DNA of 52,774 bases, from positions 1 to 52,774 of the forward strand of contig JBBAGC010000001.1 of assembly GCA_041655115.1 (NCBI GenBank), in the 5' to 3' direction. The stretch comes from Spirochaetota bacterium (GTDB taxonomy: Bacteria; Spirochaetota; UBA4802; UBA5550). Under the pieces are notes generated by a model, which was given only the letters and a program-made list of their open reading frames with translations, was not told the origin of the DNA and searched no databases. Positions within the stretch are counted from its first letter, which is position 1. Each line of letters opens with the position of its first letter. This document shows positions 1-52,774 of the stretch, piece by piece. A program made the translations under genes and the position numbers.

Positions 1-474
1 GAACTCGCGGCTGGCAAACTCTCGGCGCTCCTCTCGCGGCGGCTGGCGAGAGATTTGTTCGATTGCAGCAACCTCTTCCGTCTGGGCGGTCTCGATCGGG
101 ACCGGTTGCGCCTGGCCTTTGTGGTCTACGGCGCCATGAGCCGCAAGGACTGGCGAACCGTTGCACTGGCGGATGTGGATGTCGATACCGCCGATCTGGA
201 ACAAAAGCTCATCCCTATGCTTCGGACCGCAGGGAGCGATGAGATCCGGAAGGATCGCTTCGGCAAGGGCTTGGTCGAGGACTGCCGCAATCTTCTTGCC
301 GGCCTGCTGCCCTTCACCGCGCCGGAGCAGGAATTCCTCAATCGGATCCTGGACAGGGGCGAGATAGCGCCCGAGCTGCTGACCGGCGATGAGGCCCTGC
401 AGGACCGCATCCGGCGCCATCCGCTCCTGGAATGGAAAGCCTTGAATGTGAGAGGCCACAAGAAGGGTCGCTGA
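1..474 (+). CDS. AbiEii/AbiGii-family nucleotidyltransferase toxin (DUF1814-like), C-terminal part; the 5' end lies outside the window
   Basis: Frame 1 is open from base 1 (ELAAGKLSALLSRRLARDLFD...) to the TGA at 472-474. The tail RGEIAPELLTGDEALQDRIRRHPLLEWKALNVR resembles the conserved C terminus of AbiEii toxins. The family call rests on recalled motif similarity only. Confidence 0.6.
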   Translation, partial: ELAAGKLSALLSRRLARDLFDCSNLFRLGGLDRDRLRLAFVVYGAMSRKDWRTVALADVDVDTADLEQKLIPMLRTAGSDEIRKDRFGKGLVEDCRNLLAGLLPFTAPEQEFLNRILDRGEIAPELLTGDEALQDRIRRHPLLEWKALNVRGHKKGR

Positions 475-628
475 AAATCCATTCCTTTCCAAGGAGGCAT
501 TAAAAAGGTTCTCAGGAGTGATGCCCAGCCTTCACTACCCGATTTTTTGGTCATTACTTGGTCATTACTTTACAAAAAATATCCCCCCTTTTCCTTGCAT
601 TTCCTTTGTGTGCCTTAGGCAAGAAAAA

Positions 629-690
629 CGGGATAACTACTCGAAATTTAACTTTCTTTCGTTATCCCGTCTTATCCCTCGTTGTCCCTG
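629..690. repeat. Phased short repeats beside the tRNA fragment: an inverted pair CGGGATAAC (629-637) / GTTATCCCG (661-669), plus three direct (G/C)TT(A/G)TCCC copies starting at 661, 671 and 681
   Basis: Read directly from the sequence. The three direct copies are spaced exactly 10 bp apart, immediately 5' of the tRNA-Leu 3' fragment. This layout is typical of arm-type recombinase/excisionase binding sites. Confidence 0.55.
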
Positions 691-699
691 ATCGTGCGT

Positions 700-754
700 T
701 CAGGATCTAGTGGGTGTACGCCTGTCCGGGTTCAAATCCCGGCTTCGGCACCAT
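700..754 (+). pseudogene. 3' fragment of a tRNA-Leu(CAG)-like gene (anticodon loop to CCA), a probable att-site remnant and not an intact tRNA
   Basis: The sequence TTCAGGATCTAGTGGGTGTACGCCTGTCCGGGTTCAAATCCCGGCTTCGGCACCA has a long variable arm, a T-arm CCGGG-TTCAAAT-CCCGG, an acceptor 3' strand CTTCGGC, and ACCA. No complementary 5' acceptor strand (GCCGAAG) or D-arm occurs upstream. Confidence 0.7.
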
Positions 755-935
755 AAGAAAAACAGGAGGTCGGCTCGGAAGCGGGGTTGGCCCCCTTTTC
801 TTTTTCAGAGGCTTGGCCAACACTTTCCAGAAAGCCTTCCATTTGATTAACAGCTTTCCGGGCATCCGCGTCATCAACCGTATCGTACCTGAGGAACATC
901 TCCCTTGTTGAATGACTGGGGATTTTCATGATAAC
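732..935 (-). pseudogene. C-terminal remnant of a tyrosine recombinase (phage-type integrase), truncated by MITE copy R1
   Basis: The minus-strand translation ...IMKIPSHSTREMFLRYDTVDDADARKAVNQMEGFL matches the GHS...RY catalytic-tyrosine tail of integrases. The upstream part of the ORF (MTQSIGFKGLV) is encoded by the repeat element itself. The fragment lies next to the tRNA fragment. Confidence 0.6.
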
Positions 936-1165
936 GAGACCTTTAAAACCTATCGATTGTGTCATTTCGACCTCTCCCCTGTCACTTCGGCTTCTCTCCC
1001 ATCACTTCGGCCTCTCCCCTGTCACTTTGACCTTCTCCTCCGTCACTTCGAACGCTCCCCTGTCACTTCGAACGCATGTGAGAAGTCTGAAAGATCCCTC
1101 GCTTTGCTCGGGACATGGATTTCTCATCGCTTGCGCTCCTCGAAATGACATTTTTTAAAGGTCTC
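936..1165 (+). mobile_element. MITE-like repeat copy R1
   Basis: Left terminus GAGACCTTTAAAACCTATCGATTGTGTCATTTCGA, right terminus TCGAAATGACATTTTTTAAAGGTCTC. Five 20-bp tandem units lie at 971-1070. The conserved core is AACGCATGTGAGAAGTCTGAAAGATCCCTCGCTTTGCTCGGGACATGGATTTCTC. No flanking duplication is seen, and the left end abuts the truncated integrase. Confidence 0.8.
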
Positions 1166-1182
1166 CTCACGTCAAAAAGAAG

Positions 1183-1211
1183 TTGACATCTATGCCCGGC
1201 ACGAATAAAGT
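1183..1211 (+). promoter_or_regulatory. Sigma70-like promoter for the antitoxin-toxin pair
   Basis: TTGACA (1183-1188), a 17-nt spacer, then TAAAGT (1206-1211). This sits 30 bp upstream of the antitoxin ATG. GGAGG at 1230-1234 provides the RBS. Confidence 0.5.
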
Positions 1212-1228
1212 ATGATGAAATATCATAC
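1210..1228. promoter_or_regulatory. Perfect palindrome GTATGAT-GAAAT-ATCATAC, a candidate operator for the RHH antitoxin
   Basis: Perfect 7-bp arms overlap the -10 element and the transcription start region. This is the usual position of autoregulatory operators in type II TA modules. Confidence 0.5.
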
Positions 1229-1240
1229 CGGAGGTTTGAA

Positions 1241-1483
1241 ATGGCCACGGCCAAGATCGCTATCACCATGAATGCCGATACCGTCAGGAAAATCGACAGA
1301 CTGGTGGGGAAGAGGGTATTCCCAAGCCGCAGCAGGGCTATCCAGGAGGCCGTCGAGGAGAAGCTCGCACGGATGGACAAGAACCGCCTGGCGCGGGAAT
1401 GTGCAAAGCTTGACCCCAAGCTCGAGCAGACCATGGCTGAAGAAGGCATTCACATGGAGCCGTCGGAATGGGCCGAGTATTGA
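1241..1483 (+). CDS. Ribbon-helix-helix (CopG/MetJ-like) antitoxin
   Basis: An 80-aa ORF. Its N terminus (AKIAITMNADTVRKIDRLVGKRVFPSRSRAIQEAVEEKL) is a typical RHH motif. The ORF overlaps the downstream MazF gene by 16 nt and has a good RBS. Confidence 0.8.
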   Translation: MATAKIAITMNADTVRKIDRLVGKRVFPSRSRAIQEAVEEKLARMDKNRLARECAKLDPKLEQTMAEEGIHMEPSEWAEY

Positions 1484-1806
1484 GAGGCGAGATCCGGTGG
1501 GCCGATCTGAATCCCGTGCGCGGGAAAGAACAGGCGGGACACCGGCCGGTGCTGATTCTCAGCCAGGATGTGTTCAATGAACATTCCGGGACCGTGATCG
1601 CCCTGGCCATCACGAGCCGGGAACAATCGGCATCTTTCCCGCTGACGTACCAACTCGATCCCGCTCTTCTTCCGAAACCATCCTGGGTAAAGATCAGCCA
1701 GATCAGGACACTGTCGGTGGAAAGGATCGGTAAAAAGATCGGACGCCTCCCGCCGGACGTCCTGGAACAGATCGTGGAAGGGCTGAATGAAATCATTGGA
1801 GCGTAA
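1468..1806 (+). CDS. mazF: MazF/PemK-family type II toxin endoribonuclease
   Basis: A 112-aa ORF. The segments RGEIRWADLNPVRGKEQAGHRPVLILS and SWVKISQIRTLSVERI match the conserved MazF/PemK core. Confidence 0.85.
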   Translation: MGRVLRGEIRWADLNPVRGKEQAGHRPVLILSQDVFNEHSGTVIALAITSREQSASFPLTYQLDPALLPKPSWVKISQIRTLSVERIGKKIGRLPPDVLEQIVEGLNEIIGA

Positions 1807-1848
1807 AGCCCCCAGGACCACGCCCGGATCATTAGCAGTTTTGCATAC

Positions 1849-2106
1849 GAGACCTTTCAAAACTATCGATTGTGTCACTTCGACCTCTCCTCCGTCACTT
1901 CGAACGCTCCCCTGTCACTTCGGCTTCTCTCCCATCATTTCTGGACTCTCCCCCGTCACTTCGAACGCTCTCCTGTCACTTCGAACGCATGTGAGAAGTC
2001 TCAAAGATCCCTCGCTTTGTTCGGGACATGGATTTCTCGTCGCTACGCTCCTCGAAATGACGAAATCGCTCTGCTCCTCGAAATGACACAATTTAATAAA
2101 GGTCTC
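1849..2106 (+). mobile_element. MITE-like repeat copy R2
   Basis: Same architecture and orientation as R1. The left terminus is GAGACCTTTCAAAACTATCGATTGTGTCACTTCGA. Five 20-bp units lie at 1881-1980, followed by the conserved core. The right terminus is TCGAAATGACACAATTTAATAAAGGTCTC. The right end abuts the truncated abiEii copy, and no flanking duplication is seen. Confidence 0.8.
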
Positions 2107-2390
2107 AATTTCTCGACCGGATCCTGGACAGGGGCGAGATAGCGCCCGAGCTGCTGACCGGCGATGAAGCCCTGCTGCAGAACCGCATCCGGCGTCATCC
2201 GCTCCCGGAGTGGAAAGCCTTGAATGTAAGAGGCCACAAGAAGGGTCGTGAAAATCCATTCCTTTCCATGGAGGCATTGCAAAGATTCTCGGGATCAACG
2301 CTTCGCTTTACCGCTCTACTTCCTTTCCTGGTCAACACTTTACAAAAAATACCTCCTCCTTTTCTTTGCATGTCCCCCCCTTCTTGTGTG
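2107..2390 (+). pseudogene. Second copy of the abiEii 3' end plus downstream sequence, truncated at its 5' side by R2
   Basis: Positions 2107-2390 align by hand with 332-612 (FLDRILDRGEIAPELLTGDEALLQNRIRRHPLPEWKALNVRGHKKGR), with scattered substitutions. A 1-nt deletion removes the stop codon. Confidence 0.75.
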
Positions 2391-2433
2391 AATATCCCAC
2401 AAATAAACAATATCACCTGAAATCATTTTTTTA

Positions 2434-3546
2434 TCACTTTTTGTATCGGATAGCCCTGTTCGCCGGGGCGCTTTCCTGCAGAAGCTCAACTCTCTTTCGG
2501 ACGTTGTATGTCACAACTGTGAACAGGAAAAAACTGATGACCACAACAAGAAGTGCCATGTGGATTCCAACAGTGCAGGTAGCAAGAACACCGGCACCAA
2601 TAACCAACTGAGCAGCACCATAACCGACCGCGACCTTCCAGTGCGCTATCCTGAACTCATTGGCCAGCAGCTGATACAGGTGGCGCCGGTGGGGCTCAAA
2701 AAGGTTTTCTTCCGCCCGAAAGCGGACATAGAGTGTCGTCAACGCATCGGCATAGAAGGGTAAAAGAAGACCCGAAAAACAGACTATGTCACTGAAATTC
2801 CTCGCAAGAGCAACCACCAGCACGGCAAAGACAAATCCCAGGAGAATGCTGCCCACATCTCCCGCAAACACCTTGGCGTGAGGTATGTTGAAGGGCAGGA
2901 ATCCAAGGCACGCCAAGGCGATACAGATGGCGAGCAGAGACAAAGCCGTATGATAGGCATCCTGTGATAGCTGGTAGAGTGTGTACACACCGAGAAGGCC
3001 GAAGGCTATAACCCCCGCCACGCCGGCGATGCCATTGATACCGTCCATGAAGTTGAAGAAGTTCGCTGTACCGACCACATACAGAAGTATTAGAAAAAGG
3101 ACAATGATAAACACAACAGAAGACATGGAAAACATATGGAAATCAAAATAATGATATAGTTGGGGGACAAGGGGCACAAGAACGATCAGAGCAGAAAAAA
3201 ATTGAATGCCAAGACGGAATCTCACCGATAGAGGGAAGAAATCGCCATATAAACTGATGCAGGAAACAAGAATGACAGCGAAAAGAAAGTGTGTTGGAAT
3301 GCCAAGCGTGATACCCGCCACGGCAAAGGCCCCTAGTATCCCCACACCGCCGCCCCGTGGTGTCGGAACCTCGTGAGAACTACGATCATTGGGATGGTCA
3401 AGAAGATGTTTTCTGAAGGGTATTCCGGCAATGAGCCAAGCGCCGCAGAAGCCAATGGCCAGGGACATTAAAAAAAGAAGCGGTGTCCGGTACTGTTCGG
3501 TCTGACCAAACAATTCGCCGAGACGTAACATTACTTCATGGCTCAT
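2434..3546 (-). CDS. Polyprenyl-phosphate HexNAc-1-phosphate transferase (MraY/WecA/WbpL family), copy 1
   Basis: A 370-aa polytopic membrane protein with HPNDRSSHEVPTPRGGGVGI, NFFNFMDGINGIAG and FAGDVGS motifs, which are typical of WecA/WbpL-type initiating enzymes. Confidence 0.85.
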   Translation of the reverse strand: MSHEVMLRLGELFGQTEQYRTPLLFLMSLAIGFCGAWLIAGIPFRKHLLDHPNDRSSHEVPTPRGGGVGILGAFAVAGITLGIPTHFLFAVILVSCISLYGDFFPLSVRFRLGIQFFSALIVLVPLVPQLYHYFDFHMFSMSSVVFIIVLFLILLYVVGTANFFNFMDGINGIAGVAGVIAFGLLGVYTLYQLSQDAYHTALSLLAICIALACLGFLPFNIPHAKVFAGDVGSILLGFVFAVLVVALARNFSDIVCFSGLLLPFYADALTTLYVRFRAEENLFEPHRRHLYQLLANEFRIAHWKVAVGYGAAQLVIGAGVLATCTVGIHMALLVVVISFFLFTVVTYNVRKRVELLQESAPANRAIRYKK

Positions 3547-3607
3547 GGGGTATCTTTCGTATGGTCAAAAGATAGATAAAAGATGCCATCGAATATACTA
3601 TGCGCCG

Positions 3608-4636
3608 TCACAAGACACCTGCATAACCCATTGCCTCAACTGTCTCCTTCCAGCCTGCATTAAGATCATATTGAGGCTTAAAGCCCAATTCTCTCTGAAT
3701 ACGCCGGCTGTCCACAGCAATGTCTTCGGTATATTTATCTATGGTTTCCCTGGATACGGGGGGTTGCCATCCTAACAGTTTCACTCCATCTTCAATAAAG
3801 CCCGTTGCTAATCGGACTGCTGAAAGAGGCAACGAGACGCTCGGCGGCTTTCTCCCAAGCGCATGACATATGGCACCGATGATTTCGTTCACAGTGTGAA
3901 AAGACCCGTCTGTAACATTGAAAATCTTTCCCGCCGCATCATCATGACCCGCGACAAGCACGGCAGCACGGGCCACATCCTTGTCATACACCAAGGAACG
4001 CCGGTTATTTCCGGTCCCGATAGGAACGAATCTCCCCCTTGCCAGGGAATGCACAAGCCGCTGGTAATTTCCTTTAATCCTTGAACCATAGACTGCTCCA
4101 AGGCGCAGGACAGACCCGATGTGTCCGCCCTCAGGATTCGTGGCACGAAGTACTATGTTCTCCGCTTCAAGCTTCGTTCGGGCATAGAATGTATCCGGGC
4201 GTACCGGATCATGTTCCGTTACAATTTTCCCGTCGGATCGGCCATAAACGGCAATGGTACTGAAGAAAACAATTCTTCTGACGCCCGCCCTAAGAGCCGC
4301 GCCCACCACCACAGATGTCCCACCAACGTTCACCTGCTCATAGAGTCTCTCAAGTCCCGGCGGCAGGTTTACGATATGCAGCAGAGCAGCCATATGAATG
4401 ACCGCATCTGCACCTTCCATCGCATCGGCGACTGAGGAAGCATCGGTGATATCCCCGATGCGGGCATCGACGTCAAGAGGCCATATATCCGATTCGGGTT
4501 GATGCAGAGACAGAGTTCGAACGGAGAACCCTGCATTAAAAAATTCATTTACGACAAGGGGACCAATGGCACCGGTAGCGCCTGTTATGAGAACCAGATG
4601 AGGTTCCTCCCATTTTTCGATACGCGGTTTAGACAT
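3608..4636 (-). CDS. NAD-dependent sugar epimerase/dehydratase (extended SDR)
   Basis: Rossmann motif ITGATGAIG near the N terminus and a YxxxK motif (YARTK). Confidence 0.75.
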   Translation of the reverse strand: MSKPRIEKWEEPHLVLITGATGAIGPLVVNEFFNAGFSVRTLSLHQPESDIWPLDVDARIGDITDASSVADAMEGADAVIHMAALLHIVNLPPGLERLYEQVNVGGTSVVVGAALRAGVRRIVFFSTIAVYGRSDGKIVTEHDPVRPDTFYARTKLEAENIVLRATNPEGGHIGSVLRLGAVYGSRIKGNYQRLVHSLARGRFVPIGTGNNRRSLVYDKDVARAAVLVAGHDDAAGKIFNVTDGSFHTVNEIIGAICHALGRKPPSVSLPLSAVRLATGFIEDGVKLLGWQPPVSRETIDKYTEDIAVDSRRIQRELGFKPQYDLNAGWKETVEAMGYAGVL

Positions 4637-5882
4637 CAGTACCGGTTAATTCAAGTATCAATTCGTGGTAGCGCTCGCTGACCGATGGTCGAGAGTATTC
4701 CTGGATCATAGCATTCCTTGCCGACATGCCCTTTTGTAACCAGGCCTCCCTGTTGTTAAAGGCGTCTCGAATCGCATTGGCCAGAGCCGCGGCATCACCG
4801 GGCCGAATCACAAACCCTCCTCCCGTATCCGTAACAAGGCGTGCAAGATCAGACCCTTCATCGGTGGAGGCTATGACGGGACGTGCACAGGCCATGATCC
4901 TGTAGACTTTCGATGGGATCCCGTCATTACTGGTTCCCCGGGCCTGTGACACAAATGATGCGTCTGTCGAGGCATAGGCTTTCGACATAACCGAATAGGG
5001 CTGATAGGTTAGAAATGTCATGTTGCGAAGCCCAAGCCGGTTTGCATGCGCGATCAACATGTCTCGTTCACTACCGTCACCCATCATCAGAAAATGAATA
5101 TCTTTTTCATATTTCAGGAGGTGTGCCGCTTCGATCAGTGTATCCAACCCTTGCGGTTTTCCCATGTTCCCGGCATAGCTCACTACAAATGGAGCGTCCA
5201 GTCCATACCGTCTGCTAAAATCATTATCCTTGGAAAGGGGGTAAAAGTCCTCCGTATCCACAAAGTTTGGAATCAGTCGGATTTTATGCTCCGGAACTCC
5301 CTTGGATCGAATACGTTCGGCCATTCCCTGGGAAATGACTGTTAAGGCATCCGCTTTTGTGTAAACAAACCTTTCCAGTTTTTTGAGAAGACCTATAAGC
5401 TTGGAGTTTTTTAAGACACCGAGGTTGACCGCAACATCGGGATAGATTTCCTGAACGTTGTATATGAAGGGGCAACGGTGCAACCTCCCCAGCATCCAGG
5501 CGACCGTACCGATGCTCAACGGCGGTGATGGTGCGATTATGATATCCTGCTTCGCTGAGGTAAATAATCCTGCGAGGATGCTTACGGCGTGGAATCCCGC
5601 CCAAGCGCTTATTCGAAGCATCAGGTTTCGTCCCTTACGAGGCATCCAGACGTGGACGACTTTGATCCCCCGATACGAGCTATGCTGGAGCAATTTCCCC
5701 CACAGGGGTTTCAGTGGCTGTACAGCAAGAGCTTCGGCATCTTCATTGTAGTGAGGAACCGTCGTGATAACAGACACTTCATGACCCATGGACTGGAGAT
5801 CAAGAGCCAAATCACCCATAATCTGGGCAGTTGAGACATTATCGGGACGGAAGACAAGTGAAAGGATCAACACTCGGGCCAT
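4629..5882 (-). CDS. wbuB: GT4-family glycosyltransferase, WbuB-like (candidate L-FucNAc transferase)
   Basis: Begins MARVLILSLVFRPDNVSTAQIMGDLALDL... and lies directly downstream of fnlC, as in known L-FucNAc loci. The start was moved to the ATG at 5882. The longer ORF (to 6062) would overlap fnlC by about 170 nt. Confidence 0.7.
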   Translation of the reverse strand: MARVLILSLVFRPDNVSTAQIMGDLALDLQSMGHEVSVITTVPHYNEDAEALAVQPLKPLWGKLLQHSSYRGIKVVHVWMPRKGRNLMLRISAWAGFHAVSILAGLFTSAKQDIIIAPSPPLSIGTVAWMLGRLHRCPFIYNVQEIYPDVAVNLGVLKNSKLIGLLKKLERFVYTKADALTVISQGMAERIRSKGVPEHKIRLIPNFVDTEDFYPLSKDNDFSRRYGLDAPFVVSYAGNMGKPQGLDTLIEAAHLLKYEKDIHFLMMGDGSERDMLIAHANRLGLRNMTFLTYQPYSVMSKAYASTDASFVSQARGTSNDGIPSKVYRIMACARPVIASTDEGSDLARLVTDTGGGFVIRPGDAAALANAIRDAFNNREAWLQKGMSARNAMIQEYSRPSVSERYHELILELTGTDV

Positions 5883-5890
5883 GAAACGAC

Positions 5891-7021
5891 TCAATCCTTC
5901 CGCCATACCACCCGGTTCACATACCCGGTGTAGCTCAGGATAATCCGAGCTACCTTTTCTGAAACACAGGGAACATCGTAGTCCTTGACAATCTGTAGTG
6001 TTCTCTCGCCGCCCTTTTTCTGGGAGGACAGGATGTGGAGTCCCCGAAGCACCGTTTCCCACTCCAGTCCCGTCATCATTACGGAGCCTTCTTCCATGCC
6101 TTCCGGACGTTCGTGGGCGTTTCGAATATTCAGGGCGGGGAAATTCAGGATCGATGATTCCTCTGTAATGGTTCCGCTGTCGGAAAGAACAGCTATGGCA
6201 TTCATCTGGACATGCACGTAATCAGTAAAACCAAGCGGTTTCAGCAATTCCACCGACGCTGGCAGCTTCACTCCCTTCCGGTCAAACATTTTTTGTGTCC
6301 GCGGATGAGTGGACACGATGACCCTTCTGCTGAATTGATCGGCAAGATTGTTCAGGACCGTCACCAACTTCTCGAATTGCTCGGGAAAATCGATGTTCTC
6401 TTCCCGGTGCGAACTCACCACAAAATAATCCCTCTTATTCAACCCGAGGTGCCTCAACACGTCGGAAGCTTCAATCTTCGGCATATAGTAATGCAGAACT
6501 TCGTACATCGGGCTGCCCGTTGTAATAATCCTGTCTGGGGGCAGGCCTTCCCTCAGAAGATACTCACGTGAGATCGCGCTGTAGGGCATATTCACGTCGC
6601 TGATGTGATCGACGATCTTTCGGTTGATTTCCTCCGGAACGCGCTGATCGAAACAGCGGTTGCCCGCTTCCATATGAAAGACGGGTATTTTGAGCCGCTT
6701 TGCCGCAATGGCAGCAAGGCAGCTGTTGGTATCACCCAAAATCAGGACGGCGTCAGGTTTTGTTTTGGCCAAGATCGTGTCGGATCGGCTGATTACATTG
6801 CCGATGGTGGCCGCAGCGCGCTCTCCCGCCGCGTCAAGAAAGAAATCCGGTTTGCGCAGGTCGAGATCATCGAAGAATATTTGATTCAGCTCGTAATCAT
6901 AATTCTGACCGGTATGAACAATCACTTGGTCCATATCCCGATCAAGAACCGCCATAACCCGCGACAGCCTGATAATCTCCGGTCGCGTCCCGATAATGGT
7001 GGCAACTTTGAGTTTTTTCAC
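5891..7021 (-). CDS. fnlC: UDP-2-acetamido-2,6-dideoxy-L-talose 2-epimerase (non-hydrolysing UDP-GlcNAc 2-epimerase family; FnlC/CapG/WbjD)
   Basis: [22 protein letters not shown]... plus HTGQNYD motifs. The gene sits in the conserved fnlA-fnlB-fnlC order. Confidence 0.85.
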
Positions 7022-8139
7022 CCTTGCACCTCGCAGTGGTGTGTATCCGGATTTTCCGGATCAAAGATTTCGTTTGCCCAGAAGAGGACGATCATCTCTC
7101 CGCCGGAGAGATTCTCTATCGAATGGGTATACCCCGGAGGAATGTCAACGATCCTGATATGGTCACCGGAAACATTGTATGACAGGACTTCGTCGGAAAG
7201 AATGTGACGGAAACGTATGACGGCCTCACCCTGGATAACGCAGAATTTTTCCACCTTGGTGGTATGGTAGTGGTTGCCCCGAATGAATCCTCCTCGAGTC
7301 CGTGAAACAAATATCTGTCCAAATTGTTCTGATTTGAGCAACTCTGCGAGAGTACCCCGCTCGTCGGTCCTTGCCGCAACGCCATAGGCAAAATCGTCTT
7401 TTTCGAGGTATGAGAGATAGGTCGCATAGAGACGCCTCGTGAAGGCATCGCTCATGTCGGGGACTGTAAGTGTATGCCGAATGTCCCGAAACATGCCTAT
7501 CATGTCAGCCAGTTCTCCCAGCGTTACACGGTAGGTTGGAGTGATCGTAAGGTATGTCCCGACCGGAGTTACGGGACTAAAATCGAGAATGTTCAGAAAA
7601 CCGGTCACCACATCATCAATGTACACCAACTCCAGTTCCCGTGTTCTGTCTGAAATAGTTACAGGCATATCCCGGGCAATGTTGTGACAGAAGGTGGCCA
7701 CTACCGAATTGTAGTTTGGACGGCACCATTTGCCGAACACGTTGGTCAATCGGTACACGTACACCGGAGCACCCGTTCTGCCGGCAAAATTAAAGAGCGC
7801 CTCCTCGGCTTTCTTTTTACTAGCGCCGTAAGGATTGCCCAACACTGCCTGTGTTGACGAGGACATGATTATCACAGGCGTTCGTCGCAATTCTTCCAGA
7901 GCGTCCAGAATAAACTCGGTCAGGCCGACGTTGCCCCTGATGAACTCCTTTTCATCGGTGGGACGATTCACCCCGGCAATATGATACACGATATCCGATT
8001 CCGCCAGGTGTTTCCTGAGCAACGACGGTGCGTCTTCAACTTCGAATTCAAGGATTCGACAATCGGATCGCCGCCCCAGGGCTTCCAGCAGATTTCTACC
8101 GATGAACCCTCCTGAACCGGTGACAAGAACCGTTTTCAT
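7018..8139 (-). CDS. fnlB: UDP-L-FucNAc pathway reductase/epimerase with a C-terminal cupin domain (FnlB/CapF/WbjC)
   Basis: [17 protein letters not shown]..., [22 protein letters not shown], and a C-terminal [12 protein letters not shown] cupin segment closely resemble CapF. The ATG at 8139 forms an ATGA overlap with the fnlA stop codon. A GTG at 8151 is an alternative start. Confidence 0.85.
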
Positions 8140-9164
8140 GAAGGACCCCACGTTGCACGCTCGTGCTGGATGTAATCGAGCCGCATCAGTTTCTCCACCA
8201 CTTCTTCTTTGGACAGCCGCGTCGTGTTGTGTGAATTGTAGTCTTCTGTTACTGAAACCTGTTCCATCCCCTCGGTAAAGTATTTGTTATAGTTCAGATC
8301 TCGGGCATCAGGAATAATCCGGTAGTACGAGCCATGATCCTCCGCTTTGGCGAGTTCCTCGCGGGTGAGCAATGTTTCATACAGTTTTTCACCGTGTCGA
8401 GTCCCGATGATTCTGATGTCGCTGTCGCTTTTGAATATCTCCTTGAGTGCCACTGCCAGGTCATAAATCGTCGAAGCCGGTGATTTCTGAACAAAGATAT
8501 CACCATGCGCGGCATGCTGAAAGGCATGCAGAACCAGGTCGATGGCTTCATCCAGTGACATAAGGAAGCGGGTCATGTTGGGATCTGTTACAGTTAGAGG
8601 TTTTTTTGACTTTATCTGGCTCACGAAGAGCGGGATCACCGAACCTCTTGTTGCCATGACGTTCCCGTACCGGGTACCGCAGAGAACCGTTCCTCCCCCG
8701 TTGCCATTGATAGTTCGGGCCTTTGCAACCATAAGCTTTTCCATCATCGCCTTCGACAAACCCATGGCATTGATGGGATAAACAGCCTTGTCCGTACTGA
8801 GGACAATAACTTTTTTAACATTCCCGGCCAATGCCGCATTCAACACGTTTTCAGCTCCAAGGATATTAGTTCTCACTGCCTCCATCGGATAGAATTCACA
8901 GGAGGGAACCTGTTTGAGCGCTGCGGCGTGAAAAACATAATCAACATCAGTCATGGCAAATTTTACGCTATCGTAATGACGCACATCACCGATATAAAAT
9001 TTCACCTTTGAACTGTTCAGCTCAATCCGCATGTCTTCCTGCTTTTTCTCATCCCGGCTGAAGATACGGATTTCTTTTACTTCGCTGTTCAGGAACCTTC
9101 TTAAAACCGCATTACCGAAGGAGCCGGTTCCACCGGTGATCAGCAGCGTCTTGTTTGCAAACAT
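8136..9164 (-). CDS. fnlA: UDP-GlcNAc 4,6-dehydratase/5-epimerase (FnlA/CapE/WbjB)
   Basis: MFANKTLLITGGTGSFGNAVLRRFLNSEVKEIRIFSRDEKKQEDMR... is nearly collinear with the CapE N terminus as I recall it. Confidence 0.9.
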   Translation of the reverse strand: MFANKTLLITGGTGSFGNAVLRRFLNSEVKEIRIFSRDEKKQEDMRIELNSSKVKFYIGDVRHYDSVKFAMTDVDYVFHAAALKQVPSCEFYPMEAVRTNILGAENVLNAALAGNVKKVIVLSTDKAVYPINAMGLSKAMMEKLMVAKARTINGNGGGTVLCGTRYGNVMATRGSVIPLFVSQIKSKKPLTVTDPNMTRFLMSLDEAIDLVLHAFQHAAHGDIFVQKSPASTIYDLAVALKEIFKSDSDIRIIGTRHGEKLYETLLTREELAKAEDHGSYYRIIPDARDLNYNKYFTEGMEQVSVTEDYNSHNTTRLSKEEVVEKLMRLDYIQHERATWGPS

Positions 9165-9216
9165 AAGGCTCTCCCAGTTTAGAAATTATATTGAAAGTAA
9201 TGAAATCTTGCATGAA

Positions 9217-10434
9217 TCAATCAACAATAATGAAATCAGGCTTTGGTATATTCCCCATCAGCCAAGCATAAAGAGTTTTCGTTTTTTCTGCCTGCAGGGA
9301 CCATAGGTAGTGAGTGTGAACAAGATTTTTTCCGCGATCCCCCATAGCCCGAAGCTGAATTGGATTTGAATCTATTGCACAGTTAAGTGCATTAACCAGT
9401 CCTTCAATTGTAGCATCGGTCCACCACCCACATTGTAAATTTACCAGTTGCTCCCAAGGCGTCGCTTGTGTCGTTATGACAGGGACCCCTGCTGCTAAAG
9501 CATCTAAAACAACCATCGGTGATCCTTCGCTATAAGAGGGCAATATAAACACGTCAGCCGCGGCAAAGGCGTTACGCTTTTCCTGCCCATAAAGAGGACC
9601 GGAAAATATTACAAGATTTTCCAAGTTTAACTTGTGGACTAAGGCAGCTACCTCCTTCAAGTGCCCGAATTCATCAGATCCGGCAACAATCAACAACCAG
9701 TCACTCATGCGGTCTTGAATTCTTGCCATTGCTTCAAGTAGTATTAACAAACCTTTTTTGGGAGTAATCCTGGACATGAACAAAAGAATCCTTTTGTCTT
9801 GACGTATGGCATAAAGATTACGAAACTGCTCGCCGTTTCCCTTACTTTCAAGCCACGCTGGGGACACACCATTTGAAATTAAGGCTATGGGATTTGAGAG
9901 TCCATAATTTCTGAAGTCAGAAATTTCCTCGTCAGACGTTGCATGCAAACACGAAGCATAGTGCAAATTCTTCCCCTCGTATGCCAAATAGGCCATCTGC
10001 TTTTTCCAAGAGGAATGTTTCAAAGCCCACTTCTGCAGTGAGCCATGGGGCGCTACTACTGTAGGTATTCTATGTTTCTCCCTAATTTTTTTTGTCATAT
10101 ACGAGCACGCCGTCCATATGCCATGTTGATGTACCACATCAAAGCATCCTGCTTCGTTCTTCACAGATAAAAACATCTTGTGACTATACCCCAACCTTGA
10201 AAAAACCTTACAGGGGAAGTTTTTGACTTTATTGTCATTTAATCCGAGATGAGCAACAGCCCACTTAATCTGATCGGCTGGATCAAGACACCATAGCCAG
10301 GCGTCGAGACCAAGTTCATTCTGCGACTGGGCCAAACTGACAGCAACATGACCGAGGCCGAATGATTGTTCCCCGATACTGCTAGTAATATGAAGGGTCT
10401 TTAAAGACATTTCATTCAGAGAAGGATCATGCAT
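9217..10434 (-). CDS. GT4-family (Glycos_transf_1) glycosyltransferase
   Basis: C-terminal PSYSEGSPMVVLDALAAGVPVI motif (EX7E type). The start is uncertain: TTG 10449, ATG 10434 or ATG 10410. The gene is A+T-rich. Confidence 0.75.
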   Translation of the reverse strand: MHDPSLNEMSLKTLHITSSIGEQSFGLGHVAVSLAQSQNELGLDAWLWCLDPADQIKWAVAHLGLNDNKVKNFPCKVFSRLGYSHKMFLSVKNEAGCFDVVHQHGIWTACSYMTKKIREKHRIPTVVAPHGSLQKWALKHSSWKKQMAYLAYEGKNLHYASCLHATSDEEISDFRNYGLSNPIALISNGVSPAWLESKGNGEQFRNLYAIRQDKRILLFMSRITPKKGLLILLEAMARIQDRMSDWLLIVAGSDEFGHLKEVAALVHKLNLENLVIFSGPLYGQEKRNAFAAADVFILPSYSEGSPMVVLDALAAGVPVITTQATPWEQLVNLQCGWWTDATIEGLVNALNCAIDSNPIQLRAMGDRGKNLVHTHYLWSLQAEKTKTLYAWLMGNIPKPDFIIVD

Positions 10435-10514
10435 AGCTGAAGAATACAAAGCAAAACCAAAGGGGGTATAGTATCAGGGCAACGCCATAATCCATTCATG
10501 TTACTCTTCTCTTC

Positions 10515-10662
10515 AAGATCTTTAAAAACTATCGATTGTGTCATTTCGACTTCTCCTCTGTCCCTTCGAACGCATGTGAGAAGTCTGAAAGATCCCTCGC
10601 TTTGCTCGGGACATGGATTTCTCGTCGCGATGCTCCTCGAAATGACAAAATTCAAGGGTCTC
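10515..10662 (+). mobile_element. MITE-like repeat copy R3
   Basis: A degenerate left terminus AAGATCTTTAAAAACTATCGATTGTGTCATTTCGA, one 20-bp unit, the conserved core, and a right terminus ending in GGGTCTC. A perfect 5-bp direct repeat TCTTC flanks it at 10510-10514 and 10663-10667. Confidence 0.85.
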
Positions 10663-10714
10663 TCTTCCATTTCTTGAAGATTATTAAAAGCCATCGTGGC
10701 CGGCCAGGTGAAGA

Positions 10715-11704
10715 TCATCGCAGAAGTACCTGACGATTTGGAAATATATTAAGTCTCTGAATCGCCAACAGTAACGGGTATCTCAATATGTGGTAGAGGA
10801 TCAATTTTTTCTCCCTTAAAGCAAGTTGAAGTCTCAGTACCATATATTGATAACAGCTCAAGTTGCCTTTTTTTATAAGCTTCCTGCACTCAGTAAAATA
10901 CCGCTTCCTTTTCTTTCGTTCCTTAATAATTCCATGGAGAACGGCAGAAAAAAAGTTTGATATAGATATGTGATTGTCTCGATAGGCATCCGTATCATAT
11001 AATTTGGTATTGTGTATGCTCGGACGAAAAAGCACCTGGCTCGTTATGTTGATACTTCCAGTCAACAATAATCTCAAAATAACAACACAATCAGATGCGT
11101 ATTCACCTTTGATGAAATAATCAAACGTACAGGCTTCCATCAAACTTTTTCTTCGATGTAATGAGTAAATCAGATTTGCCTTTCCGATACGTTCTTCTTT
11201 CATAACGAGAAACGCTTTCAATCGCCGAAACAAAAATGGTGAAGATAACTCATTTGAATAGTTAAATGTTTTGCCACCATCCCGATCCAGAACAGCTATA
11301 TTACAGAAAGACATGACGGATGTATCATGCTTCTGTAATAGATCTAATGCACATTCAACAAAGGTATTCGACCATTCATCATCATCCGCAGCCCACATGA
11401 AATACTCGCCTCGAGCCATTTCAAGTACATAGTTAAAATTAAAAATCGCACCTTTATTCTCCGTTTGTCTGTAAAATTCTATCCGCTTATCAATGCGGGA
11501 GAATTCATCGACCACCCTTTCGATCTCATCGCCTGGTGTATTGTTGTCTGAAATTATAATCTGAAGGTTTTCATAGGTTTGAGATGTTATACATTCAAGT
11601 GTTCTCCGAAGGCCGTCCCGCCTACTGTATGTTGGGATGCCTACGCTAACCAAGGAAAAAGTTTTGTTAACTCGCTGGTGACTGGTCACGATATAAGGCA
11701 CCAT
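10715..11704 (-). CDS. GT2-family glycosyltransferase
   Basis: VSVGIPTYSRRDGLRRTLECITSQTYENLQIIISDNNT and an AADDDEW motif. The gene is A+T-rich. Confidence 0.8.
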   Translation of the reverse strand: MVPYIVTSHQRVNKTFSLVSVGIPTYSRRDGLRRTLECITSQTYENLQIIISDNNTPGDEIERVVDEFSRIDKRIEFYRQTENKGAIFNFNYVLEMARGEYFMWAADDDEWSNTFVECALDLLQKHDTSVMSFCNIAVLDRDGGKTFNYSNELSSPFLFRRLKAFLVMKEERIGKANLIYSLHRRKSLMEACTFDYFIKGEYASDCVVILRLLLTGSINITSQVLFRPSIHNTKLYDTDAYRDNHISISNFFSAVLHGIIKERKKRKRYFTECRKLIKKGNLSCYQYMVLRLQLALREKKLILYHILRYPLLLAIQRLNIFPNRQVLLR

Positions 11705-11818
11705 AAAATAGTTATCGTACAGGCTGTCTGCATTGTGACATTTGCACCATGAACACTGACCTTATAAAAGGAACGAATAACATCGTTATTGCTATAGAAA
11801 ACGAAAGGAATGTTCGCG

Positions 11819-12796
11819 TCAACCATACTGTTCTCTTAACCACGACCAGGTTCGAGCCAGCCCTTCGTTGAAATCGACTTGCGGCCTCCAACCGGTATGG
11901 TTACGCAATGTGGTGGCATCGAGAACATTAACCTTCACATCGAAGGGTCGGTCAGGCAGGTGATCAACATTAATCGAACCGTTCAATTCATCTATAAAAT
12001 GGGCTGCAGCTTCGATCACATCCATATTGGAACGTCCAACGCCCGATCCTATATTGTAAATCCGGCCGATGTGTCCTCTTACGAGGACGCTGACAATCCC
12101 TTGAGCGAGGTCACTCACATAGATGTAGTCCCGAACCGTTCCTCGGCCTCCGAAGATCCTGATCCGGTCGCCGCACAGGACCGAGGCGAGAGCGGTCGCA
12201 ATGAAACCCTGCCCCGTAAAAGGTTTCTGACCTGGGCCAAATGCATTTGCAGGACGGACGCAGGTGTATTGGAGCCCCTGTGTTGCGCCGAAAAGATGGG
12301 CATAATTCTCCAGAGTCAGCTTCGTGACTCCATAGGGCGAGATGGGTTTCGTGGGATGATCTTCCCGAATAGGGAGACGGCGCGCCTCGCCGTATACCGT
12401 GCCCCCGGATGATACAAACAAAACCTTCCTCTTCATTGCGGCAGCCTCGGCAAATAATTGCAACGTGGGGGGCAGATTTTCCAGCAAATCAGCCAAAGGA
12501 TTTTCAAATGATACATTCGGGACGGTGGCATAAGCCAGGTGGATCACCTCCTCATGAGACCGGAGCAGTTCCCTGATGAGACCCGGCTCTCCGAAATCTC
12601 CCGTGACACGCGACACTTCATACGGAAGCGACGAGAGAGAACCATCGTTCTTGTCCAGTATGGTCACTGAGCGACCGGTCTTGAGAAGTGCATGAACCAA
12701 GTGCGCGCCGATAAATCCGGCGCCGCCAATGACCAACGTGCGAAGGTCGGGGGAAACGATATGATTTTTGTCCTGCGTTACTATTCCGTCGGACAT
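11819..12796 (-). CDS. NAD-dependent sugar epimerase (UDP-glucose 4-epimerase-like SDR)
   Basis: VIGGAGFIGAHLVHALL Rossmann motif and a YGVTK catalytic motif. Confidence 0.75.
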   Translation of the reverse strand: MSDGIVTQDKNHIVSPDLRTLVIGGAGFIGAHLVHALLKTGRSVTILDKNDGSLSSLPYEVSRVTGDFGEPGLIRELLRSHEEVIHLAYATVPNVSFENPLADLLENLPPTLQLFAEAAAMKRKVLFVSSGGTVYGEARRLPIREDHPTKPISPYGVTKLTLENYAHLFGATQGLQYTCVRPANAFGPGQKPFTGQGFIATALASVLCGDRIRIFGGRGTVRDYIYVSDLAQGIVSVLVRGHIGRIYNIGSGVGRSNMDVIEAAAHFIDELNGSINVDHLPDRPFDVKVNVLDATTLRNHTGWRPQVDFNEGLARTWSWLREQYG

Positions 12797-13034
12797 CAGC
12801 GCTCCTCAAAAATATCCGTCATGGTCATCCCAAGATGGAAACAATCGGGTCTTTCACTTTTTTGGCAGTTCCTCGGCCTCTTCGGCGGGAGGTCGAAATG
12901 TATCTCATACGTATGTTCCTATCTTGTCTACAAAATGTCGGTGCGGGCGATTCTATCCCTGTCATCCGAATGTGCAAAGATCTCCTTTTGGGTATACTGT
13001 CTCGCCGGAAATTCATGGCTAGGATTCTCTTTTT

Positions 13035-14540
13035 TCAGGTTGTTCGGAATTGAGCCAATCTACCAAAGATGAAATCTCTCGTCGTCGGAGTGATCGCCAT
13101 CGTCAGAAGTAGTGTCGTACCGGAAATCAGCATGAGCAGGGCGATCATCAATATCTGAGGCATCGAATCATTAACAAAAAGTCTGCCTGCTCCGGCAGTG
13201 GCGAATGCCACAACTAAGGGAAATCCGACGTCTTTTATATACCAGGTTCGTTTTTCGCTGATCAGAAGGCGACGATGCATGAATTGAATTGCGACAAGAA
13301 CATAACCGCTGTTAAGGACAACCCAGACAATGGCTGCACCTACCGCACCGTAGTGCCATGCCATCAGGATCGTCAAGGGAACAATCGCGGTGACAGCAAC
13401 GAGGTTGACATAGAAAGCGAGACGCGTCCACCCGTGTGCCAGTTGCAATGCGTAAGGTATGTTCATCAGGCCGTTCAAAGCCGTGCCGATGATCAGGATG
13501 CTTACAAGAACATGAGCGTTTTCAGCCGTAGTGGGATTCTGTGTCCATAAAAGCAGAATTTCGTAGGAAAAAAAGGCTATGATTGCAGTGACTGGAAGAA
13601 TAAGCACCGACATGAATTGGCAGGCCTTGTGATAAATGCGTTTCGTGTTTTCCTCATCTCTCATCGATACCAATTGAGTAAGACGTGGATAGACAGCGAT
13701 GAATAAAGGGCCGATCAACCGGTACAGTGTTGAAGCAACCATCCATGCAAGCGTGTAATAGCCAAATGTTTCAAGCGGCAACATTTTGCTCAGGATAATT
13801 TTATCTGTCTGGGTAAGCAATGTTCCCAAAATGGAAATTCCACTCATGCCGACGGCAAAGCGCCATACGCCAAGTAACAGTTTTCCCCGAAAGGAAGATT
13901 TCTTAAAAGATGTCGGCAGGCTTCGCCAAAGGAAGCTCCGCATCATTAAGACATGAAGTATACTGACTATGATCTGCCAGACAAAAAAGGTGAAAATCGT
14001 TGGGCTGACAAGCCATAGGACAAGAACCGCTCCACACCAACGAAGAGTTGCGATGATGCTGTTTACGCCACTCAGGAGAACCTGTCGCTGAAGTCCCGTC
14101 AACCCGCCTGAGTAAAAGCTTACCGGCCATTGAACGGCAATCGCAAGACCCATAATCAACATAACCCGTTGCACAACTTCCGACGATAGTTGTTCAGGCT
14201 TGACCCAGTAATGGGCTATATAAGGCGACAGAAGCATGATGGCCAGGCCGATTGCCACGGCAATAAACCAGTAAATGATCTCCATACTGCGGACAAGATC
14301 GCGCATCTCCTGCGCTTTACCGGGAATAGCGGAAAGACGTGCCATCTCCCTGTTAACCGTTGCCCCCAGTCCCGCGTCAAGCAGGAGAAACAGCGCCTGA
14401 AGCGTGATAAAAATTCCGATAAGTCCATAGGCTTCCATTCCCAGAAACTTGATATACAGGGGAATAAAAATGATCGCCATCAGGGCCTGCCAGAAGCTGC
14501 CCGCAAAATTGGCGGCTATGTTTTTTTTAAGAATTGTCAT
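13035..14540 (-). CDS. wzx: Wzx-type oligosaccharide flippase (MOP/PST superfamily)
   Basis: About 500 aa and polytopic. The N terminus KKNIAANFAGSFWQALMAIIFIPLYIKFLGMEAYGLIG is typical of polysaccharide flippases. The ATG at 14540 is preferred over the upstream TTG at 14561. Confidence 0.75.
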   Translation of the reverse strand: MTILKKNIAANFAGSFWQALMAIIFIPLYIKFLGMEAYGLIGIFITLQALFLLLDAGLGATVNREMARLSAIPGKAQEMRDLVRSMEIIYWFIAVAIGLAIMLLSPYIAHYWVKPEQLSSEVVQRVMLIMGLAIAVQWPVSFYSGGLTGLQRQVLLSGVNSIIATLRWCGAVLVLWLVSPTIFTFFVWQIIVSILHVLMMRSFLWRSLPTSFKKSSFRGKLLLGVWRFAVGMSGISILGTLLTQTDKIILSKMLPLETFGYYTLAWMVASTLYRLIGPLFIAVYPRLTQLVSMRDEENTKRIYHKACQFMSVLILPVTAIIAFFSYEILLLWTQNPTTAENAHVLVSILIIGTALNGLMNIPYALQLAHGWTRLAFYVNLVAVTAIVPLTILMAWHYGAVGAAIVWVVLNSGYVLVAIQFMHRRLLISEKRTWYIKDVGFPLVVAFATAGAGRLFVNDSMPQILMIALLMLISGTTLLLTMAITPTTRDFIFGRLAQFRTT

Positions 14541-14571
14541 GCGAATTAGGCGAGGAAGCAAAGCTGTGTCA

Positions 14572-15378
14572 TTATAGTCGCTTCAAATAACCTCCGGGGA
14601 CGGCGGTAATAAGAAGCTTGTTTTCAATCGCACTTTCGATTTCGAAATGAAGGGGAGCGCCGTCAGCGGCCGTTCGTCCTTCAACCTTCAGGCGCCGGAG
14701 ATATTCCCGCACGGCTGTTTTCGGGTTGTTTCCCCGATCCCAGGGACGATCCGGATACATACTTTCCGGCAGGTCCTCGATGATTGTGTCAAAAACGACA
14801 CAGTAGCTTCCCCCGCTTGTCAGAGGTGCGTACGCTTCCAACTCAGCCAAAACATGTTCATGGGTATGATTTGAATCCATACAAATAAATACCCGTTTGT
14901 AATCACTCGCGTAACGGTGAACTTGTTCGATTGTCTCCGGCGCGACGCTGTTTCCTTCGATCATGTCGATCCTGTGAGCCATGGGATGGGTCTCGATCGC
15001 GGCACGGTTGTGAGGGCGAATATCGATATCGAGACCCAGAACTCGGCGTCGAACGTTTTGGGGATTCACCGGCACTCCCGTTGCGGCCGCTTCGCAGTAA
15101 TCAAGCAAGGTGAGCAGGGAGGCGCTCAAGATAAGCGATCCGCCGTGCGCAATGCCGGTTTCGATAATAAGATCGGGTTTTGCCTGCCATACAAGTTCCT
15201 GCAGCGCTATCATGTCTTGTGGATATTGAATAACAGGACGGCCAAGCCAGGAAAAGTTGTATGAATAAAGAGCCCTTATTGAATGACTTGTAAAGGACTT
15301 TGCCGCATCCAACAAGGGATCGTTATGCTGATTTGCTTCGACTCTTGCGCGAACTTCCTGCTCAAAATTCATTTTCAT
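14572..15378 (-). CDS. CmcI / cephalosporin-hydroxylase-family SAM-dependent methyltransferase, copy 1
   Basis: FSWLGRPVIQYPQDMIALQELVWQAKPDLIIETGIAHGGS is characteristic of the CmcI family. The gene overlaps its upstream neighbour by 17 nt. Confidence 0.7.
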   Translation of the reverse strand: MKMNFEQEVRARVEANQHNDPLLDAAKSFTSHSIRALYSYNFSWLGRPVIQYPQDMIALQELVWQAKPDLIIETGIAHGGSLILSASLLTLLDYCEAAATGVPVNPQNVRRRVLGLDIDIRPHNRAAIETHPMAHRIDMIEGNSVAPETIEQVHRYASDYKRVFICMDSNHTHEHVLAELEAYAPLTSGGSYCVVFDTIIEDLPESMYPDRPWDRGNNPKTAVREYLRRLKVEGRTAADGAPLHFEIESAIENKLLITAVPGGYLKRL

Positions 15379-16438
15379 CCACCCTGTAGTACGTCAGTGT
15401 TTCTCCCGCGAGAGATTTGATTTCATCAAAATAGCGTGAATTCATTATAAAAACGGCATCACCTGATTTCATCCCGGCGAGACCATCGGCAGGTGACAGG
15501 ACCGGCAGAGCGGTTGCTGGAAGATATTTTCCCTGTTTTGCCGGATTAATATCGATAACCACATTCGGTGTAAGGTTCCACTTCCGGAAAAGCAGGAAGG
15601 AAAAAATTACACCTTTAGAGGCGGCGCCCCAGATGATGAAGCTTCTCTTGCCACCGGTTTTCATCAGTTCAGCGGCGCGGTCTATTCCTTCAGAAAAATC
15701 GTCAGAAAACACTACCTCCTGAAAACACTTGCCGGGGGATTCACGCAATGTAGAAAGATCAGCAATTACATAAAGGTATTGACCGCCGAATGTTCTTCCC
15801 GATTCCAGTATGCTGTCGAAAAAGCGTGGAAAATCCGAGAGCCGGAAATAGTTAACATGCTCATAATAAATATCGAACCATGCTTTGTGATGGAGAATCC
15901 AGTCGAGGCAGGGAACTTCGATATAGGCAAGTCCCTTTCCTCCGTTGGCATTCCGAACAGCCCGAAGAAACGCCAGGGGATCGGGAATGTGTTCAAGAAC
16001 ATGCCGGAGAATAATGGCGTCGCCGGATATACCCAGGTGAGGAGAAAAGACATCTTTTACGACGTAACGGGAATCTCCCTCATAGGCCGGGTCTACCCCG
16101 GTTATTGAAAAACCTCGAGATCTCAGAATCTCAAGAAACATTCCCTTGCCACACCCGATTTCAAGTATGGACATTCCGCTGAAATGACGTTCAATGATCC
16201 CAGCCGTTGCTTGAAGATGGTCCCGGAATGCCTGCGAGTGTCCCTGCTCATTCTGATAGTACTCGTCATAGCGGATACGATCGGAATCGAAAGAGATATT
16301 GCACACGATTCCTGTCACAGGATCCTGCACAAGCCTGATATCACCACGGGAACAGTGTAAAGCATCCTCCGCTCTTTCGTATACGCGGTTCTGCAAAACG
16401 GGGAAACCATCCATTGCATAGAGTATAGTACGATTCAT
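15362..16438 (-). CDS. Class I SAM-dependent methyltransferase with a C-terminal extension, related to sugar C-methyltransferases
   Basis: ILEIGCGKGMFLEIL motif I and LRHVLEHIPDP. The C-terminal half resembles the accessory domain of the 408-aa methyltransferase at 17280-18506. Confidence 0.7.
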   Translation of the reverse strand: MNRTILYAMDGFPVLQNRVYERAEDALHCSRGDIRLVQDPVTGIVCNISFDSDRIRYDEYYQNEQGHSQAFRDHLQATAGIIERHFSGMSILEIGCGKGMFLEILRSRGFSITGVDPAYEGDSRYVVKDVFSPHLGISGDAIILRHVLEHIPDPLAFLRAVRNANGGKGLAYIEVPCLDWILHHKAWFDIYYEHVNYFRLSDFPRFFDSILESGRTFGGQYLYVIADLSTLRESPGKCFQEVVFSDDFSEGIDRAAELMKTGGKRSFIIWGAASKGVIFSFLLFRKWNLTPNVVIDINPAKQGKYLPATALPVLSPADGLAGMKSGDAVFIMNSRYFDEIKSLAGETLTYYRVDENEF

Positions 16439-17283
16439 TATCTGTCGGTCAGATGCCGCAAAAGTGTCGTGTCTCCCCAGAAGGCCATGGGTTCATAGTC
16501 CGTGTAAGGGTAGTGGCCGAGGTTCAACCGCATATTTTTCCCTCGCCGTGAAAGATGATCCTCAACAAGACTCCTTACGGAGCGGGGATGGCCGCTGCAC
16601 ACATTGACGACTCCGTTGAATTCACGACGCTCGATTATACAAACGAGGAAATCGGCTGCCGTACGCACGGGCAGATAATCGCGAAGCTGTTCGCCGCCTG
16701 ACATATCAAATACGGAATCACCCTGTTCAATCGCCCGATCCAGTTGAGGAAGCAGACTGCTTGGATTCTGTCCCTCACCGTGAAGGTAAAACAACCGTGC
16801 CCACTGCAGCCTGAACGGCATCGTTGCTTGCAGCATCTGCAAACATTTTCGCAGCGTGTCCTTTGCCAGGGCATAGGGTATTTCAGGTCGGGTCACCATT
16901 GTTTCGTTCAAGCTGCCCCACCGCATCCCGTATTCGAGACAGGTTCCCGTAACCAGTATCTGTGCGTATCCATCACCGACGATCGATTTGAGAAATCGAT
17001 AGTCCGCTGGGAGATTGACCTCATAGTGAAAAAGGGCCTTGTAATTGGGTAACCCGGGCCATGCGAGATGGGCTACGGCATCGGCTTCACCGAGAATTTT
17101 CCGGGGCGATGGCTCAATCTGGTGAATATCACAGGATACGAATCGGCATTTATCGAACCAGGGCATAGCTTTGATCCTGTTTTCATCGCGATCGACCGCT
17201 GTTACCCTATGTCCCCGTGAAAGAAGTGCCGAAACAAGATGTCGTCCCACAAATCCGGCAGCTCCGGTGACAATAATATTCAT
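16438..17283 (-). CDS. NAD(P)-dependent SDR, probable CDP-4-keto-6-deoxyhexose reductase
   Basis: MNIIVTGAAGFVGRHLV and a YALAK motif. The ATG at 17283 forms an ATGA overlap with the upstream stop codon. The longer GTG/TTG-initiated ORF (to 17331) was rejected. Confidence 0.7.
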   Translation of the reverse strand: MNIIVTGAAGFVGRHLVSALLSRGHRVTAVDRDENRIKAMPWFDKCRFVSCDIHQIEPSPRKILGEADAVAHLAWPGLPNYKALFHYEVNLPADYRFLKSIVGDGYAQILVTGTCLEYGMRWGSLNETMVTRPEIPYALAKDTLRKCLQMLQATMPFRLQWARLFYLHGEGQNPSSLLPQLDRAIEQGDSVFDMSGGEQLRDYLPVRTAADFLVCIIERREFNGVVNVCSGHPRSVRSLVEDHLSRRGKNMRLNLGHYPYTDYEPMAFWGDTTLLRHLTDR

Positions 17284-18506
17284 TGCACAATCTCCACTCC
17301 AGGTACAGCCACCGCAAAGACTCCCCCCCATTCTTTCACATATGTATGTTGTTCAACGATTTCGGAAGCAATATTCCAAGGTAAAATCAAAACGGTGTCG
17401 GGTTTTTGTTCCCTCAGGACATCAGGTGAAACAATTGGAATGTGGCTTCCGGGAAGAAATTTGCCTTGCTTCGAGAGAGCCGCATCACAAACATAGGGTA
17501 TGAGATCGGGCTTTATACCGGCATAATTCAGAAGCGTGTTTCCCTTTGCCGCCGCGCCGTATGCCGCCACCTTTTTGCCCAGGCGTTTCAGTTCGATAAG
17601 AAACAGAAGCAAGTCATCCTTTATATGCTCAGCCCTCTGTTGAAGAACCCGCCACGTCTCGGGTTTCCGGAGATCCTGCCGCTCTTCTTCGACGATAATT
17701 GCCGAAACCGCCTCCGTGGTCGGTCTGGGGTCTCCCGAGTGACAGCCGTACACGCGAAGACTGCCGCCGTGAGTGGGCAGTTCTTCGACATCAAACACCC
17801 TCAAACCTTCCGTTGTAAAAATGCGATCCACCGTAAAGAGCGAAAGGTACGAGTAATGCTCGTGGTAAACCGTGTCGAACTGGTTCTGTTCGATCAGTCG
17901 CAGCAGGTGGGGAAATTCCAGGGTTATCGTGCCGCCGGGTTTGAGTACTTCCTTAAGTCCGGCGGTGAAATCATTGATGTCGGGCACATGGGCGTAAACG
18001 TTGTTACCGATGACAAGGTCGGCCTGTTTTCCTTCTTCGGAAAGGCGCTCGGCAAGGCCACGGCCGAAAAACTCACGAAGGACGGGGACACCGAGTGTTG
18101 CGGAGGCATCGGCGGTGCTGTCCGTCGGTTCGATACCGAGGCAGGGGATTTTCCCTGATACAAAGTTTTTCAAAAGGTAACCGTCGTTCGAAGCAATCTC
18201 GATCACATAGTTCTCCGGCCCGAGATTCAGTCTTCTTTGTATCATTCTGTAATACGCTTCGGCATGACGGAGCCAGCTTGCCGATACGGAAGAAAAATAG
18301 GCATAATCTTGTGTGAAAAGTTCATCGGCACGGGCATAGTCTTGTGTCTGCACCAGCCAGCATTGTTTGCAGACATAGAGTTTAAGCGGGTAGGTAATCT
18401 CCGGACGGCGCAGATCGTCTTCGCTGCGGTAGGCGTTCGACGGTGGAGCAAAACCCAGATCCAGAAAAACCTCTTCAAGCGGTGACCCGCAATGACGGCA
18501 ATTCAT
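17280..18506 (-). CDS. NDP-hexose C-methyltransferase-like enzyme (N-terminal zinc ribbon, class I methyltransferase, C-terminal accessory domain)
   Basis: MNCRHCGSPLEEVFLDLGFAPPSNAY...LYVCKQCWLVQT is the zinc-ribbon signature of TylCIII-type sugar C-methyltransferases. The size (408 aa) fits that family. Confidence 0.75.
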   Translation of the reverse strand: MNCRHCGSPLEEVFLDLGFAPPSNAYRSEDDLRRPEITYPLKLYVCKQCWLVQTQDYARADELFTQDYAYFSSVSASWLRHAEAYYRMIQRRLNLGPENYVIEIASNDGYLLKNFVSGKIPCLGIEPTDSTADASATLGVPVLREFFGRGLAERLSEEGKQADLVIGNNVYAHVPDINDFTAGLKEVLKPGGTITLEFPHLLRLIEQNQFDTVYHEHYSYLSLFTVDRIFTTEGLRVFDVEELPTHGGSLRVYGCHSGDPRPTTEAVSAIIVEEERQDLRKPETWRVLQQRAEHIKDDLLLFLIELKRLGKKVAAYGAAAKGNTLLNYAGIKPDLIPYVCDAALSKQGKFLPGSHIPIVSPDVLREQKPDTVLILPWNIASEIVEQHTYVKEWGGVFAVAVPGVEIVQ

Positions 18507-19081
18507 GGGACAATTCCCTCGAATTCAGCGCCGATGAAGGGATGGGCACGGTCTCGTTCGGAGATATGGCTAACCTCGAGCGGCCAGGCAATCCCGATTG
18601 CCGGGTCGGCGATATTCAGGGCTCCTTCGGCGTTCGGCTGATAGGGTGTTGAATGCAGGTAGAGCATCTCGCACTGTTCCGTCAGGGCCTGGAATCCGTG
18701 GGCAAATCCTTCCGGAATGAGAAGGCTCCGATGGTTTTCCGCACTCAGGATTTCTCCGTGCCATTGCAGAAAGGTTGGAGAACCTTTTCGAATATCCACG
18801 GCCACGTCAAACACTTCTCCCGCCAGGCAACTGACGATTTTGATTTCGCCGTGCGGCGAATGCTGAAAATGCAGTCCCCGAACGACACCACGATTCCTTG
18901 TCCTGGTATGATTAATCTGGGAAATGGGTTTGTTGAATCCCTGCAACTGAAGTTCTTCGGCGCAAAAAAAACGTGAGAAAAAACCGCGCGAATCCTCGAG
19001 GGGCTTCCTTTGAACCACCAGCAGACCATCGAGAGGCGTGAAGCGAACGCTGAACCGCGCTTCCTTCACCGGGCCGATCAT
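18503..19081 (-). CDS. RfbC-family cupin, NDP-4-keto-6-deoxyhexose 3,5-epimerase-like
   Basis: DSRGFFSRFF, VRGLHFQ and FDVAVDIRKGSPTF motifs. ATGA overlaps at both ends link it to rfbG and to the C-methyltransferase gene. Confidence 0.8.
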   Translation of the reverse strand: MIGPVKEARFSVRFTPLDGLLVVQRKPLEDSRGFFSRFFCAEELQLQGFNKPISQINHTRTRNRGVVRGLHFQHSPHGEIKIVSCLAGEVFDVAVDIRKGSPTFLQWHGEILSAENHRSLLIPEGFAHGFQALTEQCEMLYLHSTPYQPNAEGALNIADPAIGIAWPLEVSHISERDRAHPFIGAEFEGIVP

Positions 19082-20145
19082 CGTTCCTGCACACCTTTCT
19101 CGTATGCCGCGATCTGACCTAAAGACACCTCTCTCATGTCCTGACCATTCCGCCAGGCGCCATACCAGGAGAGGGTTTCCTCAAGCGCCCGTTCCAGCGG
19201 CCAGCGAGACGTCCATCCCAGGCGCGATCGGGCCTTCGCACTGTCAAGCCTCAGAAAATGCGCCTCGTGAGGTTGAAACGCCTTGTCCTGTTCCCATTCG
19301 AATTCAGCGATTTGATTTGCGAAACCTTCGACAATCCACCGTACCGGACGGGCATCTTCATCGGAGGGACCGAAGTTCCATGCTTCCGCAAAGGCAGTGC
19401 CTTCTTCCGTCAATCGCTTTGCCAGCAACAGATACCCTGCCAGCGCGTCCAGGACATGTTGCCAGGGACGAACGGCCGAAGGATTACGAACAAGAAGTTT
19501 TTCTCCGGCTGTGAGGGATCGCACACAATCGGGGATCAGGCGGTCTTTCGCCCAGTCACCACCTCCTATGACATTACCCGCGCGAACCGTAGCAAGAGAA
19601 GGACCTCCGGGCTTTTCCGCGAAAAACGAACGGCGGTACGCGGCAGAAACAAGTTCCGCGGAAGCCTTGCTGGAGGAATAGGGGTCATGACCCCCGAGTG
19701 GCTCATCTTCCCTGTACCCCCACACCCATTCGCGGTTTTCATAGCACTTGTCCGTGGTCACAACTATTACCGCTTTGATGCCGGTCGTCCGACGAACCGC
19801 CTCCAGCAGATTGACCGTGCCCATGATGTTGGTTGAATAGGTGGTAATCGGATCGGCATAAGAATCGAGCACTATTGCCTGGGCAGCCATATGTATGACA
19901 ATGTCGGGAGCGGCGTCCCGAAGGGTTACTTCCAGTAATTCATGATTCCGCACGTCTCCTGTAACAGAGTGAACCAGTTCGTCTACTCCTGCAAGGTGCC
20001 ACAGGCTCGGTTCAGTCGGCGGTGCAAGAGAGTACCCGGTAACCCGAGCACCGAGGCGATACAACCAGAGACAGAACCATGCACCCTTGAACCCCGTGTG
20101 ACCTGTCAGAAACACCCGTTTGTCTCGAAAGAAATTATCGAACAT
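19078..20145 (-). CDS. rfbG: CDP-glucose 4,6-dehydratase
   Basis: MFDNFFRDKRVFLTGHTGFKGAWFCLWL... is the typical RfbG N terminus. The size is 355 aa. Confidence 0.9.
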   Translation of the reverse strand: MFDNFFRDKRVFLTGHTGFKGAWFCLWLYRLGARVTGYSLAPPTEPSLWHLAGVDELVHSVTGDVRNHELLEVTLRDAAPDIVIHMAAQAIVLDSYADPITTYSTNIMGTVNLLEAVRRTTGIKAVIVVTTDKCYENREWVWGYREDEPLGGHDPYSSSKASAELVSAAYRRSFFAEKPGGPSLATVRAGNVIGGGDWAKDRLIPDCVRSLTAGEKLLVRNPSAVRPWQHVLDALAGYLLLAKRLTEEGTAFAEAWNFGPSDEDARPVRWIVEGFANQIAEFEWEQDKAFQPHEAHFLRLDSAKARSRLGWTSRWPLERALEETLSWYGAWRNGQDMREVSLGQIAAYEKGVQER

Positions 20146-20151
20146 ACGCTT

Positions 20152-20940
20152 TCACCAGACCTTCCAAGGGGCCCGACCTGAATCCCAGATTCTGTTGAGA
20201 TATTCCATGTCTCTCATTGTATCCATACAGGCCCAGAACCCGGGGTGCTTGTAAGCCATGAGTTCGCCTTGTCGGGCGATTTCCTCAAGGGGCCCGATTT
20301 CCAGGTCACAGGACTCAGATGGCGTCAAGTAATTGAACAGTGCTTTGTTGAATACAAAAAACCCTCCGTTAATGAGCGCTCCCCCTTCCCGGGGCTTCTC
20401 GCTGAATGAAACCACACGATCATCTTCGGCTATCATTTCCCCAAAGCGTGATGCAATGTTCACCGCCGTGACGGTCGCCATTTTTCCATGAGACCGATGA
20501 AACGCAAGCAGCGCATTGATATCGACATCAGCGACACCGTCTCCGTAAGTTAACATAAAGATATCATCGGGAATGTACCGTTCCACCCGCTTCAGTCGTC
20601 CACCCTTGAGGGTTTTCTCTCCCGTGTCGGCCAAGATTATTTTCCATCCAGATTCATCGTGTGAATGATGAATGCTTATTTTCTCCGGCTGGCCAAGTTC
20701 GATGGTCACGTCATTGTTCATCAGTTCGTAGTGACAAAAGTAGTTTTTTATCATATCGCCCCGGTATCCCAGGGCAAGAACAAACTCACGAACGCCGAAC
20801 TGGGCGTAATATTTCATAATGTGCCAGAGAATCGGACGTTCCCCGATATTGACCATCGGCTTCGGTCTAAACTCCGTTTCCTCACGAAGTCGCGTTCCCG
20901 CGCCTCCACAAAGAATGATAACTTTTATAGGATCAGACAT
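20152..20940 (-). CDS. rfbF: Glucose-1-phosphate cytidylyltransferase
   Basis: KVIILCGGAGTRLREETEFRPKPMVNIGERPILWHIMKYY is the RfbF signature. The ATG at 20940 is preferred over the TTG at 20946. Confidence 0.9.
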   Translation of the reverse strand: MSDPIKVIILCGGAGTRLREETEFRPKPMVNIGERPILWHIMKYYAQFGVREFVLALGYRGDMIKNYFCHYELMNNDVTIELGQPEKISIHHSHDESGWKIILADTGEKTLKGGRLKRVERYIPDDIFMLTYGDGVADVDINALLAFHRSHGKMATVTAVNIASRFGEMIAEDDRVVSFSEKPREGGALINGGFFVFNKALFNYLTPSESCDLEIGPLEEIARQGELMAYKHPGFWACMDTMRDMEYLNRIWDSGRAPWKVW

Positions 20941-21023
20941 GGGCAACCTCCTGACGTCTCGAAAATGCCGACATAACGAGACGCTGTCTTGACATCCAGC
21001 CCCACCTGACCGCCAAGCCGGGT

Positions 21024-21134
21024 GAGACCTTTAAAATTTTGTCATTTCGACCTCTCCCCTGTCACTTCGAACGCATGTGAGAAGTCTAAAATATCCCTCG
21101 CCTTGCTCCTCGAAATGACAAAATGAAAGGTCTC
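21024..21134 (+). mobile_element. MITE-like repeat copy R4 (short, internally deleted)
   Basis: GAGACCTTTAAAATTTTGTCATTTCGA, one 20-bp unit, a partial core, then TCGAAATGACAAAATGAAAGGTCTC. No flanking duplication is seen. Confidence 0.75.
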
Positions 21135-21233
21135 CTTTTAACTGACCGATGGCAAAAATTCAGAAACTATTTTGCTCAAGCAAAACTGCTGGCTACAGAA
21201 GGGGCTCTTGTTGAGCCAGGCTCTTGTTCTCAT

Positions 21234-22187
<954 letters not shown>

Positions 22188-23216
22188 TCAGGTAGCATTT
22201 CTTGCACCACACTCATAGCCGGCATCCACAAGGGTGCGTTCTCTTTTCGCCTCTTCGAGATCCGCGGCAACCATCATGTCGATAAGCTCCCTGAAGGACG
22301 TCTTCGGTTCCCATTGCAGCTGTTTCAGAGCCTTTGAAGCATCACCCAGAAGAACATCCACCTCGGTGGGCCGGAAATAACGCTTGTCTATCCTGACGTA
22401 GTCGTCAAATCGCAGATCCAGTCTGCTGAAAACCTCCTCCGCAAATTCCCGTACTGAATGGGTTTCTCCCGTAGCAATAACGTAATCGTCAGGTTTGTCC
22501 TGCTGCAGCATCAGCCACATGGCTTCCACGTAATCGCCCGCATAGCCCCAGTCCCGCTTGGCATCGAGGTTACCCAGGTACAGCGTATCCTGAAGCCCCA
22601 TTTTGATCCGGGTCGCCGCCCGTGTGATTTTTCGTGTAACAAAGGTTTCTCCGCGCCGGGGCGATTCATGGTTGAAGAGGATGCCGTTGCAGGCATACAG
22701 TCCGTAAGCATCACGATAGTTTTTTGCCACGTGGTAGGCATAGACCTTGGCTACCGCATAGGGGCTTTGAGGCTGGAAAGGCGTCGATTCACTCTGGGGC
22801 GGCGGCGCCTCTCCGAACATTTCGCTGGATGATGCCTGATAGAACCGTACTCCAATACCGGACTTTCGAATAGCTTCGAGGAGTCGTGTAGTACCAAGGC
22901 CGGTAATATCTCCCGTGTACTCGGGGAGATCGAAACTGACCCGCACGTGACTCTGGGCTCCCAGGTGATAGATTTCATCGGGCCTGATGTCGTAGAGAAG
23001 GGCCGCCAGATGGGCCGAAACGGCCAAATCTCCAAAATGCAGAAACAACCGCGTGTCCGGCTCATGGGGATCGCGGTACAGATGATCGATCCGTCCCGTA
23101 TTAAAGCTGCTGGACCGGCGGATCAGTCCATGCACCTCGTATCCTTTGCCGAGCAACAACTCAGCCAGATAGGAACCATCCTGGCCGGTAATGCCGGTAA
23201 TGAGTGCTTTTTTCAT
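22188..23216 (-). CDS. gmd: GDP-mannose 4,6-dehydratase
   Basis: [39 protein letters not shown] and other motifs are diagnostic of Gmd. The ATG at 23216 is preceded by AGGGAG. Confidence 0.9.
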
Positions 23217-23313
23217 TCTCAACTCCCTGTAAAGATTTTATGGGGCCAACGCCTGCCGTGTATATTTTGAACAGTTACTACCGCTGCCGCCCTCATGCCG
23301 GCGTTCATTGAAT

Positions 23314-23721
23314 GAGACCTGGTTTGAAAAACTATCGATTGTGTCATTTCGATATCAAGGAAAGATTTCTCGTCGCTTCGCTCCTCGAAATGACATAATC
23401 ACGATGCTCTTCGAAATGACATTTTTAAAGGTCACTTCGAACGCATGTGAGAAGTCTTAAAGATCCCTCGCTGTGCTCGGGACATGGATTTCTCGTCGCT
23501 CTCGCTCCTCGAAATGACGGACCTGAAGGCGCTCCTCGAAATGACAAGGACAGCTTTGAATACCAGCCATTTTTGTCATTTCGACCGTAGGGAGAAATCT
23601 TTTACTAACGGCCGTCATCAGGATTTCTCGTCGCTTCGCTCCTCGAAATGACGGACCTTAAGGCGCTCCTCGAAATGACATAATCGCGATGTTCCTCGAA
23701 ATGACACAATGCAAGGGTCTT
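23314..23721 (+). mobile_element. MITE-like repeat copy R5 (408-bp composite of several modules)
   Basis: The left terminus is GAGACCTGGTTTGAAAAACTATCGATTGTGTCATTTCGA. Several GTCATTTCGA/TCGAAATGAC hairpin modules and the conserved core follow. The right terminus is ...TGACACAATGCAAGGGTCTT. A perfect 5-bp direct repeat TGAAT lies at 23309-23313 and 23722-23726. The element ends 8 bp from the stop codon of the gene at 23730. Confidence 0.8.
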
Positions 23722-23729
23722 TGAATGTC

Positions 23730-24806
23730 TCATCGCCGGCGATTGATTGTTGAACGGACACGGTAAGACGTGAGTGTAAACACGATACAACTCATGATGA
23801 GCAGAGTAACGACAATATGCATGCCAACAGCAGAGGCCGCCAGGACGCCCAGGCCGATCATCAGTTGCACAAAGCCGTATATTACCGTCACTTTCCAGTG
23901 GTCCATCGCACATTCGTTCGCCAGCAACTGGTATAGGTGGCGGCGATGCGGCTTCAGCAGATTTTCCCCCGCTCGAAGACGGACACACATCGTCGTTACT
24001 ACATCCGCATAAAAAGGGAACAGGAGCGCGGCAAAGCAGATCATGTCCCGGTAACTCCGGGACAGCATGAGCACCAGGACGGCAAAGACAAATCCAAGGA
24101 GAATGCTACCCACATCCCCCATGAATACTTTTGCTCGAGGCATGTTAAAAGGCAGAAAACCCAAGCAGGCAAGGGCAAAGCAGATCGCAAGAAGGGAAAA
24201 GGCCTCTTTATCCGCACCAAGCGGCACAAAATAAAGAGTATAACAACCCAGGAGACCAAAAGAGATAACGCCGCTTACCCCCGCAATGCCATCGATGCCA
24301 TCCATAAAATTATAAAAATTCGCCGTGCCGACCACAAACAATACAATCATGATGACGATCAGAAAAAATAGTACCGGGAAAGCTCCACCGACCGTCGCCA
24401 GTTCAAACTTCAGCAACAGGTGCGGTAGAAGGGGAAACAAAACAATCACCGCAGCAACACACTGAACAACAAGCCGAAACGAGGCTGACAGCCGGGCATA
24501 GTCCCCATACAAGCTGACAGCGGACACAACAATAGCGGTAAAGAGAAACGTTGTTGGAATGCGGAGTGTCATTCCTGCCACAAGGAAAGCCGCCAGGATA
24601 CCGACTCCCCCACCTTGAGGCGTTGGAACATCATGGGAACTCCGGTCTCGTGGATAGTCCAGCAATCGCTCTCGAAACGGCAGTTCTGAGATAAGCCATC
24701 CGCCGGCGAATCCGAGAAATGCGCATGCCAGGTACAGCAGAGTGATCTGGTGCCGGGCAACCCATCGTATGGACTCGGTCAAAATGACAGACAGGTCAAG
24801 AGTCAT
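23730..24806 (-). CDS. Polyprenyl-phosphate HexNAc-1-phosphate transferase (MraY/WecA/WbpL family), copy 2
   Basis: A paralogue of 2434-3546 with YPRDRSSHDVPTPQGGGVGI, NFYNFMDGIDGIAG and FMGDVGS motifs. The start was set at ATG 24806 (MTLDLSVILTES...) to match the length of the paralogue. The 16 upstream ORF codons are MITE sequence. Confidence 0.8.
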   Translation of the reverse strand: MTLDLSVILTESIRWVARHQITLLYLACAFLGFAGGWLISELPFRERLLDYPRDRSSHDVPTPQGGGVGILAAFLVAGMTLRIPTTFLFTAIVVSAVSLYGDYARLSASFRLVVQCVAAVIVLFPLLPHLLLKFELATVGGAFPVLFFLIVIMIVLFVVGTANFYNFMDGIDGIAGVSGVISFGLLGCYTLYFVPLGADKEAFSLLAICFALACLGFLPFNMPRAKVFMGDVGSILLGFVFAVLVLMLSRSYRDMICFAALLFPFYADVVTTMCVRLRAGENLLKPHRRHLYQLLANECAMDHWKVTVIYGFVQLMIGLGVLAASAVGMHIVVTLLIMSCIVFTLTSYRVRSTINRRR

Positions 24807-24818
24807 AGTGGAGAGATT

Positions 24819-24997
24819 GAGACCTTTATTGCATTGTGTCATTTCGAGGAGCATCGCGACGAGAAATCCTGATGACGGCCGTTAGTGAAAGATTTCTCCC
24901 TACGGCCGAAATGACAAAAATGGCTGGTATTCAAAGCTTTCTCGAAGTGACGGGGGAGAGGTCGAAATGACACAATCGACAGTTTTTTAAAGATCTC
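24819..24997 (-). mobile_element. MITE-like repeat copy R6 (reverse orientation)
   Basis: GAGACCTTTATTGCATTGTGTCATTTCGAGG ... TCGAAATGACACAATCGACAGTTTTTTAAAGATCTC. A perfect 5-bp direct repeat AGATT lies at 24814-24818 and 24998-25002. The element begins 12 bp upstream of the start codon at 24806. Confidence 0.8.
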
Positions 24998-25086
24998 AGA
25001 TTGTTTTCAAAAATTTTTCTCGACCGATTGGCGGACAGCACTCACTTCGACCACGCTATGCAGAGAGCAATAAACACGGAACTGAG

Positions 25087-25980
25087 TCAACGCCGGCCTG
25101 TCAAGAATAAAGATTTGACCCCGTGACGGAGGCTCACTGCAGCAAACCTGGTCCACACGCCGATTCCCACTATCCAGAACAGAATTCCCGGGTACTGGTG
25201 GCGGAAGAATTTCCCGTAAAAGCGCATCATCCCTCTGTGTTTGTGCCATTCCACGAATATGGGCCGTCCCGTGCTGCATGTTCCCTGGCAGTGAACCACC
25301 GGGGCATCGGGCACAAAGACAACCTGCCAGCCGTTGCGGCGGAATCGCATGCACCAGTCAAGATCCTCGCAATGGAGGAAATAGCCTTCGTCCCAGGGAC
25401 CGACATCGGCAAGGGCGGTTCGTTTGACCAACATGCAGGAACCGGAAATAGCCTCTACCTCAACGGGTTTCTCTGGAAGCGGCTCCTGGTTCAGGATAAA
25501 ATCTGAAAACAGCTTCGGATAGCGATTCCGCAATCGGGAAAGGCCAAACGCACGAACGAACGAACGCCAGGGCGTCGGCACCGCTCGCCTTCCCCCCGCC
25601 TGTTCCGTACCATCCGGATTGAGCAACAGCGGTCCTGCCATTCCCGCCCGCGGAGTGCGCTCCAGGCAGGAACGAAGTACCATCAGAGATGCCGGTTCAA
25701 CACGACAGTCCGGGTTCACAAACAACAAATACTCCCCCGACGCGGCACCGAGTCCGATATTACAGGCTCCGGCAAAGCCCTCGTTCTCTGTATTACGAAT
25801 TACTTTCAATCGTTTCGACGAAGCATTCAGCCGTTTCAACGAATCGACACTGTCATCATCAGACGCATTGTCGATCACCAAAACTTCGGCAACGATCTTC
25901 GAACGCAACAGGGCCCTGACATTGTCCTTGAGCATGTTACCCGCGTTATAATTGACAATGATGGCAGACACGTTCGGCAT
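25087..25980 (-). CDS. GT2-family glycosyltransferase
   Basis: VSAIIVNYNAGNMLKDNV...VIDNASDDDSV...NEGFAGACNIG motifs. The ATG at 25980 is preferred over the GTG at 25998, which would overlap the upstream gene. Confidence 0.8.
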   Translation of the reverse strand: MPNVSAIIVNYNAGNMLKDNVRALLRSKIVAEVLVIDNASDDDSVDSLKRLNASSKRLKVIRNTENEGFAGACNIGLGAASGEYLLFVNPDCRVEPASLMVLRSCLERTPRAGMAGPLLLNPDGTEQAGGRRAVPTPWRSFVRAFGLSRLRNRYPKLFSDFILNQEPLPEKPVEVEAISGSCMLVKRTALADVGPWDEGYFLHCEDLDWCMRFRRNGWQVVFVPDAPVVHCQGTCSTGRPIFVEWHKHRGMMRFYGKFFRHQYPGILFWIVGIGVWTRFAAVSLRHGVKSLFLTGRR

Positions 25981-25984
25981 AATC

Positions 25985-26860
25985 TCAGAGAAATCCACGG
26001 GGCGAGAAGTTCAGATCCCGGATCGCTTCCGTGTTGTCAAAATTCATATCGATATTCATTCGTTCCGCCATGCTCACGTTCCAGTTCCGGTATCGGGGGA
26101 AACACCTGATCACCGCAACCAGAAGCCGAAAGAGTCCCACCGGTACCTGGATCACTCGCACAGGACGGTCAAGCATCGTGGAGATCCTGCAAATCATGTC
26201 TCGATAAGACAAGGTTTCCCCACCGGAAAGAGTATAAACTCGGTTGATTATACCCGGCTTTTCAAGGGCCGAACGACAGGCACACGCCACGTCTTCAGCA
26301 TGAACCGGCTGACGCAATCCCTGAGCCCGACCCACCAGGGGGAAAAAGCCGAAACGCTGAATAATGCGCGCCAGGGCAGTGATATTTCCATCATTTTTCA
26401 GATCGTACACCATGGTGGGACGCAGGATTACCCAATCGGTTTCCTTCGTGCCGGCCCACCGCCACAAGCACTCTTCACCTTTTTCCAGCAGTTCCGCCGT
26501 CAGGCGCTCTCCTTCATCGGCAGAATCTCTTTTAGTGAACCGGCTTGTCGATGAAAGGGCAACGATACGCCGCGTTCCCGCCTGTTCGAGCATGGGGAAA
26601 TAATGTGGCAGGACCCATATCGGCGCAAGACAAATCCAAAGCGGTATCGATTCTGTGCCGCCGGATGCATCCACCGGAAGGGTCCGCCAATCAACTGTTT
26701 CCGAAAAACGTCGCCGCGCCTCCATCCCGTTGCGCGTAAAGGCAACGACACGCCAGCCGGCATCGACCAGGAGGGGTATCAGGTAGTTTCCCACCAAACT
26801 GGTCGCTCCGATGACGCCGACAATTGTTTTGCCTGTCGATGTGGTTACTTGATTCGCCAA
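25985..26860 (-). CDS. NAD(P)-binding SDR-family protein (nucleoside-diphosphate-sugar epimerase/reductase-like)
   Basis: GVIGATSLVGNYLIPLLVDAGWRVVAFTR is a Rossmann motif. The ORF appears to start at a TTG. Confidence 0.6.
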   Translation of the reverse strand: MANQVTTSTGKTIVGVIGATSLVGNYLIPLLVDAGWRVVAFTRNGMEARRRFSETVDWRTLPVDASGGTESIPLWICLAPIWVLPHYFPMLEQAGTRRIVALSSTSRFTKRDSADEGERLTAELLEKGEECLWRWAGTKETDWVILRPTMVYDLKNDGNITALARIIQRFGFFPLVGRAQGLRQPVHAEDVACACRSALEKPGIINRVYTLSGGETLSYRDMICRISTMLDRPVRVIQVPVGLFRLLVAVIRCFPRYRNWNVSMAERMNIDMNFDNTEAIRDLNFSPRGFL

Positions 26861-26890
26861 AGAAATGCCGGAACTTTGAGCTGATTCCTC

Positions 26891-27118
26891 GAGACCCTTA
26901 TTGAAAAACTATCGATTGTGTCATGAGACCTTTACATTGTGTCATTTCGAGGAGCGCCCGGGGTACCGTCATTTCAGGGAGCGCCCGGGATACCGCCATT
27001 TCAGGGAGTACCCAGGGTACCGTCATTTCGAGGAGCGAAGCGACGAGAAATCTTTCTTTAATATCGACATGTTGCAAGATTGCTCCCTGCGGTCGAAATG
27101 ACACAATGTAAAGGTCTC
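26891..27118 (+). mobile_element. MITE-like repeat copy R7
   Basis: Two tandem left termini (GAGACC at 26891 and at 26925). Three 27-bp tandem units lie at 26951-27031. The right terminus TCGAAATGACACAATGTAAAGGTCTC is a perfect inverse of 26925-26950. A perfect 5-bp direct repeat TCCTC lies at 26886-26890 and 27119-27123. Confidence 0.8.
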
Positions 27119-27187
27119 TCCTCTATGCCGGACGGGGTTTAACGGCACACTCCAATACGAGAAGGTCACCGCGGGACTATGGAATCC

Positions 27188-28033
27188 TCACCCATCCGGA
27201 TACCGTTCAAGAAACTCCACCAGCGCCTCCCGCCAGTGAGGCAGAGGCCTATAGCCCTTAAGGCGCAAGGCCCGCTTCTCCAGCCGAGAGTTAGACGGCC
27301 GTTGCGCTGGACGTGGATACTCACTGGAGGAACAGGGTACCACGGACCGGGTACAATGTTTCAGGGTAAAAATCTCCGAGGCAACATCATACCAGGTCGC
27401 TTCGCCTTCGCAGGAAGCGTGAAAAATGCCGGATTCGTGACGTTCCAGAAACTGTTCGATCAGGCCCGCCAAAGCGTCTGTCGAGGTAGGGTTGCCGACC
27501 TGGTCGTTCACAACCCGTACCGGCGGCCCCTCTTCACGCCCCAGGCGCATCATGGTGTGAACAAAACTCGGGCCTCCCTTCCCATACAGCCAGGCCGTAC
27601 TCAAAATGGCCGCATCGGGACAGAACCGCAGGATAGCTTGTTCTCCCGCCAGCTTGCTTCGGCCGTAGGCCGTGCGCGGCGCAGGCTCGTCGTCTTCACG
27701 ATAGGGCCGGTCCAGTGTCCCGTCGAACACATAGTCAGTGGAGATTGCGATCAAACGGGCGCTGATCAGCGCCGCGGCCTGCGCAACATTTGCCGAACCC
27801 CCGCCGTTGATGCGCATCGCCTCGCCTGTTTTCGTTTCGCAGTCGTCAACGGCTGTCATGGCCGCCGCGTGAACAACACAGTCAGGACGTTGCGCCTCAA
27901 AGAAATCCTTCAGGGCATCTCCATCGGTTATATCTCCCATGGAACGGGTAAAACTGATCACCTCGTGATCACCAAGCACGCGGCAGAGCGTTCTGCCCAG
28001 CATGCCCCGGCCCCCGGTAACAAGTATCTTCAT
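27188..28033 (-). CDS. rfbD: dTDP-4-dehydrorhamnose reductase
   Basis: MKILVTGGRGMLGRTL..., a YGRSKLAGE motif, and an ATGA overlap with rfbC. Confidence 0.9.
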   Translation of the reverse strand: MKILVTGGRGMLGRTLCRVLGDHEVISFTRSMGDITDGDALKDFFEAQRPDCVVHAAAMTAVDDCETKTGEAMRINGGGSANVAQAAALISARLIAISTDYVFDGTLDRPYREDDEPAPRTAYGRSKLAGEQAILRFCPDAAILSTAWLYGKGGPSFVHTMMRLGREEGPPVRVVNDQVGNPTSTDALAGLIEQFLERHESGIFHASCEGEATWYDVASEIFTLKHCTRSVVPCSSSEYPRPAQRPSNSRLEKRALRLKGYRPLPHWREALVEFLERYPDG

Positions 28034-28605
28034 GGCTTCGATAATTCTTGATACACCGGAAGATGTTCCAAGGAAATCGATTGCAGAGTGGGAAGAAGGA
28101 GATCTTTATCGGACAAGAGAGGCAGCGTTCCTTTCAGAGACCAGTCAATGGCAAGATCCGGATCGTTCCAGGCAATACCACGCTCCGTCTCGGGCGTGTA
28201 AAAATCGGTACACTTGTAAACGAAATGGGCATCGTCACTGAGTACGAGAAAACCGTGGGCGCAGCCTGCGGGAATGTAGAGTTGGCCGGCCGTTTCACCG
28301 GTGAGCACGAAAGACGACCACGTACCAAATGCGGGTGACCCCCGCCGGATATCCGCCACCACGTCCAGAACTTCACCCCGCAGACACTGTACCAGCTTCC
28401 CCTGTGGCCGGGGCCACTGGTAATGGAGCCCCCGCAGAACGCCCCTGCGTGAGAAGGAAAGATTATCCTGCACCAGGGAACCCGGAATGCCCGCCTCCTC
28501 GTATCGATCCCGCTGAAAGGTTTCGAGGAAAAACCCTCGCCCATCCCGAAAAATGTCGGGCGTCACCAGGATCAACCCGGGAATATCAAACCGTTCGACC
28601 CTCAT
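28030..28605 (-). CDS. rfbC: dTDP-4-dehydrorhamnose 3,5-epimerase
   Basis: FRDGRGFFLETF, LRGLHYQ and DVVADIRRGSPAFG motifs. Confidence 0.9.
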   Translation of the reverse strand: MRVERFDIPGLILVTPDIFRDGRGFFLETFQRDRYEEAGIPGSLVQDNLSFSRRGVLRGLHYQWPRPQGKLVQCLRGEVLDVVADIRRGSPAFGTWSSFVLTGETAGQLYIPAGCAHGFLVLSDDAHFVYKCTDFYTPETERGIAWNDPDLAIDWSLKGTLPLLSDKDLLLPTLQSISLEHLPVYQELSKP

Positions 28606-29480
28606 CAGGCACGCTCCCCGTTTACCACTTCCATCAGATATGTGCCGAAATCACTGCCGCCCAGTTCCTGTGCCAAACGGATTACCTGCGTGTGGTCAAT
28701 GTATCCCATTCGCCAGGCGATTTCTTCCGGCACCGCTATTTTCAGGCCCTGGCGGGCCTCAATTGTATGTACGAAAGAGGCCGCTTCCAGGAGCGACTCG
28801 GGCGTTCCCGTATCAAGCCAGGCCGTACCCCGGCCCAGCAGTTTCACATTCAGCGATCCCTCCCGGAGGTAAAGGTTGTTGAGATCGGTTATCTCCAGTT
28901 CTCCCCTTGCGGACGGTTTCAGTGACCGTGCCATGTCAACCACCCGATCATCGTAAAAATAGAGTCCCACCACGGCATACTTGGACTTGGGCATCTTCGG
29001 TTTCTCCTCAATCGAGGTGACCGTGCCCGATTCATCGAAGGCAACCACGCCATACCGCTCGGGATCGCGCACCCAGTAGCCGAAGACGGTGGCACCTGCA
29101 TTTCCCTGCACCACCTCCTGCAACAGCTTCGCCAGCCCCTGGGCGTAAAAGATATTGTCGCCCAGAATAAGACAGGCGGCACCGCCGCCAAGAAAATCAG
29201 CCCCGATAAGGAAGGCCTGGGCCAGTCCGCCCGGATGGGGCTGCTCGGCATAGGACAGCGAAATCCCCCACTGCGAACCGTCGCCCAGAAGGTCGCGGTA
29301 GCGCGGCAGGTCACGGGGCGTACTGATCACAAGAATCTCCCGCAGCCCCGCCAGCATCAAGGTAGTAAGCGGATAATAGATCATCGGTTTGTCATAAACA
29401 GGCAGCAACTGCTTACTTGTCACCCGCGTCATGGGATAAAGCCGTGTGCCGCTGCCGCCGGCGAGAATAATACCTTTCAT
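28605..29480 (-). CDS. rfbA: Glucose-1-phosphate thymidylyltransferase
   Basis: [38 protein letters not shown] is diagnostic of RfbA. The ATG at 29480 is preceded by GAGGTG. Confidence 0.9.
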
Positions 29481-29582
29481 GGTCACCTCGAGTTATGGGT
29501 CACTGTTCGAGCAACGTCCTCACGATTTGGCGGGAGGAAGTTGACGCCGATGACAAGGCCGGTTTATTTGACATCCTTTTGG

Positions 29583-30287
29583 TCAGTCAGATGCTACCAA
29601 GAAGGGCATTAATTCCGTCTGTGCCCGCTCGTATTCTTCGGGTACGCCGATATCAATAAACTGCTCGGTCGTCACGAACAAATCAAAAGGGGAAATGGCC
29701 ATTTTCTTAGCAAAATAATCGATTTCTAGAGAAAAAGGTCTGTACAACGGGCAATGATCAAGTTGCCCCTTATTCAAGACATAACAGCCGGCATTAATTA
29801 ATCCGGGCCCATCTAAACCTTTTTCTTCGAAACCAATGATCTTGTTCTGATCGGTTACTAATCGTCCGTATCGATTCGTATCAGCCACATACCGGCCCAC
29901 GATAATCGGCCGTCGATGATCCTGCCAGTGCCTTTCAACTTTTTCAGTTTCCAGTGCAAGGAAAGTATCACCATTGAAAATATACACATGATCGTTGCTG
30001 CATTCTTCCATTGCCAGACGTACAGCACCCCCCGTTCCCAGTGGAGACTTTTCAACCACATAGGCAAGCTCAAGACCGGAAAAATGATCGCCGAAATGCG
30101 AGATAATTGTATCAGCCATGTATCCTACTGAGAGAACAACACGACCGAAGCCATGCCGAGCCAAGTAGAGCAATACTATTTCAAGAAATGGCCGACCTGC
30201 AATCGGCGCCATCGGTTTCGGCAGATCGGGCACTGCCTTTTTCAAGCGCGTCCCAAAACCACCAGCGAGAACAATTCCTTCGTACAT
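29583..30287 (-). CDS. hddC: Sugar-1-phosphate nucleotidylyltransferase, HddC-like (D-glycero-D-manno-heptose-1-P guanylyltransferase family)
   Basis: MYEGIVLAGGFGTRLKKAVPDLPKPMAPIAGRPFLE... The gene is paired with an HddA-like kinase gene. Substrate specificity was not established. Confidence 0.6.
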   Translation of the reverse strand: MYEGIVLAGGFGTRLKKAVPDLPKPMAPIAGRPFLEIVLLYLARHGFGRVVLSVGYMADTIISHFGDHFSGLELAYVVEKSPLGTGGAVRLAMEECSNDHVYIFNGDTFLALETEKVERHWQDHRRPIIVGRYVADTNRYGRLVTDQNKIIGFEEKGLDGPGLINAGCYVLNKGQLDHCPLYRPFSLEIDYFAKKMAISPFDLFVTTEQFIDIGVPEEYERAQTELMPFLVASD

Positions 30288-30348
30288 AAATGCTCTTATT
30301 TATCAGGTTGTTGTTTTGACGGTCAGGATGTTCTCGAAAGAACCAACC

Positions 30349-31392
30349 TTATTTTCGACGCATTATGATATCACCCCATGCCGTTGCACCGCGTTTGGTG
30401 AAGTAACAATTACTCACTTGTCCTTTGAAATGCTCCAGTGTTCTAACTACGTCCATGCGCCGCTCAGGAGGAACAAAGAACATCATGTATCCTCCCCCAC
30501 CGGCCCCGGACACTTTCCCCGCCAAGGCACCGGCATCAATGGCCGCATTGTATATTTCTTCTATGTGTTGGTTTGATACTGTTCCGGCAGACTTCTTTTT
30601 GCTCTCCCATCCTTGGCGCATTGATTCCACAATGCCTTCAAAATCTGCCTTCAGCAGACATTCTTTCATGGCCAGCGCTTCACGCTTCATGCCGTGCATT
30701 GCTTCCATTGCGATTGCAGATCCTGTTTTAATGTTGTCGCTCTGATCTGCAATGATTTTCGCCGATTCGCGTGACACGCCTGTATAGAACAATATCAGCG
30801 ATGCTTCTAATTCACATATAATCCAATCCTTGATTCTCAAGGGATTAATTATGGCTCTCTCATCATGATAGAACTCCATGAAATTAAAACCGCCAAAAGC
30901 CGCAGAATATTGGTCCTGCCGTCCCCCCTGGAGTCCACAGTCAACACGTTCTATCTTAAAGGCTAGTTGGGCTATTGTATAATCATCAAGGGGGAGGTTC
31001 AGCAGTTCGACAAAAGCACGGATCATTGCTACCACAAGCGTGGAAGAAGCTCCAAGTCCCGATCCGACCGGCGCATCGCAAAAGGTACTCAATTCAAGAG
31101 GTATCGGAACACCACCGTTGTAATGCTGAATCATTTCGTTGTAAACGGCTTTGTGGAGATTAAACTTGCCGTTCAGCGCAAGCGGTTCACCGATAGCTTT
31201 CACTTTCGTCGCTTGCTGATCGGTAGCCGAAAATTTCACATAAGGGTCATCAATCGTTTCGATTATTGCATAGGCATACCGGTCGATAGTCGCATTCAGA
31301 ACGTACCCTCCATGTAAATCGCAGTAAGGTGAAACATCTGTGCCACCACCGGCCAGACCGAGCCTTAACGGTGCACGGGATCGAATGATCAT
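30349..31392 (-). CDS. hddA: GHMP-family sugar kinase, HddA-like (heptose-7-P kinase / fucokinase-like)
   Basis: MIIRSRAPLRLGLAGGGTDVSPYCDLHGGYVLNATI and a PVGSGLGASS GHMP motif. The ATG at 31392 is preceded by GAAGGGGGG. The longer ORF (to 31443) would overlap the upstream gene. Confidence 0.6.
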   Translation of the reverse strand: MIIRSRAPLRLGLAGGGTDVSPYCDLHGGYVLNATIDRYAYAIIETIDDPYVKFSATDQQATKVKAIGEPLALNGKFNLHKAVYNEMIQHYNGGVPIPLELSTFCDAPVGSGLGASSTLVVAMIRAFVELLNLPLDDYTIAQLAFKIERVDCGLQGGRQDQYSAAFGGFNFMEFYHDERAIINPLRIKDWIICELEASLILFYTGVSRESAKIIADQSDNIKTGSAIAMEAMHGMKREALAMKECLLKADFEGIVESMRQGWESKKKSAGTVSNQHIEEIYNAAIDAGALAGKVSGAGGGGYMMFFVPPERRMDVVRTLEHFKGQVSNCYFTKRGATAWGDIIMRRK

Positions 31393-31402
31393 ACGCCCCC
31401 CT

Positions 31403-32140
31403 TCAGAGTTGTGAATCATTTGTAAATGGCGGCCTCGTCTCATTGGATTTTTTCAGGGACTTCATGTCATCTGCATACTGGTTCAAGTGCAGACGCATTT
31501 CCCGACCCGGCTGCATATTTGTTTTCGTCCTGTGTCCTCCTGCTGACGCCTCAGCCCGCAAACGTTTACGAATGATCAATTCAATGCCGCACTCTGCCAC
31601 CGGTGTCATGGTCTGATCGTAACGAGGCAAGTCAAACCGGTAGGTTGAAGAAAGTTGTTCGATTTTAATAACATCCGCCGCCTGCCCAAGCTTGCGAACC
31701 AGATCCACCAGATTAATTGAGCGAGGGCTCCATGATTTTTCCTTGAAAACAGTAAAGGTCCACTTGTGATCGCGATTGAATGTACTAGGAAATACACCCT
31801 GCTCATACAGGTCTTCGTCCGGCACGGTGATAACCAGGTATCCGCCTTCGCAGAGAACCCGGAACCAGTTACGCAAACCCTCTTCGGGGTCATTAAGGTG
31901 TTCCAGGCAATGACTACTATGGACAAAATCCAGCGATTCGTCGTCAATCCCCCCAAGGAATTGAGCGTCACCGTCTTCCAAGTCCCATGTCCTGACAGCT
32001 TTTATCAGGGGAAACAATTCGCCGTACAAAGACAACGGGTCTGGCTTACCGCCGATATCCAGACCGGAACCGACAAAATATCTGCGTACAAAATTTGAAT
32101 CTGCGAGCCGACGCTGAATTGCTTTACTACATTCTTTCAT
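31403..32140 (-). CDS. Class I SAM-dependent methyltransferase
   Basis: GLDIGG...DFVHSSHCLEHLNDPEEGLRNWFRVLCEGGYLVITVP is a Methyltransf_11-like pattern. Confidence 0.7.
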   Translation of the reverse strand: MKECSKAIQRRLADSNFVRRYFVGSGLDIGGKPDPLSLYGELFPLIKAVRTWDLEDGDAQFLGGIDDESLDFVHSSHCLEHLNDPEEGLRNWFRVLCEGGYLVITVPDEDLYEQGVFPSTFNRDHKWTFTVFKEKSWSPRSINLVDLVRKLGQAADVIKIEQLSSTYRFDLPRYDQTMTPVAECGIELIIRKRLRAEASAGGHRTKTNMQPGREMRLHLNQYADDMKSLKKSNETRPPFTNDSQL

Positions 32141-32146
32141 TGTTTT

Positions 32147-32935
32147 TCACCTGCCCTTAAAGGCTCTGAACACAAAGTGCGGCCATATCTGTTCAGAATT
32201 TAAGCCATCGCGGCGAATCAACAAGTTTTCGACTACTTCGGTAGCACCAATACAACTCGATACAGTGGCGTCGTCAAACACGACATACCCTCCGTCAACC
32301 ATAAAAGGTTTCACGCCCTCGTATGAAAATTTAACTGCTGGGGCAATATCGCAATCGATATGGGCCAGACTGACTCTTTGCGCCTGATTCATCACAGCTT
32401 CATTGGTATCTTCAAAGAAACCTTTTACCAGTATCAAATTATCCAGTTTCAGCTCATCAATCCGTGATTGTAATTGATTGAAATCGGCATCTGAGAAATC
32501 CCCTGCATTGTGCGCATCCACAGTTTTATCAGTCGGCGGCATGCCGACAAAACTATCCAGGGCAAAAACCTTCGTCCCCGGATACAGTTTTTTAACGACA
32601 TAGGCCATAAAAATCGCGCTGCCGCCGCGATATGCTCCATATTCCACGATATGCCCGGATGGGATCTTCTCTAAAAAAAACCGCAGAATAAGATAAATAT
32701 TCATTCTGTTCTCTTCGCTCATAATCGTTCTGTCCCTGGCGACATCGAGCGCTTCTTGATACAAGGGATCCGCCAGAATTTTTTCCTTTAATCCGCCGAA
32801 CTGAAGGCCCCAGCCACGCTGATAACCTTCATACACATTTCGTCCGTTTCTTATGCCATCAACTAATCCCTGCAACTCAGGAAGATAAGATACGTGCGGG
32901 ACAGACTGCCGGGCAAATATCTTTTTAAAAATCAT
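32147..32935 (-). CDS. TylF/MycF/NovP-family sugar O-methyltransferase
   Basis: HIVEYGAYRGGSAIFMA...ALDSFVGMP...LAHIDCD...GGYVVFDD is typical of macrocin-O-methyltransferase-like enzymes. Confidence 0.75.
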   Translation of the reverse strand: MIFKKIFARQSVPHVSYLPELQGLVDGIRNGRNVYEGYQRGWGLQFGGLKEKILADPLYQEALDVARDRTIMSEENRMNIYLILRFFLEKIPSGHIVEYGAYRGGSAIFMAYVVKKLYPGTKVFALDSFVGMPPTDKTVDAHNAGDFSDADFNQLQSRIDELKLDNLILVKGFFEDTNEAVMNQAQRVSLAHIDCDIAPAVKFSYEGVKPFMVDGGYVVFDDATVSSCIGATEVVENLLIRRDGLNSEQIWPHFVFRAFKGR

Positions 32936-32939
32936 CTTT

Positions 32940-35900
32940 TTAGCCCTTTACGGCACGAATGTAGTGCTGCCCGGGTCCGAGGTGTCCATATACCTCTGAC
33001 CAGTAAAAATGCAATGCGGCTTCGCTGAAGCCCGCTCTTTTTATATCATCGACGAATTGCCAACCAAAATCAGTAAATACAAGCGATCCATCATCGGATA
33101 CCGGGTTGCCATGAAAAACAGGCGGGAGAATATAATTCACATTGCCATCAATAATTTTGGCACGACACACGCTATCTTCCCTGTCCAGATGAAAGGGAAC
33201 AGTCATCAACAGTTCGCCCCCCGGTTTCAGTACCCGGCACATCTCCCGCAAGGCTTTAATCGGGCTTGTAACATGTTCAAGAACATCGTTGCTGATAATA
33301 ATATCAAATCTTCCACTTTCAAAGCTTAGTTTTTCCGCATCTTCGTGTCTTATTCCCTTTACAATTTTCCCCGGCGTCAGTTCCGCACCCAAATACTCAC
33401 TGCCGGTATAGAGTGCCCGCGGCAAGCAATCGTTCAGACATTTATAAACAGGCGTAACCTGTTCCATAAGATACACTGCCGGCATCCTGTCGCGAAAAGA
33501 TTGAATAGTTCGACACGCTTGAAACACAATCATTCTTTGTCGGTTATTCAAGCCACAACTCGAACAAACCAGACGCTCGCGCCAATTGGGTATCCACACA
33601 CCTCGATCTTCAACAGCACCGCATTGCTGATCCACCAAATACTCTACTTCACGATCACAAACTCTGCAGTAACCCAGCAGATGGTAGGCTGCTACGCCAC
33701 TATTCTCCATGGCGATGCGCCGCTCCGTCGCGCAGCAATCCTGAAATTCCTGAGAAATCGACCAGTCATCATATTCAGTTTTGGTTGAGGCAGTTAAAAT
33801 AACTTCCAGTAAATCTCCGGTCTGATCCATGCATATTACCCCATCGGATCTATTCGGTGACACCTCATTAAGGGGCTTGCGTACTATCTTGCTGCTATCG
33901 ACTCCGATATCTTTCAGCAACGCTTCAACCGTATTGATACCGGCTTCCAGCGAGTAATTGCGTCGCACAAAATCCAGGCCGCCCCGTGAGCAGGAATTCC
34001 ACAGTTCCGCATCTTGATACAGGCGCACAACTGTATCGGCGAAATCCGAAGGTTCATCCGCTACTATTACGCCATCGCCTTTCATCAAGTCCATTCCCTC
34101 AGCGCCGATCGTAGTTGCAACGCAGGGCAATCCGTAGCTCAGGCTGGTGCCGATTTTCCCCTTAATCCCGGAGCCGTAGCGCATGGGTGCCACACTCATA
34201 CGGCAATAATCAAATATCTCTCTCAGATCCTCGACGTAACCAACCACTTTTATGTTGTCATCTGCCAGAGCCAGCACTTCGGCGGGTGGGCGACTGCCTA
34301 CAATGTAAAAAGCGATTTCCGGCAATTGCTGTCGAATCAATGGAAATATCTCGTTTACAAACCAACACACACCATCAATGTTCGGCCGATGTTGAAAACC
34401 CCCAACAAACACTATATCGCGACGTTCTTCGCCGGGTGTCTTTGTTCCGGGCGCAGCTATGGCCCATGAAAAAAGATAAATATTGCTTTTTCGCATTTTC
34501 CCTGTCAGTTCAGCGTCCAGCAGTTCCTTCTCAGTTGAACTATGGACGATGGTAGCATCCGCAGCCTGAATAATGCGCATTTCTCGTTTTCGTGTCTTTT
34601 CCGCCGCTCGACGCAAATCATCAGAATCAACCAGTTCTGCCTCGCGTAGTTCTCTCAGATGGTGCAGATCAGATGTATGAAATACTAATTTCGCATTGGG
34701 GCAGTATTTACGAATTGCCGCCAAATTACGTTCCGCCGACAATAGTCGAAAAACGACAACAACATCATATTGTTCCCCGTTTTGAGACAAATACCGATCG
34801 ATCGACGTGACATGCGGTGCATACAGACACTCTATCCCGATCCGTTGGAGATCTTCTGTATAAGGTTCCATGAAAAGAAAATTGTCTTCCGGGACAAAGG
34901 TTACCTTGAAGTCCAATCCCTGCAAGATGCGCATGAGATTCAGTGCCGTGATTGAACCGGCATCCTGGTCAGGGGTTGGTGTGCAATGATCCAGCACCAA
35001 GGCGCGGCCACTTACTCTGCGGTCTTTTTCCTGTTCAGGGTTCACTCCCGGAACACCATGTCCCACAATCATTTCTTTCCAACGAGCAAAAAGCTTATTT
35101 GCATTCTCCACCTGGTACGCCTTAACGCCCGAAGAAACCTCAGTGCCGGATGTGATTCCTTCGAAGTGGATCACCTCGGACAGGGGTTGATACAGCACCC
35201 GATAGCCGGCTTGACGGACACGGAAAGCAAGATCGGAGTCCTCTCCATAGGCAGGCAAATAATGCTCGTCAAAACCGCCCAGACGGTCGAAAAGCTCTTT
35301 AAGAATCATCAAAGACGCGCCGGAGCAGTAATCCACGTCGCGAAGGTAGTTGAACTCAGGTCTGCTTGGGTCCTGCAACCGCCCATAATTCCAGCCCGAC
35401 CCATCCTGCCAGATAATGCCTCCAGCTTCCTGCAGGCGGCCGTCGGGATAGACCAGCTTCGAGCCGACCAGCCCGGCCTGGGGAACGCAGTTAAAAGTAT
35501 TTACTAATTCATCCAGCCAGCCGCTCCTGACGACTGTATCGTTGTTTAATATGACAACAAGTTTGCCGCGTGCCCTCTTTACGCCGCGATTACAGGATTT
35601 GATAAAACCGAGATTCCTTCTGTTGCGAACAATGTGTAACCCCTTTATGTTCTTTAACATATCCAGTGTGTTGTCGGGTGATCGATCATCAACGACAATT
35701 ACTTCAAAGCTGTAATGAGATCGATGCGATCTGAGTGACCGTAGACATTGATAAGTGTACTCGACCTTTCCGAAAACCGGGATTACGATAGAAACTGTTG
35801 GTTTATCGGGGCACAAGAGGTCGAAAGGTTCACCTGGAGAGGTAGGTTCACCATATTTGTATTGTGATTGGGTTGCACCGGGTAGTTGAGTTTTCCATAA

Positions 35901-36953
35901 ACTATATGAAAGGGTATGCGAAAAAATGCCGGGGAAAAATCTGTACAAAAAACTTTTTAGTCGATTCTTCGTTAACGTGGAAACCGGAAGGTGGCTATAA
36001 ATTGCTCGGAACAAAACGACAATAATTTCTTTGGACTGATTCACAATGTAACGCCACATGCCTGCGATGCGGCGTATCGGGGCGGTCATTTTCCATGAAC
36101 GGGAACGGTATATGTCGTTAATGGTCGCATTGAGCCGATCAATCTCTTGCCTTGCCGTTTGACGTTCGCTTTCCAGAAAATCATTCAGCCTATGGATTTC
36201 TTCAGATGTGCTCTTACGTTCATAATACAGAACTCTTAGGAGCCCTTCAGCCGCGACCGAATTCCCCAGAATTCTGTAGAGAGTGAGGATTTTATCGGTT
36301 GTTTCTTCATCGCTACCGAATAACTCGGGAAGAATTTCAGCAGCATGTTTCCCGTAAGCGAGCACGCCCAACCCGTTGGAATGCTGAAACGCAAAAGAGG
36401 GATATTCGATCTTCAACTCATCCCATAATTTCCAGACGCCAAAATCGCCCTCATGTACAGCAATATCGTGCAGCAGAATGACTCCGCGATCACTCATCTT
36501 GAGTTTCCAGTTGTCAAAGTCATGCCGGACGGCCTCATAGGTATGCAACCCGTCTATATGAAGCAGATCAATGGAACCATCGGGAAACCGGGGAACCGCA
36601 TCGTCAAACGTAGATTGAATCAGGAGTGAGAAATGCCCATACTGCTGATCATGTTTCTCACGCAATTCCTCAAAAACTTCTTCTCCATAGTAGCCGGAAT
36701 GTTCATCGCCTGCCCACGTATCAACGGCAAAACACCGTGTCGGCAATTTGAAACGGGAAACAGCTTCGCAGAAAACGAAGTACGAATCCCCTTTGTGTAC
36801 TCCCAATTCGACCAGATTTCGAGGCATTAATTGCCGGACCAGCATAAATGCAAAGGGTATATGCCCATGCCATGAAATAATCTCACCGGTTGTGCGAGGC
36901 GACCAGTCATCAGGCTTAAATATAGATAATTCCAGAAAGCGGTTTGATTTCAT
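32940..36953 (-). CDS. 1337-aa multidomain glycan assembly protein: N-terminal methyltransferase, coiled coil, GT2, GT4-like GT, then zinc-ribbon plus a C-terminal methyltransferase
   Basis: Domains by residue number:
- aa 40-170: [10 protein letters not shown]...[13 protein letters not shown]...VILLHD (methyltransferase)
- aa about 235-290: heptad-rich, charged segment
- aa 386-600: [13 protein letters not shown]...[10 protein letters not shown]...[11 protein letters not shown] (GT2)
- aa 850-960: VGGF...[30 protein letters not shown] (Glycos_transf_1)
- aa 1096-1135: CxxC...CxxC
- aa 1215-1255: [13 protein letters not shown]...[12 protein letters not shown] (methyltransferase). Confidence 0.75.
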
Positions 36954-37558
36954 CTCATACCCACTGTCATTGCACGGTGCCTCAAGCTTCGTACCGCCCT
37001 CATTTTAATGTTCTGCCAGAACCCTTTGTCCGGTTTTCGGCAAACCAACATGGAATCATGCCACCAGTCGCTCCCGTCCTCGTAGCCCTCATCCGACCAC
37101 TGTGTGGAAACTTCAATCACTTCAAGGTGCGCGAATTTCGCCAGTGAGCGCATACCGTCAGGGTAAAATCGCCAGCAATCCAAAGGATATCTGTGTTCCG
37201 GACCACTGGATGGCGCCAGGATGCAACATATGCCGGCCGGTTTTAGCACCCGTGCAATTTCCAGCATTGTTATCCAGAAATACTCGATATGCTCGAACGC
37301 CTGGCCGGAAATGACCACGTCTGCTGAGTTGTCTGTAATTTCTCGCCAAACATATGGTGTGTGTAATACTACATCCACATTATCGCCTTGTGCCATGTCA
37401 ATACCGATATACATCCACTTCGGCTTATGAAACAAAGAACGATATGAACCATTTACATCCTGGCTTCCCAGATCGTAAATGCGCAGAGAGACATCTTCTT
37501 TTCCCGAAAGATACCTCCGGCAAAAATCTTCCATCTTCTTAAATGAACTGGCGTGCAT
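36950..37558 (-). CDS. Class I SAM-dependent methyltransferase
   Basis: [11 protein letters not shown]...[15 protein letters not shown]...[12 protein letters not shown]. An ATGA overlap links it to the 1337-aa gene. Confidence 0.7.
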
Positions 37559-37572
37559 ATTCAGTTTGATTG

Positions 37573-38355
37573 TCAGTCTGGCAAGCGATAGATCCAGGCA
37601 TCAGGCCAATAAGTCAATTCTTCTATGACGTGCTCATTCCCGCACAGTGCGGGCGGACGTTTGATAACAAATTCAGGGTGAGCGGCTACAAACTCACGAG
37701 CAGCCGTAGCCGGATTATCATCGATCCATTCAGCCTTCCCCCATGGCGTGTCTGCAAGGTGTTGCATTACACCATCAGCGGCAACTATATATGATCCCGG
37801 TGTAACCATGTCTGCATATGCATTAAGCTCCTCCATCACATGAGATTTTGAATGATCGCTGTCAAGGAAAACAAAAACCTTGCTGTCTGATTTGGTATGT
37901 TCCCGTACCTTTTCCACCACCGCAGTCGACGTGGAATCTCCTTGTATCAAAGTGATCAGATCTCCAAAAGGACTTTGCTCTATTCTCGCCCGCAAATCCG
38001 CCGGTACGACAATATCAACCGAAACGACACGTCCTTTACCAAGCAGACGACATAGGGTTGCAAAAAAAATTGAACTTCCTCCTTGACTAACTCCGGTTTC
38101 GACGATTACATCCGGCCTAAGGGCAACAATTATCTCCTGAAGTCGCAGCAGATCATCCGGAAATTGCCAGACAGGAAAGCCAAACCAGGAAAAGGTTTGC
38201 CAGTGCAACTGGTTCCATTCCTGTTTAATCCAGATACTGGAAAGCAATCTGAATCCTTCTTGCGAGTAAAGCGGGATATCTACTTCGTTGCCACCATTTC
38301 TGGTTTGAATGATGAGTTCATCGGTATCAATTATGATTTTCACAGTATTCCTCAA
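37573..38355 (-). CDS. CmcI / cephalosporin-hydroxylase-family SAM-dependent methyltransferase, copy 2
   Basis: FSWFGFPVWQFPDDLLRLQEIIVALRPDVIVETGVSQGGS parallels the protein encoded at 14572-15378. The start is a TTG at 38355, or possibly a GTG four codons downstream. Confidence 0.7.
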   Translation of the reverse strand: MRNTVKIIIDTDELIIQTRNGGNEVDIPLYSQEGFRLLSSIWIKQEWNQLHWQTFSWFGFPVWQFPDDLLRLQEIIVALRPDVIVETGVSQGGSSIFFATLCRLLGKGRVVSVDIVVPADLRARIEQSPFGDLITLIQGDSTSTAVVEKVREHTKSDSKVFVFLDSDHSKSHVMEELNAYADMVTPGSYIVAADGVMQHLADTPWGKAEWIDDNPATAAREFVAAHPEFVIKRPPALCGNEHVIEELTYWPDAWIYRLPD

Positions 38356-38504
38356 TTGGCTTACTTGTTCGATTCCTCTGAAGTATTCGTTGCTCTTTGG
38401 ATTTTACGAATGCATTGTTCGGGCGACATACCATCTACATAGCACATGTGTTGGTTTGATATGTCCTGACAGAATGATCCTGAGTTTGATGGAAAATTTG
38501 TTGG

Positions 38505-40484
38505 TTAATGACAACTACCACTATTTTCCTCCATAGCACATGATCCCGTTTTCAGAAAGTATTCATTATGTTTTTCCTTTAACATAAGGCCCATGTACTG
38601 TGCAGCCGGAACGCTGAAGTGGTGGCGGTCATAGGTGAACAGTTTTCCCCCAAACATCAATGGACAGTCACTGACAGAATCTCCACGACAGAGTAGCTCC
38701 CTCTTGCTTATGAAGATAACTTGAAGTGTTGAAGCAAGTGTTTTGAGCTCATCATCAAAAGCAAAACTATGCCAATCCATATTTGTTTCATAATGGGCAT
38801 TCATTTCCATATTTCCATCCCGAATAACCATTTCAGGAACATCCTCTTTAAAAAACATATAATTGCCAAGCACAATAATCGGGATATTTGTCTGATTTCT
38901 TATGCACATAATGGTGCGCTTCAAGTTTTCCGGTCTATACCAACTGAAAACGGTATTAATAATTATGAGATCCGCATGGGATAGCTGACCTTGATACAAT
39001 AATCTTTCATTTCGTTTGATACAGCCCTCACGATCTGGATGCTTCGCAGTGAGCAGTTTGTAATCTTCCCGGACTAGGGGAGGACATCCCGCTAATCCAT
39101 GTACTTCGTAATGGTACTCTGGATAGTGTGCGGCTAACGCATTCAAGGCATCAGGCGCGTGACTATCACCGATTATAATCACAGTAAAACCTTTCTTCGG
39201 TGTACCAACTACAATACTTTGGTTTACGGAGCTCATTTCATGAACGAGCTTAAAGCGGGCCTTTTTTTCTGCTTCCGCTTCTTTCGAAAACCTTGTCAAT
39301 TCATCAGGGAACCTCCATGCCCAGCCGTTTCCGGCACTTATCATCATCGACACAGTAAACAAACATACCATACCGCCTGCTGATAATTTCATAAAATCAG
39401 CGAACGATCTGGTATTCTTTTTTTCTGATTGACTGCTTATCCTAAAGGGATTTTCGACAAACCTATACATGGCAACTGCTGTTATTACAGAAACCACAAT
39501 AATGGATATTCTTCCAACCACTCCCGGATCGCATCCGTGCCACTGTCGAAAGAATACAAAGAGGGGCCAGTGGACAAGATATAAAGAATATGAGATACGT
39601 CCCAAACCAACAAACAAGCGGTTAGACAGCAAGGGTTGTGCAATTTTACTTTCACTACCAAACCGAATCAGCAGAACAGCCCCTAGACAGGGAACCAACG
39701 CCATTAGCCCAGGGAATCGTGTTGCGTCTGAATAGGTGAAAACAGCATAAAAAAACAGTATGAAACCGGACAAAGCAAGAGTATTGCGAATCCATCCAGC
39801 AGCTGTTAGTCGGAATGGGACCAATGCACATACGGCACCCACCGTAAATTCCCCGATACGGAATGGCATTAAATAGAAAGCACCTGATGGATCTTTAACG
39901 ATCGCAATTTCTGCCACAATAAAAGACAGAACCCCAACTGCCGTCAGTACAACAACACTATTTCTGGTGTTTCTTAACAATCGGACGAGAAGAGCGATCA
40001 GGACCGGCCAGATGAGATAATACTGAAATTCTACTGCAAGTGCCCATGTATGCAATAAAGGTTTTTGAATCGCTGATGCTTCAAAATATCCGGACTGGCT
40101 CCAAAAATAAAAGTTGGACACTGAAAAAATCGATGCAATTGCACTTTCGCTTGTATGTTTCAGGTCAGCGGGGGAAGAAAAAATAATGCCAGCTGTTAAA
40201 GTGAGCGCAATGGTGAAGAAAAGAGCCGGGACAATGCGGCTGATCCTCCTGCCATAAAACGTCTGAAACGAAAAAACCTCCTTCTGTATCTCTGGAAAGA
40301 CATTACGCGTTATCAGGTAGCCGCTGATAACAAAAAAAACATCCACGCCGACAAAGCCTCCGGCAAAGCACGGCAATAACTTAAAGTGAAATGCCAAAAC
40401 TGCCATAACAGCGAAGGCTCGTAAACCTTCGATGTGCGGTAAAAACAAAGAGTCTGCTTTTATGTTTGACTGAGAGCTACGCAA
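38505..40484 (-). CDS. Acyltransferase-3 (OafA/OatA-like) membrane O-acyltransferase with a C-terminal SGNH-like domain
   Basis: IEGLRAFAVMAVLAFHF at the N terminus, about 10 predicted hydrophobic segments, then a soluble C-terminal region of about 270 aa. The ORF appears to start at a TTG. Confidence 0.75.
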   Translation of the reverse strand: MRSSQSNIKADSLFLPHIEGLRAFAVMAVLAFHFKLLPCFAGGFVGVDVFFVISGYLITRNVFPEIQKEVFSFQTFYGRRISRIVPALFFTIALTLTAGIIFSSPADLKHTSESAIASIFSVSNFYFWSQSGYFEASAIQKPLLHTWALAVEFQYYLIWPVLIALLVRLLRNTRNSVVVLTAVGVLSFIVAEIAIVKDPSGAFYLMPFRIGEFTVGAVCALVPFRLTAAGWIRNTLALSGFILFFYAVFTYSDATRFPGLMALVPCLGAVLLIRFGSESKIAQPLLSNRLFVGLGRISYSLYLVHWPLFVFFRQWHGCDPGVVGRISIIVVSVITAVAMYRFVENPFRISSQSEKKNTRSFADFMKLSAGGMVCLFTVSMMISAGNGWAWRFPDELTRFSKEAEAEKKARFKLVHEMSSVNQSIVVGTPKKGFTVIIIGDSHAPDALNALAAHYPEYHYEVHGLAGCPPLVREDYKLLTAKHPDREGCIKRNERLLYQGQLSHADLIIINTVFSWYRPENLKRTIMCIRNQTNIPIIVLGNYMFFKEDVPEMVIRDGNMEMNAHYETNMDWHSFAFDDELKTLASTLQVIFISKRELLCRGDSVSDCPLMFGGKLFTYDRHHFSVPAAQYMGLMLKEKHNEYFLKTGSCAMEENSGSCH

Positions 40485-40512
40485 AACTTTCGCCTTTTTT
40501 AACTGGTGCTTA

Positions 40513-41210
40513 GAGACCTTTGCACAACTCCCCCATTATCCCTTTCCCTCACGTTCACATAGGCCCTGAAAAACTGTGTTATTCAAAGCTATCATATTAA
40601 TATTACTTGACATTCAAACGTTTTTCTGCCATAGTTCGTCCATAAAAATCACCCTCGGGAGGATTTCATGGGCTTCAAAAACATGAAAGTCAATTTCACC
40701 TTCGCCGACATGGCACTGTCAACCTCAATGGAGAAGAACCGGGCCATCAAACGCATGGAAGAGATCAACGCCATCGCCGACGGCATCATGAGAAGGGCCA
40801 CAGGAAGAACTAGCCTCACGGCCTTCGAAGTAGCGAGGCATAAGGCCATCGCGAAGATCAGATATATCGTCGAACAGTACTTCGGGCTCACCCATCTCCA
40901 TAACAACGCTTCCAGGGCACGGTTTACCACCATCGCCAAAAATGCCACCGACGCCCTCTTCAGGCAATTCGCCTTCAACCTTCAAAGGGGAACCAGGGTC
41001 CTGGCAACATGAAACAAGGGAGTAGTGCGTCCGCAGAGGGAAAAACAGAGAAACGGAGACTCCCAATGAGTCATTCGGGATGTCAAAGGGTCGTGTCATA
41101 GCGGTAAAAACGCTTTCGGTCCGGAACTCCGACCGGAAGTAACCTCCGGAATCCTGAAAAAATGGCCCCGAAAGGGGAAAGCAGGGAATAGGCGATTATT
41201 CAAACGTCTC
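40513..41210 (+). mobile_element. Degenerate IS (IS4/IS5-superfamily type) with an internally deleted transposase
   Basis: GAGACCTTTGCACAACTCCC at 40513 matches the reverse complement of 41191-41210 (GAGACGTTTGAATAATCGCC) at 14 of 20 positions by hand alignment. The 3'-terminal region of about 140 bp recurs at 52248-52391. Confidence 0.6.
40668..41012 (+). pseudogene. Transposase remnant (N- and C-terminal segments of a DDE_Tnp_1-type IS5-like transposase, catalytic core missing)
   Basis: Only 114 aa. FADMALSTSMEKNRAIKRMEEINAI resembles the N-terminal region. RYIVEQYFGLTHLHNNASRARFTTIAKNATDALFRQFAFNLQRG resembles the conserved C-terminal region of IS5-family transposases. Confidence 0.6.
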
Positions 41211-41230
41211 AATACGTTCGCTGTTGTAGC

Positions 41231-42586
41231 TCAATCGTTCCAATTGCAAATATTCTTTACCACATCCTTTTGGAGACAATCGCGGTATTCTGCAAAACTA
41301 AAATATGATATAAGATGGTTATTGTTAATGTTCGGAATTGAATTTTGATGAGGACATACTGAACAAGCCGTATTCAAAAAATTAACGTCTGACGAATCAA
41401 AATATTTTCGAGAGATTACGTAATGCATGCTGTTAAAGACGTTAATGTCTGATAAAATATTCCCGAATAACGCGGACGGATCTTTCAAGGGTTCAAAACA
41501 ACAAGGAAATATGCGGCCAGTGGCGTCCATGGCCATGTCTTTATACAACCACTGACAAGTTTTCATATTTGGCCTTGATCCTTCAAGATAGTCGTCGTCC
41601 ACACGTGAGACCCATGATTTCTCCCAATGATCCTCAATGATCGGATGAAGGTCTATTACAGCGTTTTCAAGAGACTGGCGGCCAGCGCCAATTTGTAAAT
41701 TGAATACATTATAACGAGGTAGTAGGTTTAATGGTTTAGTAATTGTTGGATCGTACATTGAAACATCATATGGTTCGGCAAAATCGATCCGGTCCACACC
41801 TCTCTCTTGGGCCAACTTTTTCGCTTGATTTATTTCAGATATCGTATGATCAAAAAGAAGGTACTGCCATACAATAAAAGGCGTTTTTGATTTCAAATCT
41901 TTGCGGGCTTTAACAAGACGGGTAATGTTGTCGAGGACAAGATCGAAGTTGCCATTGACACGGTACTTACCATAAGTTTCGGCAGTAGCCCCATCGATAG
42001 ATAAAATCAAATAGTCAAGCCCTGAGGCAACCAGCGCCTCTGCATCAAAAGAAAGCGAAAGATTTGTAGAAATAGATGTACGCATCAAAAAACGGCGCGA
42101 TTCCTGAATGAATTGTGGTGTTTTTTTGTTTAACAAAGGCTCCCCCCAGTTAAAATATTGGGTGTTGATTGCATAAGGCCCGAATTCATAGAGGAGTCGG
42201 TCAAGAGTGTCCTTATTCAGGTTACCAGGAACCCAGTCAATTTTGCTTTTATCTTGAGCTGTTTTTCGATGAATGCATCCAGGGCACGCCAATTGGCAGG
42301 AATTACATGGATCGACAATAAGACCAAACGGACGTGAAATCAGTCGGCTATGTCGTCGCAGGTATTGGTATTTACCCACTGCAACGTTGGATATCTTGAG
42401 CAATAAAACTTTGGCAAATCTTTCCGAGCCATAGACTTGCTTTAGATAACTCAACGATTCTCTATTGAAGTTGTCGACTTTTTTAAGAAATATATCAAAT
42501 TCAATTTCAGACTCGCTGAGCGCGGACAGTTCATTTAACAAATTCGATATCGGCAGAAAGTTAGTATTCATTGCCACTTTTTCCAT
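41231..42586 (-). CDS. Radical SAM enzyme with a SPASM/twitch-like C-terminal cysteine motif; function unknown
   Basis: CQLACPGC (CX3CX2C), NWGEPLL and LILSIDGATAETYGKYR form the radical-SAM core. The C-terminal segments CQWLYKDMAMDATGRIFPCC and ACSVCP are SPASM/twitch-like. The ATG at 42586 is preferred over the TTG at 42592. The gene is A+T-rich. Confidence 0.8.
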   Translation of the reverse strand: MEKVAMNTNFLPISNLLNELSALSESEIEFDIFLKKVDNFNRESLSYLKQVYGSERFAKVLLLKISNVAVGKYQYLRRHSRLISRPFGLIVDPCNSCQLACPGCIHRKTAQDKSKIDWVPGNLNKDTLDRLLYEFGPYAINTQYFNWGEPLLNKKTPQFIQESRRFLMRTSISTNLSLSFDAEALVASGLDYLILSIDGATAETYGKYRVNGNFDLVLDNITRLVKARKDLKSKTPFIVWQYLLFDHTISEINQAKKLAQERGVDRIDFAEPYDVSMYDPTITKPLNLLPRYNVFNLQIGAGRQSLENAVIDLHPIIEDHWEKSWVSRVDDDYLEGSRPNMKTCQWLYKDMAMDATGRIFPCCFEPLKDPSALFGNILSDINVFNSMHYVISRKYFDSSDVNFLNTACSVCPHQNSIPNINNNHLISYFSFAEYRDCLQKDVVKNICNWND

Positions 42587-42607
42587 CACCAACTGTAGGG
42601 TGAGTCC

Positions 42608-43639
42608 TTAATTTTTACACTTTATCTTGCGACTAAAAGTTTTCATCATACCAACTATTTGTTTCCCTACTGATTTATATCGAAGGCATTCAAAATGTTG
42701 CTGCAGTTCCTGTAATTCATTTTTATCCGGGTCTCCCGGAAGTTGATTGAGAATGGACTGATAATAATCATTTGCCCGCTTGCTCTCTCTGCTCTTCGGT
42801 TTAAACGAAGAAGATGTCTCATCTATCTTTGAACTGTTAATTTTCTCCTTTAACGGCAAAAGACAATCCGGATTAAATTCCTCTCCCAAAAAGTCAAAAC
42901 AACTGCTCAATGTTGATTCAGGCGAATTAATAAATTCAGTATAACCAATACGCAATACCTTGTTCTTACCGAGCGCTTTCTCACCTTTAATTGCATACTC
43001 AACATGCTTAATCCAATGATCATAAGCTTTTGCTTCATCATGGTTCGCACCGGCGCTTCCCGCCTGAGAAAATTTCATTAAAGAACGCGCAACCTCGTTC
43101 GGGTCTCGAAGCAAATGGATAAATCGCGCTCCGGGAAACAGCAGGGACAAACTATACATGTAATAAACATTCTCCGGTGTCCCATCCACCCAGCGTCGCT
43201 TTGGATCAGATACACTACGAACAACTTGAATATTCTTATTACTAATCGGAGATGTAAATACTTCTCCGGCATTCATTCTTTCATTAATCTCTTTCTCTGT
43301 TAACCCCAACTTTTGCAGGGAACTCTTTTGTATAAACCGTAGACGCGGCTCTCGCGTATCTACAATAAACTGGTCAAGCGCCCGGCCAAAAGCGCCATAA
43401 AAATCCGCCTCATCCCAGTCAAGCGCGCCCAAATGTGAAAAGCGACCGTGTACGGTGCCGACTTCGTAAAGTTTCCGCATGTCAATCGTCAAACGGGCTA
43501 TCCAGTGTGTTTCTGGAAGCGGCAAAATATTGGGGTGCTGCCCAAGACACCAGGTAAGAACACTTGTCCCGGAACGTCCTGAACCGACTATAAATACCGG
43601 CTCGCATTGAGACTGTCGATTAACTTTCACTGAACTCAT
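42608..43639 (-). CDS. Sulfotransferase-family protein, paralogue 1
   Basis: A GSGRSGTS loop (5'-phosphosulfate-binding type) and an RDPNEVARS motif (3'-phosphate-binding type). The ATG at 43639 is preceded by GAGAGG. A GTG at 43645 is an alternative start. Confidence 0.8.
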   Translation of the reverse strand: MSSVKVNRQSQCEPVFIVGSGRSGTSVLTWCLGQHPNILPLPETHWIARLTIDMRKLYEVGTVHGRFSHLGALDWDEADFYGAFGRALDQFIVDTREPRLRFIQKSSLQKLGLTEKEINERMNAGEVFTSPISNKNIQVVRSVSDPKRRWVDGTPENVYYMYSLSLLFPGARFIHLLRDPNEVARSLMKFSQAGSAGANHDEAKAYDHWIKHVEYAIKGEKALGKNKVLRIGYTEFINSPESTLSSCFDFLGEEFNPDCLLPLKEKINSSKIDETSSSFKPKSRESKRANDYYQSILNQLPGDPDKNELQELQQHFECLRYKSVGKQIVGMMKTFSRKIKCKN

Positions 43640-43727
43640 ATTCACCTCTCTGAAACAACTTGCTCCTTTCTACTATTCGCTTCACGAGTAAAGATACCAT
43701 TTCTTCAGAAGAAGTTTTCTCGTTGGA

Positions 43728-44714
43728 TTATGCTTTGTTGATATCGGCGGCATAATTTTCGAAATGTTGTTGCAGTCCCTGCAATTCAACTTGATCAGGG
43801 TCTCCCGGTGATTGATTAAGAATGGACTGATAATAATCATTTGCCCGTTTGCTCTCTCTACTTTTCGGTTTAAATGAAGCAAGAGGCTCATCTATCTTTG
43901 AACTGTTGATTTTCTCCTTTAACGGCAAAAGACAATCCGGATTAAATTCCTCTCCCAAAAAACCAAAACAACTGCGCAACGTAGATTCAGATGAATTAAT
44001 AAAATCTATGTAATCAATTCGTAACACCTTATCCCACCCCAGCGCTTTCTCACCTTTAATTGCATACTCAACATGCTTAAGCCAATGCTCATAAGCTTTT
44101 GCTTCATCATGGTTCTCGCCGGCGCTTCCCGCCTGAGAAAATTTCATTAAAGAACGTGCAACCTCGTTCGGATCCCGAAGTAAATGGATAAACCGCGCTC
44201 CGGGAAACAGCAGAGACAAGCTATACATGTAAAACACATTCTCTGGTGTCCCATCCACCCAGCGACGCTTTGGATCAGATACACTACGAACAACTTGGTA
44301 ATTCTTGGGTGTGACAAGGTCAGGATCCGGACTCAGCTTTCCTTCCTTTTCAAGGTTCTCGATATCAGATTCACTTAATCCTTTTTTTTTGGCTGATAAT
44401 TTACGAATAAATCTCAAACGAGCATCGATTGTATCAATTACGAATTGGTCGACTGAACGTCCAAATGAGGCATAAAAATCCGCCTCATCCCAGTCAAGCG
44501 CGCCCAAATGTGAAAAGCGACCGTGTACGGCGCCGACTTCGTAAAGTTTCCGCATGTTAATCGTCAAACGGGCTATCCAGTGTGTTTCCGGAAGTGGCAA
44601 AATATTGGGGTGCTGCCCAAGACACCAAGTGAGAAGACTTGTTCCCGAACGACCAGAACCGACAATAAATACCGGCTCGCATTGAGACTGTCGATTAACT
44701 TTCACTGAACTCAT
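43728..44714 (-). CDS. Sulfotransferase-family protein, paralogue 2 (tandem duplicate)
   Basis: Numbering from the track GTG start, the first 28 residues are identical to paralogue 1, and the RBS region is also identical. It carries the same GSGRSGTS and RDPNEVARS motifs. The central segment and the C terminus differ. Confidence 0.8.
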   Translation of the reverse strand: MSSVKVNRQSQCEPVFIVGSGRSGTSLLTWCLGQHPNILPLPETHWIARLTINMRKLYEVGAVHGRFSHLGALDWDEADFYASFGRSVDQFVIDTIDARLRFIRKLSAKKKGLSESDIENLEKEGKLSPDPDLVTPKNYQVVRSVSDPKRRWVDGTPENVFYMYSLSLLFPGARFIHLLRDPNEVARSLMKFSQAGSAGENHDEAKAYEHWLKHVEYAIKGEKALGWDKVLRIDYIDFINSSESTLRSCFGFLGEEFNPDCLLPLKEKINSSKIDEPLASFKPKSRESKRANDYYQSILNQSPGDPDQVELQGLQQHFENYAADINKA

Positions 44715-44753
44715 ATTCACCTCTCTGAAATTTGACGCTCGATGGGGGACTTG

Positions 44754-45092
44754 TTACGAGGACGTCAGATTTGCCTTCTGGACAAAGTCACGTGCCCGGT
44801 TGATTTGAGCAGGCGAAAGTTCAACGCGATGGAAAACAAAATCATCAATGCCCTCTTTTTTCAACCCTTTTGCCACACCAACTTCAACCTGCGCATCTCC
44901 ACATCCAAAACTGATCAAATTCCGATTGCCCGTTTTTATGATTCGTTCTGCAAATGGCTTCCAATAAAACTCCAGATGGTTGTTCACAGCAAATATTTCC
45001 GTAAAACCTAGTTTGAAATATTTTTCCTGCCAGTATCGAAAAATATCAGAAAGCTGTGCATGCATGTTTTCAGTATGTTCGTATTGCCGCAT
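44754..45092 (-). pseudogene. N-terminal half of a class I SAM methyltransferase (probable truncated gene)
   Basis: LISFGCGDAQVEVGVAKGL (motif I) and FHRVELSPAQINRARDF (post-I) are present. The ORF stops after about 112 aa, before motifs II and III, 33-40 nt ahead of the sulfotransferase start. Confidence 0.5.
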
Positions 45093-45127
45093 ATTGTTTT
45101 GTTCTGTTAAACACAAATCCTCTCCCG

Positions 45128-45883
45128 CTATTTTCTTGTCTGAACTATACTTTTACGATAAGCTTCCAATACTTTGGGAACCTTGCCCTGTGCCTGGGTT
45201 TTGCCATTTTCTATCCAGATCAACCTGTCACAAATTTCCTGTATTAGAGGGATCACATGTGAAACCAGAACTACCGTTTTGTCAGACTTTATCCGTCTCT
45301 TCATTGCCGCCGTAGATTTTTCTTTGAAAGCCTCATCACCAACCCCAAGAACTTCATCCAACAAAATAACATCCGGGTCTAGATGATAGGCAACGGAGAA
45401 GCCCAGTCGGGCACGCATACCGGTGGAATAGGTGTTAACTGGTTCTTCGAAAAAGCCGTTGAGCTCAGAGAAGGCAACGATATCATCTAAACGAGATGCT
45501 ATTTCTTGTTTCTTAGCACCCAACAACATGCCGCTCAAGATGGCATTTTCTCGACCGCTCAGATGCGGCACGAAGCCGGCTCCAATTGAGATCATTGTTA
45601 TTTTTAAGTTTGGCTGGTGTACGATTATCTTTCCTTTATTGGGTGCAATGATACCGCCCAATACTCGAAGAAGCGTACTTTTACCACACCCGTTTCTTCC
45701 TATCACACCCAGAGTTTCACCTGCATACAAGTCAAACGATACATCTTGGAGCGCCCAGAAGTGAGAATGTCGTAAAAAGCGAAGACGACGGCTGTAGCAC
45801 AAGCCAACATTTTCAAGAGTAATGATTCTATTGCCTTTTTGATTGGGGTACAGTGGCTTACTTTTGTGTGCCTCAAGGGACAT
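45128..45883 (-). CDS. wzt: ABC-transporter ATP-binding protein for polysaccharide export (Wzt/TagH-like), without a C-terminal carbohydrate-binding extension
   Basis: Walker A GRNGCGKST, signature YSTGMRARL, and Walker B ILLDEVL. The protein is only 251 aa. Confidence 0.85.
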   Translation of the reverse strand: MSLEAHKSKPLYPNQKGNRIITLENVGLCYSRRLRFLRHSHFWALQDVSFDLYAGETLGVIGRNGCGKSTLLRVLGGIIAPNKGKIIVHQPNLKITMISIGAGFVPHLSGRENAILSGMLLGAKKQEIASRLDDIVAFSELNGFFEEPVNTYSTGMRARLGFSVAYHLDPDVILLDEVLGVGDEAFKEKSTAAMKRRIKSDKTVVLVSHVIPLIQEICDRLIWIENGKTQAQGKVPKVLEAYRKSIVQTRK

Positions 45884-45904
45884 TATACGACTCTCAATAA
45901 ATAT

Positions 45905-46702
45905 TTAATGAATGATTTTGGGATAAATCCGGTCAAATCTGTAATACAATAACATTGCAAAAGCCATCGTTACCGCAGAGAATAATATAATCAATACAAG
46001 ATGTAGCAAATCAGGAAGAACGCTGTTGTGAAGCACTTGGCGGTACATATTGATCATAACTGCCATCGGATTCAACCAGAGATAACCCTGAATAGATTCA
46101 GGCAATCTTGAAATGTCAAAAAAAATCCCGGAAAGGAAAAAGAGCATCAGCAGGAAATTATCCAATATGAAGCGAAGATCCGGGAAAAAGGGCATAATTG
46201 CCGCGAAAAAACCGGACACTGCTACAATTAAAAAGAGTTGCGTCACTATCAAAATCGGCAGAAACGTCCAGGACCACGTTATCTTCGTTTCCGTGAATTG
46301 CAGAAAAACAAGATAGAGTGCGAGGACCACAAAAAATTTAAAGGTATTGACTGCAACGGTGGTCAGGGGAAAAAGAATTTTCGGGACGTACACCTGGTTC
46401 ATCAGTCCAACATTTGCCATGAGACTGCTCGCACCGGCAGAAACGGTTGACTGGAACCATTTCCATACAATCAGGCCGGTCAGCAGAAAAATAACAAAAT
46501 TCTCATCACCCCGCTTAAATAGGTGTAAGAAAACAAAGTAAAAAATAGTCATGTACATAACTGGTTCTAAAATCCACCACAGCACCCCCAGATAACCCCG
46601 TGAAGCTTCCACGCGCAATCCGGCTTTTGCTTTCTGCATTACCAGATCAATGAAATGTCGCCGCTCCTTATAGCCTGTGCGAATCGTGTCTTTGATGCTC
46701 AT
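45905..46702 (-). CDS. wzm: ABC-2-type polysaccharide export permease (Wzm-like)
   Basis: About 265 aa with six hydrophobic segments. GYLGVLWWILEPVMYM is typical of ABC-2 permeases. A GTG at 46717 is an alternative start. Confidence 0.8.
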   Translation of the reverse strand: MSIKDTIRTGYKERRHFIDLVMQKAKAGLRVEASRGYLGVLWWILEPVMYMTIFYFVFLHLFKRGDENFVIFLLTGLIVWKWFQSTVSAGASSLMANVGLMNQVYVPKILFPLTTVAVNTFKFFVVLALYLVFLQFTETKITWSWTFLPILIVTQLFLIVAVSGFFAAIMPFFPDLRFILDNFLLMLFFLSGIFFDISRLPESIQGYLWLNPMAVMINMYRQVLHNSVLPDLLHLVLIILFSAVTMAFAMLLYYRFDRIYPKIIH

Positions 46703-46769
46703 GCGAAGAGGCTCCACGGTATCGGACGTTGTGTTTCTCGGATAAGTGATTGATGGTTCCTGTAGTCAG

Positions 46770-47696
46770 TTATATTTTTTTCAATGCTACTGCTGCTACG
46801 AGCCCAAGATTTTCTGCCATCATCTGCCGATACACGCCGGATCGTTTCATGCCGATCAGGCGGGGCAGCAACCAGCGCTTTCGAGCGGCGGCGAATTTTT
46901 CCAGAATCTTCCGGTTCTCCGGCGTGAGACGGAAAATCAGATTCTGCAATGCTTTAATATTCCGGTCGTTCCAGTTCTTGTAGCGACCCCGCAACATCAT
47001 GCGAAGACGTGATGCACGGTCTGCCCAGCCGTTGCTTATACCGATCTCGTTTCTGTCATGCTGGCGGTAGCGGACCGTCGGGTGCGGGTCGTAGTGAATA
47101 CGGCCGCCGCAGCCGCTGACGACAAGGTACAGCCACCAGTCGTGTATGACGATGTCCGCGCGGGATGTCGTTTCAAGGAGAAGTTCCCGGGCGGCGTTGT
47201 TGAAAACCATGGTGTTGCCGCCGGCGATGTTCTGCACCAGCGCGTTGGCAAAGGACGGCTGTTTGGTAAATAATGGCGAAAAGCCGATCGCTCTGCCATC
47301 GGCGTCAACGATGCGGGTGCGGGAACAGTAGAGTGCCGGGGTGTCCGGTGACGTTTCGCCGAGTCGCTCAACTGCTGTTTTAAGCTTGTGGGTTTCCCAT
47401 AGATCGTCCTGGTCCGCCCAGGCATAATTGCCGGTGGTGCCCGCCTGCTGCGTCACGAAAAGGAAATTGGCCACATATCCCAGTGCCGGTCCTGCAAATA
47501 TCTCAAGGCGGTCATCGCCCCATCGCCGGCGGTATTTTTCAAGAATGTTTCGTGTGTTGTCCCGGGAACCGTCGTCCGACGCAAGAACCCGCCAGTGCTT
47601 ATAATCTTGGGCCTCGATGGAATCGAGCTGAGCCGGGAGGTAGCGTTCTCCGTTACAGGTGCAAAGCAGGATTGTTACGGCGCCGGAGGGTTCCAT
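46770..47696 (-). CDS. GT2-family glycosyltransferase
   Basis: VTILLCTCNGERYLPAQLDSIEAQDYKHWRVLASDDGSRDNT and a WADQDDLW motif. The ATG at 47696 is preferred over the GTG at 47705. Confidence 0.8.
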   Translation of the reverse strand: MEPSGAVTILLCTCNGERYLPAQLDSIEAQDYKHWRVLASDDGSRDNTRNILEKYRRRWGDDRLEIFAGPALGYVANFLFVTQQAGTTGNYAWADQDDLWETHKLKTAVERLGETSPDTPALYCSRTRIVDADGRAIGFSPLFTKQPSFANALVQNIAGGNTMVFNNAARELLLETTSRADIVIHDWWLYLVVSGCGGRIHYDPHPTVRYRQHDRNEIGISNGWADRASRLRMMLRGRYKNWNDRNIKALQNLIFRLTPENRKILEKFAAARKRWLLPRLIGMKRSGVYRQMMAENLGLVAAVALKKI

Positions 47697-47757
47697 GTCA
47701 CCCACAAAGGGGGCTGGGCCTGGTGATGCGAGATGTTACTTTACCCTTCAAAAATCT

Positions 47758-47903
47758 GGGACCTTTAAAACTATCGATTGTGTCATTTCGACCTCTCCCC
47801 CGTCATTTCGAACGCATGTGAGAAGTCTGAAAGATCCCTCGCTTTGCTCGGGACATGGATTTCTCGTCGCGATGCTCCTCGAAATGACACAATGAAAGGT
47901 CTC
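47758..47903 (+). mobile_element. MITE-like repeat copy R8
   Basis: GGGACCTTTAAAACTATCGATTGTGTCATTTCGA, one 20-bp unit, the conserved core, then TCGAAATGACACAATGAAAGGTCTC. The flanking pentamers AATCT (47753-47757) and GATCT (47904-47908) match at 4 of 5 positions. Confidence 0.8.
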
Positions 47904-47936
47904 GATCTCTTGGTTTCCTTCCGGGAAGAAGTATTC

Positions 47937-48995
47937 TCACGTGTAGTGTTTTTCGATCCAGTCTCGGTAACTGCCGGTGGTAACGTTACGTACCCACTCT
48001 CCGTTGTCAAGGTACCACTGCACGGTCTTGCGGATACCCGTCTCGAAGGTTTCTTCGGGTCTCCAGCCCAGTTCTCGCTCTATTTTCGTCGCGTCGATGG
48101 CATAGCGACGATCATGGCCGGGTCGATCTTTCACAAAGGTGATCTGTTCCCGGTAACTTTTACCGTCTTCGCGGGGACGCTTCTCGTCGAGCATGTCACA
48201 AAGGGTATGGACCACGTCAAGGTTGGCCTTTTCGTTCCAGCCGCCGATGTTGTAGGTTTCGCCGACAATTCCGGATTCGATGACCCGGTTGATGGCGCGG
48301 CAGTGATCAATGACATAGAGCCAATCGCGAACCTGCCGGCCGTCACCGTAAATGGGAAGGGGCTTGCCGGCAAGGGCGTTGTGGAGGATCAGGGGGATCA
48401 GTTTTTCCGGGAACTGGTAGGGGCCATAGTTGTTGGAGCAGTTTGTGGTAAGCACCGGAAGTCCATAGGTGTGGTGGTAGGCACGGACGAGATGGTCGGC
48501 GGCGGCCTTGCTGGCGGAGTAGGGGCTGTTCGGAGCGTAGCGGTTGTTTTCACTGAAGGCGGGGGCTTCGCTATCCAGCGTTCCATACACTTCGTCGGTG
48601 GAAACATGCAAAAAGCGGAAGGCTTCTTTCTGTTTGCCTTCAAGACCGTTCCGGTAGTCCCGGACAGATTCAAGGAGCCGGAAGGTTCCCACGATGTTGG
48701 TCCGGATGAAATCGTCAGGACCGTGAATACTTCGGTCGACATGGGATTCAGCGGCAAAATTGATGACGGCGGCGGGCTGATGCTCGGAGAGGAGACGAGA
48801 TACCAGCGCTGTATCACCGATATCGCCCTTGACAAAGATATGGGCGGGGTTGTCGCGAATGCCGGCAAGGTTTTCCGGATTTCCGGCGTAGGTCAGTATG
48901 TCAAGGTTGACTACAGGTTCAGTGGAATGTGCGAGCCGTTCGAGAACGAAGTTGCTTCCGATAAACCCGGCTCCTCCCGTAACAAGTATTGTCAT
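47937..48995 (-). CDS. rfbB: dTDP-glucose 4,6-dehydratase
   Basis: [26 protein letters not shown] and YSASKAA motifs. The size is 352 aa. Confidence 0.9.
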
Positions 48996-49020
48996 AACAT
49001 CTCCTTTGGGGGTGTTTGTG

Positions 49021-50292
49021 TTATCCCCGTATCATGCCGGCGGCGACGGTATTGTTGGTGGCCTCGTCGATGAGGATGAAACTGCCCGTTGTCCTGTTCT
49101 GCTTGTAAGGATCGAAGAGCAGGGGTCTGGTGGTTCTGAGCTGAACGCGGCAGATGTCGTTCATGACGATATGTTTTTCGTTTTCCATGCGGCTCAGTTC
49201 GTTGATGTCCATTTTGTAGATCACGTCCTTTATCATGGCCCGCACTTCCGCTGAGGTGTGTTTCAGGGCGTACTTGCCCCCCACTTGAAGTGGTTTTTCG
49301 CTGAACCAGCAGATCATGGCATCGATGTCCTGGCTTGTTGCGGGCTGGTTGTTGGGCTTGGCGATCATGTCGCCGCGGCTGATGTCAATGTTGTTTTCCA
49401 GTTCCAGTGACACAGACATGGGAGGATGGGCCTCCTCGACGGGCTGATCGTACTCATGAATTGACTTTACGATGCTTTCAAAGCCCGAGGGCAGGACCAC
49501 GATCCGCTCGCCCGTTCTGAAAACGCCGCTTACCACCCTGCCGCTGTAGCCGCGGTAGTCACGATACCCTTCTACGTCCTGGGGGCGAATCACATACTGT
49601 ATAGGGAAGCGGGCATCGATGACATTGTAGTCGCTGGCGATGTGGATGTTTTCGAAGAGGTACATGAGCGTGGGACCGTTGTACCAGGTCATCTGTTCCG
49701 ATCGGTTGACGATGTTGTCACCTTTCAGGGCGCTGATGGGAACAAACTGAATGTCGTTGATATCCATTTTCGAGGCAAACCGTTTATAGCTGTCAACGAT
49801 TTCTTCATAACGCCCCTCGGAGTAATCCACCAGGTCCATCTTGTTGACGCAGATGACCAGGTGGGGGATGCCGAGAAGTGAGGCGATGTAGGAATGCCGT
49901 TTGGTCTGCTCGATGACGCCGTTGCGCGCGTCCACCAGGATCAGGGCCAGGTTGACCGTTGACGCCCCCGTGACCATGTTCCGGGTGTACTGGGTGTGAC
50001 CGGGCGTATCGGCAATGATGAACTTGCGCTTCGGCGTGGCGAAATAGCGATAGGCCACGTCGATTGTAATGCCCTGTTCCCGTTCCGCCTTGAGTCCGTC
50101 GGTGAGAAGAGCCAGATCGACGTTTTTGAGACCTTTTTTGCGGCTCGTTCGTGTGACCGCTTCGAGCTGGTCCTCAAAAATACCCTTGCTGTCGTAGAGC
50201 AGCCGTCCGATGAGGGTGCTCTTTCCGTCGTCAACACTGCCTGCGGTAGAGAAGCGAAGCAGTTCCATGTCAAGGTACGATTTTTTCTTCAT
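49021..50292 (-). CDS. cysN: Sulfate adenylyltransferase subunit 1 (GTPase subunit, no fused APS kinase)
   Basis: [33 protein letters not shown] and NKMD GTPase motifs. The size is 423 aa. Confidence 0.9.
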
Positions 50293-50314
50293 ATCCTGCT
50301 TTCTGTCAAAAACT

Positions 50315-50509
50315 GGAGACCTTTCATTTTATCATTTCGAGAAGCATGGCGACGAGAAATCCATGTCCCGAGCACAGCGAGGGGTCTTCTAGACTTCTCA
50401 CATGCGTTCGAAGTGACCTTTAAAAATGTCATTTCGAGGAGCGAAGCGACGAGAAATCTTTCCTTGATATCGAAATGACACACAATCGATAGTTTTTCAA
50501 TAACGGTCT
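50315..50509 (-). mobile_element. MITE-like repeat copy R9 (reverse orientation), between cysD and cysN
   Basis: GAGACCTTTCATTTTATCATTTCGAG ... reversed core ... TCGAAATGACACACAATCGATAGTTTTTCAATAACGGTCTC. A perfect 5-bp direct repeat AACTG lies at 50310-50314 and 50510-50514. Confidence 0.85.
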
Positions 50510-50570
50510 CAACTGGATTTATTCTTCGAATACTGCATCTCGTTTTCGTGGGAATGACGTGAAGGAGGTT

Positions 50571-51479
50571 TTAAAAATAACCGTTGATCTTTCTGTCCTC
50601 CATGGCGGTATCAGAGCGTTTGTCGTCGAAACGGCCGCCCCGCTCGGTGATTCTCGAAGCGGCCACTTCCTGTATGATGTCTTCCACGGTGGACGCCTGG
50701 GAGGTGACAACGCCGGTACAGGTCATGTCGCCCACGGTGCGGCACCGGACGACCAATTCTTCGACCCGGTCGGCGTCGTCGACCTGGACATAGGGGGACA
50801 GGGCGAGCATGACGCCGTCACGGTGAACAACTTTTCGGGTGTGGGAAAAATAGATGTCCGGGATAGGAATATTCTCCAAGGCAATGTACTGCCAGACATC
50901 CATTTCGGTCCAGTTGCTCAAGGGGAAAACGCGGAAATGTTCGCCCATATGCTTTCGGCCGTTAAAAATGTTCCAGAGCTCGGGGCGCTGATTCTTGGGG
51001 TCCCACTGGCCGAAATCGTCGCGATGGGAGAAGAAACGTTCCTTGGCTCGGGCCTTTTCTTCATCACGGCGGGCACCGCCGATTGCCGTGTCGAATTTGT
51101 GTTCTTCGATGGCGTCAAGCAACGTGGTGGTCTGGAGAACGTTGCGGGACGTGTATTTCCCTGTTTCTTCCACAACACGCCCCCTGTCGATAGACTCCTG
51201 GACCGAGGCTACAATCAACTGCGCGTCGAGCATCGCGATAAAGGTATCACGGTATTTGATGGTTTCGGGAAAATTGTGGCCCGTGTCCACGTGCATGAAC
51301 GGATAGGGAATGCGCGCGGGGAAGAAGGCTTTTCTCGACAGCCGGCCGAGAACGATCGAATCCTTGCCGCCGGAAAAGAGCAGGACAGGGTTTTCAAACT
51401 GTGCCGCCACCTCCCGTAAAATAAAAACTGCTTCCGATTCCAGTTCCCGCAGGTGTGTGATGTAATATTGCTGTGGCAT
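50571..51479 (-). CDS. cysD: Sulfate adenylyltransferase subunit 2
   Basis: LRELESEAVFILREVAAQFENPVLLFSGGKDS (PP-loop) and the CysD-typical ...RISGYF-type C terminus (here KINGYF). The size is 302 aa. Confidence 0.9.
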   Translation of the reverse strand: MPQQYYITHLRELESEAVFILREVAAQFENPVLLFSGGKDSIVLGRLSRKAFFPARIPYPFMHVDTGHNFPETIKYRDTFIAMLDAQLIVASVQESIDRGRVVEETGKYTSRNVLQTTTLLDAIEEHKFDTAIGGARRDEEKARAKERFFSHRDDFGQWDPKNQRPELWNIFNGRKHMGEHFRVFPLSNWTEMDVWQYIALENIPIPDIYFSHTRKVVHRDGVMLALSPYVQVDDADRVEELVVRCRTVGDMTCTGVVTSQASTVEDIIQEVAASRITERGGRFDDKRSDTAMEDRKINGYF

Positions 51480-51506
51480 ACTGTAGCAGACACTCCTTTT
51501 AGCGTT

Positions 51507-52124
51507 TTATGTTCTATGGTAACTCGTGCTCAAAATACCCTCTTTTTCCAGATAGCCTACTATGATGCTGACGTTTTTGCTGATCGTGACGGCATTGTCG
51601 TTGACGAGGGTCAGTTCGGGGTTTACTGGTGGTTCGTACGGGGAATCGATGCCGGTGAAGTCCGGAATTTCTCCGTTCCGCGCCTTTTGGTAAAGGCCCT
51701 TGGGATCACGCCGTTCGCAGGTGGCGAGATCGGCATCGACGAAGATTTCGATAAAGTCGCCCTGCGGCATAAGATTCCGCACGAAATCCCGATCCTTGAT
51801 AAAGGGTGAAATGAACGCCGTCAGAACGATTATCCCGGCGTCCACGAACAGCTTTGCCACTTCGCCGATCCGTCGGATGTTTTCCCTCCGGGCTTCGTCG
51901 GTGAAGCCAAGGTCGGCGTTGAGACCATGGCGTATGTTGTCGCCGTCAAGAATGTAGGTGTGGATGATCCGGGCGTTAAGCACCGCTTCAAGCGCGTCGG
52001 CGAGCGTGGACTTGCCGCTACCCGAAAGACCGGTGAACCAGAGACAGGCGCCACGGTGGTTCTTGATTTGTTCGCGATCTTTTCGGGTAATCGTACCCGG
52101 ATGCCAGGTTACATAATTTTTCAT
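51507..52124 (-). CDS. cysC: Adenylyl-sulfate (APS) kinase
   Basis: CLWFTGLSGSGKSTLA P-loop, LDGDNIRHGLN, and FISPF motifs. Confidence 0.9.
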   Translation of the reverse strand: MKNYVTWHPGTITRKDREQIKNHRGACLWFTGLSGSGKSTLADALEAVLNARIIHTYILDGDNIRHGLNADLGFTDEARRENIRRIGEVAKLFVDAGIIVLTAFISPFIKDRDFVRNLMPQGDFIEIFVDADLATCERRDPKGLYQKARNGEIPDFTGIDSPYEPPVNPELTLVNDNAVTISKNVSIIVGYLEKEGILSTSYHRT

Positions 52125-52135
52125 CGGAATGTGGT

Positions 52136-52247
52136 GAGACCTTTAAAAACTATCGATTGTGCCATTTCGATATCAAGGAAAGATTTCTCGTCGCTTCGCT
52201 CCTCGAAATGACGGACCTTAAGACGCTCCTCGAAATGACGGATCTTG
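52136..52247 (+). mobile_element. MITE-like repeat copy R10 (left part only)
   Basis: GAGACCTTTAAAAACTATCGATTGTGCCATTTCGATATCAAGGAAAGATTTCTCGTCGCTTCGCTCCTCGAAATGAC..., the same hairpin module as at the start of R5. The right part is replaced at 52248 by the IS-end fragment. Confidence 0.7.
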
Positions 52248-52391
52248 GGGAGTAGTGCGTCCACAGAGGGAAAAACAGAGAAACGGGGACCTCCAATGGG
52301 TCATTCGGGCTGCAATAGGGGTCAGTCATAGAAGTAACAACGCTTTCGGACCGGACCTTTGGAGGGAAAGCAGAAATTGTTCAAAGTTCTC
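52248..52391 (+). mobile_element. Solo 3'-terminal fragment of the same IS type as 40513-41210
   Basis: GGGAGTAGTGCGTCCACAGAGGGAAAAACAGAGAAACGGGGAC... aligns by hand with 41018 onward and ends in CAAAGTTCTC (compare CAAACGTCTC at 41201-41210). There is an internal deletion relative to the first copy and no transposase sequence. Confidence 0.6.
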
Positions 52392-52774
52392 GAGTTTTTC
52401 AGGATCGACTATCGTATGGGATACCTTGTGAAATCTGCTCACTGCTTCCTCCTCATCGCCAGGATGTTGCGGTGACAACTCGGCATGAGGATAGCAGTGG
52501 GCGGCCTTAGAGGCCATACCCATACGGGACCGGCTTAGCCAATCCTTTATTACCCCACCCATAGGGTGGGGGTTTCTACTTCGATCTAAATCCAATCATT
52601 TGCTTAAACGGTAGCTATTGGAATAGTGAGTTTGCAGCACCGTTGAGAATGTCTTGTGCTATGGTTTTCAGATCTGCGATAAAATCAGTTTCTTGAATTG
52701 GCATATTCCATTTAACGGCTTTCATTTCTTGAACAGGAAAGGAGCTGATGATTTCAAACAGTACTATAGGATCA

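Follow-up and report, generated by a model that had tools for sequence, protein, structure and literature searches.

The ten repeats dispersed through the 52,774-nt stretch of DNA analyzed here (the window) belong, with high probability, to a single family of non-autonomous DNA transposons (MITEs), presumably moved by a transposase supplied in trans and most likely of the DDE type. We assign the host to an uncultured Syntrophales bacterium represented by a landfill MAG, in which the copies are spread through a polysaccharide gene cluster. The element is of an ordinary kind, a new MITE family; the hairpin that it carries as cargo is unusually widespread. That its hairpin modules are REP-like units common to several phyla could not be seen by the initial annotation.

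Architecture and setting of the copies

All ten copies that had been listed are present where they had been placed, save R9, which is shifted by one position to 50316-50510, where it starts with GAGACC and ends with GGTCTC; R3 and R8 have variant starts (AAGATC and GGGACC, respectively). The right end of R10 is truncated, which leaves nine complete copies. The features, with target-site duplications abbreviated as TSDs, are as follows:

R1, 936..1165, plus strand: 230 bp; long terminus at left; full core; interior with a 20-nt GTCACTTCGA-CCTCTCCCC array of 5.6 copies; no TSD (ATAAC/CTCAC)
Gene fragment adjoining R1, 735-935: no family assigned
R2, 1849..2106, plus strand: 258 bp; R1-like architecture, 86% identity to R1 over 198 nt; no TSD
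Duplicated, truncated AbiEii 3' end, 2107-2366: starts exactly at the right boundary of R2
R3, 10515..10662, plus strand: 148 bp; canonical form, running from a long terminus through a half-site and three hairpin units to a short terminus; perfect TSD TCTTC
R4, 21024..21134, plus strand: 111 bp, internal deletion, two short termini; no TSD (CGGGT/CTTTT)
R5, 23314..23721, plus strand: 408 bp, compound or fused; keeps an ...AAAGGTC remnant of a terminus inside and carries five or more hairpin units; perfect TSD TGAAT
R6, 24819..24997, minus strand: 179 bp; long terminus at right; without core; perfect TSD AGATT
R7, 26891..27118, plus strand: 228 bp; 34-nt long-terminus fragment, then a second GAGACC start; 27-nt tandem array of 3.6 copies; perfect TSD TCCTC enclosing the whole copy
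R8, 47758..47903, plus strand: 146 bp, canonical form, 93% identity to R3; TSD AATCT/GATCT, 4 of 5
31-nt hairpin unit (example), 47859..47888, minus strand: GTC-ATTTC-GA-GGAGC-ATC-GCGAC-GA-GAAAT-C; unit found across phyla
25-nt hairpin unit (example), 47802..47826, plus strand: GTC-ATTTC-GA-ACGCATGT-GA-GAAGT-C; other stem and loop
R9, 50316..50510, minus strand: 195 bp; R5-like fused architecture, between cysD and cysN; perfect TSD AACTG
R10, 52136..52247, plus strand: 112 bp; long terminus kept, right end missing
D11, an unrelated 111-nt repeat: directly adjoins R10 at right

Reading the sequence confirmed the imperfect terminal inverted repeats (TIRs) that had been described, namely GAGACCTTT, 5-25 nt, and then TGTCATTTCGA; these termini are inverted on both ends in nine copies and come in two types, long (with AAAACTATCGATTGTG) and short. 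Counting both strands, there are 29 occurrences of the motif GTCATTTCGA, vs. 0.19 expected, and none of 100 shuffles reached 29. The core of ~60 bp, which most copies had been said to carry, is complete (at least 56 of 60 positions) in six of them (R1, R2, R3, R5, R8, and R9), partial in R4 (36/60) and R7, and missing from R6 and R10. The interior consists of hairpin units and tandem arrays and, at 111-408 bp, the copies are too small for a protein and have no coding capacity. Relative to the operon, eight are in plus and two in minus orientation. Besides the ten copies in the window, others lie on five other metagenome contigs, counts that are lower bounds (the scan missed this locus's own JGI contig). 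Of the generic features of a MITE, small size, no coding capacity, TIRs, a TSD of fixed length, and multiple dispersed copies are present.

Chance similarity, or an artefact of assembly or binning, is an extremely improbable explanation of this family: the sequence is derived from a MAG, and contigs of related assemblies tend to end at these repeats (L131 at R2 and L132 at R3), but NCBI, JGI, ENA, and Logan records give independent assemblies of the identical sequence, which is therefore not an assembly artefact, and both the motif count and the TSD statistics given below argue against chance.

Two copies had been thought to truncate genes. R2 does adjoin a duplicated and truncated AbiEii 3' end (repeats D13, D15, and D18), and Pfam recognizes AbiEii in the full copy. 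The proposed truncation of an integrase by R1 could not be confirmed: the adjoining fragment has no match in Pfam, NCBIfam, or PDB, and its label rests solely on a short H..R..Y-like motif judged by eye. The copies inside the cluster are all intergenic; R5 is inserted after the upstream GT4 gene, 8 nt past its stop codon, and R6 sits upstream of a WecA-like GT4 gene, 12 nt from its likely start codon (24806). The remark that the elements occupy most of the larger gaps proved circular, as subtracting the element and one copy of the TSD leaves gaps of 78-171 nt, like those of unoccupied spacers.

Target-site duplications and mobility

Perfect TSDs flank five of the nine complete copies, and they do so solely at a length (k) of 5 and at offset 0. 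The pentamers reported by the initial annotation were all verified (TCTTC, TGAAT, AGATT, TCCTC, and AACTG as perfect pairs, AATCT/GATCT at 4 of 5 positions). No perfect flanking match was found among the nine at k = 3, 4, or 6-9, and none of the 72 cross-pairs of left and right flanks matched; the chance of at least five perfect pentamers in nine is estimated at ~1e-13. A perfect TSD is lacking in the other four complete copies (none in R1, R2, and R4; 4/5 in R8).

It had been allowed that further copies might not exist, or that their flanking pentamers might not be doubled; 5-bp duplications are in fact found at copies on other contigs and in other Desulfobacterota. Among the extra copies outside the window, perfect duplications are seen in two (AATGG/AATGG and GGATT/GGATT), three match at 4 of 5 positions, and one shows none. 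The loci beyond the window that have perfect 5-bp TSDs are L123, L125, L038, and L098, the last two with GAGACCTTTGCAAAA-bounded elements in two other Desulfobacterota genomes (L038, ACTTT; L098, TAAAT). L038 has the same termini and a TSD while the hairpin unit is absent; termini and TSD therefore work independently of the hairpins. In the closest relatives, the orthologous cysD-cysN spacer is element-free and 18-21 nt long, vs. 278 nt here, and is too diverged for a base-precise empty-site comparison. A base-precise empty site was not found, every other assembly of the locus being from the same strain. Taken together, the TSD statistics, the further TSD-keeping copies, and the element-free spacer of relatives uphold the earlier claim that these repeats reflect transposition rather than conserved regulatory sequence.

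These observations suggest the following scenario. The element would have been inserted by a transposase acting in trans, most likely of the DDE class, for which the TSD is the sole ground. A search of ~1 Mb of DNA, the rest of the contig, and PLSDB plasmids, which took in 116 genome loci and five metagenome loci, revealed no autonomous element bearing these termini. A 5-nt staggered cut of the target would, after repair, yield the 5-bp direct duplication. The interior is a mosaic of REP-like stem-loop units and not a remnant of a transposase gene, and recombination and slippage among these units would account for the observed size range and the fused copies. Insertions would have occurred in ordinary 80-170-nt intergenic spacers of the minus-strand polysaccharide cluster, where the lack of a canonical terminator would make the copies tolerable. 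Presumably the copies form strong hairpins in the shared transcript, and they may influence expression, the attenuator, processing, and promoter roles proposed earlier being possibilities.

Hairpin units and their spread across phyla

The stacked hairpin modules that had been pointed out are stem-loops of ~25-31 nt with strong covariation. In each unit, a tag (TGTC or CGTC) is followed by a 5-bp stem, which a tandem G.A separates from a 2-bp stem closed by a loop of 3-4 nt. Nine stem positions can be counted, of which positions 6-7 are the conserved tandem G.A; loops are mainly of 3 nt (GAA, AAA, GTA, and GCA), some of 4 nt, and the 3' tail is a C followed by a variable base in the alignment. 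Near the query arm the tag is mostly TGTC and sometimes CGTC, GTC being invariant in alignment A1. Perfectly complementary stems number 310, vs. 3 in shuffles, and 289 of these 310 open with an A-T and then a T-A pair. The covariation score of the units (0.416 vs. 0.211 ± 0.021) was reached in none of 500 shuffles, and slid registers gave at most 0.19. Units occur singly, as inverted head-to-head doublets, or in 20-27-nt tandem arrays, and an inverted partner with tags outward lies within 90 nt of 71 of the 129 query arms. Units beside the query arm retain their own complementarity (ATTCC/GGAAT, ATGTT/AACAT, and ACCCT/AGGGT); since these stems are self-complementary though unable to pair perfectly with the ATTTC/GAAAT arm, the small hairpin is itself conserved and not just the long one. 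Folds of whole copies have z-scores of -2.2 to -7.0 on either strand.

At least 116 loci, which carry the labels of 16 phyla, contain a unit of 28 specified bases with hardly any change. In Desulfobacterota the doublet lies within TIR/TSD shells, whereas in Chloroflexota and Clostridia it is "naked": an outer inverted repeat surrounds it in 0 of 8 and 1 of 13 cases, respectively. Such doublets, the conservation of the small hairpin itself, and the resemblance of the unpaired 5' tag, covarying stems, and head-to-head arrangement to tagged REPs would fit a REP/BIME-type scheme, in which the units move as ssDNA by means of a RAYT-like or other IS200/IS605-related tyrosine HUH transposase and the GAGACC termini just lengthen the palindrome. 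However, target duplication is not produced in HUH/Y1 transposition, yet exact 5-bp TSDs stand at the GAGACC boundaries; termini and TSD occur in L038 with no hairpin; and no recurrent neighboring protein, Y1 included, was found around the units at the 116 loci. On this evidence we consider the scheme improbable.

Strong covariation, stable folds, and conservation of the 28-base unit across phyla, together with the intergenic position of all in-cluster copies, where they would be co-transcribed, could also be those of structured RNAs or cis-regulatory elements of the polysaccharide operon (stabilizers, processing sites, or attenuators), selected by the host and kept for function rather than mobility. 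This appears even more doubtful, given the TSDs, the occurrence of copies in both orientations relative to transcription, their highly variable architecture and length, and the absence of the element from the same spacers in relatives. The neighbors of the units in other genomes are unrelated housekeeping genes. Rfam gave no match at gathering score over the window, and only a chance-level miRNA match (E = 0.17) in 23200-27200; imperfect stems show no strand bias of G.U vs. A.C; and consensus scans found terminator-like sites at chance level, none inside an element, and no promoter excess above chance. As to the transposon reading, covariation in the hairpins is unexpected for a DDE substrate recognized purely as dsDNA, a sign that something may depend on ssDNA or RNA structure.

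Relationship to known repeat families

REPINs are tagged with GTAG, leave no TSD, and flank a RAYT gene at some place in the genome. The present units resemble REPINs and BIMEs in forming inverted doublets of short hairpins, which make one long or two small hairpins, and in their mosaic organization; they differ from REPIN/RAYT systems by the (T/C)GTC tag, by the lack of a RAYT near the units at the 116 loci, and by the 5-bp TSD on the composite. Correia/NEMIS, ERIC, RUP, and BOX are likewise small intergenic repeats, modular or bounded by TIRs, that form hairpins and are co-transcribed, as the present copies presumably are; termini and duplications differ (Correia duplicates TA), and there is no sequence relationship. 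Termini of the Tn3 family are ~38 bp long, start with GGGG, and end with ...TAAG; those found here, as read by eye, appear different, starting with GAGACC and ending with ...TTCGA. TIMEs, the Tn3-derived inverted-repeat miniature elements (PMC4133298), are likewise non-autonomous with 5-bp duplications. BOX is modular, with a variable number of modules (PMC3184786).

Chunjie, from Geobacter uraniireducens Rf4, is bounded by 21-bp TIRs and by 9-bp direct repeats (e.g., ACGACCGGT) and measures 178-235 bp in the passages that cite its description (Chen et al. 2008, per PMC10969869, PMC3184786, and PMC6042816). As far as those passages go, it is also a MITE of a deltaproteobacterial (Desulfobacterota-type) anaerobe, located within an operon without obvious disruption and with many partial or size-variant copies and very stable predicted hairpins; the element here, with its 5-bp duplications and GAGACC termini, differs from it in the defining features.

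The CGTC-tagged REP superfamily, which includes the dRS3/NIME units of Neisseria and RPE-4/-6 of Rickettsia, is described as having a CGTC tag (variants TGTC and CCTC), an 8-9-bp stem that opens with complementary A-T residues, a loop of 4-5 nt, and a 3-nt tail fitting CCA (Di Nocera et al. 2013, PMC3733652). The five phyla named there do not include Desulfobacterota, Chloroflexota, or Clostridia. Compared with this description, our units are alike in that they have an unpaired 5' CGTC or, very often, TGTC tag, chiefly form head-to-head dimers that keep their tags on the outside, lie in intergenic DNA flanked by co-directional genes, and have no dedicated transposase nearby. The stem resembles theirs in part, having ~9 positions and mostly A-T and T-A as first pairs, with a conserved tandem G.A breaking it at positions 6-7. 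Differences are the loop, mostly of 3 nt, the 3' tail, in which C is followed by a variable base instead of the CCA ending, and the embedding of the units in a TIR/TSD element.

We tentatively suggest, as a possibility well short of the confidence placed in the MITE family itself, that the hairpin doublet is an independent cross-phylum module of REP type, related to the "orphan" CGTC REPs with no known transposase, which in Desulfobacterota was repeatedly captured by, or invaded, several miniature transposons of the TIR/TSD kind that are unrelated to one another and have duplications of 5 and 6 bp, and which spreads as hitch-hiking cargo of DDE-mobilized shells. If true, this would be a two-tier parasitism that could explain the spread of tagged REPs without a dedicated transposase. 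The hairpin unit itself, common to genomes labelled as 16 phyla, with clear stem covariation, and found both naked and inside TIR/TSD shells, makes concrete, and supplies testable candidates for, the standing question of how CGTC-type REPs move and persist without one (PMC3733652).

For this uncultured syntroph, the new MITE family is useful for annotation, breaks assemblies, and marks recent plasticity of a surface-polysaccharide locus. The elements also give rise to spurious ORFs such as a 100-aa call across R3 and an extended start of the WecA-like gene.

Copies, termini, and target-site duplications

A repeat search of the window, inverted relationships included, recovered all ten copies (R1–R10) of the MITE described in the initial annotation, and reading each copy confirmed that the repeat family is real and lies where it had been placed, except that R9 requires a one-base shift, to 50316–50510. 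Counted on both strands, there are 29 occurrences of the 10-mer GTCATTTCGA, whereas 0.19 would be expected and no shuffled sequence reached that number. Read with their flanks, the copies end in a GAGACCTTT tip followed, after 5–25 nt, by TGTCATTTCGA; the tip varies to AAGATC in R3 and GGGACC in R8, and the right end of R10 is missing. The ∼60-bp core, initially attributed to most copies, is complete in six of the ten, incomplete in R4 and R7, and missing from R6 and R10; an exact 32-mer of this core had no match in representative genomes. TRF reported a 20-nt unit repeated 5.6 times in R1 and R2 and a 27-nt unit repeated 3.6 times in R7.

With boundaries set at GAGACC/GGTCTC, identical pentamers flank five of the nine complete copies, as had been claimed, and one more copy matches at four positions of five. 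Perfect flank matches of the window copies are seen solely at k = 5 and offset 0, none of the 72 left × right cross-pairings matches, and the estimated probability of at least five perfect pentamers among nine arising by chance is ∼1e−13. Scanning metagenomes with the long terminus gave at least five further loci, four of them from the same landfill sample. Metagenome copy counts are lower bounds because the collection is not exhaustive: contig Ga0172382_10011190 (L120), which contains R10 in a form that fits the pattern, was missed by the scan.

Flanking pentamers (left / right) of copies outside the window
L123: AATGG / AATGG, perfect
L125: GGATT / GGATT, perfect
L122: GCATC / GCCTC, 4 of 5
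L126: ACTCC / ACCCC, 4 of 5
L122, second copy: GAACC / AACCG, 1-nt ambiguity
L125 (3740–3884): AAGAA / GAACC, no match

Automated screening for equal pentamers beside GAGACC-type ends added elements in two other Desulfobacterota genomes, at L038 (ACTTT) and L098 (TAAAT). Additional copies lacking duplications had been named as a sign that the matches were due to chance; the perfect pentamers at L123, L125, L038, and L098 argue against this, and duplications both in the window and at extra copies support the reading of the repeats as mobile elements.

The best-supported explanation is a MITE family mobilized in trans; the transposase responsible would cut its target with a 5-nt stagger and would probably be of the DDE class, the usual source of such duplications. 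A rival view, transposition of the hairpins in ssDNA form by a Y1/HUH enzyme, fits the naked doublets (head-to-head pairs of hairpin units without outer inverted repeat) but not the TSD-bounded copies of the window. As to a partner for a MITE mobilized in trans, no long element with GAGACC-type termini and a TSD was present in the scanned DNA, where all such elements are at most 246 bp and every terminus of this type examined runs into hairpins or a short element. The rest of the contig (11.6 kb) yielded no autonomous partner, and a distant-match search of PLSDB plasmids gave no match. Duplications of 5–6 bp are made by the IS1634, IS1380, IS701/ISAba11, ISH3, IS2 group, IS1202, ISDol1-like ISNCY, and Tn3 families, among others; none of these families is known to have GAG-initial termini.

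The elements are a new MITE family, ordinary in kind. Chunjie MITEs are ruled out by their 21-bp TIRs and 9-bp direct repeats, and REPIN/RAYT identity is ruled out because the tag differs, no RAYT was seen near the units, and a TSD is present. Motif 10-mers retrieved only primer noise from the literature searched, and MITEs in Syntrophales/Smithella nothing relevant; the family is not described there.

Structure and distribution of the hairpin unit

The cargo of these elements consists of REP-like stem-loops of ∼25–31 nt (tag, 5-bp stem, tandem G·A, 2-bp stem, triloop). By using the anchor GTC-N5-GA-(7–13 nt)-GA-N5, with both N5 left free, we found 310 instances with perfectly complementary N5 pairs in ∼0.92 Mb of DNA, versus 3 in the shuffled control. 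They comprise 12 different stem pairs (ATTTC/GAAAT 255, ATTCC/GGAAT 25, ACTTC/GAAGT 11, ACCCT/AGGGT 6, ATGTT/AACAT 5, and others), and the inner closing pairs covary too (GC-NNN-GC, CC-NNN-GG, AC-NNN-GT). For 54 distinct units, picked only by nearness to the query arm, a criterion independent of their stems, covariation under the proposed structure scores 0.416 versus 0.211 ± 0.021 after shuffling (reached in 0 of 500), slid registers scoring at most 0.19; this result stands with out-of-register noise rows left in. Neighboring units keep their own stem complementarity though perfect pairing of these stems with the adjacent arm is not possible, which indicates that the small hairpins are conserved, not only the long inter-arm hairpin. 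Imperfect stems show no bias between G·T and A·C, and they give no pointer to the functional strand or to action as DNA or RNA. Predicted copy by copy, as initially proposed, the folds are stable: each whole copy folds into a long hairpin from which the small units branch (z −2.2 to −7.0, both strands).

Rfam contains no family matching the elements or the unit. Three other readings of the hairpins were dropped: CRISPR (no spacers), integron attC (no GTTRRRY core sites), and K-turn (no 3-nt bulge beside the G·A pairs). The unit resembles the CGTC-tagged REP superfamily in its tag, often TGTC, its A-T-initial stems, its head-to-head dimers, and the lack of a dedicated transposase (Di Nocera et al., PMC3733652), but differs from it in loop length, tandem G·A, and tail.

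A 31-nt query with the 3-nt loop left free (28 specified bases) matched exactly at ≥116 loci of species-representative genomes, several on contigs of 0.2–1.1 Mb. Among the matches listed, record titles name 16 phylum-level groups.

Groups with the unit, from the record titles of the matches listed
(i) Desulfobacterota, Chloroflexota, Clostridia, Calditrichota, Binatia, Acidobacteriota, Omnitrophota, Spirochaetota
(ii) Elusimicrobiota, Bacteroidota, Pseudomonadota, KSB1, Nitrospinota, Planctomycetota, Saccharibacteria, Fibrobacterota

The cargo is the unexpected part: many phyla share a virtually identical REP-like hairpin, with covarying stems. No recurrent neighbor protein or transposase surrounds the 129 unit matches listed, only unrelated generic housekeeping families. 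The exact unit is also present in two viral or proviral contigs of IMG/VR (L127 and L128), and such contigs are a possible vehicle for its cross-phylum spread.

Among the matches listed, an outer inverted repeat above the mismatched-flank control accompanies 26 of 36 doublets in Desulfobacterota, none of 8 in Chloroflexota, and one of 13 in Clostridia; the Desulfobacterota types are GAGACCTTT..., GAGAGCTTTGCATAA, GATGGTTTCGCAA, CCTACAAC..., and GTGYCTGA... Sister families were searched for by a TIR of ≥7/8 plus an exact duplication, which among the same listed matches gave 5 doublets with a 6-bp duplication (0 in controls) and 12 with a 4-bp duplication (∼1 in controls). At L038 (358–499; Ca. 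Desulfaltia bathyphila), GAGACCTTTGCAAAA termini and the perfect 5-bp TSD enclose an unrelated interior without hairpin unit, so that shell (the TIR/TSD part) and hairpin cargo are separable components. The doublet is naked in some phyla and stands in different TIR/TSD shells in Desulfobacterota.

Genomic setting of the elements

The window corresponds to bases 1–52,774, reverse-complemented, of contig JAVEXL010000013.1 (MAG GCA_034004005.1), annotated at NCBI as Syntrophales bacterium. It is also found at ∼100% identity in municipal-landfill metagenome 3300015214 (PMC9723747) and in ENA and Logan assemblies, which rules out an assembly artefact. The ∼50-kb cluster of polysaccharide genes, on the minus strand, includes cysC/D/N, rmlABCD, gmd/fcl, several glycosyltransferases, two WecA-like GT4 genes, an ABC exporter, and sulfotransferases.

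Features of the window
332–596: AbiEii 3′ end and downstream sequence, duplicated at 2107–2366
735–935: stretch initially called an integrase gene truncated by R1
1187–1803, + strand: RHH-antitoxin/PemK-MazF toxin pair between R1 and R2, at the left end
10416–10718: 100-aa public gene call spanning R3
24807–24854: public start of a WecA-like GT4 gene, inside R6 (MLLEMTQCNKGL...)
41018–41128 and 52248–52358: two copies, 84% identical, of a 111-nt repeat that is not related to the MITE and has no Rfam match
42608–44720: two tandem sulfotransferase paralogues, DNA identity 86–87%

Elements had been reported in most larger gaps, and 7 of the 10 gaps of ≥200 bp do hold one; this is no preference, however, since after removal of the element and one pentamer the occupied gaps measure 78–171 nt, the same as unoccupied gaps, indicating that elements enlarge gaps and do not choose large ones. 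Two copies sit close to coding sequence: R5 is 8 nt past a stop codon, and R6 is 12 nt upstream of a likely start. Between 20 and 28 kb, terminator-like sites (9 vs. 8.2, none inside an element) and promoter-like sites (5 vs. 5.2) are at chance level. Effects on mRNA stability or processing are plausible given the analogy with REP and Correia elements; regulatory roles are speculation. The elements distort the public gene calls at 10416–10718 and 24807–24854, and the true start of the WecA-like GT4 gene is likely 24806.

R1 and R2 are in direct orientation, 86% identical, and both without TSD. The truncated abiEii copy reported beside R2 is indeed there, the duplicate beginning exactly at the right boundary of R2, while searches lend no support to the integrase identity of 735–935. 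The arrangement at 936–2366 suggests that a rearrangement associated with the elements took place at the border of a defence island. Outside the window, just beyond its start, lie AbiEi/AbiEii, Eco57I/TaqI_C, and XhoI-type genes.

No family member lies near cysD-cysN in the closest CysD relatives (88–90% identical), whose spacers there are 18–21 nt. Nor was any empty site found: other assemblies represent the same strain, and relatives' spacers are short or differently occupied and not alignable. In other relatives (L134–L137, about 4910–5760), the spacer holds a 23S_rRNA_IVP-family gene, with tandem GAGATTGAATGATT repeats and the inverse of these repeats ahead of it. Insertions of different kinds have repeatedly landed in the cysD-cysN spacer. 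Downstream of cysN, close relatives (L139 6255–6320, also L140) carry a solitary unit, TGTC-ATTTC-GA-TCGATGA-GA-GAAAT-C. An IS (DUF4372 + DDE_Tnp_1, termini TGTATCCC...; L139 6300–7910, also L140) is inserted directly beside it, reminiscent of IS elements targeting REP sequences, with a fragment of a group II intron maturase (GIIM) in the vicinity. This transposase is ruled out as the MITE partner because its termini are unrelated.

One copy of the 111-nt repeat (52248–52358) adjoins R10 on its truncated side, upstream of cysC, and the other occupies a 746-nt gap upstream of an acyltransferase gene (38505–40484); a leader or promoter region may have been duplicated here. The sulfotransferase pair is a recent tandem duplication within the cluster. 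G+C content is 41–44% at 10000–12000 and 38000–46000, versus 50–55% in the rest of the cluster; such low-G+C stretches are a usual mark of serotype-specific polysaccharide genes exchanged horizontally.

Follow-up and report, generated by a model that had tools for sequence, protein, structure and literature searches.

Prokaryotic MITEs, among them the Correia elements (CREE) of Neisseria, ERIC, RUP, Nezha and MITE-Aba12, are non-coding elements of less than 500 bp with terminal inverted repeats and target-site duplications, and they are found in many intergenic copies that are co-transcribed with their neighbors and fold into long hairpins. They also serve as substrates for recombination and are recognized recombination hotspots (PMC10969869). 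Another class of small dispersed element, the REPINs, consists of REP doublets mobilized by RAYT transposases (PMC3116915). The BOX elements of Streptococcus pneumoniae and the enterobacterial BIMEs are instead modular: they lie between the genes of operons and combine a small set of sub-units that varies in copy number and arrangement. Repeats can also act as switches at surface-glycan loci, as in the capsule promoter invertons of Bacteroides and the RecA-dependent sap inversion of Campylobacter fetus, which uses RecA and long homologous repeats. The locus described here has likenesses to all of these systems, and also departs from each.

We analyzed a 52,774-nucleotide stretch of a Spirochaetota contig (the window), in which a second initiating transferase gene, wbpL-2 (23730–24806, minus strand), is enclosed by two repeat elements. 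The gene encodes a WbpL/WecA-type polyprenyl-phosphate HexNAc-1-phosphate transferase of 358 aa with a PF00953 domain (GT4/MraY-WecA family, E = 2.6e-32). Its translation contains the motifs NFYNFMDGIDGIAG and VFMGDVGS, which align to MraY structures and conform to the NxxNxxDGxDG and FMGDxGS signatures of the PNPT superfamily. Homologs carry the name 'Fuc2NAc and GlcNAc transferase', and the NCBIfam WecA score of 85, against a cutoff of 326, indicates that the protein is not a strict E. coli-type WecA. Because these homologs are 357–358 aa long, the ATG at 24806 was taken as the start codon. A GT2 glycosyltransferase gene lies upstream in the same direction (25087–25980, minus strand), while gmd (GDP-mannose 4,6-dehydratase; 22188–23216, minus strand) and then fcl (21234–22166) follow downstream. 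The paralogous first initiating transferase gene, wbpL-1 (2434–3546, minus strand), shares 57% identity with wbpL-2. Across the window and a further 7.5 kb, Pfam assignments were limited to glycan, sulfate-activation, toxin-antitoxin and restriction genes.

The two enclosing elements are R5 (23314–23721, plus strand; 408 bp), a composite MITE-like element, and R6 (24819–24997, minus strand; 179 bp), a shorter one. R5 is built, in order, of a long terminal repeat, a hairpin unit, core A, core B and a short terminal repeat; R6 has a long terminal repeat, one 20-nt unit, core B and a short terminal repeat. The long terminal repeat (GAGACCTTTAAAAACTATCGATTGTGTCATTTCGA type) terminates R5 on the left and R6 on the right, such that the elements face in opposite directions with these repeats at their outer ends. 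Each is flanked by its own perfect 5-bp duplication, TGAAT for R5 (23309–23313 and 23722–23726) and AGATT for R6 (24814–24818 and 24998–25002). The edge of R5 is 8 bp from the wbpL-2 stop codon (23730–23732) and that of R6 is 12 bp from the ATG. The core B modules make up the arms of a 104-nt inverted repeat, the left arm at 23549–23652 (plus strand; GACAGCTTTGAATACC... followed by a hairpin-module doublet) and the right arm at 24838–24941 (minus strand). These arms are 1185 nt apart and 94% complementary, with six mismatches (23551, 23584, 23603 and 23635–23637) and a longest uninterrupted identity of 32 nt. A repeat of this length is far beyond chance, yet expected given the family context described below. 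The first-pass annotation had reported close bracketing of the gene, opposite orientation and independent insertion of the two elements, all of which held in our measurements, and had put the inverted repeat at about 100 bp with about five mismatches, which needed only slight revision. The composite architecture of R5 recurs as a unit, at 81–84% identity, in related metagenome contigs, which rules out local nesting as the origin of its core B. Insertion at related metagenome loci is marked by a different duplication, GATGC.

R5 and R6 belong to a family of 10 copies in the 52.8 kb analyzed, with termini GAGACCTTT...AAAGGTCTC and a core motif, TCGAAATGAC, with 46 occurrences in the window where 5.7 would be expected. 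The other copies, 111–258 bp long, are E1 (936–1165), E2 (1849–2106; a direct repeat with E1 over 212 nt at 88%), E3 (10515–10662; duplication TCTTC), E4 (21024–21134; short, with no duplication left), E8 (26891–27118; rearranged, duplication TCCTC), E9 (47758–47903) and E11 (52136–52245; right end undefined) on the plus strand, and E10 (50316–50510; duplication AACTG) on the minus strand. Terminal inverted repeats (GAGACCTTT...GTCATTTCGA) are present at both ends of nearly all copies. Perfect 5-bp duplications border five of the nine complete copies (R5, R6, E3, E8 and E10), where about 0.009 would be expected by chance, and four of five positions match at E9. None of the copies has coding capacity, the sole open reading frame that enters them being a spurious 5' extension of wbpL-2. 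Inverted pairs are common: four of the nine neighboring copy pairs are in inverted orientation, R5 and E10 share an inverted repeat of 167 nt (96%), and E9 and E10 one of 102 nt (91%). Outside the window, a family-specific 21-mer matched another 28 stretches, spread over three other metagenome data sets; at these loci paired element ends were only ~120–400 bp apart. The same 21-mer had no match in GTDB species genomes, and plasmid and phage collections gave none either; the shell of the family is specific to a lineage without a representative among GTDB species genomes. A literature search for MITEs in Smithella found nothing.

In small size, lack of coding capacity, terminal inverted repeats, target-site duplication and multiple dispersed copies, the family agrees with prokaryotic MITEs. 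It differs from those described in having no identified parent IS or transposase: no transposase is encoded in the window or the 7.5 kb adjoining its start, the DNA searched yielded no autonomous parent element, and the mechanism of transposition is therefore deduced from the repeats and duplications alone. The interior is also strongly mosaic, with hairpin units that are interchangeable and a 20-nt unit repeated in tandem a variable number of times, and across related lineages conservation is higher in the interior module than at the termini, the reverse of what is typical for MITEs. Such mosaicism implies recombination among the copies on an evolutionary time scale. The modularity and the position between operon genes resemble BOX elements and BIMEs; however, those lack terminal inverted repeats and 5-bp target duplications and have no sequence relationship to the family.

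Given this context, R5 and R6 are probably two ordinary, separate insertions of a prolific mosaic MITE-like family, which would have inserted into the short spacers separating wbpL-2 from its two neighbors, within a long, co-directional polysaccharide gene cluster of an uncultured anaerobe that is probably related to the Syntrophales. The 104-nt inverted repeat results from the presence of the same ordinary family module, core B, in both copies together with their chance insertion in opposite directions, and is a by-product and no purpose-built switch. Counting against the by-product reading, core B is confined within the window to the pair of copies around wbpL-2, R5 and R6; this restriction to neighbors of one gene is mildly suggestive, with a chance of about 0.2 (9 adjacent of 45 possible pairs). 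We also considered whether R5, wbpL-2 and R6 moved into the cluster together as a composite transposon. Both outer ends are indeed the long terminal repeat of the family, and class 1 integrons flanked by MITEs are known (PMC10969869). As in those integrons of Acinetobacter, a functional gene sits between two copies of one MITE family, but the integron unit shares one outer duplication whereas R5 and R6 have one each and their outer flanks differ. The separate duplications indicate that wbpL-2 was not moved by the elements; the pattern is that of two single insertions in place, and we rejected joint transfer as having a negligible probability. It is also very improbable that mis-joining across repeats during metagenome assembly created the arrangement or its orientation. 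The family does break other assemblies (one Logan contig terminates within E8 and a second begins within E3), but the R5–wbpL-2–R6 sequence is identical in the window, in a 64-kb JGI/NCBI contig and in a MEGAHIT contig from another sample (k141_744181, ENA ERZ27247376), the duplications are intact, and the arms, which differ at six positions, do not reach the length of a typical read. Both contigs are colinear with the window and align to 22940–40980 as a single block with one mismatch, far from the locus; the available assemblies of the locus are clonal (1 mismatch in 18–24 kb).

The first-pass annotation had further proposed that homologous recombination across the repeats could invert wbpL-2 relative to the operon promoter and so switch or tune initiation of the second glycan pathway. 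On this reading, RecA-type inversion between the core B arms would flip the gene relative to operon transcription and act as a low-frequency on/off switch for initiation of the second glycan. Phase variation often targets surface-glycan loci, and the segment resembles invertible switches in having extensive inverted repeats around a short stretch, here one complete gene, at a surface-polysaccharide locus. The recombination among copies that the mosaic family implies and the reputation of MITEs as recombination hotspots (PMC10969869) also speak for it. Nevertheless, several observations make such a switch unlikely. The copies of each duplication match in the present arrangement only, so the orientation co-directional with the operon existed at insertion and the assembly shows the ancestral state; had a crossover taken place within the arms, TGAAT would now be paired with AATCT. 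Independent consensus assemblies show this orientation only. Perfect identity between the arms reaches no more than 32 nt. In E. coli this is near the minimal length for efficient RecA recombination, and mismatches lower the rate further. Unlike inverton systems, the locus has no dedicated site-specific recombinase nearby (no invertase or other recombinase was found among annotated ORFs of the window and the 7.5 kb beyond its start), and the segment has neither a promoter nor alternative coding ends but is a whole gene, with no promoter-like site inside or upstream of it. The repeats are copies of a dispersed element that lie here incidentally, other genes are flanked by equally good repeat pairs, and nothing singles out wbpL-2. 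The predicted inverted junction (...CTCGAAATGACAAG + arm + ACAATGCAATAAAGGTCTCAATCTCTCC) had 0 matches in JGI metagenome contigs, a scan that is uninformative because the collection apparently lacks the window's own contig, from which none of the 28 stretches in the 21-mer scan derived. The homology of the arms could still permit rare RecA-type inversion, as in any inverted-repeat pair, and a minority inverted subpopulation may exist. A glycan inversion switch built from MITEs would, if true, be a case of mobile DNA creating phase variation, but the evidence favors ordinary insertions. The locus also offers a worked, cautionary example in which target duplications reveal the ancestral orientation of a repeat-flanked segment.

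The insertions may still influence the gene in cis, an effect that would be compatible with two ordinary insertions. R5 and R6 would be co-transcribed with the operon, and on the mRNA the base of a predicted R6 hairpin would lie 12 nt before the AUG, with R5 structures just past the stop codon. These structures could modestly alter the processing, stability or translation initiation of wbpL-2, as REP, BOX and Correia-type elements are described to do. Of the effects that the insertions might have, the chief plausible one is a long RNA hairpin that would end 12 nt ahead of the start codon. Folded as minus-strand RNA, R6 is predicted to form one long hairpin (−59.5 kcal/mol, z = −3.6) in which the element ends pair with each other, and no shuffled sequence was as stable; the RNA fold of R5 has a z of −4.2. 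That R6 reduces wbpL-2 translation or uncouples it, or sets up a boundary of mRNA processing or stability, with R5 acting likewise at the 3' end and the outcome being a tuning of wbpL-2 relative to its neighbors, is a tentative proposal that we regard as possible but doubtful. In its favor, the hairpin is stable on the strand that is transcribed, no other family copy in the window lies as close to a start codon as R6, and in Smithellaceae relatives the homolog has a Shine-Dalgarno sequence and a 4-nt overlap with the gene upstream, a tight coupling that is absent here. Against it, the predicted R6 fold leaves the AUG itself unpaired, and R6 contains no predicted promoter-like or terminator-like sites; across the scan, counts of such matches equaled the shuffle expectation, with none upstream of wbpL-2. 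The absence of a clear Shine-Dalgarno sequence before wbpL-2, as previously annotated, was upheld, in that a scan upstream of the ATG gave no match. The accompanying claim that R6 replaced the native sequence was not, since R6 is a clean insertion. The empty site, reconstructed by removing R6 and one duplication copy (...GAAAACAATCTCTCCACT-ATG), has no Shine-Dalgarno match either, which rules out destruction of such a site; the signal was already missing before insertion, and R6 destroyed no known signal. Pairing energy with the anti-Shine-Dalgarno sequence is −3.4 kcal/mol at present, 0 in the empty site and −0.9 for wbpL-1. The latter gene and several others in the cluster also lack a Shine-Dalgarno sequence.

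Within core B we identified a 31-nt hairpin module, GATTTCTCGTCGC-N3/4-GCTCCTCGAAATGAC, that is exact in >116 contigs of species-representative genomes, with hosts including Syntrophales, Desulfobacterales, Chloroflexota, Clostridia, Acidobacteriota, Omnitrophota and Spirochaetota. An inverted partner, GTCATTTCGA-ssNNNss-GAGAAATC, usually accompanies it; compensatory changes in the partner preserve the closing pairs of its mini-hairpin. Together they give a doublet unit of the form GTCATTTCGA-(mini-hairpin)-GAGAAATC, loop, GATTTCTC...TCGAAATGAC. The doublet is enclosed in lineage-specific terminal repeats. As in REPINs, inverted REP-like palindromes are here combined in a doublet that forms a hairpin: cores A and B are two inverted, imperfect palindromes of ~25–31 nt with a short spacer, making one long hairpin. 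REPINs, however, are lineage-specific, generate no target duplication and need a single-copy RAYT gene, whereas the doublets here are enclosed by a shell that has terminal repeats and duplications, and one module is identical across phyla. Rfam returned nothing for the whole window at gathering thresholds and, at E <= 1, only chance-level mir-280 and SAH riboswitch hits in 23200–25100; no paper describing the module was found. More speculatively, core B might be one case of a cross-phylum hairpin-module doublet that is undescribed as far as we found, a reading to which we give rather low credence. If the module were a functional DNA or RNA hairpin bound by a widespread protein, such as a HUH-type transposase or a host factor, it would represent a new cross-phylum mobile module. 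It would then seed local MITE families, and gene-flanking inverted pairs like R5 and R6 would be a general source of rearrangement. The exact conservation of the module across many bacterial phyla is a lead that may merit separate study.

The elements also affect annotation and assembly. Some pipelines call wbpL-2 as a protein of 370 or 374 aa by running 12–16 codons into the MITE R6 (an exact-protein look-up of the 370-aa version gave no record), and short-read assemblies break at family copies. Elsewhere in the window, a 164-aa ORF (1338–1832) likewise had no record in an exact-protein look-up; it is probably spurious given the PemK/RHH pair on the opposite strand.

The 358-aa WbpL/WecA-type transferase gene wbpL-2 (23730-24806, minus strand) lies between two MITE-like copies, R5 (23314-23721) and R6 (24819-24997), an arrangement best read as the unremarkable result of a highly active MITE-like family spreading into the intergenic spacers of a glycan cluster. 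As the first-pass annotation had described, only 8 bp separate R5 from the stop codon and 12 bp separate R6 from the start codon, the copies are in opposite orientations, and they share a near-perfect inverted repeat of about 100 bp. Their long terminal repeats occupy the outer ends (left in R5, right in R6). The repeat finder returned arms of 104 nt (23549-23652 and 24838-24941; 94% complementary, spacing 1185 nt), and direct comparison of the arms gave 6 mismatches, with perfect blocks of 32, 18, 31, and 15 nt. R5 and R6 are also shown to be independent MITE insertions, as had been proposed, each being flanked on both sides by its own 5-bp duplication (TGAAT for R5, AGATT for R6).

The decamer TCGAAATGAC occurred 46 times in the window with at most one mismatch (5.7 expected), and matches were grouped at ten intergenic loci. 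Each copy has GAGACCTTT...GTCATTTCGA as one boundary and the reverse complement as the other, and the 5-bp flanking duplications were perfect in five of nine complete copies (about 0.009 perfect matches expected by chance) and agreed at 4 of 5 bases in one more. The family fits the usual prokaryotic MITE definition on all five counts, namely size, terminal inverted repeats, target duplications, copy number, and intergenic location (PMC10969869). Neither the window, nor the 7.5 kb outside it, nor the intervals between paired ends at the 28 related loci yielded a transposase, and we regard the family as uncharacterised but of a known kind. Its interior is a mosaic of a 20-nt unit (CCTCTCCCCTGTCACTTCGA; one to about six repeats) and at least one hairpin unit, of which there are two kinds, core A and core B. 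Within the window, core B is present in R5 and R6 only, and R5 is a composite of both cores. The same composite was found on contigs from other metagenomes (81-84% identity) with its own duplication, GATGC, so the composite is a propagating subfamily and did not arise by local nesting or by conversion from R6.

Repeats of this family fragment assemblies. Among short-read contigs of the same population, Logan contig L153 starts inside copy E3 (10545) and L158 ends inside copy E8 (27038), while L153 and L154 both terminate at 2138, a position about 30 nt away from copy E2; two ENA contigs end at 40952-40980, near an unannotated 746-bp gap (40485-41230). E8 is itself rearranged (26925-27040): its long terminal repeat is truncated, and behind it come a second GAGACCTTT end and three tandem units of ~26-27 nt (GGAGCGCCCGGGGTACCGTCATTTCAG type) that are absent from other copies.

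It had been suggested that recombination across the arms could act as an inversion switch for wbpL-2. A crossover within the arms would make R5 and R6 trade inner ends, and with them the inner duplication copies, placing TGAAT opposite AATCT. Both duplications match as now arranged, so the present arrangement is the arrangement at insertion, and wbpL-2 is currently co-directional with the operon. Across the locus, the window aligned as one colinear block both to the 64-kb JGI/NCBI contig and to the 52-kb ENA contig k141_744181 (sample ERZ27247376), and the exact 374-aa product annotated for wbpL-2 was found on three contigs. The window's sole difference from these two contigs and Logan SRR6484323 was at 27599 (A in the window, C in the others), inside rmlD and far from the R5/R6 locus. 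We found no gene for an invertase, integrase, or transposase near the locus (window and 7.5 kb beyond). Matched duplications, a single orientation in assembled contigs, and the lack of a nearby recombinase thus argue against a switch. For RecA-dependent recombination in Escherichia coli, the minimal efficient length is in the 20s of bp, and mismatches depress the rate; given that the longest perfect identity of the arms is 32 nt, with mismatches, any inversion between them should be rare. Comparable inverted repeats join R5 and E10 (167 nt, 96%), E9 and E10 (102 nt, 91%), and E10 and E11 (68 nt, 99%), a direct repeat joins E1 and E2 (212 nt, 88%), four of nine neighbouring copy pairs are inverted, and family copies likewise bracket several other single genes or pairs of genes. 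A scan of JGI metagenome contigs for the predicted inverted junction gave no match, which carries no weight because a positive-control-like scan of that collection failed to recover the window's own contig.

An effect of R6 on translation was the other possibility raised. The reported absence of a Shine-Dalgarno sequence was confirmed, with no match within 22 nt of the start and a best anti-Shine-Dalgarno duplex of -3.4 kcal/mol at -22. The claim that R6 replaced the native upstream sequence did not hold: R6 is an insertion, and deleting it with one duplication copy in silico gave ...TTTGAAAACAATCTCTCCACT-ATG, with no match at all (0 kcal/mol), so the reconstructed empty site has no Shine-Dalgarno sequence to lose. 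Pairing was also weak for the paralog wbpL-1 (-0.9), and several other cluster genes lack a Shine-Dalgarno sequence. On the transcribed strand, R6 is predicted to form a long hairpin of -59.5 kcal/mol (z = -3.6, more stable than every shuffle) with its base 12 nt from an unpaired AUG; the predicted fold of R5 is likewise structured (z = -4.2). Promoter- and terminator-like matches were at shuffle expectation, with none upstream of wbpL-2. REP, BOX, and Correia elements offer precedents that make a modest cis effect of R6 on processing, stability, or initiation plausible.

The open reading frame between the arms (23730-24854, minus strand) matches Pfam PF00953 and contains the catalytic-loop motifs NFYNFMDGIDGIAG and VFMGDVGS, which align to solved MraY structures. 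The wbpL-2 product is 57% identical to that of wbpL-1 (2434-3546, minus strand), and no other match exceeds 63-64% identity; the best are Smithellaceae, Smithella, and Syntrophales MAG proteins (JGI name 'Fuc2NAc and GlcNAc transferase'). Because homologs are 357-358 aa long and their alignments begin at residue 1, the start is placed at the ATG at 24806 (358 aa). R6 supplies an in-frame ATG at 24854 that prepends MLLEMTQCNKGLNLST (374 aa), and NCBI and ENA records call the gene from inside R6 (24807-24854), giving 370- and 374-aa products starting MLLEMTQCNKGLNLST; these calls are most likely an annotation artefact, the extension being translated MITE sequence. In Smithellaceae relatives, the homolog closes an FnlABC-type operon and shares a 4-nt overlap with the gene before it. 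A core-B-type unit also lies ~70 nt upstream of another organism's wbpL homolog (64% identical, following cysN/cysC-type genes; L002 5818-5945, L003 1501-1628), probably by coincidence, since such units are abundant.

Almost throughout, the window is a single co-directional (minus strand) polysaccharide super-cluster, comprising an FnlABC-like/GT1/WbpL-1 set with a Wzx-type flippase, CDP-sugar, GDP-fucose, and dTDP-rhamnose genes, many methyltransferases, sulfotransferases, a 1337-aa multidomain transferase, and an ABC-2 exporter, then PAPS-synthesis genes. Adjacent sulfotransferase genes (42608-43645 and 43728-44720) are recent tandem paralogs, with DNA segments 90-94% identical. PemK/MazF-type toxin and RHH antitoxin genes (1241-1806, plus strand) lie between directly oriented E1 (936-1165) and E2 (1849-2106), where recombination would delete the pair; a 164-aa minus-strand ORF (1338-1832) is probably spurious. 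Beyond the window start (L151 13073-18147; JGI contig 52301-57375), a defence-type neighbourhood (AbiEii/AbiEi, Eco57I-like and XhoI-like enzymes) adjoins the glycan cluster.

The lead most worth following is a cross-phylum hairpin module. Core units (23573-23652, 24838-24915, and others in the window; loci L007-L122) are doublets of GTCATTTCGA-(mini-hairpin)-GAGAAATC, a 15-36-nt loop, and GATTTCTCGTCGC-NNN-GCTCCTCGAAATGAC. Searched as an exact pattern (28 specified bases) in GTDB species representatives, the 31-nt second module, GATTTCTCGTCGC-N3/4-GCTCCTCGAAATGAC, was exact in more than 116 contigs among the matches listed, across over a dozen phyla. Hosts included Smithella, Syntrophales, Desulfobacterales, Desulfobulbales, Chloroflexota (including a 1.1-Mb Dehalococcoidia chromosome), Calditrichota, Binatia, Clostridia, Atribacterota, Acidobacteriota, Goldbacteria, Omnitrophota, Spirochaetota, Nitrospinota, and Gammaproteobacteria. 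The inverted partner, GTCATTTCGA-ssNNNss-GAGAAATC, was outside the search pattern and present in most matches listed. It shows a predicted mini-hairpin with compensatory changes: two closing pairs of the 7-nt centre (CC/GG, GC/GC, or AC/GT) were kept in 25 of 28 distinct units, and many centres were of GCGAAGC type. The long stem continued ~2 bp past the conserved core, compared with 0.4 in shuffles. No match to the module was found in Rfam families, in plasmid or phage collections, or in the literature by sequence string. Outer flanks of the doublets are lineage-specific inverted repeats (for example, GAGACCTTTGCA...TGCAAAGGTCTC in Syntrophales-type MAGs and CCCTACAACGACAC...GTGACGTTGTAGGG in Desulfobacterales). 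The doublet architecture resembles that of REPINs (PMC3116915); however, REPINs are lineage-specific and lack duplications, whereas one module here recurs exactly in many phyla and the core units lie inside elements with duplications.

Follow-up and report, generated by a model that had tools for sequence, protein, structure and literature searches.

The K. pneumoniae O7 protein ORF6 (1414 aa), which has been tested experimentally, combines a methyltransferase at its N terminus with a coiled coil and two rhamnosyl-glycosyltransferase (GT) modules (Kelly et al., J Biol Chem 2024, PMC11231755); orthologues, some with the GT modules and some lacking them, have been noted in alpha- and gammaproteobacteria and in cyanobacteria (PMC11231755). 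WbbB of Raoultella terrigena and K. pneumoniae O12 is a single protein with an N-terminal terminator, a coiled-coil ruler and two C-terminal polymerising GTs (PMC11231755). For WbdD/WbdA of E. coli O9a and K. pneumoniae O3, a methyl-containing cap ends polymerisation and the length of the coil sets the modal chain length (PMC6286764, PMC10629545); the coil of WbdD is about 200 Å long, and insertions and deletions shift the modal length (PMC6286764). The S-layer glycan of Geobacillus stearothermophilus NRS 2004/3a is encoded by a wzm/wzt locus with rml genes (PMC2943079, PMC9415975), in which WsaE combines an N-terminal 2-O-methyltransferase with two rhamnosyltransferase domains (PMC2943079).

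Here we analyse a 1337-aa protein encoded in a 52,774-nucleotide stretch of DNA from a Spirochaetota bacterium (hereafter the window). The protein is most likely a single-chain builder of a cell-surface sugar polymer, with a methyl-capping enzyme held on a short helical arm. An earlier sequence-only reading of the window had proposed it as the best candidate for polymerase and chain-length controller of an ABC-transporter-dependent glycan, an interpretation that as a whole is partly supported by our results.

Domain architecture of the 1337-aa protein

The protein is the product of a single ORF in the ORF list (32940..36953, minus strand), which begins with ATG and whose start overlaps, by 4 nt, the end of the methyltransferase gene upstream. 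From N to C terminus, HMM searches and AlphaFold2 place a Methyltransf_24 O-methyltransferase, a helix at aa 216-282, a basic amphipathic linker, a GT2 module of GT-A fold, a GT4 module of GT-B fold, and finally a Cys4 zinc ribbon with a methyltransferase-like domain. The fusion and the domain order put forward in the sequence-only reading are thereby borne out. The Pfam matches all lie far over their gathering thresholds (PF13578, 88.5 bits against 26.3; PF00535, 91.2 against 23.3; PF13692, 91.3 against 27; PF08241, 55.5 against 21.2), and AlphaFold2, run on the two halves of the protein, returned mean pLDDT values of 91.6 and 88.4. Among 8000 candidates scored, 4571 homologues were retrieved at E<=1e-10, many of them full length.

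The first 215 residues (36309..36953, minus strand) form a class I SAM O-methyltransferase of the Methyltransf_24 family (CmcI/TylF-like), with the PF13578 match at aa 48-164 (E 6e-25) and a Rossmann-type domain to about aa 200 whose secondary structure is predicted by AlphaFold2 with pLDDT >90. Residues of SAM- and metal-binding type are conserved, the invariant positions of the alignment including E49, L50, G51, G55, S57, D78, D134, H137, H162 and D163. A PDB profile search with this domain produced weak matches only, the best being 6g7d (8e-5), which we take to be a methylmannose-polysaccharide methyltransferase, with CmcI at 0.43 and WbdD absent from the matches. Among homologues the enzyme before the coil is exchangeable: it may be Methyltransf_24, Methyltransf_11 (P0042 and the protein of locus L030, 1e-22), a GT2 (locus L012, 2e-36) or an unassigned module, while the coil, an S-x-S-W motif and the GT2-GT4 core are kept. 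The enzyme is variable in type, yet it is always found at the far end of the coil. We propose the Methyltransf_24 domain as the candidate chain-capping enzyme.

Pfam, AlphaFold2 and Foldseek place two GT modules after the helix, on what would be its membrane-proximal side. The inverting GT2 module, aa 386-640 (35034..35798, minus strand), matches Glycos_transf_2 (PF00535) at aa 388-555 (E 9e-26), with Glyco_tranf_2_3 reaching aa 599, and its GT-A domain is modelled at aa 386-630. Foldseek retrieved ppGalNAc-T-type GT-A structures for it (ppGalNAc-T2, E 2.5e-16), and invariant or nearly invariant residues include D422, D423, N470, D472, E571, D572 and D574. The GT4-type module, aa 641-1015 (33909..35033, minus strand), a retaining enzyme by type, matches Glyco_trans_1_4 (PF13692) at aa 845-981 (E 9e-26) and TIGR03087 (1.5e-37), is modelled as a GT-B domain of two Rossmann halves at about aa 649-1015, and conserves the motifs R-Y-G-A-G-I-K-G-K and A-E-G-M. 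Its Foldseek matches, with E about 1e-13 and a target TM of about 0.7, are GT4 enzymes of GT-B fold such as MshA, BshA, PimA and ManT (7qsg), the methylmannose-polysaccharide mannosyltransferase of M. hassiacum. Judged by sequence, the GT2-GT4 pair most likely functions as a polymerase.

The GT4 module is followed by a flexible linker at aa 1016-1050 (33804..33908, minus strand), with pLDDT <50 at aa 1032-1045 (model residues 432-445), and then by the C-terminal domain at aa 1051-1337 (32943..33803, minus strand). The sequence-only reading had described the latter as a zinc ribbon plus methyltransferase. The Cys4 ribbon stands, with C1096, C1099, C1130 and C1133 (33555-33668) invariant or nearly so in homologues, as does the Rossmann-type fold, which AlphaFold2 places after beta hairpins with pLDDT >90. 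What is missing is a canonical SAM-binding loop: no glycine-rich SAM loop is recognisable in the domain, the loop being V-Y-L-M-E-Q-V-T-P, and Methyltransf_11 (PF08241; aa 1201-1249, E 9e-15) covers only profile positions 46-94, the second half of the profile. A PDB profile search nevertheless retrieved methyltransferases including 8ys9 (1.5e-8) and the glucose O-methyltransferase 6uv6 (1.6e-7). We also found this module as a stand-alone protein of 285-310 aa and in other fusions, in 735 clusters at E<=1e-30.

A short putative helical spacer and a basic linker

Residues 216-282 (36108..36308, minus strand) are predicted by AlphaFold2 to form a single long alpha-helix with pLDDT of about 90 or more, a putative short coiled-coil spacer. 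Its 67 residues comprise a conserved base (aa 216-246) and a variable, charged part of about 36 residues (aa 247-282). The charged, heptad-like segment proposed earlier at aa 235-290 falls inside this predicted helix, and the coordinates given for it, 36084-36251, are arithmetically right, but its heptad score does not rise above that of shuffled sequences. Using a crude heptad score compared with the maxima of shuffled sequences, we found that the protein peaks only at aa 250-287, at 1.60, which is not above the shuffled maxima of 1.53 +/- 0.07. The 50-aa linker at aa 233-282 (2% Pro+Gly, 44% charged or polar) has a hydrophobic period of 3.6 residues (z = 5.8) rather than 3.5 (z = 2.9).

The case for a coiled coil comes instead from the homologues, the heptad signal of this protein being weak evidence when taken alone. 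Across homologues, the helical segment that separates the S-x-S-W motif from the N-terminal methyltransferase ranges from 39 to about 330 aa and is hypervariable even though the flanking domains are 50-80% identical. These segments are low in Pro and Gly and rich in charge, they grow by 39-residue tandem repeats, and in many of them the heptad periodicity is strong (z = 22.8, 15.7, 15.4, 12.8 and 12.1). For instance, P0004 and P0006, at 97.4% identity, are distinguished by a 44+3 aa insertion within the helical segment, and the segment of P0009 consists of seven 39-aa tandem repeats with 81% self-identity. The helix at aa 216-282 probably pairs with its counterparts in one or two further subunits and may serve as a ruler. 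Its length is close to the family minimum, and any ruler effect here would be small.

The helix leads into aa 283-385 (35799..36107, minus strand), which holds the motif S-x-S-W-x-x-T-x-P-x-R, a conserved element of the alignment consensus, together with basic amphipathic helices (aa 285-355) and a disordered stretch. AlphaFold2 places helices at 285-289, 291-321, 326-339 and 348-355. With 13 K+R against 1 D+E, aa 283-360 have a net charge of +12 and are 15% aromatic, and the hydrophobic moment of aa 289-318 (0.54-0.57) exceeds the 95th percentile of the whole protein (0.48). These properties are consistent with membrane binding and suggest a putative membrane-proximal anchor or hinge before the polymerase.

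Gene cluster, exporter and sugar supply

Pfam searches confirmed wzm, wzt and rmlACD in the window. The cluster is a series of co-directional, tightly packed genes that includes wzm (ABC-2 permease, PF01061; 45905..46717, minus strand) and wzt (PF00005; 45128..45883, minus strand). Wzt is 251 aa long and consists of the nucleotide-binding domain only: its matches to Wzt and TagH structures have E values of 1e-45 to 1e-48, it aligns with residues 31-237 of A. aeolicus Wzt (404 aa), and in Pfam it yielded PF00005 and not the Wzt_C cap-binding module (PF14524). A 120-aa ORF downstream of wzt had no matches in our searches. Short Wzt proteins of 234, 238 and 244 aa also occur in close relatives, PF14524 is likewise absent from Wzt of the close loci L005, L006 and L087, and one relative, locus L088, has another type of exporter. 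PF14524 is present on Wzt of more distant loci, among them those with another module before the coil (L007, 1e-35; L030, 8e-30; L012, 2.5e-19; L068, 2e-41), and in L091, L092 and L093 Methyltransf_24-coil-GT2-GT4 proteins adjoin a Wzt_C-bearing Wzt, the L093 protein having the full five-part architecture.

The 1337-aa gene is flanked by four stand-alone methyltransferase genes, all on the minus strand and assigned by Pfam: a Methyltransf_11 gene directly upstream (36950-37558), a further upstream gene of the rhamnosyl O-methyltransferase/CmcI family (37573-38355; also NF045824), a TylF-family gene directly downstream (32147-32935) and a Methyltransf_11/23 gene after it (31403-32140). The upstream gene order is the same in L004-L006 and L088, and the downstream pair is kept in L004-L006, L087 and L088; in total the cluster encodes at least six methyltransferase or methyltransferase-like domains. 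Other minus-strand genes identified with Pfam encode an AT3-SGNH acyltransferase (38505-40484), a radical SAM protein (41231-42592), two sulfotransferases kept in L005, L006, L087 and L088 (42608-43645 and 43728-44720), a PF00953 (WecA/WbpL-type) phosphosugar transferase that is the candidate initiation enzyme (23730-24854) and a GT2 that is a candidate adaptor enzyme (25087-25998); a further GT2 is found at 46770-47705. A separate Wzx-type cluster lies directly downstream within the window, and one homologous locus abuts lptF/lptG.

The sequence-only reading had named dTDP-Rha as a donor. The window does contain rmlD, rmlC and rmlA of the dTDP-L-rhamnose pathway (27188..29486, minus strand; RmlD_sub_bind 5e-92, dTDP_sugar_isom 2e-67, NTP_transferase 2e-74), but rml genes were not seen beside the close homologues in L004-L006. 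It also contains an hddA-like heptose-7-phosphate kinase gene (30349-31443, minus strand; NF049969, 1e-119) and an hddC-like heptose-1-phosphate guanylyltransferase gene (29583-30287, minus strand; NF049965, 1e-50), both matches being full length yet under the equivalog cut-offs. This pair, for the supply of GDP-D-glycero-D-manno-heptose, stands beside homologues in L004-L006, L087, L088, L091 and L093. Because the sugar-nucleotide genes conserved in relatives are hddA/hddC, dTDP-Rha is not the best-supported donor; D-glycero-D-manno-heptose is a likely building block, with rhamnose possibly used too.

Proposed mechanism and alternatives

We propose, as a moderately probable reading, that the protein is a multi-enzyme polymerase for an ABC-transporter-dependent glycan, with an N-terminal methyltransferase terminator set on a helical spacer in front of a GT2-GT4 polymerase. 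The inverting GT2 and the retaining GT4 would take turns adding to a polyprenol-linked chain on the cytoplasmic side of the inner membrane, where the basic amphipathic segment (aa 283-355) would hold the polymerase. The helix would keep the Methyltransf_24 domain and the polymerase as much as about 10 nm apart, and a growing end that reached this domain would be O-methylated, blocking further extension. The C-terminal module, the four neighbouring methyltransferases, the acyltransferase and the two sulfotransferases could decorate the chain, which Wzm/Wzt would then export. One leg of the canonical mechanism is missing because Wzt is a nucleotide-binding domain only; therefore, capping can bring growth to an end, but export is probably not gated by it. 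The earlier description of the protein as the best candidate for polymerase and length controller accordingly holds in that it is the only multi-GT protein of the wzm/wzt cluster, and is weakened by a coil near the family minimum and by the form of Wzt. The proposed likeness to systems in which a coiled coil separates a terminator from polymerising GTs fits the architecture, the variability of the coil among homologues, the swappable terminator and the Wzt_C-bearing relatives.

Counting against a terminal cap is the number of methyltransferase domains in the cluster, as methylation may be internal and not terminal. A rather unlikely alternative is a polymerase with built-in modifiers and no ruler, in which the helix only dimerises or scaffolds, both methyltransferase domains of the protein and the four stand-alone enzymes methylate every repeat unit to give a polymethylated glycan like mycobacterial methylmannose polysaccharide, and length follows from the balance of polymerase and exporter, as it does in systems that make no terminal cap. 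The minimal helix with its non-significant heptad signal would agree with this, as would the resemblance of GT4 to 7qsg, the best PDB match of the N-terminal domain to 6g7d, and the Wzt proteins here and in the closest relatives, since transporters that lack a cap-binding module have been linked to length control by stoichiometry (PMC6286764). However, a plain dimerisation element would not readily account for fast, repeat-driven changes of helix length between near-identical proteins, the variable enzyme, of whatever type, is invariably at the coil's far end, and homologues of the same architecture go with Wzt_C-bearing exporters. The exchangeable module before the coil and the Wzt_C-bearing Wzt of distant loci, as sequence observations, support the reading of terminator, ruler and polymerase.

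A reading in which termination falls to the C-terminal zinc-ribbon/methyltransferase-like domain, leaving the N-terminal methyltransferase another job such as internal methylation, is very improbable. The C-terminal module is autonomous and widespread, and some members begin after the S-x-S-W motif and have GT2-GT4 and the C-terminal domain only (e.g., P0094, 1037 aa, on a 1.6-Mb contig); nevertheless, a short flexible linker and no spacer connects it to GT4, its SAM loop is non-canonical, and many coil-bearing members without it still have cap-reading exporters. A further question, which bears on the fate of the glycan and not on how the enzyme works, is whether the product is an LPS O-antigen or a capsule-like glycan, an exopolysaccharide or a protein-transferred glycan. 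We regard the latter group as unlikely, given that a WecA/WbpL-type initiating enzyme with wzm/wzt is typical of O-antigen loci and that a homologous locus adjoins lptF/lptG. Pointing the other way, we identified no ligase gene in the ABC cluster of the window, the Wzx-type cluster is close by, and WsaE acts in S-layer protein glycosylation. The related locus L088 has a gene of the Wzy_C family, which includes O-antigen ligases and also O-oligosaccharyltransferases.

Comparison with known systems

The sequence-only reading had presented a methyltransferase terminator fused in cis as a departure from known systems. Precedents exist, as methyltransferase-coiled coil-GT-GT fusions are already characterised in K. 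pneumoniae O7 ORF6 (PMC11231755) and WsaE (PMC2943079). Like the protein described here, O7 ORF6 is one polypeptide of a wzm/wzt locus with an N-terminal methyltransferase terminator, a central coil and two C-terminal GTs. It differs in having a kinase and an Ig-like domain, in adding methyl-phosphate, in a methyltransferase that is CgnL-like and not Methyltransf_24, in GT modules that are both GT2 rather than GT2 and GT4, and in lacking the C-terminal zinc-ribbon/methyltransferase-like domain. As in the protein described here, a single polypeptide of WsaE places an N-terminal O-methyltransferase ahead of two GT domains; like ORF6, WsaE has no C-terminal methyltransferase-like domain.

WbbB also fuses a terminator, a coil and two polymerising GT modules in one chain, but its terminator is a GT99 beta-Kdo transferase, its GTs belong to GT102 and GT103, and its exporter has a carbohydrate-binding module (CBM). 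Searches of PDB chain sequences with the protein and its domains, by single sequence and by profile, returned no WbbB or WbdD chain. The WbdD/WbdA system resembles our proposal in that a coil parts the terminator from a membrane-proximal polymerase. In contrast, it splits terminator and polymerase between two proteins, WbdD joins a kinase and a methyltransferase to a trimeric coil of about 200 Å (against at most about 100 Å for the helix here), WbdA has two GT4 modules, and its Wzt has a CBM. HMM searches found no kinase domain in the 1337-aa protein, and we ruled out membership of the WbdD family on this ground, on the fused polymerase and on the PDB result.

Cap-less systems of the K. pneumoniae O2a type share with this locus a Wzt that is a nucleotide-binding domain only. 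They have no terminator and no coiled-coil protein, whereas this locus encodes a coil-bearing protein with an N-terminal methyltransferase as candidate capping enzyme, which sets it outside that class. In the Klebsiella paradigm, Wzt has a cap-reading CBM, and the Wzt described here has none. The probable design of the 1337-aa protein is known from Klebsiella and Geobacillus, but the exporter of this locus is without the usual cap-reading domain.

Domain architecture and predicted structure

The gene at 32940-36953 on the minus strand is an uninterrupted frame of 1337 codons with an ATG start. Its start codon shares a 4-base overlap with the stop of the upstream gene (36950-37558), and 4 bases lie between its own stop and the start of the following gene, thus placing the ORF in a tightly packed co-directional operon. 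Pfam searches assigned Methyltransf_24 to aa 48-164 (E 6e-25), Glycos_transf_2 to aa 388-555 (E 9e-26), Glyco_trans_1_4 to aa 845-981 (E 9e-26), and Methyltransf_11 to aa 1201-1249 (E 9e-15). Structures were predicted with AlphaFold2 in two overlapping parts, aa 1-640 from an alignment of 82 sequences (mean pLDDT 91.6) and aa 601-1337 from one of 69 (mean pLDDT 88.4). From the N-terminus, the models contain a Rossmann-type domain to approximately aa 200, a single high-confidence helix at aa 216-282, shorter helices at aa 285-355, a disordered stretch up to aa 385, a GT-A domain at aa 386-630, a GT-B domain at approximately aa 649-1015, a low-confidence linker at aa 1032-1045, and a beta-hairpin with a Rossmann-type domain at aa 1051-1337. 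The ORF and the domain order proposed in the sequence-only reading, i.e., methyltransferase, heptad-like segment, GT2, GT4, and zinc ribbon with methyltransferase, are thus borne out by both the HMM assignments and the models. The gene is better annotated as a multifunctional glycan polymerase/methyltransferase than as just a "glycosyltransferase".

Foldseek comparisons confirmed the GT-A fold through a match to ppGalNAc-T2 (E 2.5e-16) and the GT4-type GT-B fold through matches to MshA, BshA, the mycobacterial methylmannose-polysaccharide mannosyltransferase, and PimA (E about 1e-13). No ruler proteins were among the Foldseek matches of either half-model, which were generic GT-A and GT-B enzymes only, with methyltransferase-domain matches being swamped in both searches.

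The helix and its length in homologues

The segment following the N-terminal methyltransferase had been proposed to be a coiled-coil ruler. The 50 residues between the methyltransferase and the S-R-S-W motif are 2% Pro+Gly and 44% charged or polar, and their hydrophobicity repeats every 3.6 residues (z = 5.8, against z = 2.9 for a period of exactly 3.5). A simple home-made heptad score applied to this protein alone gave its sole peak at aa 250-287, which did not rise above the maxima of shuffled sequences, and the score was dropped as proof of a coiled coil. The protein by itself provides modest evidence; what decides the case is comparison with homologues whose flanking domains are 50-80% identical to it. 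In these, the distance from the end of the methyltransferase to the S-x-S-W motif ranges from 39 to approximately 330 residues, the 50 seen here being near the minimum. Homologues P0004 and P0006 share 97.4% identity across 1420 aligned positions, and a 44+3-residue insertion separates their linkers; in homologue P0009, the linker consists of a 39-residue unit repeated seven times in tandem (81% self-identity). Very strong 3.5-residue periodicity is seen in many longer linkers (z up to 22.8). On long linkers made of repeats, such as that of P0009, the global Fourier test fails and so understates the coiled-coil signal. A putative coiled coil is supported by a confidently predicted helix and by variable, periodic linkers in homologues, but not by the protein's own heptad score. 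The part of the helix at aa 216-246 is conserved in sequence, leaving only about 36 residues as the variable part in this protein. The family provides a natural series of coil lengths, from 39 to approximately 330 residues, with some of the differences found between 97%-identical proteins.

Directly after the helix, the motif S-x-S-W-x-x-T-x-P-x-R is kept across the family. The 70 residues that follow it hold 13 Lys+Arg and one acidic residue, are 15% aromatic, and have hydrophobic moments above the 95th percentile for the protein. From this composition we infer that the segment may be a membrane-interface element that holds the helix at the membrane by its polymerase end, which would make it the counterpart of WbdD's membrane-proximal end (PMC11231755).

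Distribution of the family and its exchangeable modules

Among 8000 candidates scored, 4571 matched at E<=1e-10, and the GT2-GT4 core with its S-x-S-W linker is widespread. A scan of species-representative genomes found 307 stretches encoding a relative across many phyla; none of these came from a close relative of the source organism, the best match having 51% identity over the GT2 part. The nearest named homologue, from a Gammaproteobacteria MAG, is 63% identical. The module in front of the coil is Methyltransf_24 in the protein described here, Methyltransf_11 in P0042 (Pseudomonas taiwanensis) and at locus L030 (1e-22), and a GT2 at locus L012 (2e-36), with weak or no Pfam assignment at loci L008, L068, and L056. 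For the N-terminal modules at L008 and L068, a guess of a sulfotransferase and a kinase was abandoned, Pfam having found nothing, and both are left unassigned. Some family members are without the whole N-terminal part and some without the C-terminal domain.

The P. taiwanensis homologue (locus L087; GCA_013393345.1, contig QJRF01000042.1) is 1520 aa long, with a different type of N-terminal methyltransferase and a much longer coil. Its locus also contains wzm, a short wzt, a sulfotransferase, methyltransferases, hddA, a SIS gene, and hddC. P. taiwanensis is a cultured carrier of the same cassette and a possible experimental model.

In the C-terminal domain, the proposed zinc-ribbon cysteines (1096, 1099, 1130, and 1133) are invariant or nearly so in homologues. 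The Methyltransf_11 match covers only the second half of the Pfam profile, and in the family alignment a conserved V-Y-L-M-E-Q-V-T-P occupies the expected site of the glycine-rich SAM loop. In profile searches, the domain's matches to methyltransferases of sugars and small molecules are confined to the central motifs. The module is autonomous: at E<=1e-30 it was found in 735 representative clusters, many of them stand-alone proteins of 285-310 residues, along with fusions at other positions, and in the AlphaFold2 model it is joined to the GT4 by a short flexible linker. We regard the domain as a putative modifying enzyme that would act near the polymerase.

An exporter without the cap-reading module

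The Wzt encoded in the window is 251 aa long, its alignment to solved Wzt and TagH proteins is confined to their nucleotide-binding part, and Pfam detected no Wzt_C (PF14524), the cap-binding carbohydrate-binding module (CBM), in it. Wzt is likewise short in the closest relatives, at 234 aa (L005), 238 aa (L006), and 244 aa (the P. taiwanensis locus), and one relative has a fused permease-ATPase exporter in place of Wzm/Wzt. The sequence-only reading was broadly right as to the class and mechanism of the system but missed this absence. Two candidates for the missing function were considered. A 120-aa ORF downstream of wzt (44754-45116) was rejected as a detached cap-binding module, with no matches in Pfam or among PDB proteins. 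The C-terminal zinc-ribbon/methyltransferase-like domain was rejected as a stand-in for the missing Wzt module because the protein at locus L093 carries that domain alongside a Wzt with Wzt_C.

Wzt_C is present in the Wzt of more distant loci (L007, L030, L012, and L068; E 1e-35 to 2.5e-19). At L091, L092, and L093, a Methyltransf_24-coil-GT2-GT4 protein adjoins a 445-455-aa Wzt with Wzt_C; this arrangement is the canonical one, known from WbdD, WbbB, and the Klebsiella O4/O7 systems. It supports a reading in which the N-terminal methyltransferase would be the capping enzyme and the helix the spacer. A rough survey of 80 genome loci found approximately 30 with a Wzt at >=34% identity, of which 20 are extended at the C-terminus by 144 residues or more and 10 are not extended. 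At locus L090 (homologue P0085), the adjoining wzt seems to be split into ABC_tran fragments of 130 and 275 aa, with a Zeta_toxin-domain gene among the genes inserted.

The current model of ABC-transporter-dependent O-antigens ties together a capping enzyme, a coiled-coil ruler, and a cap-reading exporter module. In the window locus and its closest relatives the putative counterparts of the first two are in one polypeptide and the third is absent, whereas distant homologues of the same architecture have all three. The two groups offer a natural experiment on whether a ruler can fix chain length when export is not proof-read.

Sugar supply and the likely glycan

The rfbACD genes pointed out in the sequence-only reading are present, but rhamnose as the principal sugar is probably wrong. 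Beside close homologues, the conserved pair is a GHMP kinase with a nucleotidyltransferase, to which a SIS isomerase is often added and, in some cases, a HAD phosphatase. The kinase and nucleotidyltransferase of the window match HddA (1e-119) and HddC (1e-50) over their full lengths, though below the NCBI equivalog cut-offs, and the pair is predicted to belong to the GDP-D-glycero-D-manno-heptose pathway. Conservation around the gene extends to four stand-alone methyltransferases, an AT3-SGNH acyltransferase, and sulfotransferases. At the upstream end of the cluster (49021-52124) are cysN-, cysD-, and cysC-like genes with GTP_EFTU, PAPS_reduct, and APS_kinase domains; their products would provide the two sulfotransferases at 42608-44720 with PAPS, and a sulfated glycan is therefore predicted. 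Given the hdd, methyltransferase, sulfotransferase, and cys genes, the product is probably a heptose-containing glycan that is both methylated and sulfated and may also include rhamnose, and we infer that its linkages may alternate between those formed by an inverting enzyme and those formed by a retaining one. The literature was searched for methylated heptose O-polysaccharides, and no matching structure came up.

A radical SAM protein (453 aa, 41231-42592) with weak matches to SPASM-type maturases is encoded between the sulfotransferases and the acyltransferase, and a radical SAM gene is also present in related locus L088. The otherwise packed operon has two unusually long non-coding gaps, 44721-45127 (about 400 bp) and 40485-41230 (about 750 bp), and the ORFs within them (44754-45116 and 40725-41099) have no Pfam matches. 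Directly downstream, a second, Wzx-type polysaccharide cluster (2434-14561) contains a Polysacc_synt flippase (13035-14561), FnlA/B/C-like genes (5891-9164) that we read as an L-FucNAc-type pathway, a second PF00953 initiating transferase (2434-3546), one GT2, and two GT4s. Between the clusters, 14572-23222 holds further sugar-nucleotide genes, including gmd (525 bits, above cut-off) and a reductase-like gene, along with a nucleotidyltransferase, a 4,6-dehydratase, a 3,5-epimerase-like gene, a TylC3-type sugar C-methyltransferase (Methyltransf_13/14), a further Methyltransf_23, and a second RMNT_CmcI methyltransferase. The window contains at least nine methyltransferase or methyltransferase-like domains. 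GC content is 41-45% in parts of both glycan clusters (8001-12000 and 38001-46000) and 50-57% elsewhere in the window, which would fit horizontally acquired serotype-specific genes.

Comparison with known systems

Taken jointly, these observations allow a tentative reading, which we consider possible though rather unlikely. A clade of terminator-coil-polymerase enzymes, including that of the window and those of several uncultured Gammaproteobacteria and P. taiwanensis, would work with exporters without a cap-reading module; coil length, varying by whole 39-residue repeats between near-identical strains, would tune glycan length; and the glycan would be a heavily O-methylated, sulfated, heptose-based surface polymer of a chemically undescribed kind. 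If this were true, capping and length control would be uncoupled from export gating, or another component would sense the cap. The value of the system lies mainly in this CBM-less clade and the natural coil-length series.

The sequence-only reading overstates novelty, since methyltransferase terminators fused in cis are already known. The closest characterised analogue is K. pneumoniae O7 ORF6, in which an N-terminal methyltransferase, accompanied by a kinase, precedes a coiled coil and two rhamnosyl modules of the GT2 type; both polymerisation and termination by this protein have been demonstrated (PMC11231755). In WsaE, a capping 2-O-methyltransferase is joined to a pair of rhamnosyltransferase domains (PMC2943079), WbbB follows the same logic as O7 ORF6 with a Kdo-transferase providing the cap, and WbdD/WbdA divides that logic between two proteins. 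Single-sequence and profile searches found no similarity to WbdD or WbbB among PDB chains. The window system differs from these known systems in its domain families (Methyltransf_24 and GT2 plus GT4), its very short helix, its exporter without a cap-reading domain, and its extra C-terminal module.

What the first reader, a model, noticed from the sequence alone, without database searches (positions are those of the whole stretch)
41231..44714. Sulfation cassette: two tandem sulfotransferases plus a radical-SAM/SPASM enzyme inside an ABC-transporter glycan locus
Two proteins of 330-345 aa carry sulfotransferase PAPS-binding signatures: a GSGRSGTS loop near the N terminus and an RDPNEVARS motif. 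Their genes lie directly upstream of, and co-directional with, a gene for a CX3CX2C radical-SAM protein. The gap to that gene is only 16-21 nt, depending on which start is used.

The same minus-strand array contains wzm/wzt, several glycosyltransferase genes and a complete PAPS pathway (49021-52124). Sulfated bacterial surface glycans are uncommon. The known cases I recall are rhizobial Nod factor/LPS/K-antigen with NodPQ/NodH-type genes, cyanobacterial sulfated EPS, and mycobacterial sulfolipids.

I do not recognise a sulfotransferase plus rSAM/SPASM pairing in a glycan locus as a described system. The block is visibly more A+T-rich than the flanking cys/rfb genes, so it looks like an acquired module.
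Basis: partly seen in the sequence, partly recalled or inferred. Interest (0 to 1): 0.85.

Follow-up and report, generated by a model that had tools for sequence, protein, structure and literature searches.

The report
Sulfotransferase pair plus radical-SAM glycan cassette
Two sulfate-adding enzymes and an uncharacterised radical-SAM enzyme form a recurring gene cassette inside a bacterial surface-sugar export locus, which points to an undescribed chemical step in making sulfated bacterial polysaccharides.

Summary
Two tandem Sulfotransfer_3 genes (43728-44714 and 42608-43639) and a CX3CX2C radical-SAM gene (41231-42586) lie co-directionally behind wzm/wzt. cysC/cysD/cysN, rml genes, glycosyltransferases and many methyltransferases are nearby.

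One correction: the C-terminal domain of the radical-SAM protein is not a canonical SPASM domain. Only four or five Cys are conserved, enough for one auxiliary cluster (Twitch-like), and the Pfam SPASM hit is below threshold.

The pairing is conserved. In every relative of 42-68% identity with enough flank, a sulfotransferase sits beside or near the radical-SAM gene. A sister clade is wedged against Wzt proteins that carry Wzt_C modules, together with Sulfotransfer_2 proteins, some fused to Wzt_C.

The cassette was inserted. It interrupts a methyltransferase gene whose N- and C-terminal remnants flank a 6.3-kb block (ST-ST-rSAM-IS remnant-acyltransferase).

A peptide-maturase (RiPP) role and a sulfatase-maturase role are unsupported. 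No paper in the held library describes the pairing.

The likely function is joint tailoring of the lipid-linked polysaccharide. The radical chemistry itself is unknown; epimerisation or oxidation is the first guess, sulfate-assisted elimination the second. A large acidobacterial branch of the same family has no sulfotransferase neighbours.

The parts
51507..52124 (-). cysC, APS kinase (PAPS supply)
   Evidence: Pfam APS_kinase, E 5e-67.
50571..51479 (-). cysD, small subunit of ATP sulfurylase
   Evidence: Pfam PAPS_reduct domain, E 2e-43. At 302 aa and next to cysN it fits CysD.
49021..50292 (-). cysN, GTPase subunit of ATP sulfurylase
   Evidence: Pfam GTP_EFTU plus GTP-eEF1A_C.
47937..48995 (-). 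rmlB-type NDP-sugar 4,6-dehydratase
   Evidence: Pfam GDP_Man_Dehyd and Epimerase. rmlA, rmlC and rmlD lie at 27188-29486.
46770..47705 (-). GT2 glycosyltransferase
   Evidence: Pfam Glycos_transf_2.
45905..46717 (-). wzm, ABC-2 permease
   Evidence: Pfam ABC2_membrane. Orthologues precede the ST genes in L001, L003 and L095.
45128..45883 (-). wzt, ABC ATPase of 251 aa with no C-terminal carbohydrate-binding module
   Evidence: Pfam ABC_tran only.
44754..45116 (-). N-terminal fragment (120 aa) of a roughly 340-aa methyltransferase gene, truncated by the cassette
   Evidence: 76% identical to residues 17-131 of the 336-aa methyltransferase of L087. No Pfam hit on its own.
43728..44714 (-). ST-A, a PAPS-dependent sulfotransferase (328 aa)
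   Evidence: Sulfotransfer_3, E 3e-27. AF2 model pLDDT 87.8; best PDB folds are the OLS and CurM sulfotransferases and TPST. The 5'-PSB, PETH and 3'-PB residues are invariant across 42 homologues.
42608..43639 (-). ST-B, a paralogous sulfotransferase (343 aa)
   Evidence: Sulfotransfer_3, E 3e-28. 77% identical to ST-A, with a divergent central block and a divergent C-terminus.
41231..42586 (-). Radical-SAM enzyme (451 aa): N-terminal three-helix domain, rSAM core, and a C-terminal domain with one auxiliary-cluster motif (Twitch-like)
   Evidence: Radical_SAM at 37 bits; SPASM below threshold. Invariant C99/C103/C106 plus C346, C364, C410 and C413. AF2 pLDDT 92.6. Best PDB folds are BlsE and DesII.
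40668..41012 (+). Probable C-terminal remnant of an IS5-like transposase
   Evidence: BLASTP E 2e-6 to residues 238-307 of the 312-aa DDE_Tnp_1 transposase of L092. No Pfam hit.
38505..40484 (-). AT3-SGNH O-acyltransferase, part of the inserted block
   Evidence: Pfam Acyl_transf_3 plus SGNH. The same ST-rSAM-AT3/SGNH order occurs in L085.
38397..38480 (-). Frameshifted C-terminal remnant of the interrupted methyltransferase gene
   Evidence: 'SGHIKPTHVL' and 'CYVDGMSPEQCIRKI' match the C-terminus of the L003 methyltransferase. tblastn E 1e-4 in a 10-kb target.
37573..38355 (-). CmcI-type (rhamnosyl) O-methyltransferase
   Evidence: Pfam RMNT_CmcI, E 7e-62.
36950..37558 (-). Methyltransf_11 methyltransferase
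   Evidence: Pfam. Same position as in L094 and L087.
32940..36953 (-). 1337-aa multidomain protein (MT24-GT2-GT1-MT11), the presumed polymerase/modifier of the glycan
   Evidence: Pfam. Homologous 1342-1405-aa proteins occur in L094, L095 and L004.

Best explanation
The three genes are a mobile tailoring cassette of an ABC-transporter (Wzm/Wzt)-dependent locus for a heavily O-methylated surface polysaccharide, probably containing rhamnose.

Shown:
- Both STs have the fold and the PAPS-binding and catalytic motifs of active sulfotransferases.
- A cysDNC set for PAPS synthesis lies next door.
- The rSAM belongs to an uncharacterised family with a canonical SAM cluster and one auxiliary [4Fe-4S] site.
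- In the clade that holds the window protein, this family is always encoded next to or near sulfotransferase genes inside glycan loci.

Inferred:
- The two STs sulfate the undecaprenyl-linked glycan on the cytoplasmic face before export. They act at two different acceptor positions, because they differ almost only in a roughly 55-residue central segment and in the C-terminus.
- The rSAM abstracts a hydrogen atom from a sugar carbon of the same glycan and acts in concert with sulfation.
- The most likely reaction is a polymer-level epimerisation or a BtrN-like two-electron oxidation that creates or processes the sulfated residue. This parallels the way C5-epimerisation and sulfation are coupled in glycosaminoglycan synthesis and in the Halobacterium N-glycan.

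The exact chemistry is not determined.
For: Enzyme identity: for the STs; for the rSAM.

Operon-like layout: gaps of 11-88 nt from wzm through the rSAM.

PAPS genes.

Conserved pairing in subclade I:
- L001/L002: Wzm-Wzt-ST-ST-rSAM.
- L003: cys genes, MT, Wzm-Wzt-ST-rSAM, with the ST stop overlapping the rSAM start.
- L085/L086: ST-rSAM-AT3/SGNH.
- L089: ST-rSAM.
- L087: MT, a 462-aa ST3, a 220-aa weak ST2, rSAM, CmcI.
- L004: ST3, MT-rSAM.

Subclade II:
- L014: ST2-rSAM.
- L088: rSAM followed by an ST2/Wzt_C fusion.
- L093: rSAM, Wzt, ST2/Wzt_C fusion, arylsulfotransferase.
- L092: Wzt, rSAM, ST2, sulfatases.
- The rSAM lies directly beside Wzt in L005 and L007.

Outside the two subclades:
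- L056: ST3-Wzm-Wzt...rSAM.
- The rSAM lies directly beside Wzt in L009 and L024.

The NJ tree puts all ST-linked members except L056 in one clade, separate from the acidobacterial branch.

Fusions that point to a polymer substrate:
- P0258: rSAM plus Methyltransf_24.
- P0314: rSAM plus a Wzt_C-like domain.

Precedent for coupling epimerisation to sulfation: deleting the Agl32 epimerase abolishes sulfation of the Halobacterium N-glycan (PMC12624080).
Against: - No biochemical data exist for any family member, and the source organism is an uncultured MAG.
- The largest branch of the family (Acidobacteriota, 35-39% identity) has no conserved neighbours and no ST next door. The family's chemistry therefore cannot intrinsically require a sulfotransferase.
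- Homologous ST pairs also occur with unrelated rSAM families, in L094 and L095. The ST side is not specific to this rSAM.
- The structural matches of the rSAM are generic (TM 0.4-0.5) and do not fix a reaction type.
- The window Wzt lacks a Wzt_C module, so a role in terminal capping is not indicated here.
Confidence: 0.62

Rival explanations
1. Activating sulfation. An ST turns a sugar hydroxyl into a sulfate leaving group. The rSAM makes a radical on the neighbouring carbon and expels the sulfate. The product is a deoxy, keto or unsaturated sugar, so that position carries no sulfate in the final glycan.
For: - The closest solved relatives of the STs, by sequence and by fold, are the 'activating' sulfotransferases of olefin synthase and CurM.
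- The best structural relatives of the rSAM include DesII and viperin. From established knowledge, both perform radical-triggered beta-eliminations on sugars or nucleotides.
- The ST and rSAM genes overlap or nearly touch.
Against: - Loci carry two or three STs of different families, and some STs are fused to glycan-binding Wzt_C modules. Both features fit sulfate as a final decoration better.
- The ST similarity to CurM/OLS is no stronger than its similarity to TPST.
- No reductase is consistently associated.
Confidence: 0.15
2. Independent tailoring enzymes. The rSAM modifies a sugar or NDP-sugar, for example by epimerisation, C-methylation or oxidation, with no chemical link to sulfation. 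The adjacency reflects co-inheritance within hypervariable glycan loci.
For: - Homologous ST pairs sit with different rSAM families in the syntenic loci L094 and L095.
- Acidobacterial family members lack STs.
- Glycan loci are mosaics of tailoring genes.
Against: The pairing persists across rSAM identities of 36-68% and across at least four different ST architectures: a 330-aa ST3, a 460-aa ST3, ST2, and ST2-Wzt_C. The genes often overlap.
Confidence: 0.17
3. Protein maturase. The rSAM modifies a protein post-translationally, for example by making formylglycine in a sulfatase or alkaline-phosphatase-superfamily enzyme, as the anaerobic sulfatase-maturating enzymes do.
For: - Sulfatase or Phosphodiest genes occur in L005, L007 and L092.
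- A sulfatase is the downstream neighbour in 3 of 74 mostly acidobacterial loci.
- Orphan, multi-copy genes in sulfatase-rich Acidobacteriota would suit a general maturase.
Against: - There is no sulfatase in the window or in any subclade-I locus.
- No NCBIfam anSME hit appears among 25 weak partial matches.
- Only one auxiliary-cluster motif is present; from memory, anSME has two.
Confidence: 0.05
4. RiPP cluster. The rSAM and STs mature a ribosomal peptide, and the ABC-2 transporter exports it.
For: - Many SPASM/Twitch rSAMs are peptide maturases; SuiB, SkfB and CteB are among the fold matches.
- TPST-like fold of the STs.
Against: - The N-terminal domain is a three-helix bundle with no PqqD/RRE hit.
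- No conserved intergenic small ORF was found among seven related loci.
- Every context is dominated by glycosyltransferase and sugar-nucleotide genes.
Confidence: 0.01

Closest known systems
Sulfated bacterial polysaccharide loci with PAPS genes and sulfotransferases (rhizobial LPS/K-antigen sulfation, cyanobacterial synechan, and the marine Vibrio and Cobetia capsules of PMC11641403 and PMC11766843)
   Same: PAPS-dependent sulfotransferases are encoded in a glycan locus together with cysDNC-type genes for PAPS supply.
   Different: The full-text searches recovered none of these papers as pairing a sulfotransferase with a radical-SAM partner. Here the pairing is the conserved feature, and the pathway depends on Wzm/Wzt.
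WbdD-type terminal modification in ABC-transporter-dependent O-antigen synthesis (E. coli O9a, PMC3482155)
   Same: Tailoring genes lie directly after wzm-wzt. In the sister clade the Wzt proteins carry Wzt_C modules, and the ST, and possibly one rSAM, are fused to Wzt_C-like domains. That suggests they act at the polymer terminus.
   Different: The chemistry differs: sulfate and radical SAM here, against kinase plus methyltransferase there. The window Wzt has no Wzt_C module, so capping-gated export is not indicated in this locus.
Twitch/SPASM radical-SAM enzymes that act on sugars: BtrN, DesII and BlsE
   Same: Radical-SAM core plus a C-terminal Cys-rich auxiliary-cluster domain. BlsE and DesII are the best PDB fold matches, and BlsE is the only significant PDB sequence match. 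The Cys spacing C-X17-C-X45-C-X2-C resembles the BtrN Twitch motif; that comparison is from memory.
   Different: - Identity is only 12-17% and TM 0.4-0.5.
- The conserved roughly 85-residue N-terminal helical domain is peculiar to this family.
- The likely substrate is a lipid-linked polymer rather than a small molecule or NDP-sugar.
Coupled epimerisation and sulfation in glycosaminoglycans and in the Halobacterium salinarum N-glycan (Agl32 with Agl30/Agl31, PMC12624080)
   Same: A carbon-centred modification of a sugar within the lipid-linked glycan is functionally coupled to sulfation. Loss of the epimerase abolishes sulfation.
   Different: Agl32 and the animal C5-epimerases are not radical-SAM enzymes. 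The analogy is functional only and is untested here.
CurM/OLS activating sulfotransferases
   Same: They are the closest solved relatives of ST-A and ST-B by sequence (E 2e-9) and by fold (E 3.5e-8). The PSB loop, the PE(L/T)H motif and the 3'-PB motif are shared.
   Different: Those are domains of polyketide synthases that act on acyl-ACP. Identity is about 19%, and TPST matches nearly as well.

Membership tests
PAPS-dependent sulfotransferase (Pfam Sulfotransfer_3, PF13469) | Profile HMM score above the curated threshold | tested here: met
   100 and 96.8 bits against a cutoff of 27.
PAPS-dependent sulfotransferase (Pfam Sulfotransfer_3, PF13469) | 5'-phosphosulfate-binding loop and 3'-phosphate-binding motif (R...S) | tested here: met
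   GSGRSGTS and RDPNEVARS align with the corresponding motifs of the OLS sulfotransferase. G19, R22, G24, S26, R180 and S188 are invariant in 42 homologues.
PAPS-dependent sulfotransferase (Pfam Sulfotransfer_3, PF13469) | Sulfotransferase fold | tested here: met
   AF2 pLDDT 87.8. The 20 Foldseek PDB matches with E <= 0.001 (OLS ST, TPST1/2, CurM ST, Stf9, Stf1 and others) are all of the sulfotransferase fold.
PAPS-dependent sulfotransferase (Pfam Sulfotransfer_3, PF13469) | Transfer of sulfate from PAPS to an acceptor | not testable with these tools
   Needs an enzyme assay.
Radical SAM superfamily (PF04055) | CX3CX2C cluster motif and profile score above threshold | tested here: met
   C99-X3-C103-X2-C106 is invariant in 38 sequences. 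37 bits against a cutoff of 29.5.
SPASM subfamily (PF13186; seven-Cys motif, two auxiliary clusters) | Profile score above threshold and a full seven-Cys motif | tested here: not met
   18.4 bits against a cutoff of 21.5. Only C346, C364 (with C365), C410 and C413 are conserved. That is enough for one cluster, so the domain is Twitch-like. Some relatives carry a precomputed SPASM hit.
Anaerobic sulfatase-maturating enzyme (anSME) | Sequence membership and a sulfatase substrate gene | tested here: not met
   No anSME model appears among the NCBIfam hits. No sulfatase is encoded in the part of the window that was annotated, about 8-52 kb.
RiPP radical-SAM maturase | RRE/PqqD-like recognition domain and a neighbouring precursor peptide gene | tested here: not met
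   The N-terminus is three helices with no PqqD hit. No conserved intergenic small ORF was found.
ABC-transporter-dependent (Wzm/Wzt) polysaccharide pathway | Adjacent ABC-2 permease and ABC ATPase genes within a locus of glycosyltransferase and sugar-nucleotide genes | tested here: met
   ABC2_membrane and ABC_tran. GT2, the 1337-aa GT, rmlABCD, gmd and a WecA-like GT4.
ABC-transporter-dependent (Wzm/Wzt) polysaccharide pathway | Wzt C-terminal carbohydrate-binding module (the cap-gated subtype) | tested here: not met
   The window Wzt is 251 aa with ABC_tran only. Wzt_C is present in the relatives L005, L088, L092 and L093.

The most novel reading that the evidence does not exclude
The sulfotransferase and the Twitch-type radical-SAM enzyme form a new two-enzyme chemistry on lipid-linked polysaccharides. 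One version is sulfate-activated radical elimination or deoxygenation. The other is a new sulfated, radical-modified terminal residue that ends chain growth and is read by Wzt_C modules. The second version is suggested by the sister clade, where the rSAM is wedged against Wzt proteins bearing Wzt_C and the ST is fused to Wzt_C.
Probability: 0.2. Interest if true: 0.85.

Novelty: new variant of a known kind. Interest (0 to 1): 0.62.

Why it matters
Sulfated bacterial polysaccharides are rare, and they are sought as glycosaminoglycan mimics. Their tailoring enzymes are largely unknown.

This work defines three things:
- An uncharacterised radical-SAM family. It has roughly 1,600 clusters at 50% identity with E <= 1e-30, though the lower-scoring ones may belong to other rSAM families.
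- A clade of that family that is genetically locked to sulfotransferases in O-polysaccharide export loci.
- A compact cassette, with known boundaries, that has evidently moved between loci.

That gives enzymologists a concrete three-gene unit to express. It could reveal new radical chemistry on glycans, or a new kind of chain-terminating cap.

Tried and rejected
- RiPP reading: rejected. No RRE, no conserved small ORF, and a glycan context everywhere.
- anSME/maturase reading: not supported for this clade.
- Local HMMs for sulfotransferases: those built from close homologues were too narrow. They missed the 460-aa ST3 and the ST2 proteins that Pfam detects. ST presence within +/-10 kb in the 70-odd acidobacterial loci was therefore judged only from Pfam on the immediate neighbours.
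- Metagenome scan with the single protein: only three loci came back.
- Context of the rSAM-Wzt_C-like fusion P0314: the contig is too short to be informative.
- Terminator scan: no site passed the threshold after the rSAM gene. A 4-bp CCCC/GGGG hairpin followed by a T-run can be seen by eye at about 41160-41185 but is weak.
- The 114-aa transposase-like ORF: no Pfam hit and no plasmid match. It is supported only by a pairwise alignment.
- Literature: seven searches gave no description of the pairing. rSAM genes in LPS loci are mentioned only as unannotated ORFs (PMC3766260).

Full report
**1. What is in the sequence**

The minus strand carries an unbroken, co-directional run of genes between 46.7 and 41.2 kb:
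- wzm (45905-46717)
- wzt (45128-45883)
- a 120-aa ORF (44754-45116)
- ST-A (43728-44714)
- ST-B (42608-43639)
- a radical-SAM gene (41231-42586)

The gaps between them are 11-88 nt.

Both STs match Pfam Sulfotransfer_3 (E about 1e-28). The rSAM matches Radical_SAM above threshold, but its SPASM hit is below threshold. NCBIfam places the rSAM in no curated family; it returns only partial core matches.

Upstream lie a GT2 gene, rmlB and cysN/cysD/cysC. Downstream lie an AT3-SGNH acyltransferase, a CmcI-type O-methyltransferase, a further methyltransferase, a 1337-aa MT-GT2-GT1-MT protein, TylF-type methyltransferases, a GHMP kinase, nucleotidyltransferases and rmlACD. A WecA-like initiating transferase, gmd and a second, Wzx-type cluster follow further on.

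One point needs qualifying, the SPASM label.

**2. The enzymes**

Sulfotransferases:
- ST-A was modelled with pLDDT 87.8. Its best PDB matches are the olefin-synthase and CurM sulfotransferase domains, TPST1/2 and mycobacterial Stf9/Stf1.
- The sequence search of the PDB gives the same families.
- The PSB loop, a PETH motif that aligns with the PPELH of the OLS enzyme, and the R...S 3'-phosphate motif are invariant in 42 homologues.
- ST-A and ST-B are 77% identical, but in a mosaic pattern. Most of the gene, including the ribosome-binding region, is more than 90% identical at the DNA level. A central block (residues about 85-140) and the 3' end are only 43-60% identical.
- I read the divergent block as an acceptor-specificity segment. 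This is an inference.

Radical-SAM enzyme:
- The model has pLDDT 92.6.
- The first roughly 85 residues form three helices, not a winged-helix RRE.
- Across 38 family members the invariant cysteines are C99/C103/C106 plus C346, C364, C410 and C413. That is enough for one auxiliary cluster, a Twitch-like arrangement.
- The best fold matches are BlsE and DesII, both sugar-modifying, followed by SuiB, SkfB, CteB, viperin, MoaA and BtrN. All have modest TM scores.

**3. Is the pairing conserved?**

Yes. The exact rSAM protein is recorded from a Spirochaetota MAG. Relatives at 40-68% identity were traced to their contigs.

| Locus | Gene order |
|---|---|
| L001/L002 | Wzm-Wzt-ST-ST-rSAM-rSAM2 |
| L003 | cys genes, MT, Wzm-Wzt-ST-rSAM |
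| L085/L086 | ST-rSAM-AT3/SGNH |
| L089 | ST-rSAM |
| L087 | MT, ST3, weak ST2, rSAM, CmcI, MT11 |
| L004 | ST3, MT-rSAM, 1404-aa GT |

A neighbour-joining tree of 90 family members groups these with the window as one subclade.

The sister subclade looks like this:
- L005, L007, L008, L014, L088, L092 and L093 belong to it.
- The rSAM lies directly against Wzt proteins that carry Wzt_C modules.
- Sulfotransfer_2 proteins are present, two of them fused to Wzt_C.
- An arylsulfotransferase, sulfatases or paired Phosphodiest genes also occur.

From the ST side, homologous ST pairs also occur in syntenic loci that carry other rSAM families (L094, L095).

In contrast, most of the 434 GTDB hits are from Acidobacteriota, at 35-39% identity, and show no conserved neighbours.

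Two fusion proteins hint that the substrate is the polymer:
- rSAM plus Methyltransf_24.
- rSAM plus a Wzt_C-like domain. The Pfam hit is below threshold; the pairwise E-value to the Wzt_C part of an ST fusion is 4e-6.

**4. Evidence that the cassette was inserted**

- The 120-aa ORF is 76% identical to residues 17-131 of a 336-aa methyltransferase that accompanies the ST and rSAM in L087, L004, L056 and L003.
- A frameshifted remnant of that gene's C-terminus lies at about 38397-38480, just upstream of the CmcI gene.
- The 6.3 kb in between holds ST-A, ST-B, the rSAM, a transposase-like remnant and the AT3-SGNH gene. It therefore replaced the middle of a methyltransferase gene.
- The order ST-rSAM-AT3/SGNH recurs in L085.
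- The block has the lowest GC and GC3 in the region, although wzm/wzt are also low.

**5. Mechanism**

Shown: enzyme classes, intact motifs, PAPS supply, and a conserved genetic coupling within one clade.

Inferred:
- The STs sulfate the lipid-linked glycan in the cytoplasm at two sites.
- The rSAM abstracts a hydrogen atom from a sugar carbon of the same glycan.

I favour an epimerisation or oxidation step coupled to sulfation. The precedent is functional only: epimerase-dependent sulfation in the Halobacterium N-glycan (PMC12624080).

The main rival is activating sulfation followed by radical elimination. The CurM/OLS-like STs and the DesII- and viperin-like fold matches suggest it. Multiple STs per locus and the ST-Wzt_C fusions argue against it.

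Mere co-location, a maturase role and a RiPP role are progressively less likely.

**6. Novelty**

Seven full-text searches found no description of a sulfotransferase plus radical-SAM module in a glycan locus. Radical-SAM ORFs in LPS loci appear only as unannotated curiosities (PMC3766260).

The finding is a new variant of a known kind, namely tailoring of an ABC-transporter-dependent polysaccharide. It is built around an uncharacterised enzyme family.

Noticed in passing
window 44754-45116 and 38397-38480: A roughly 340-aa methyltransferase gene is split. Its N-terminal 120 codons and a frameshifted C-terminal remnant flank the 6.3-kb block ST-ST-rSAM-IS remnant-acyltransferase. This gives exact boundaries for the insertion.
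   Followed up: yes
window 42608-44720: ST-A and ST-B are mosaic paralogues. They are more than 90% identical at the DNA level, ribosome-binding site included, except for a central block (about 44300-44475 in ST-A) and the 3' end. This suggests gene conversion around a diversified acceptor-binding segment.
   Followed up: partly
window 40668-41012 (+): A 114-aa ORF aligns with the last 70 residues of an IS5-type DDE transposase (pairwise E 2e-6). It has no Pfam hit and is probably a remnant of an insertion sequence between the rSAM and acyltransferase genes.
   Followed up: partly
P0121 versus P0001 (database records): The exact ST-A protein is recorded from a MAG labelled Syntrophales (11.9-kb contig). 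The exact rSAM protein is recorded from a MAG labelled Spirochaetota (64-kb contig). Either the same contig was binned differently or the cassette has recently been shared.
   Followed up: no
L088 9407-10819; L093 5031-6455: These roughly 470-aa proteins combine a weak Sulfotransfer_2 domain with a Wzt_C carbohydrate-binding module. They are encoded next to the rSAM and to a Wzt that also carries Wzt_C. I did not find this fusion described.
   Followed up: partly
P0314, P0258, P0249, P0252: Fusions within the rSAM family: rSAM plus a Wzt_C-like domain, rSAM plus Methyltransf_24, and 1600-1700-aa proteins in which TPR repeats precede the rSAM domain.
   Followed up: partly
L011-L084 (Acidobacteriota loci): The family is greatly expanded in Bryobacterales and Solibacter-type genomes, with up to three copies per MAG. 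The genes are orphans with unrelated neighbours, and a sulfatase is the downstream neighbour in 3 of 74 loci.
   Followed up: partly
L005 3319-7480; L092 17512-21464: Paired Phosphodiest (alkaline-phosphatase superfamily) genes of about 680-700 aa recur in the Wzt-linked subclade. L093 carries a periplasmic-type arylsulfotransferase.
   Followed up: no
window 8136-20946: A second, Wzx-type glycan cluster. It includes a sugar C-methyltransferase (17280-18506), another CmcI methyltransferase (14572-15378), a second dTDP-sugar 3,5-epimerase (18503-19081) and a Wzx flippase (13035-14561).
   Followed up: no
window 29583-31443: A GHMP kinase and a nucleotidyltransferase lie downstream of the 1337-aa GT; the same kinase follows the giant GT in L094, and both genes occur in L004. 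They suggest a sugar-1-phosphate activation route, of the heptose or a similar type, feeding the same polymer.
   Followed up: no
window 41160-41185 (-): Just after the rSAM stop codon there is a short CCCC-TTTC-GGGG hairpin followed by CCATTTTTT. It falls below the terminator scan's threshold.
   Followed up: partly

What the first reader, a model, noticed from the sequence alone, without database searches (positions are those of the whole stretch)
41231..42586. Orphan radical-SAM/SPASM-like enzyme with no obvious substrate in its neighbourhood
The radical-SAM core (CQLACPGC, NWGEPLL, SIDGATAETYGKYR) is followed by a partial SPASM/twitch-type cysteine pattern (C-x13-G-x4-CC, later CxxC).

SPASM enzymes normally act on peptides or proteins, as in anaerobic sulfatase maturation or RiPP crosslinking. 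This window has no sulfatase gene and no recognisable precursor-peptide ORF. Instead the gene is operonic with sulfotransferases and glycan-export genes.

Possible roles include a radical sugar modification (epimerisation, C-C or C-S chemistry, deoxygenation), or modification of a protein partner encoded elsewhere. All of these are hypotheses.
Basis: inference. Interest (0 to 1): 0.7.

Follow-up and report, generated by a model that had tools for sequence, protein, structure and literature searches.

The report
Twitch radical-SAM enzyme in sulfated-glycan operon
This is an intact radical-SAM enzyme from a large, unnamed family whose closest relatives sit beside sulfotransferases in surface-sugar export operons, so it most likely modifies a sugar of that polymer rather than a peptide, but its reaction is unknown.

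Summary
Window 41231-42586 (-) encodes an intact 451-aa radical-SAM protein with CX3CX2C at C97/C101/C104.

Its C-terminal cysteines are C344-x12-G-x4-C362(C363)...C408-x2-C411. That is four conserved ligand cysteines, not the seven of a SPASM domain. A family profile aligns them with the four cysteines of the BtrN Twitch domain, so the enzyme is Twitch-type with one auxiliary cluster.

It belongs to a large unnamed family: 1,640 50%-identity clusters at E<=1e-30, with no NCBIfam equivalog and no close solved structure.

It is not truly orphan. In every relative of at least 52% identity whose upstream flank could be read, and in several 36-41% relatives from other phyla, it lies next to or near a sulfotransferase of one of two unrelated Pfam families, usually beside wzm/wzt. 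Family members also occur fused to a sugar-type methyltransferase and to a Wzt_C-like glycan-binding module.

No conserved small ORF, RiPP recognition domain or Cys/Ser-type sulfatase accompanies it.

Syntenic clusters exist without it, so it is an optional tailoring gene. The Acidobacteriota majority of the family has no conserved neighbour at all.

Best reading: a cytoplasmic, BtrN-like radical modifier of a sugar in a sulfated, O-methylated rhamnan-type glycan. The chemistry is unresolved.

The parts
41231..42586 (-). Radical-SAM/Twitch enzyme gene (451 aa; alternative TTG start at 42592)
   Evidence: ORF. Pfam Radical_SAM above its cutoff. Identical to public protein P0001. AF2 model has mean pLDDT 91.5.
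42332..42586 (-). N-terminal three-helix domain (aa 1-85), conserved across the family (N67, R78, P86)
   Evidence: DSSP on the model gives H12-24, H30-52 and H55-76 with no strands. It is not a winged-helix RiPP recognition element.
42275..42298 (-). CX3CX2C motif (C97, C101, C104) that binds the SAM-cleaving [4Fe-4S] cluster
   Evidence: Invariant in alignment A1. Cysteine at 328 of the 329 family sequences that have a residue there.
41777..42331 (-). Radical-SAM core (aa 86-270), including the GEP motif at 148-150
   Evidence: Pfam match over residues 94-229. Foldseek probability 1.0 to radical-SAM structures.
41327..41566 (-). Twitch-type auxiliary-cluster domain (aa 341-420): C344-x12-G-x4-C362(C363)...C408-x2-C411
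   Evidence: The family profile aligns these four cysteines with the SC / PC / CxxC cysteines of the BtrN Twitch domain. They are conserved in 312-324 of 349 sequences, and nearly all of the remainder are gaps from fragments. C363 is replaced by Ala or Ser in 20 sequences.
42608..43645 (-). Sulfotransferase 1 (345 aa), 21 nt upstream of the rSAM start
   Evidence: Pfam Sulfotransfer_3, E 3e-28.
43728..44720 (-). Sulfotransferase 2 (330 aa), a tandem paralogue 81% identical to sulfotransferase 1
   Evidence: Pfam hit; alignment.
45128..45883 (-). Wzt ABC-transporter ATPase (251 aa, no C-terminal carbohydrate-binding module)
   Evidence: Pfam ABC_tran.
45905..46717 (-). Wzm ABC-2 permease
   Evidence: Pfam ABC2_membrane.
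49021..52124 (-). PAPS supply genes: cysN-like 49021-50292, cysD-like 50571-51479, APS kinase 51507-52124
   Evidence: Precomputed Pfam on the identical contig L088 (GTP_EFTU, PAPS_reduct, APS_kinase). ORF coordinates.
40668..41012 (+). IS5-family transposase C-terminal remnant in the 746-bp gap downstream of the rSAM gene
   Evidence: NCBIfam NF033581, E 1.8e-5, model positions 215-284 of 285. In L172 the rSAM and AT3 genes are only 53 bp apart.
38505..40484 (-). AT3-SGNH O-acyltransferase; follows the rSAM gene here and in L171 and L172/L092
   Evidence: Pfam Acyl_transf_3 plus SGNH. Synteny.
31403..38355 (-). Methylation and polymerisation block: CmcI-type methyltransferase (MT) 37573-38355, MT 36950-37558, 1337-aa MT-GT2-GT1-MT protein 32940-36953, TylF-type MT 32147-32935, MT 31403-32140
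   Evidence: Pfam. The same block is syntenic in L093, L099, L098 and L095.

Best explanation
The gene encodes a cytoplasmic Twitch-type radical-SAM enzyme. It has one SAM-cleaving [4Fe-4S] cluster on C97/C101/C104 and one fully Cys-ligated auxiliary cluster on C344/C362/C408/C411.

It serves as an optional tailoring enzyme for the sulfated, heavily O-methylated, rhamnose-type surface glycan that this operon builds and exports through Wzm/Wzt.

Proposed mechanism (inferred): reductive cleavage of SAM gives a 5'-deoxyadenosyl radical. That radical abstracts a hydrogen from a sugar carbon of the residue that the adjacent sulfotransferases also act on, most plausibly at or near the non-reducing end of the undecaprenyl-linked chain. 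The auxiliary cluster then takes or returns the electron, as in BtrN. The product would be a keto-sugar (two-electron oxidation). Less likely alternatives are an epimer or an elimination product.

Shown here: the fold class, the cysteine ligand pattern, the family membership, and the recurrent linkage to sulfotransferase, wzm/wzt and methyltransferase genes. Inferred: the substrate, the position of attack, and the reaction outcome.
For: Enzyme class:
- Radical_SAM is above the Pfam cutoff and SPASM is below it.
- No NCBIfam equivalog fits; the best match scores 67.8 bits against a cutoff of 380.
- The family profile's best solved relative is BtrN (E 9e-7), and its second matched stretch pairs all four Twitch cysteines.
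- BtrN is a Twitch enzyme with a four-Cys auxiliary cluster that oxidises a secondary alcohol on an aminocyclitol (PMC9012708).
- The best structural matches are the sugar-acting BlsE and DesII.

Linkage to the glycan:
- A sulfotransferase lies directly beside the rSAM in the window, L002/L003, L084 where stop and start overlap, and L172. It lies one gene away in L173.
- In more distant relatives, a sulfotransferase of the unrelated Sulfotransfer_2 family is directly adjacent in L085, where it is fused to Wzt_C, and in L011.
- A sulfotransferase is within 10 kb in L001, L086 and L049.
- wzm/wzt lie in the same cluster in 9 of 24 distinct loci outside the Bryobacterales clade.
- In total, 13 of those 24 loci have a sulfotransferase and/or wzm/wzt.
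- Dedicated PAPS-synthesis genes are present in the window and in L084.

Fusions:
- P0132 is this family fused to Methyltransf_24 (33.9 bits, above the cutoff).
- P0193 is this family fused to a Wzt_C-like module (Pfam E 5.8e-4; BLAST 1e-5 to the Wzt_C part of the L085 fusion).

Against a peptide substrate:
- No conserved small ORF lies within 900 bp in 88 loci.
- The N-terminal domain is all-helical.
Against: - No member of the family has been characterised, and similarity to BtrN is remote: individual stretch E-values are 0.07 and 0.11, and TM-scores are 0.33-0.58.
- The bulk of the family (67 of the 80 best genome loci, Acidobacteriota Bryobacterales, about 33% identity) has no conserved neighbour. 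Their 126 flanking genes hit 144 Pfam families, none in more than 4. The family's general substrate therefore need not be a Wzm/Wzt glycan.
- Syntenic sulfotransferase clusters work without this gene (L093, L102, L100).
- Among 80 loci holding homologues of the sulfotransferase, only one carries this family.
- Linkage shows a shared pathway, not a shared substrate.
- The Wzt_C-like fusion is below the Pfam threshold.
- Gene calls in the fetched loci are crude longest-ORF calls. The sulfotransferase, Wzt and sulfatase detectors were home-built HMMs, spot-checked with Pfam.
Confidence: 0.5

Rival explanations
1. Sulfate-activated radical elimination. The sulfotransferase installs a sulfate ester as a leaving group. 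The rSAM abstracts the neighbouring hydrogen, and loss of sulfate gives a deoxy-keto or unsaturated sugar. This would resemble DesII (loss of the amino group), AprD4 and viperin (loss of hydroxyl). The pair would then be a two-step deoxygenation or desaturation module, not two independent decorations.
For: The sulfotransferase and rSAM genes are tightly adjacent, sometimes with overlapping stop and start codons, and this holds with two unrelated sulfotransferase families. The top fold matches are BlsE and DesII. Other, non-orthologous radical-SAM genes sit beside the same sulfotransferase subclade in L095, L098, L094 and L002. That suggests radical chemistry and sulfation are repeatedly combined.
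Against: Close sulfotransferase homologues occur in syntenic clusters with no radical-SAM gene (L093, L100, L102), so sulfation has a role of its own. Two sulfotransferases plus dedicated PAPS genes suggest the sulfate stays in the product. My recollection is that DesII and viperin lack a Cys-ligated auxiliary cluster; I did not check this here. No reductase partner was identified.
Confidence: 0.15
2. Protein or peptide maturase. The enzyme would modify a protein encoded elsewhere, or a neighbouring enzyme such as the sulfatase-fold lipoproteins found next to it in some relatives. This would be like an anaerobic sulfatase-maturing enzyme or a RiPP maturase.
For: Many characterised SPASM/Twitch enzymes act on peptides (PMC9012708). 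Sulfatase-family (PF00884) genes lie within 10 kb in 11 of 88 loci. They directly follow the rSAM in L027, L033, L035 and L066, and one is divergent from the fusion protein P0132. These sulfatase-fold proteins carry lipoprotein-like signal sequences, so a cytoplasmic maturation step before export is conceivable. Most Acidobacteriota members are stand-alone genes. In L034 the family member lies next to a GrrM/OscB-like cyclophane maturase.
Against: The window has no sulfatase-fold gene. The adjacent 'sulfatases' of relatives carry Thr at the nucleophile position in a pattern like that of NPP-type phosphodiesterases (for example NTLPSQTSILTSLYP), not C/S-x-P-x-R. From general knowledge of that family, such a Thr needs no maturation. 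The anaerobic sulfatase maturase model TIGR03942 is not among the 25 NCBIfam matches listed at E<=0.01. Only four auxiliary cysteines are present, not seven. No conserved small ORF was found. There is no winged-helix recognition domain.
Confidence: 0.15
3. A housekeeping or metabolite-directed enzyme unrelated to the glycan (for example lipid or cofactor chemistry) that was merely recruited into, or hitch-hiked with, some glycan islands.
For: There are 405 loci in species-representative genomes. The top 80 are mostly Bryobacterales, several of whose genomes carry more than one copy, and the flanks are unrelated. An IS remnant lies right next to the gene in the window. The gene is present or absent among otherwise syntenic clusters.
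Against: Independent adjacency to sulfotransferase or wzt genes occurs in loci from at least six named lineages: Spirochaetota, Nitrospinota, Desulfobulbaceae, Anaerolineales, Roseivirgaceae (Bacteroidota) and Robiginitomaculum (Alphaproteobacteria). That, plus the two glycan-type domain fusions, is hard to explain by chance.
Confidence: 0.12

Closest known systems
BtrN (2-deoxy-scyllo-inosamine dehydrogenase, butirosin pathway; PDB 4M7T)
   Same: Both are radical-SAM enzymes with a Twitch domain, and the four auxiliary-cluster cysteines align. BtrN is the best sequence-profile hit among solved structures. Its substrate is a carbohydrate-like small molecule, and its reaction is a two-electron oxidation with the auxiliary cluster as the proposed electron acceptor (PMC9012708).
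   Different: BtrN is about 250 aa with no N-terminal helical domain and no 70-residue insert before the Twitch domain. Similarity is marginal: TM-score 0.58 on the target's length and 0.33 on the query's. There is no butirosin-type gene context here. This is not an orthologue.
Anaerobic sulfatase-maturing enzymes (anSME, TIGR03942)
   Same: Both belong to the radical-SAM SPASM/Twitch subgroup, share a thematic link to sulfate-ester biology, and have sulfatase-fold genes next to some relatives.
   Different: anSME has a seven-Cys SPASM domain with two auxiliary clusters; this family has four conserved cysteines. The equivalog model is not among the NCBIfam matches listed. The neighbours here are sulfotransferases, not sulfatases. 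The sulfatase-fold neighbours of relatives have Thr, not Cys or Ser, in the maturation motif.
DesII and BlsE (radical-SAM enzymes acting on a nucleotide sugar and a nucleoside sugar acid; PDB 8HZV, 7VOB)
   Same: These are the best Foldseek matches (E 1e-9 to 1e-8). BlsE is also the best single-sequence PDB hit (E 1.6e-4). Both act on sugar carbons.
   Different: TM-scores are only 0.39-0.52 and sequence identity 13-17%. NCBIfam BlsE scores 29 bits against a cutoff of 400. The conserved four-Cys auxiliary site of this family aligned only with BtrN among the solved structures examined.
WbdD-type chain terminators of ABC-transporter-dependent O-polysaccharides (E. coli O9a/O8)
   Same: This is a functional analogy only. 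WbdD-type genes are cytoplasmic enzymes that decorate the non-reducing terminal sugar. Wzt carbohydrate-binding modules read that cap (PMC3482155). Here a sulfotransferase (L085) and a family member (P0193) are each fused to Wzt_C-type modules.
   Different: WbdD is a kinase/methyltransferase, not a radical enzyme. The window's Wzt has no binding module. Terminal action of the rSAM is inferred, not shown.

Membership tests
Radical SAM superfamily (PF04055) | CX3CX2C motif that binds the SAM-cleaving [4Fe-4S] cluster | tested here: met
   C97, C101 and C104 are invariant in A1. Cysteine is present in 328 of the 329 family sequences that have a residue there.
Radical SAM superfamily (PF04055) | Profile score above the curated threshold, and a partial TIM-barrel core | tested here: met
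   37 bits against 29.5. The AF2 model alternates strands and helices over residues 88-270. Foldseek probability is 1.0 to many radical-SAM structures.
SPASM domain (PF13186; seven-Cys, two auxiliary clusters) | CX9-15GX4C ... CX2CX5CX3C ... C motif (as I recall it), and a profile score above threshold | tested here: not met
   Only C-x12-G-x4-C and C-x2-C are present and conserved. SPASM scores 18.4 bits, below the 21.5 cutoff.
Twitch-domain radical SAM enzymes (BtrN type) | A truncated SPASM domain with one auxiliary cluster ligated by four cysteines | tested here: met
   The family profile aligns C344, C362, C408 and C411 to the SC / PC / CxxC cysteines of the BtrN Twitch domain. The definition of Twitch is from PMC9012708. 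This is sequence-level evidence only.
Twitch-domain radical SAM enzymes (BtrN type) | Physical presence of a second [4Fe-4S] cluster | not testable with these tools
   Needs Fe/S analysis and EPR or Moessbauer spectroscopy on anaerobically purified protein.
Anaerobic sulfatase-maturing enzyme (TIGR03942) | Equivalog-level profile match | tested here: not met
   TIGR03942 is not among the 25 NCBIfam families listed at E<=0.01.
Anaerobic sulfatase-maturing enzyme (TIGR03942) | A Cys/Ser-type sulfatase substrate (C/S-x-P-x-R) encoded nearby | tested here: not met
   The window has no sulfatase-fold ORF. The sulfatase-fold genes that directly adjoin the rSAM in relatives have Thr-x-Pro-Ser-x.
RiPP radical-SAM maturases | An adjacent precursor-peptide gene | tested here: not met
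   1,948 small ORFs (18-110 aa) within 900 bp of the gene in 88 loci gave no family beyond antisense shadows of conserved genes or closely related genomes.
RiPP radical-SAM maturases | An N-terminal RiPP recognition element (winged helix with a three-strand sheet) | tested here: not met
   In the high-confidence model, residues 12-76 form three helices with no strand. No direct fold comparison of the isolated domain was run.
Non-reducing-end capping modules of Wzm/Wzt pathways (functional class) | Encoded with wzm/wzt and acts on the terminal residue of the lipid-linked glycan | tested here: inconclusive
   The gene location fits. Fusions of a family member and of a sulfotransferase to Wzt_C-type modules point this way. 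The P0193 match is sub-threshold, and no chemistry is known.

The most novel reading that the evidence does not exclude
The family would be the first radical-SAM enzyme known to act on a bacterial surface polysaccharide at the polymer or lipid-linked stage. It would work as an obligate partner of a sulfotransferase to build a sulfated, radical-modified non-reducing-end cap, or to use sulfate as a leaving group for radical deoxygenation. That cap would control chain termination or export in ABC-transporter-dependent glycan pathways.
Probability: 0.2. Interest if true: 0.8.

Novelty: new variant of a known kind. Interest (0 to 1): 0.55.

Why it matters
I know of no radical-SAM enzyme among the tailoring enzymes of O-polysaccharides or S-layer glycans, and full-text searches combining radical SAM with sulfotransferase and O-antigen or polysaccharide found none.

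If this family modifies a sulfated glycan, three things follow:
- It adds a new reaction type to bacterial surface-glycan chemistry.
- It gives a function to a family of well over a thousand sequence clusters.
- It offers a compact, testable enzyme pair (sulfotransferase plus rSAM) for making unusual sulfated sugars.

It would also be a further example of a SPASM/Twitch-type enzyme that does not act on peptides, which matters for genome mining that treats such genes as RiPP markers.

Tried and rejected
- **anSME identity.** Rejected: no equivalog hit, four rather than seven auxiliary cysteines, and no Cys/Ser-type sulfatase.
- **RiPP maturase.** The search for small conserved ORFs around 88 family loci found nothing real, and the N-terminal domain is all-helical.
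- **Obligate partnership with the sulfotransferase.** Rejected by the reverse test. Of 80 metagenome loci with sulfotransferase homologues, only L092 carries this family, and syntenic clusters exist without it.
- **Conserved partner in the Acidobacteriota clade.** None found.
- **Single-sequence phmmer for neighbours.** Too insensitive. It was replaced by iterated HMMs. The first Sulfotransfer_2 HMM was contaminated by the Wzt_C part of a fusion protein and had to be rebuilt.
- **Second rSAM of L002/L003 (462 aa).** It is not a paralogue of this family. I did not test whether the window's IS5 remnant replaced such a gene.
- **Contexts of the two informative fusion proteins.** The contigs were too short to help.
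- **Literature searches** for radical SAM with sulfotransferase, O-antigen or polysaccharide returned nothing relevant. The ascamycin cluster (sulfotransferase, sulfatase, two Fe-S/radical-SAM genes, PAPS genes; PMC4257720) is only a loose analogy.
- **Promoter and terminator scan** around the gene was at background level.
- **Spatial clustering of the four Twitch cysteines** in the model could not be checked, because coordinates are not exposed.
Full report
**1. The observation**

The minus-strand ORF 41231..42592 is real. From the ATG at 42586 it gives a 451-aa protein identical to a public prediction, P0001. NCBI names P0001 only as 'radical SAM/SPASM domain-containing protein' from a Spirochaetota metagenome-assembled genome, and it is found on 7 contigs.

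The quoted motifs are present. The one correction is that the C-terminal pattern is C344-x12-G357-x4-C362-C363, not x13, followed by C408-x2-C411.

Pfam Radical_SAM passes its threshold (37 bits against 29.5). SPASM does not (18.4 against 21.5). NCBIfam offers no equivalog: the best match, a tungsten-cofactor maturase model, scores 67.8 bits against a cutoff of 380, and the anaerobic sulfatase maturase model is not among the matches listed.

**2. The enzyme class**

A 31-sequence alignment spanning 32-68% identity has invariant C97, C101, C104, C344, C362, C408 and C411. C363 is nearly invariant.

Across about 340 family sequences the same seven cysteines are kept wherever the region is covered. 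C363 is replaced by Ala or Ser in 20 sequences, so it is unlikely to be a cluster ligand.

Four C-terminal cysteines rather than seven is what defines a Twitch domain, a truncated SPASM domain with one auxiliary cluster (PMC9012708).

A profile of the family finds BtrN as its best solved relative (E 9e-7). The second matched stretch pairs the family's four cysteines with the SC / PC / CxxC cysteines of the BtrN Twitch domain.

The AlphaFold model is confident (pLDDT 91.5). It shows an N-terminal three-helix domain, the radical-SAM core, an insert, and the small C-terminal domain.

Foldseek finds no close structure; TM-scores are 0.3-0.58. The best E-values are to BlsE and DesII, which act on sugars. 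RiPP maturases, MoaA, viperin, PqqE and BtrN follow.

**3. The family**

The word-indexed search gave at least 420 homologues of about 450 aa. The exhaustive profile search gave 1,640 50%-identity clusters at E<=1e-30 and 10,246 at E<=1e-10. The weaker set certainly includes other radical-SAM families.

In species-representative genomes, 405 loci encode relatives. The 80 best are dominated by Acidobacteriota of the order Bryobacterales, several of whose genomes carry more than one copy.

**4. The window's neighbourhood**

All genes are on the minus strand. Read in the direction of transcription, the order is:
- APS kinase, cysD-like, cysN-like
- an RmlB-like dehydratase, a GT2 glycosyltransferase
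- wzm, wzt, a 120-aa ORF
- two sulfotransferases, then the rSAM gene
- an IS5 remnant on the other strand
- an AT3-SGNH O-acyltransferase
- a CmcI-type methyltransferase and a small methyltransferase
- a 1337-aa MT-GT2-GT1-MT protein
- a TylF-type methyltransferase and another methyltransferase
- a GHMP kinase and a nucleotidyltransferase
- rmlA, rmlC, rmlD

This is an ABC-transporter-dependent pathway for a rhamnose-type polymer that is O-methylated, O-acylated and sulfated, with its own PAPS supply.

**5. Neighbourhoods of relatives**

Close relatives (52-68% identity):
- L002/L003: wzm, wzt, two sulfotransferases, the rSAM, then a second and unrelated rSAM-SPASM gene.
- L084: PAPS genes, wzm, wzt, a sulfotransferase whose stop overlaps the rSAM start.
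- L172/L092: sulfotransferase, rSAM, AT3-SGNH.
- L173: methyltransferase, sulfotransferase, a 220-aa ORF, rSAM, CmcI-type methyltransferase.
- L171: rSAM followed by AT3-SGNH.

Relatives at 36-41% identity:
- L001 (Nitrospinota): sulfotransferase, methyltransferases and a B12 radical-SAM gene.
- L085: the rSAM is followed by a Sulfotransfer_2 protein fused to a Wzt_C module.
- L086: Wzt with Wzt_C, a Sulfotransfer_2 gene and sulfatase-fold genes.
- L011 (Robiginitomaculum): a Sulfotransfer_2 gene overlaps the rSAM start.
- L004 (Desulfobulbaceae): two family copies flank wzt. L006 (Roseivirgaceae): wzt, then the rSAM. L008 (Anaerolineales): wzm, wzt, then the rSAM.
- L049: sulfotransferase, wzm, wzt, methyltransferase, an unknown ORF, then the rSAM.

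Overall, 13 of 24 distinct loci outside the Bryobacterales clade carry a sulfotransferase and/or wzm/wzt. Ten carry a sulfotransferase, drawn from two unrelated Pfam families.

**6. Fusions**

Among the top profile hits:
- P0132 is this family fused to a C-terminal Methyltransf_24 domain. That is the same Pfam family that matches the CmcI- and TylF-type methyltransferases of the window.
- P0193 carries a C-terminal extension that weakly matches Wzt_C. Pfam gives E 5.8e-4, a home-built Wzt_C HMM gives 2.7e-4, and BLAST gives 1e-5 to the Wzt_C part of the L085 sulfotransferase fusion.
- Others carry TPR repeats.

Wzt_C modules read the non-reducing-end cap of O-polysaccharides (PMC3482155).

**7. 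Limits of the linkage**

The reverse test is sobering. Of 80 metagenome loci holding homologues of the window's sulfotransferase (35-84% identity), only L092 has this rSAM family.

Syntenic clusters such as L093 (wzm, wzt, sulfotransferase, CmcI-type methyltransferase, small methyltransferase, the large multidomain protein, TylF-type methyltransferase, another methyltransferase, GHMP kinase) lack both the rSAM and the acyltransferase. The gene is therefore an optional tailoring function.

Within the closest sulfotransferase subclade, other non-orthologous radical-SAM genes sit beside the sulfotransferases in L095, L098 and L094. None of the 69 more distant sulfotransferase loci has any.

In the Bryobacterales clade, 126 immediate neighbours hit 144 Pfam families, none in more than four. 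Neighbour strands are about evenly split. No wzm-like gene and no sulfotransferase was detected within 10 kb in that clade.

**8. Peptide and sulfatase alternatives**

No small ORF is conserved near the gene, and there is no winged-helix recognition domain.

Sulfatase-fold genes occur in 11 of 88 loci. They directly follow the rSAM in L027, L033, L035 and L066. At the maturation site these adjacent proteins read Thr-x-Pro-Ser-x, for example NTLPSQTSILTSLYP. That resembles the Thr nucleophile motif of nucleotide pyrophosphatase/phosphodiesterases, and they also match Pfam Phosphodiest. From general knowledge, such enzymes need no formylglycine.

**9. Conclusion**

The most economical reading is a Twitch-type radical-SAM tailoring enzyme acting on a sugar of the sulfated, methylated glycan, functionally coupled to sulfation and possibly acting at the chain terminus. 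BtrN-like hydrogen abstraction and electron transfer to the auxiliary cluster is the working mechanism.

The reaction outcome (oxidation, epimerisation or sulfate elimination) and the substrate stage (nucleotide sugar or lipid-linked polymer) are not resolved.

I put about 0.5 on the glycan-tailoring explanation as a whole, and about 0.25-0.3 on BtrN-like dehydrogenation specifically.

Noticed in passing
window 40668-41012 (+): A C-terminal fragment of an IS5-family transposase (NCBIfam NF033581, model positions 215-284 of 285) lies in the 746-bp gap between the rSAM gene and the AT3-SGNH gene. In L172/L092 those two genes are 53 bp apart, so this looks like an insertion scar.
   Followed up: partly
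window 42608-43645 and 43728-44720 (-): The two tandem sulfotransferases are 81% identical, and their first 28 residues are identical. This suggests a recent duplication or gene conversion. L002, L095 and L098 also carry two copies.
   Followed up: partly
window 44754-45116 (-): A 120-aa ORF between wzt and the first sulfotransferase has no Pfam match but is conserved (79% in L091). It contains a stretch that looks like class-I methyltransferase motif I (SFGCGDA). It may be a truncated methyltransferase or a small unknown protein.
   Followed up: partly
window 49021-52124 (-): cysN-like, cysD-like and APS-kinase genes lie at the head of the same gene string. They give the cluster its own PAPS supply, as in L084.
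   Followed up: yes
window 32940-36953 (-): A 1337-aa protein combines Methyltransf_24, GT2, GT1 and Methyltransf_11 domains. It looks like a polymerase plus capping enzyme, and it recurs at 45-65% identity in L093, L095, L098, L099 and L102.
   Followed up: partly
window about 9200-24900 (-): A second glycan cluster of the Wzx type lies here. It has a flippase (13035-14561), a sugar C-methyltransferase (17280-18506), GDP-mannose dehydratase (22188-23222), further epimerases and glycosyltransferases, and a WecA-like initiating transferase (23730-24854).
   Followed up: no
L085 9407-10819: A sulfotransferase (Sulfotransfer_2) is fused to a Wzt_C carbohydrate-binding module, directly downstream of the rSAM relative. 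This architecture suggests sulfation targeted to a capped glycan terminus.
   Followed up: partly
L027 9740-15534 and L033 8913-15552: In Thermoanaerobaculia the family member is followed by two sulfatase-fold ORFs, the first with a lipoprotein-like signal sequence and a Thr-type (NPP-like) nucleophile motif. In L033 it is also preceded by a 350-aa rSAM-SPASM gene. This recurring module has no known function.
   Followed up: partly
L098 7456-8913; L095 11991-14330; L002 11323-12711: Three other, mutually different radical-SAM/SPASM-type genes occupy positions next to the same sulfotransferase subclade. One of them (L098) has its SPASM/Twitch match at the N-terminus.
   Followed up: partly
window 47778-49073 (+): A 431-aa ORF lies antisense to the RmlB-like gene (47937-48995). 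It has a low-complexity, Gly/Val-rich translation and is most likely a shadow ORF rather than a gene.
   Followed up: no
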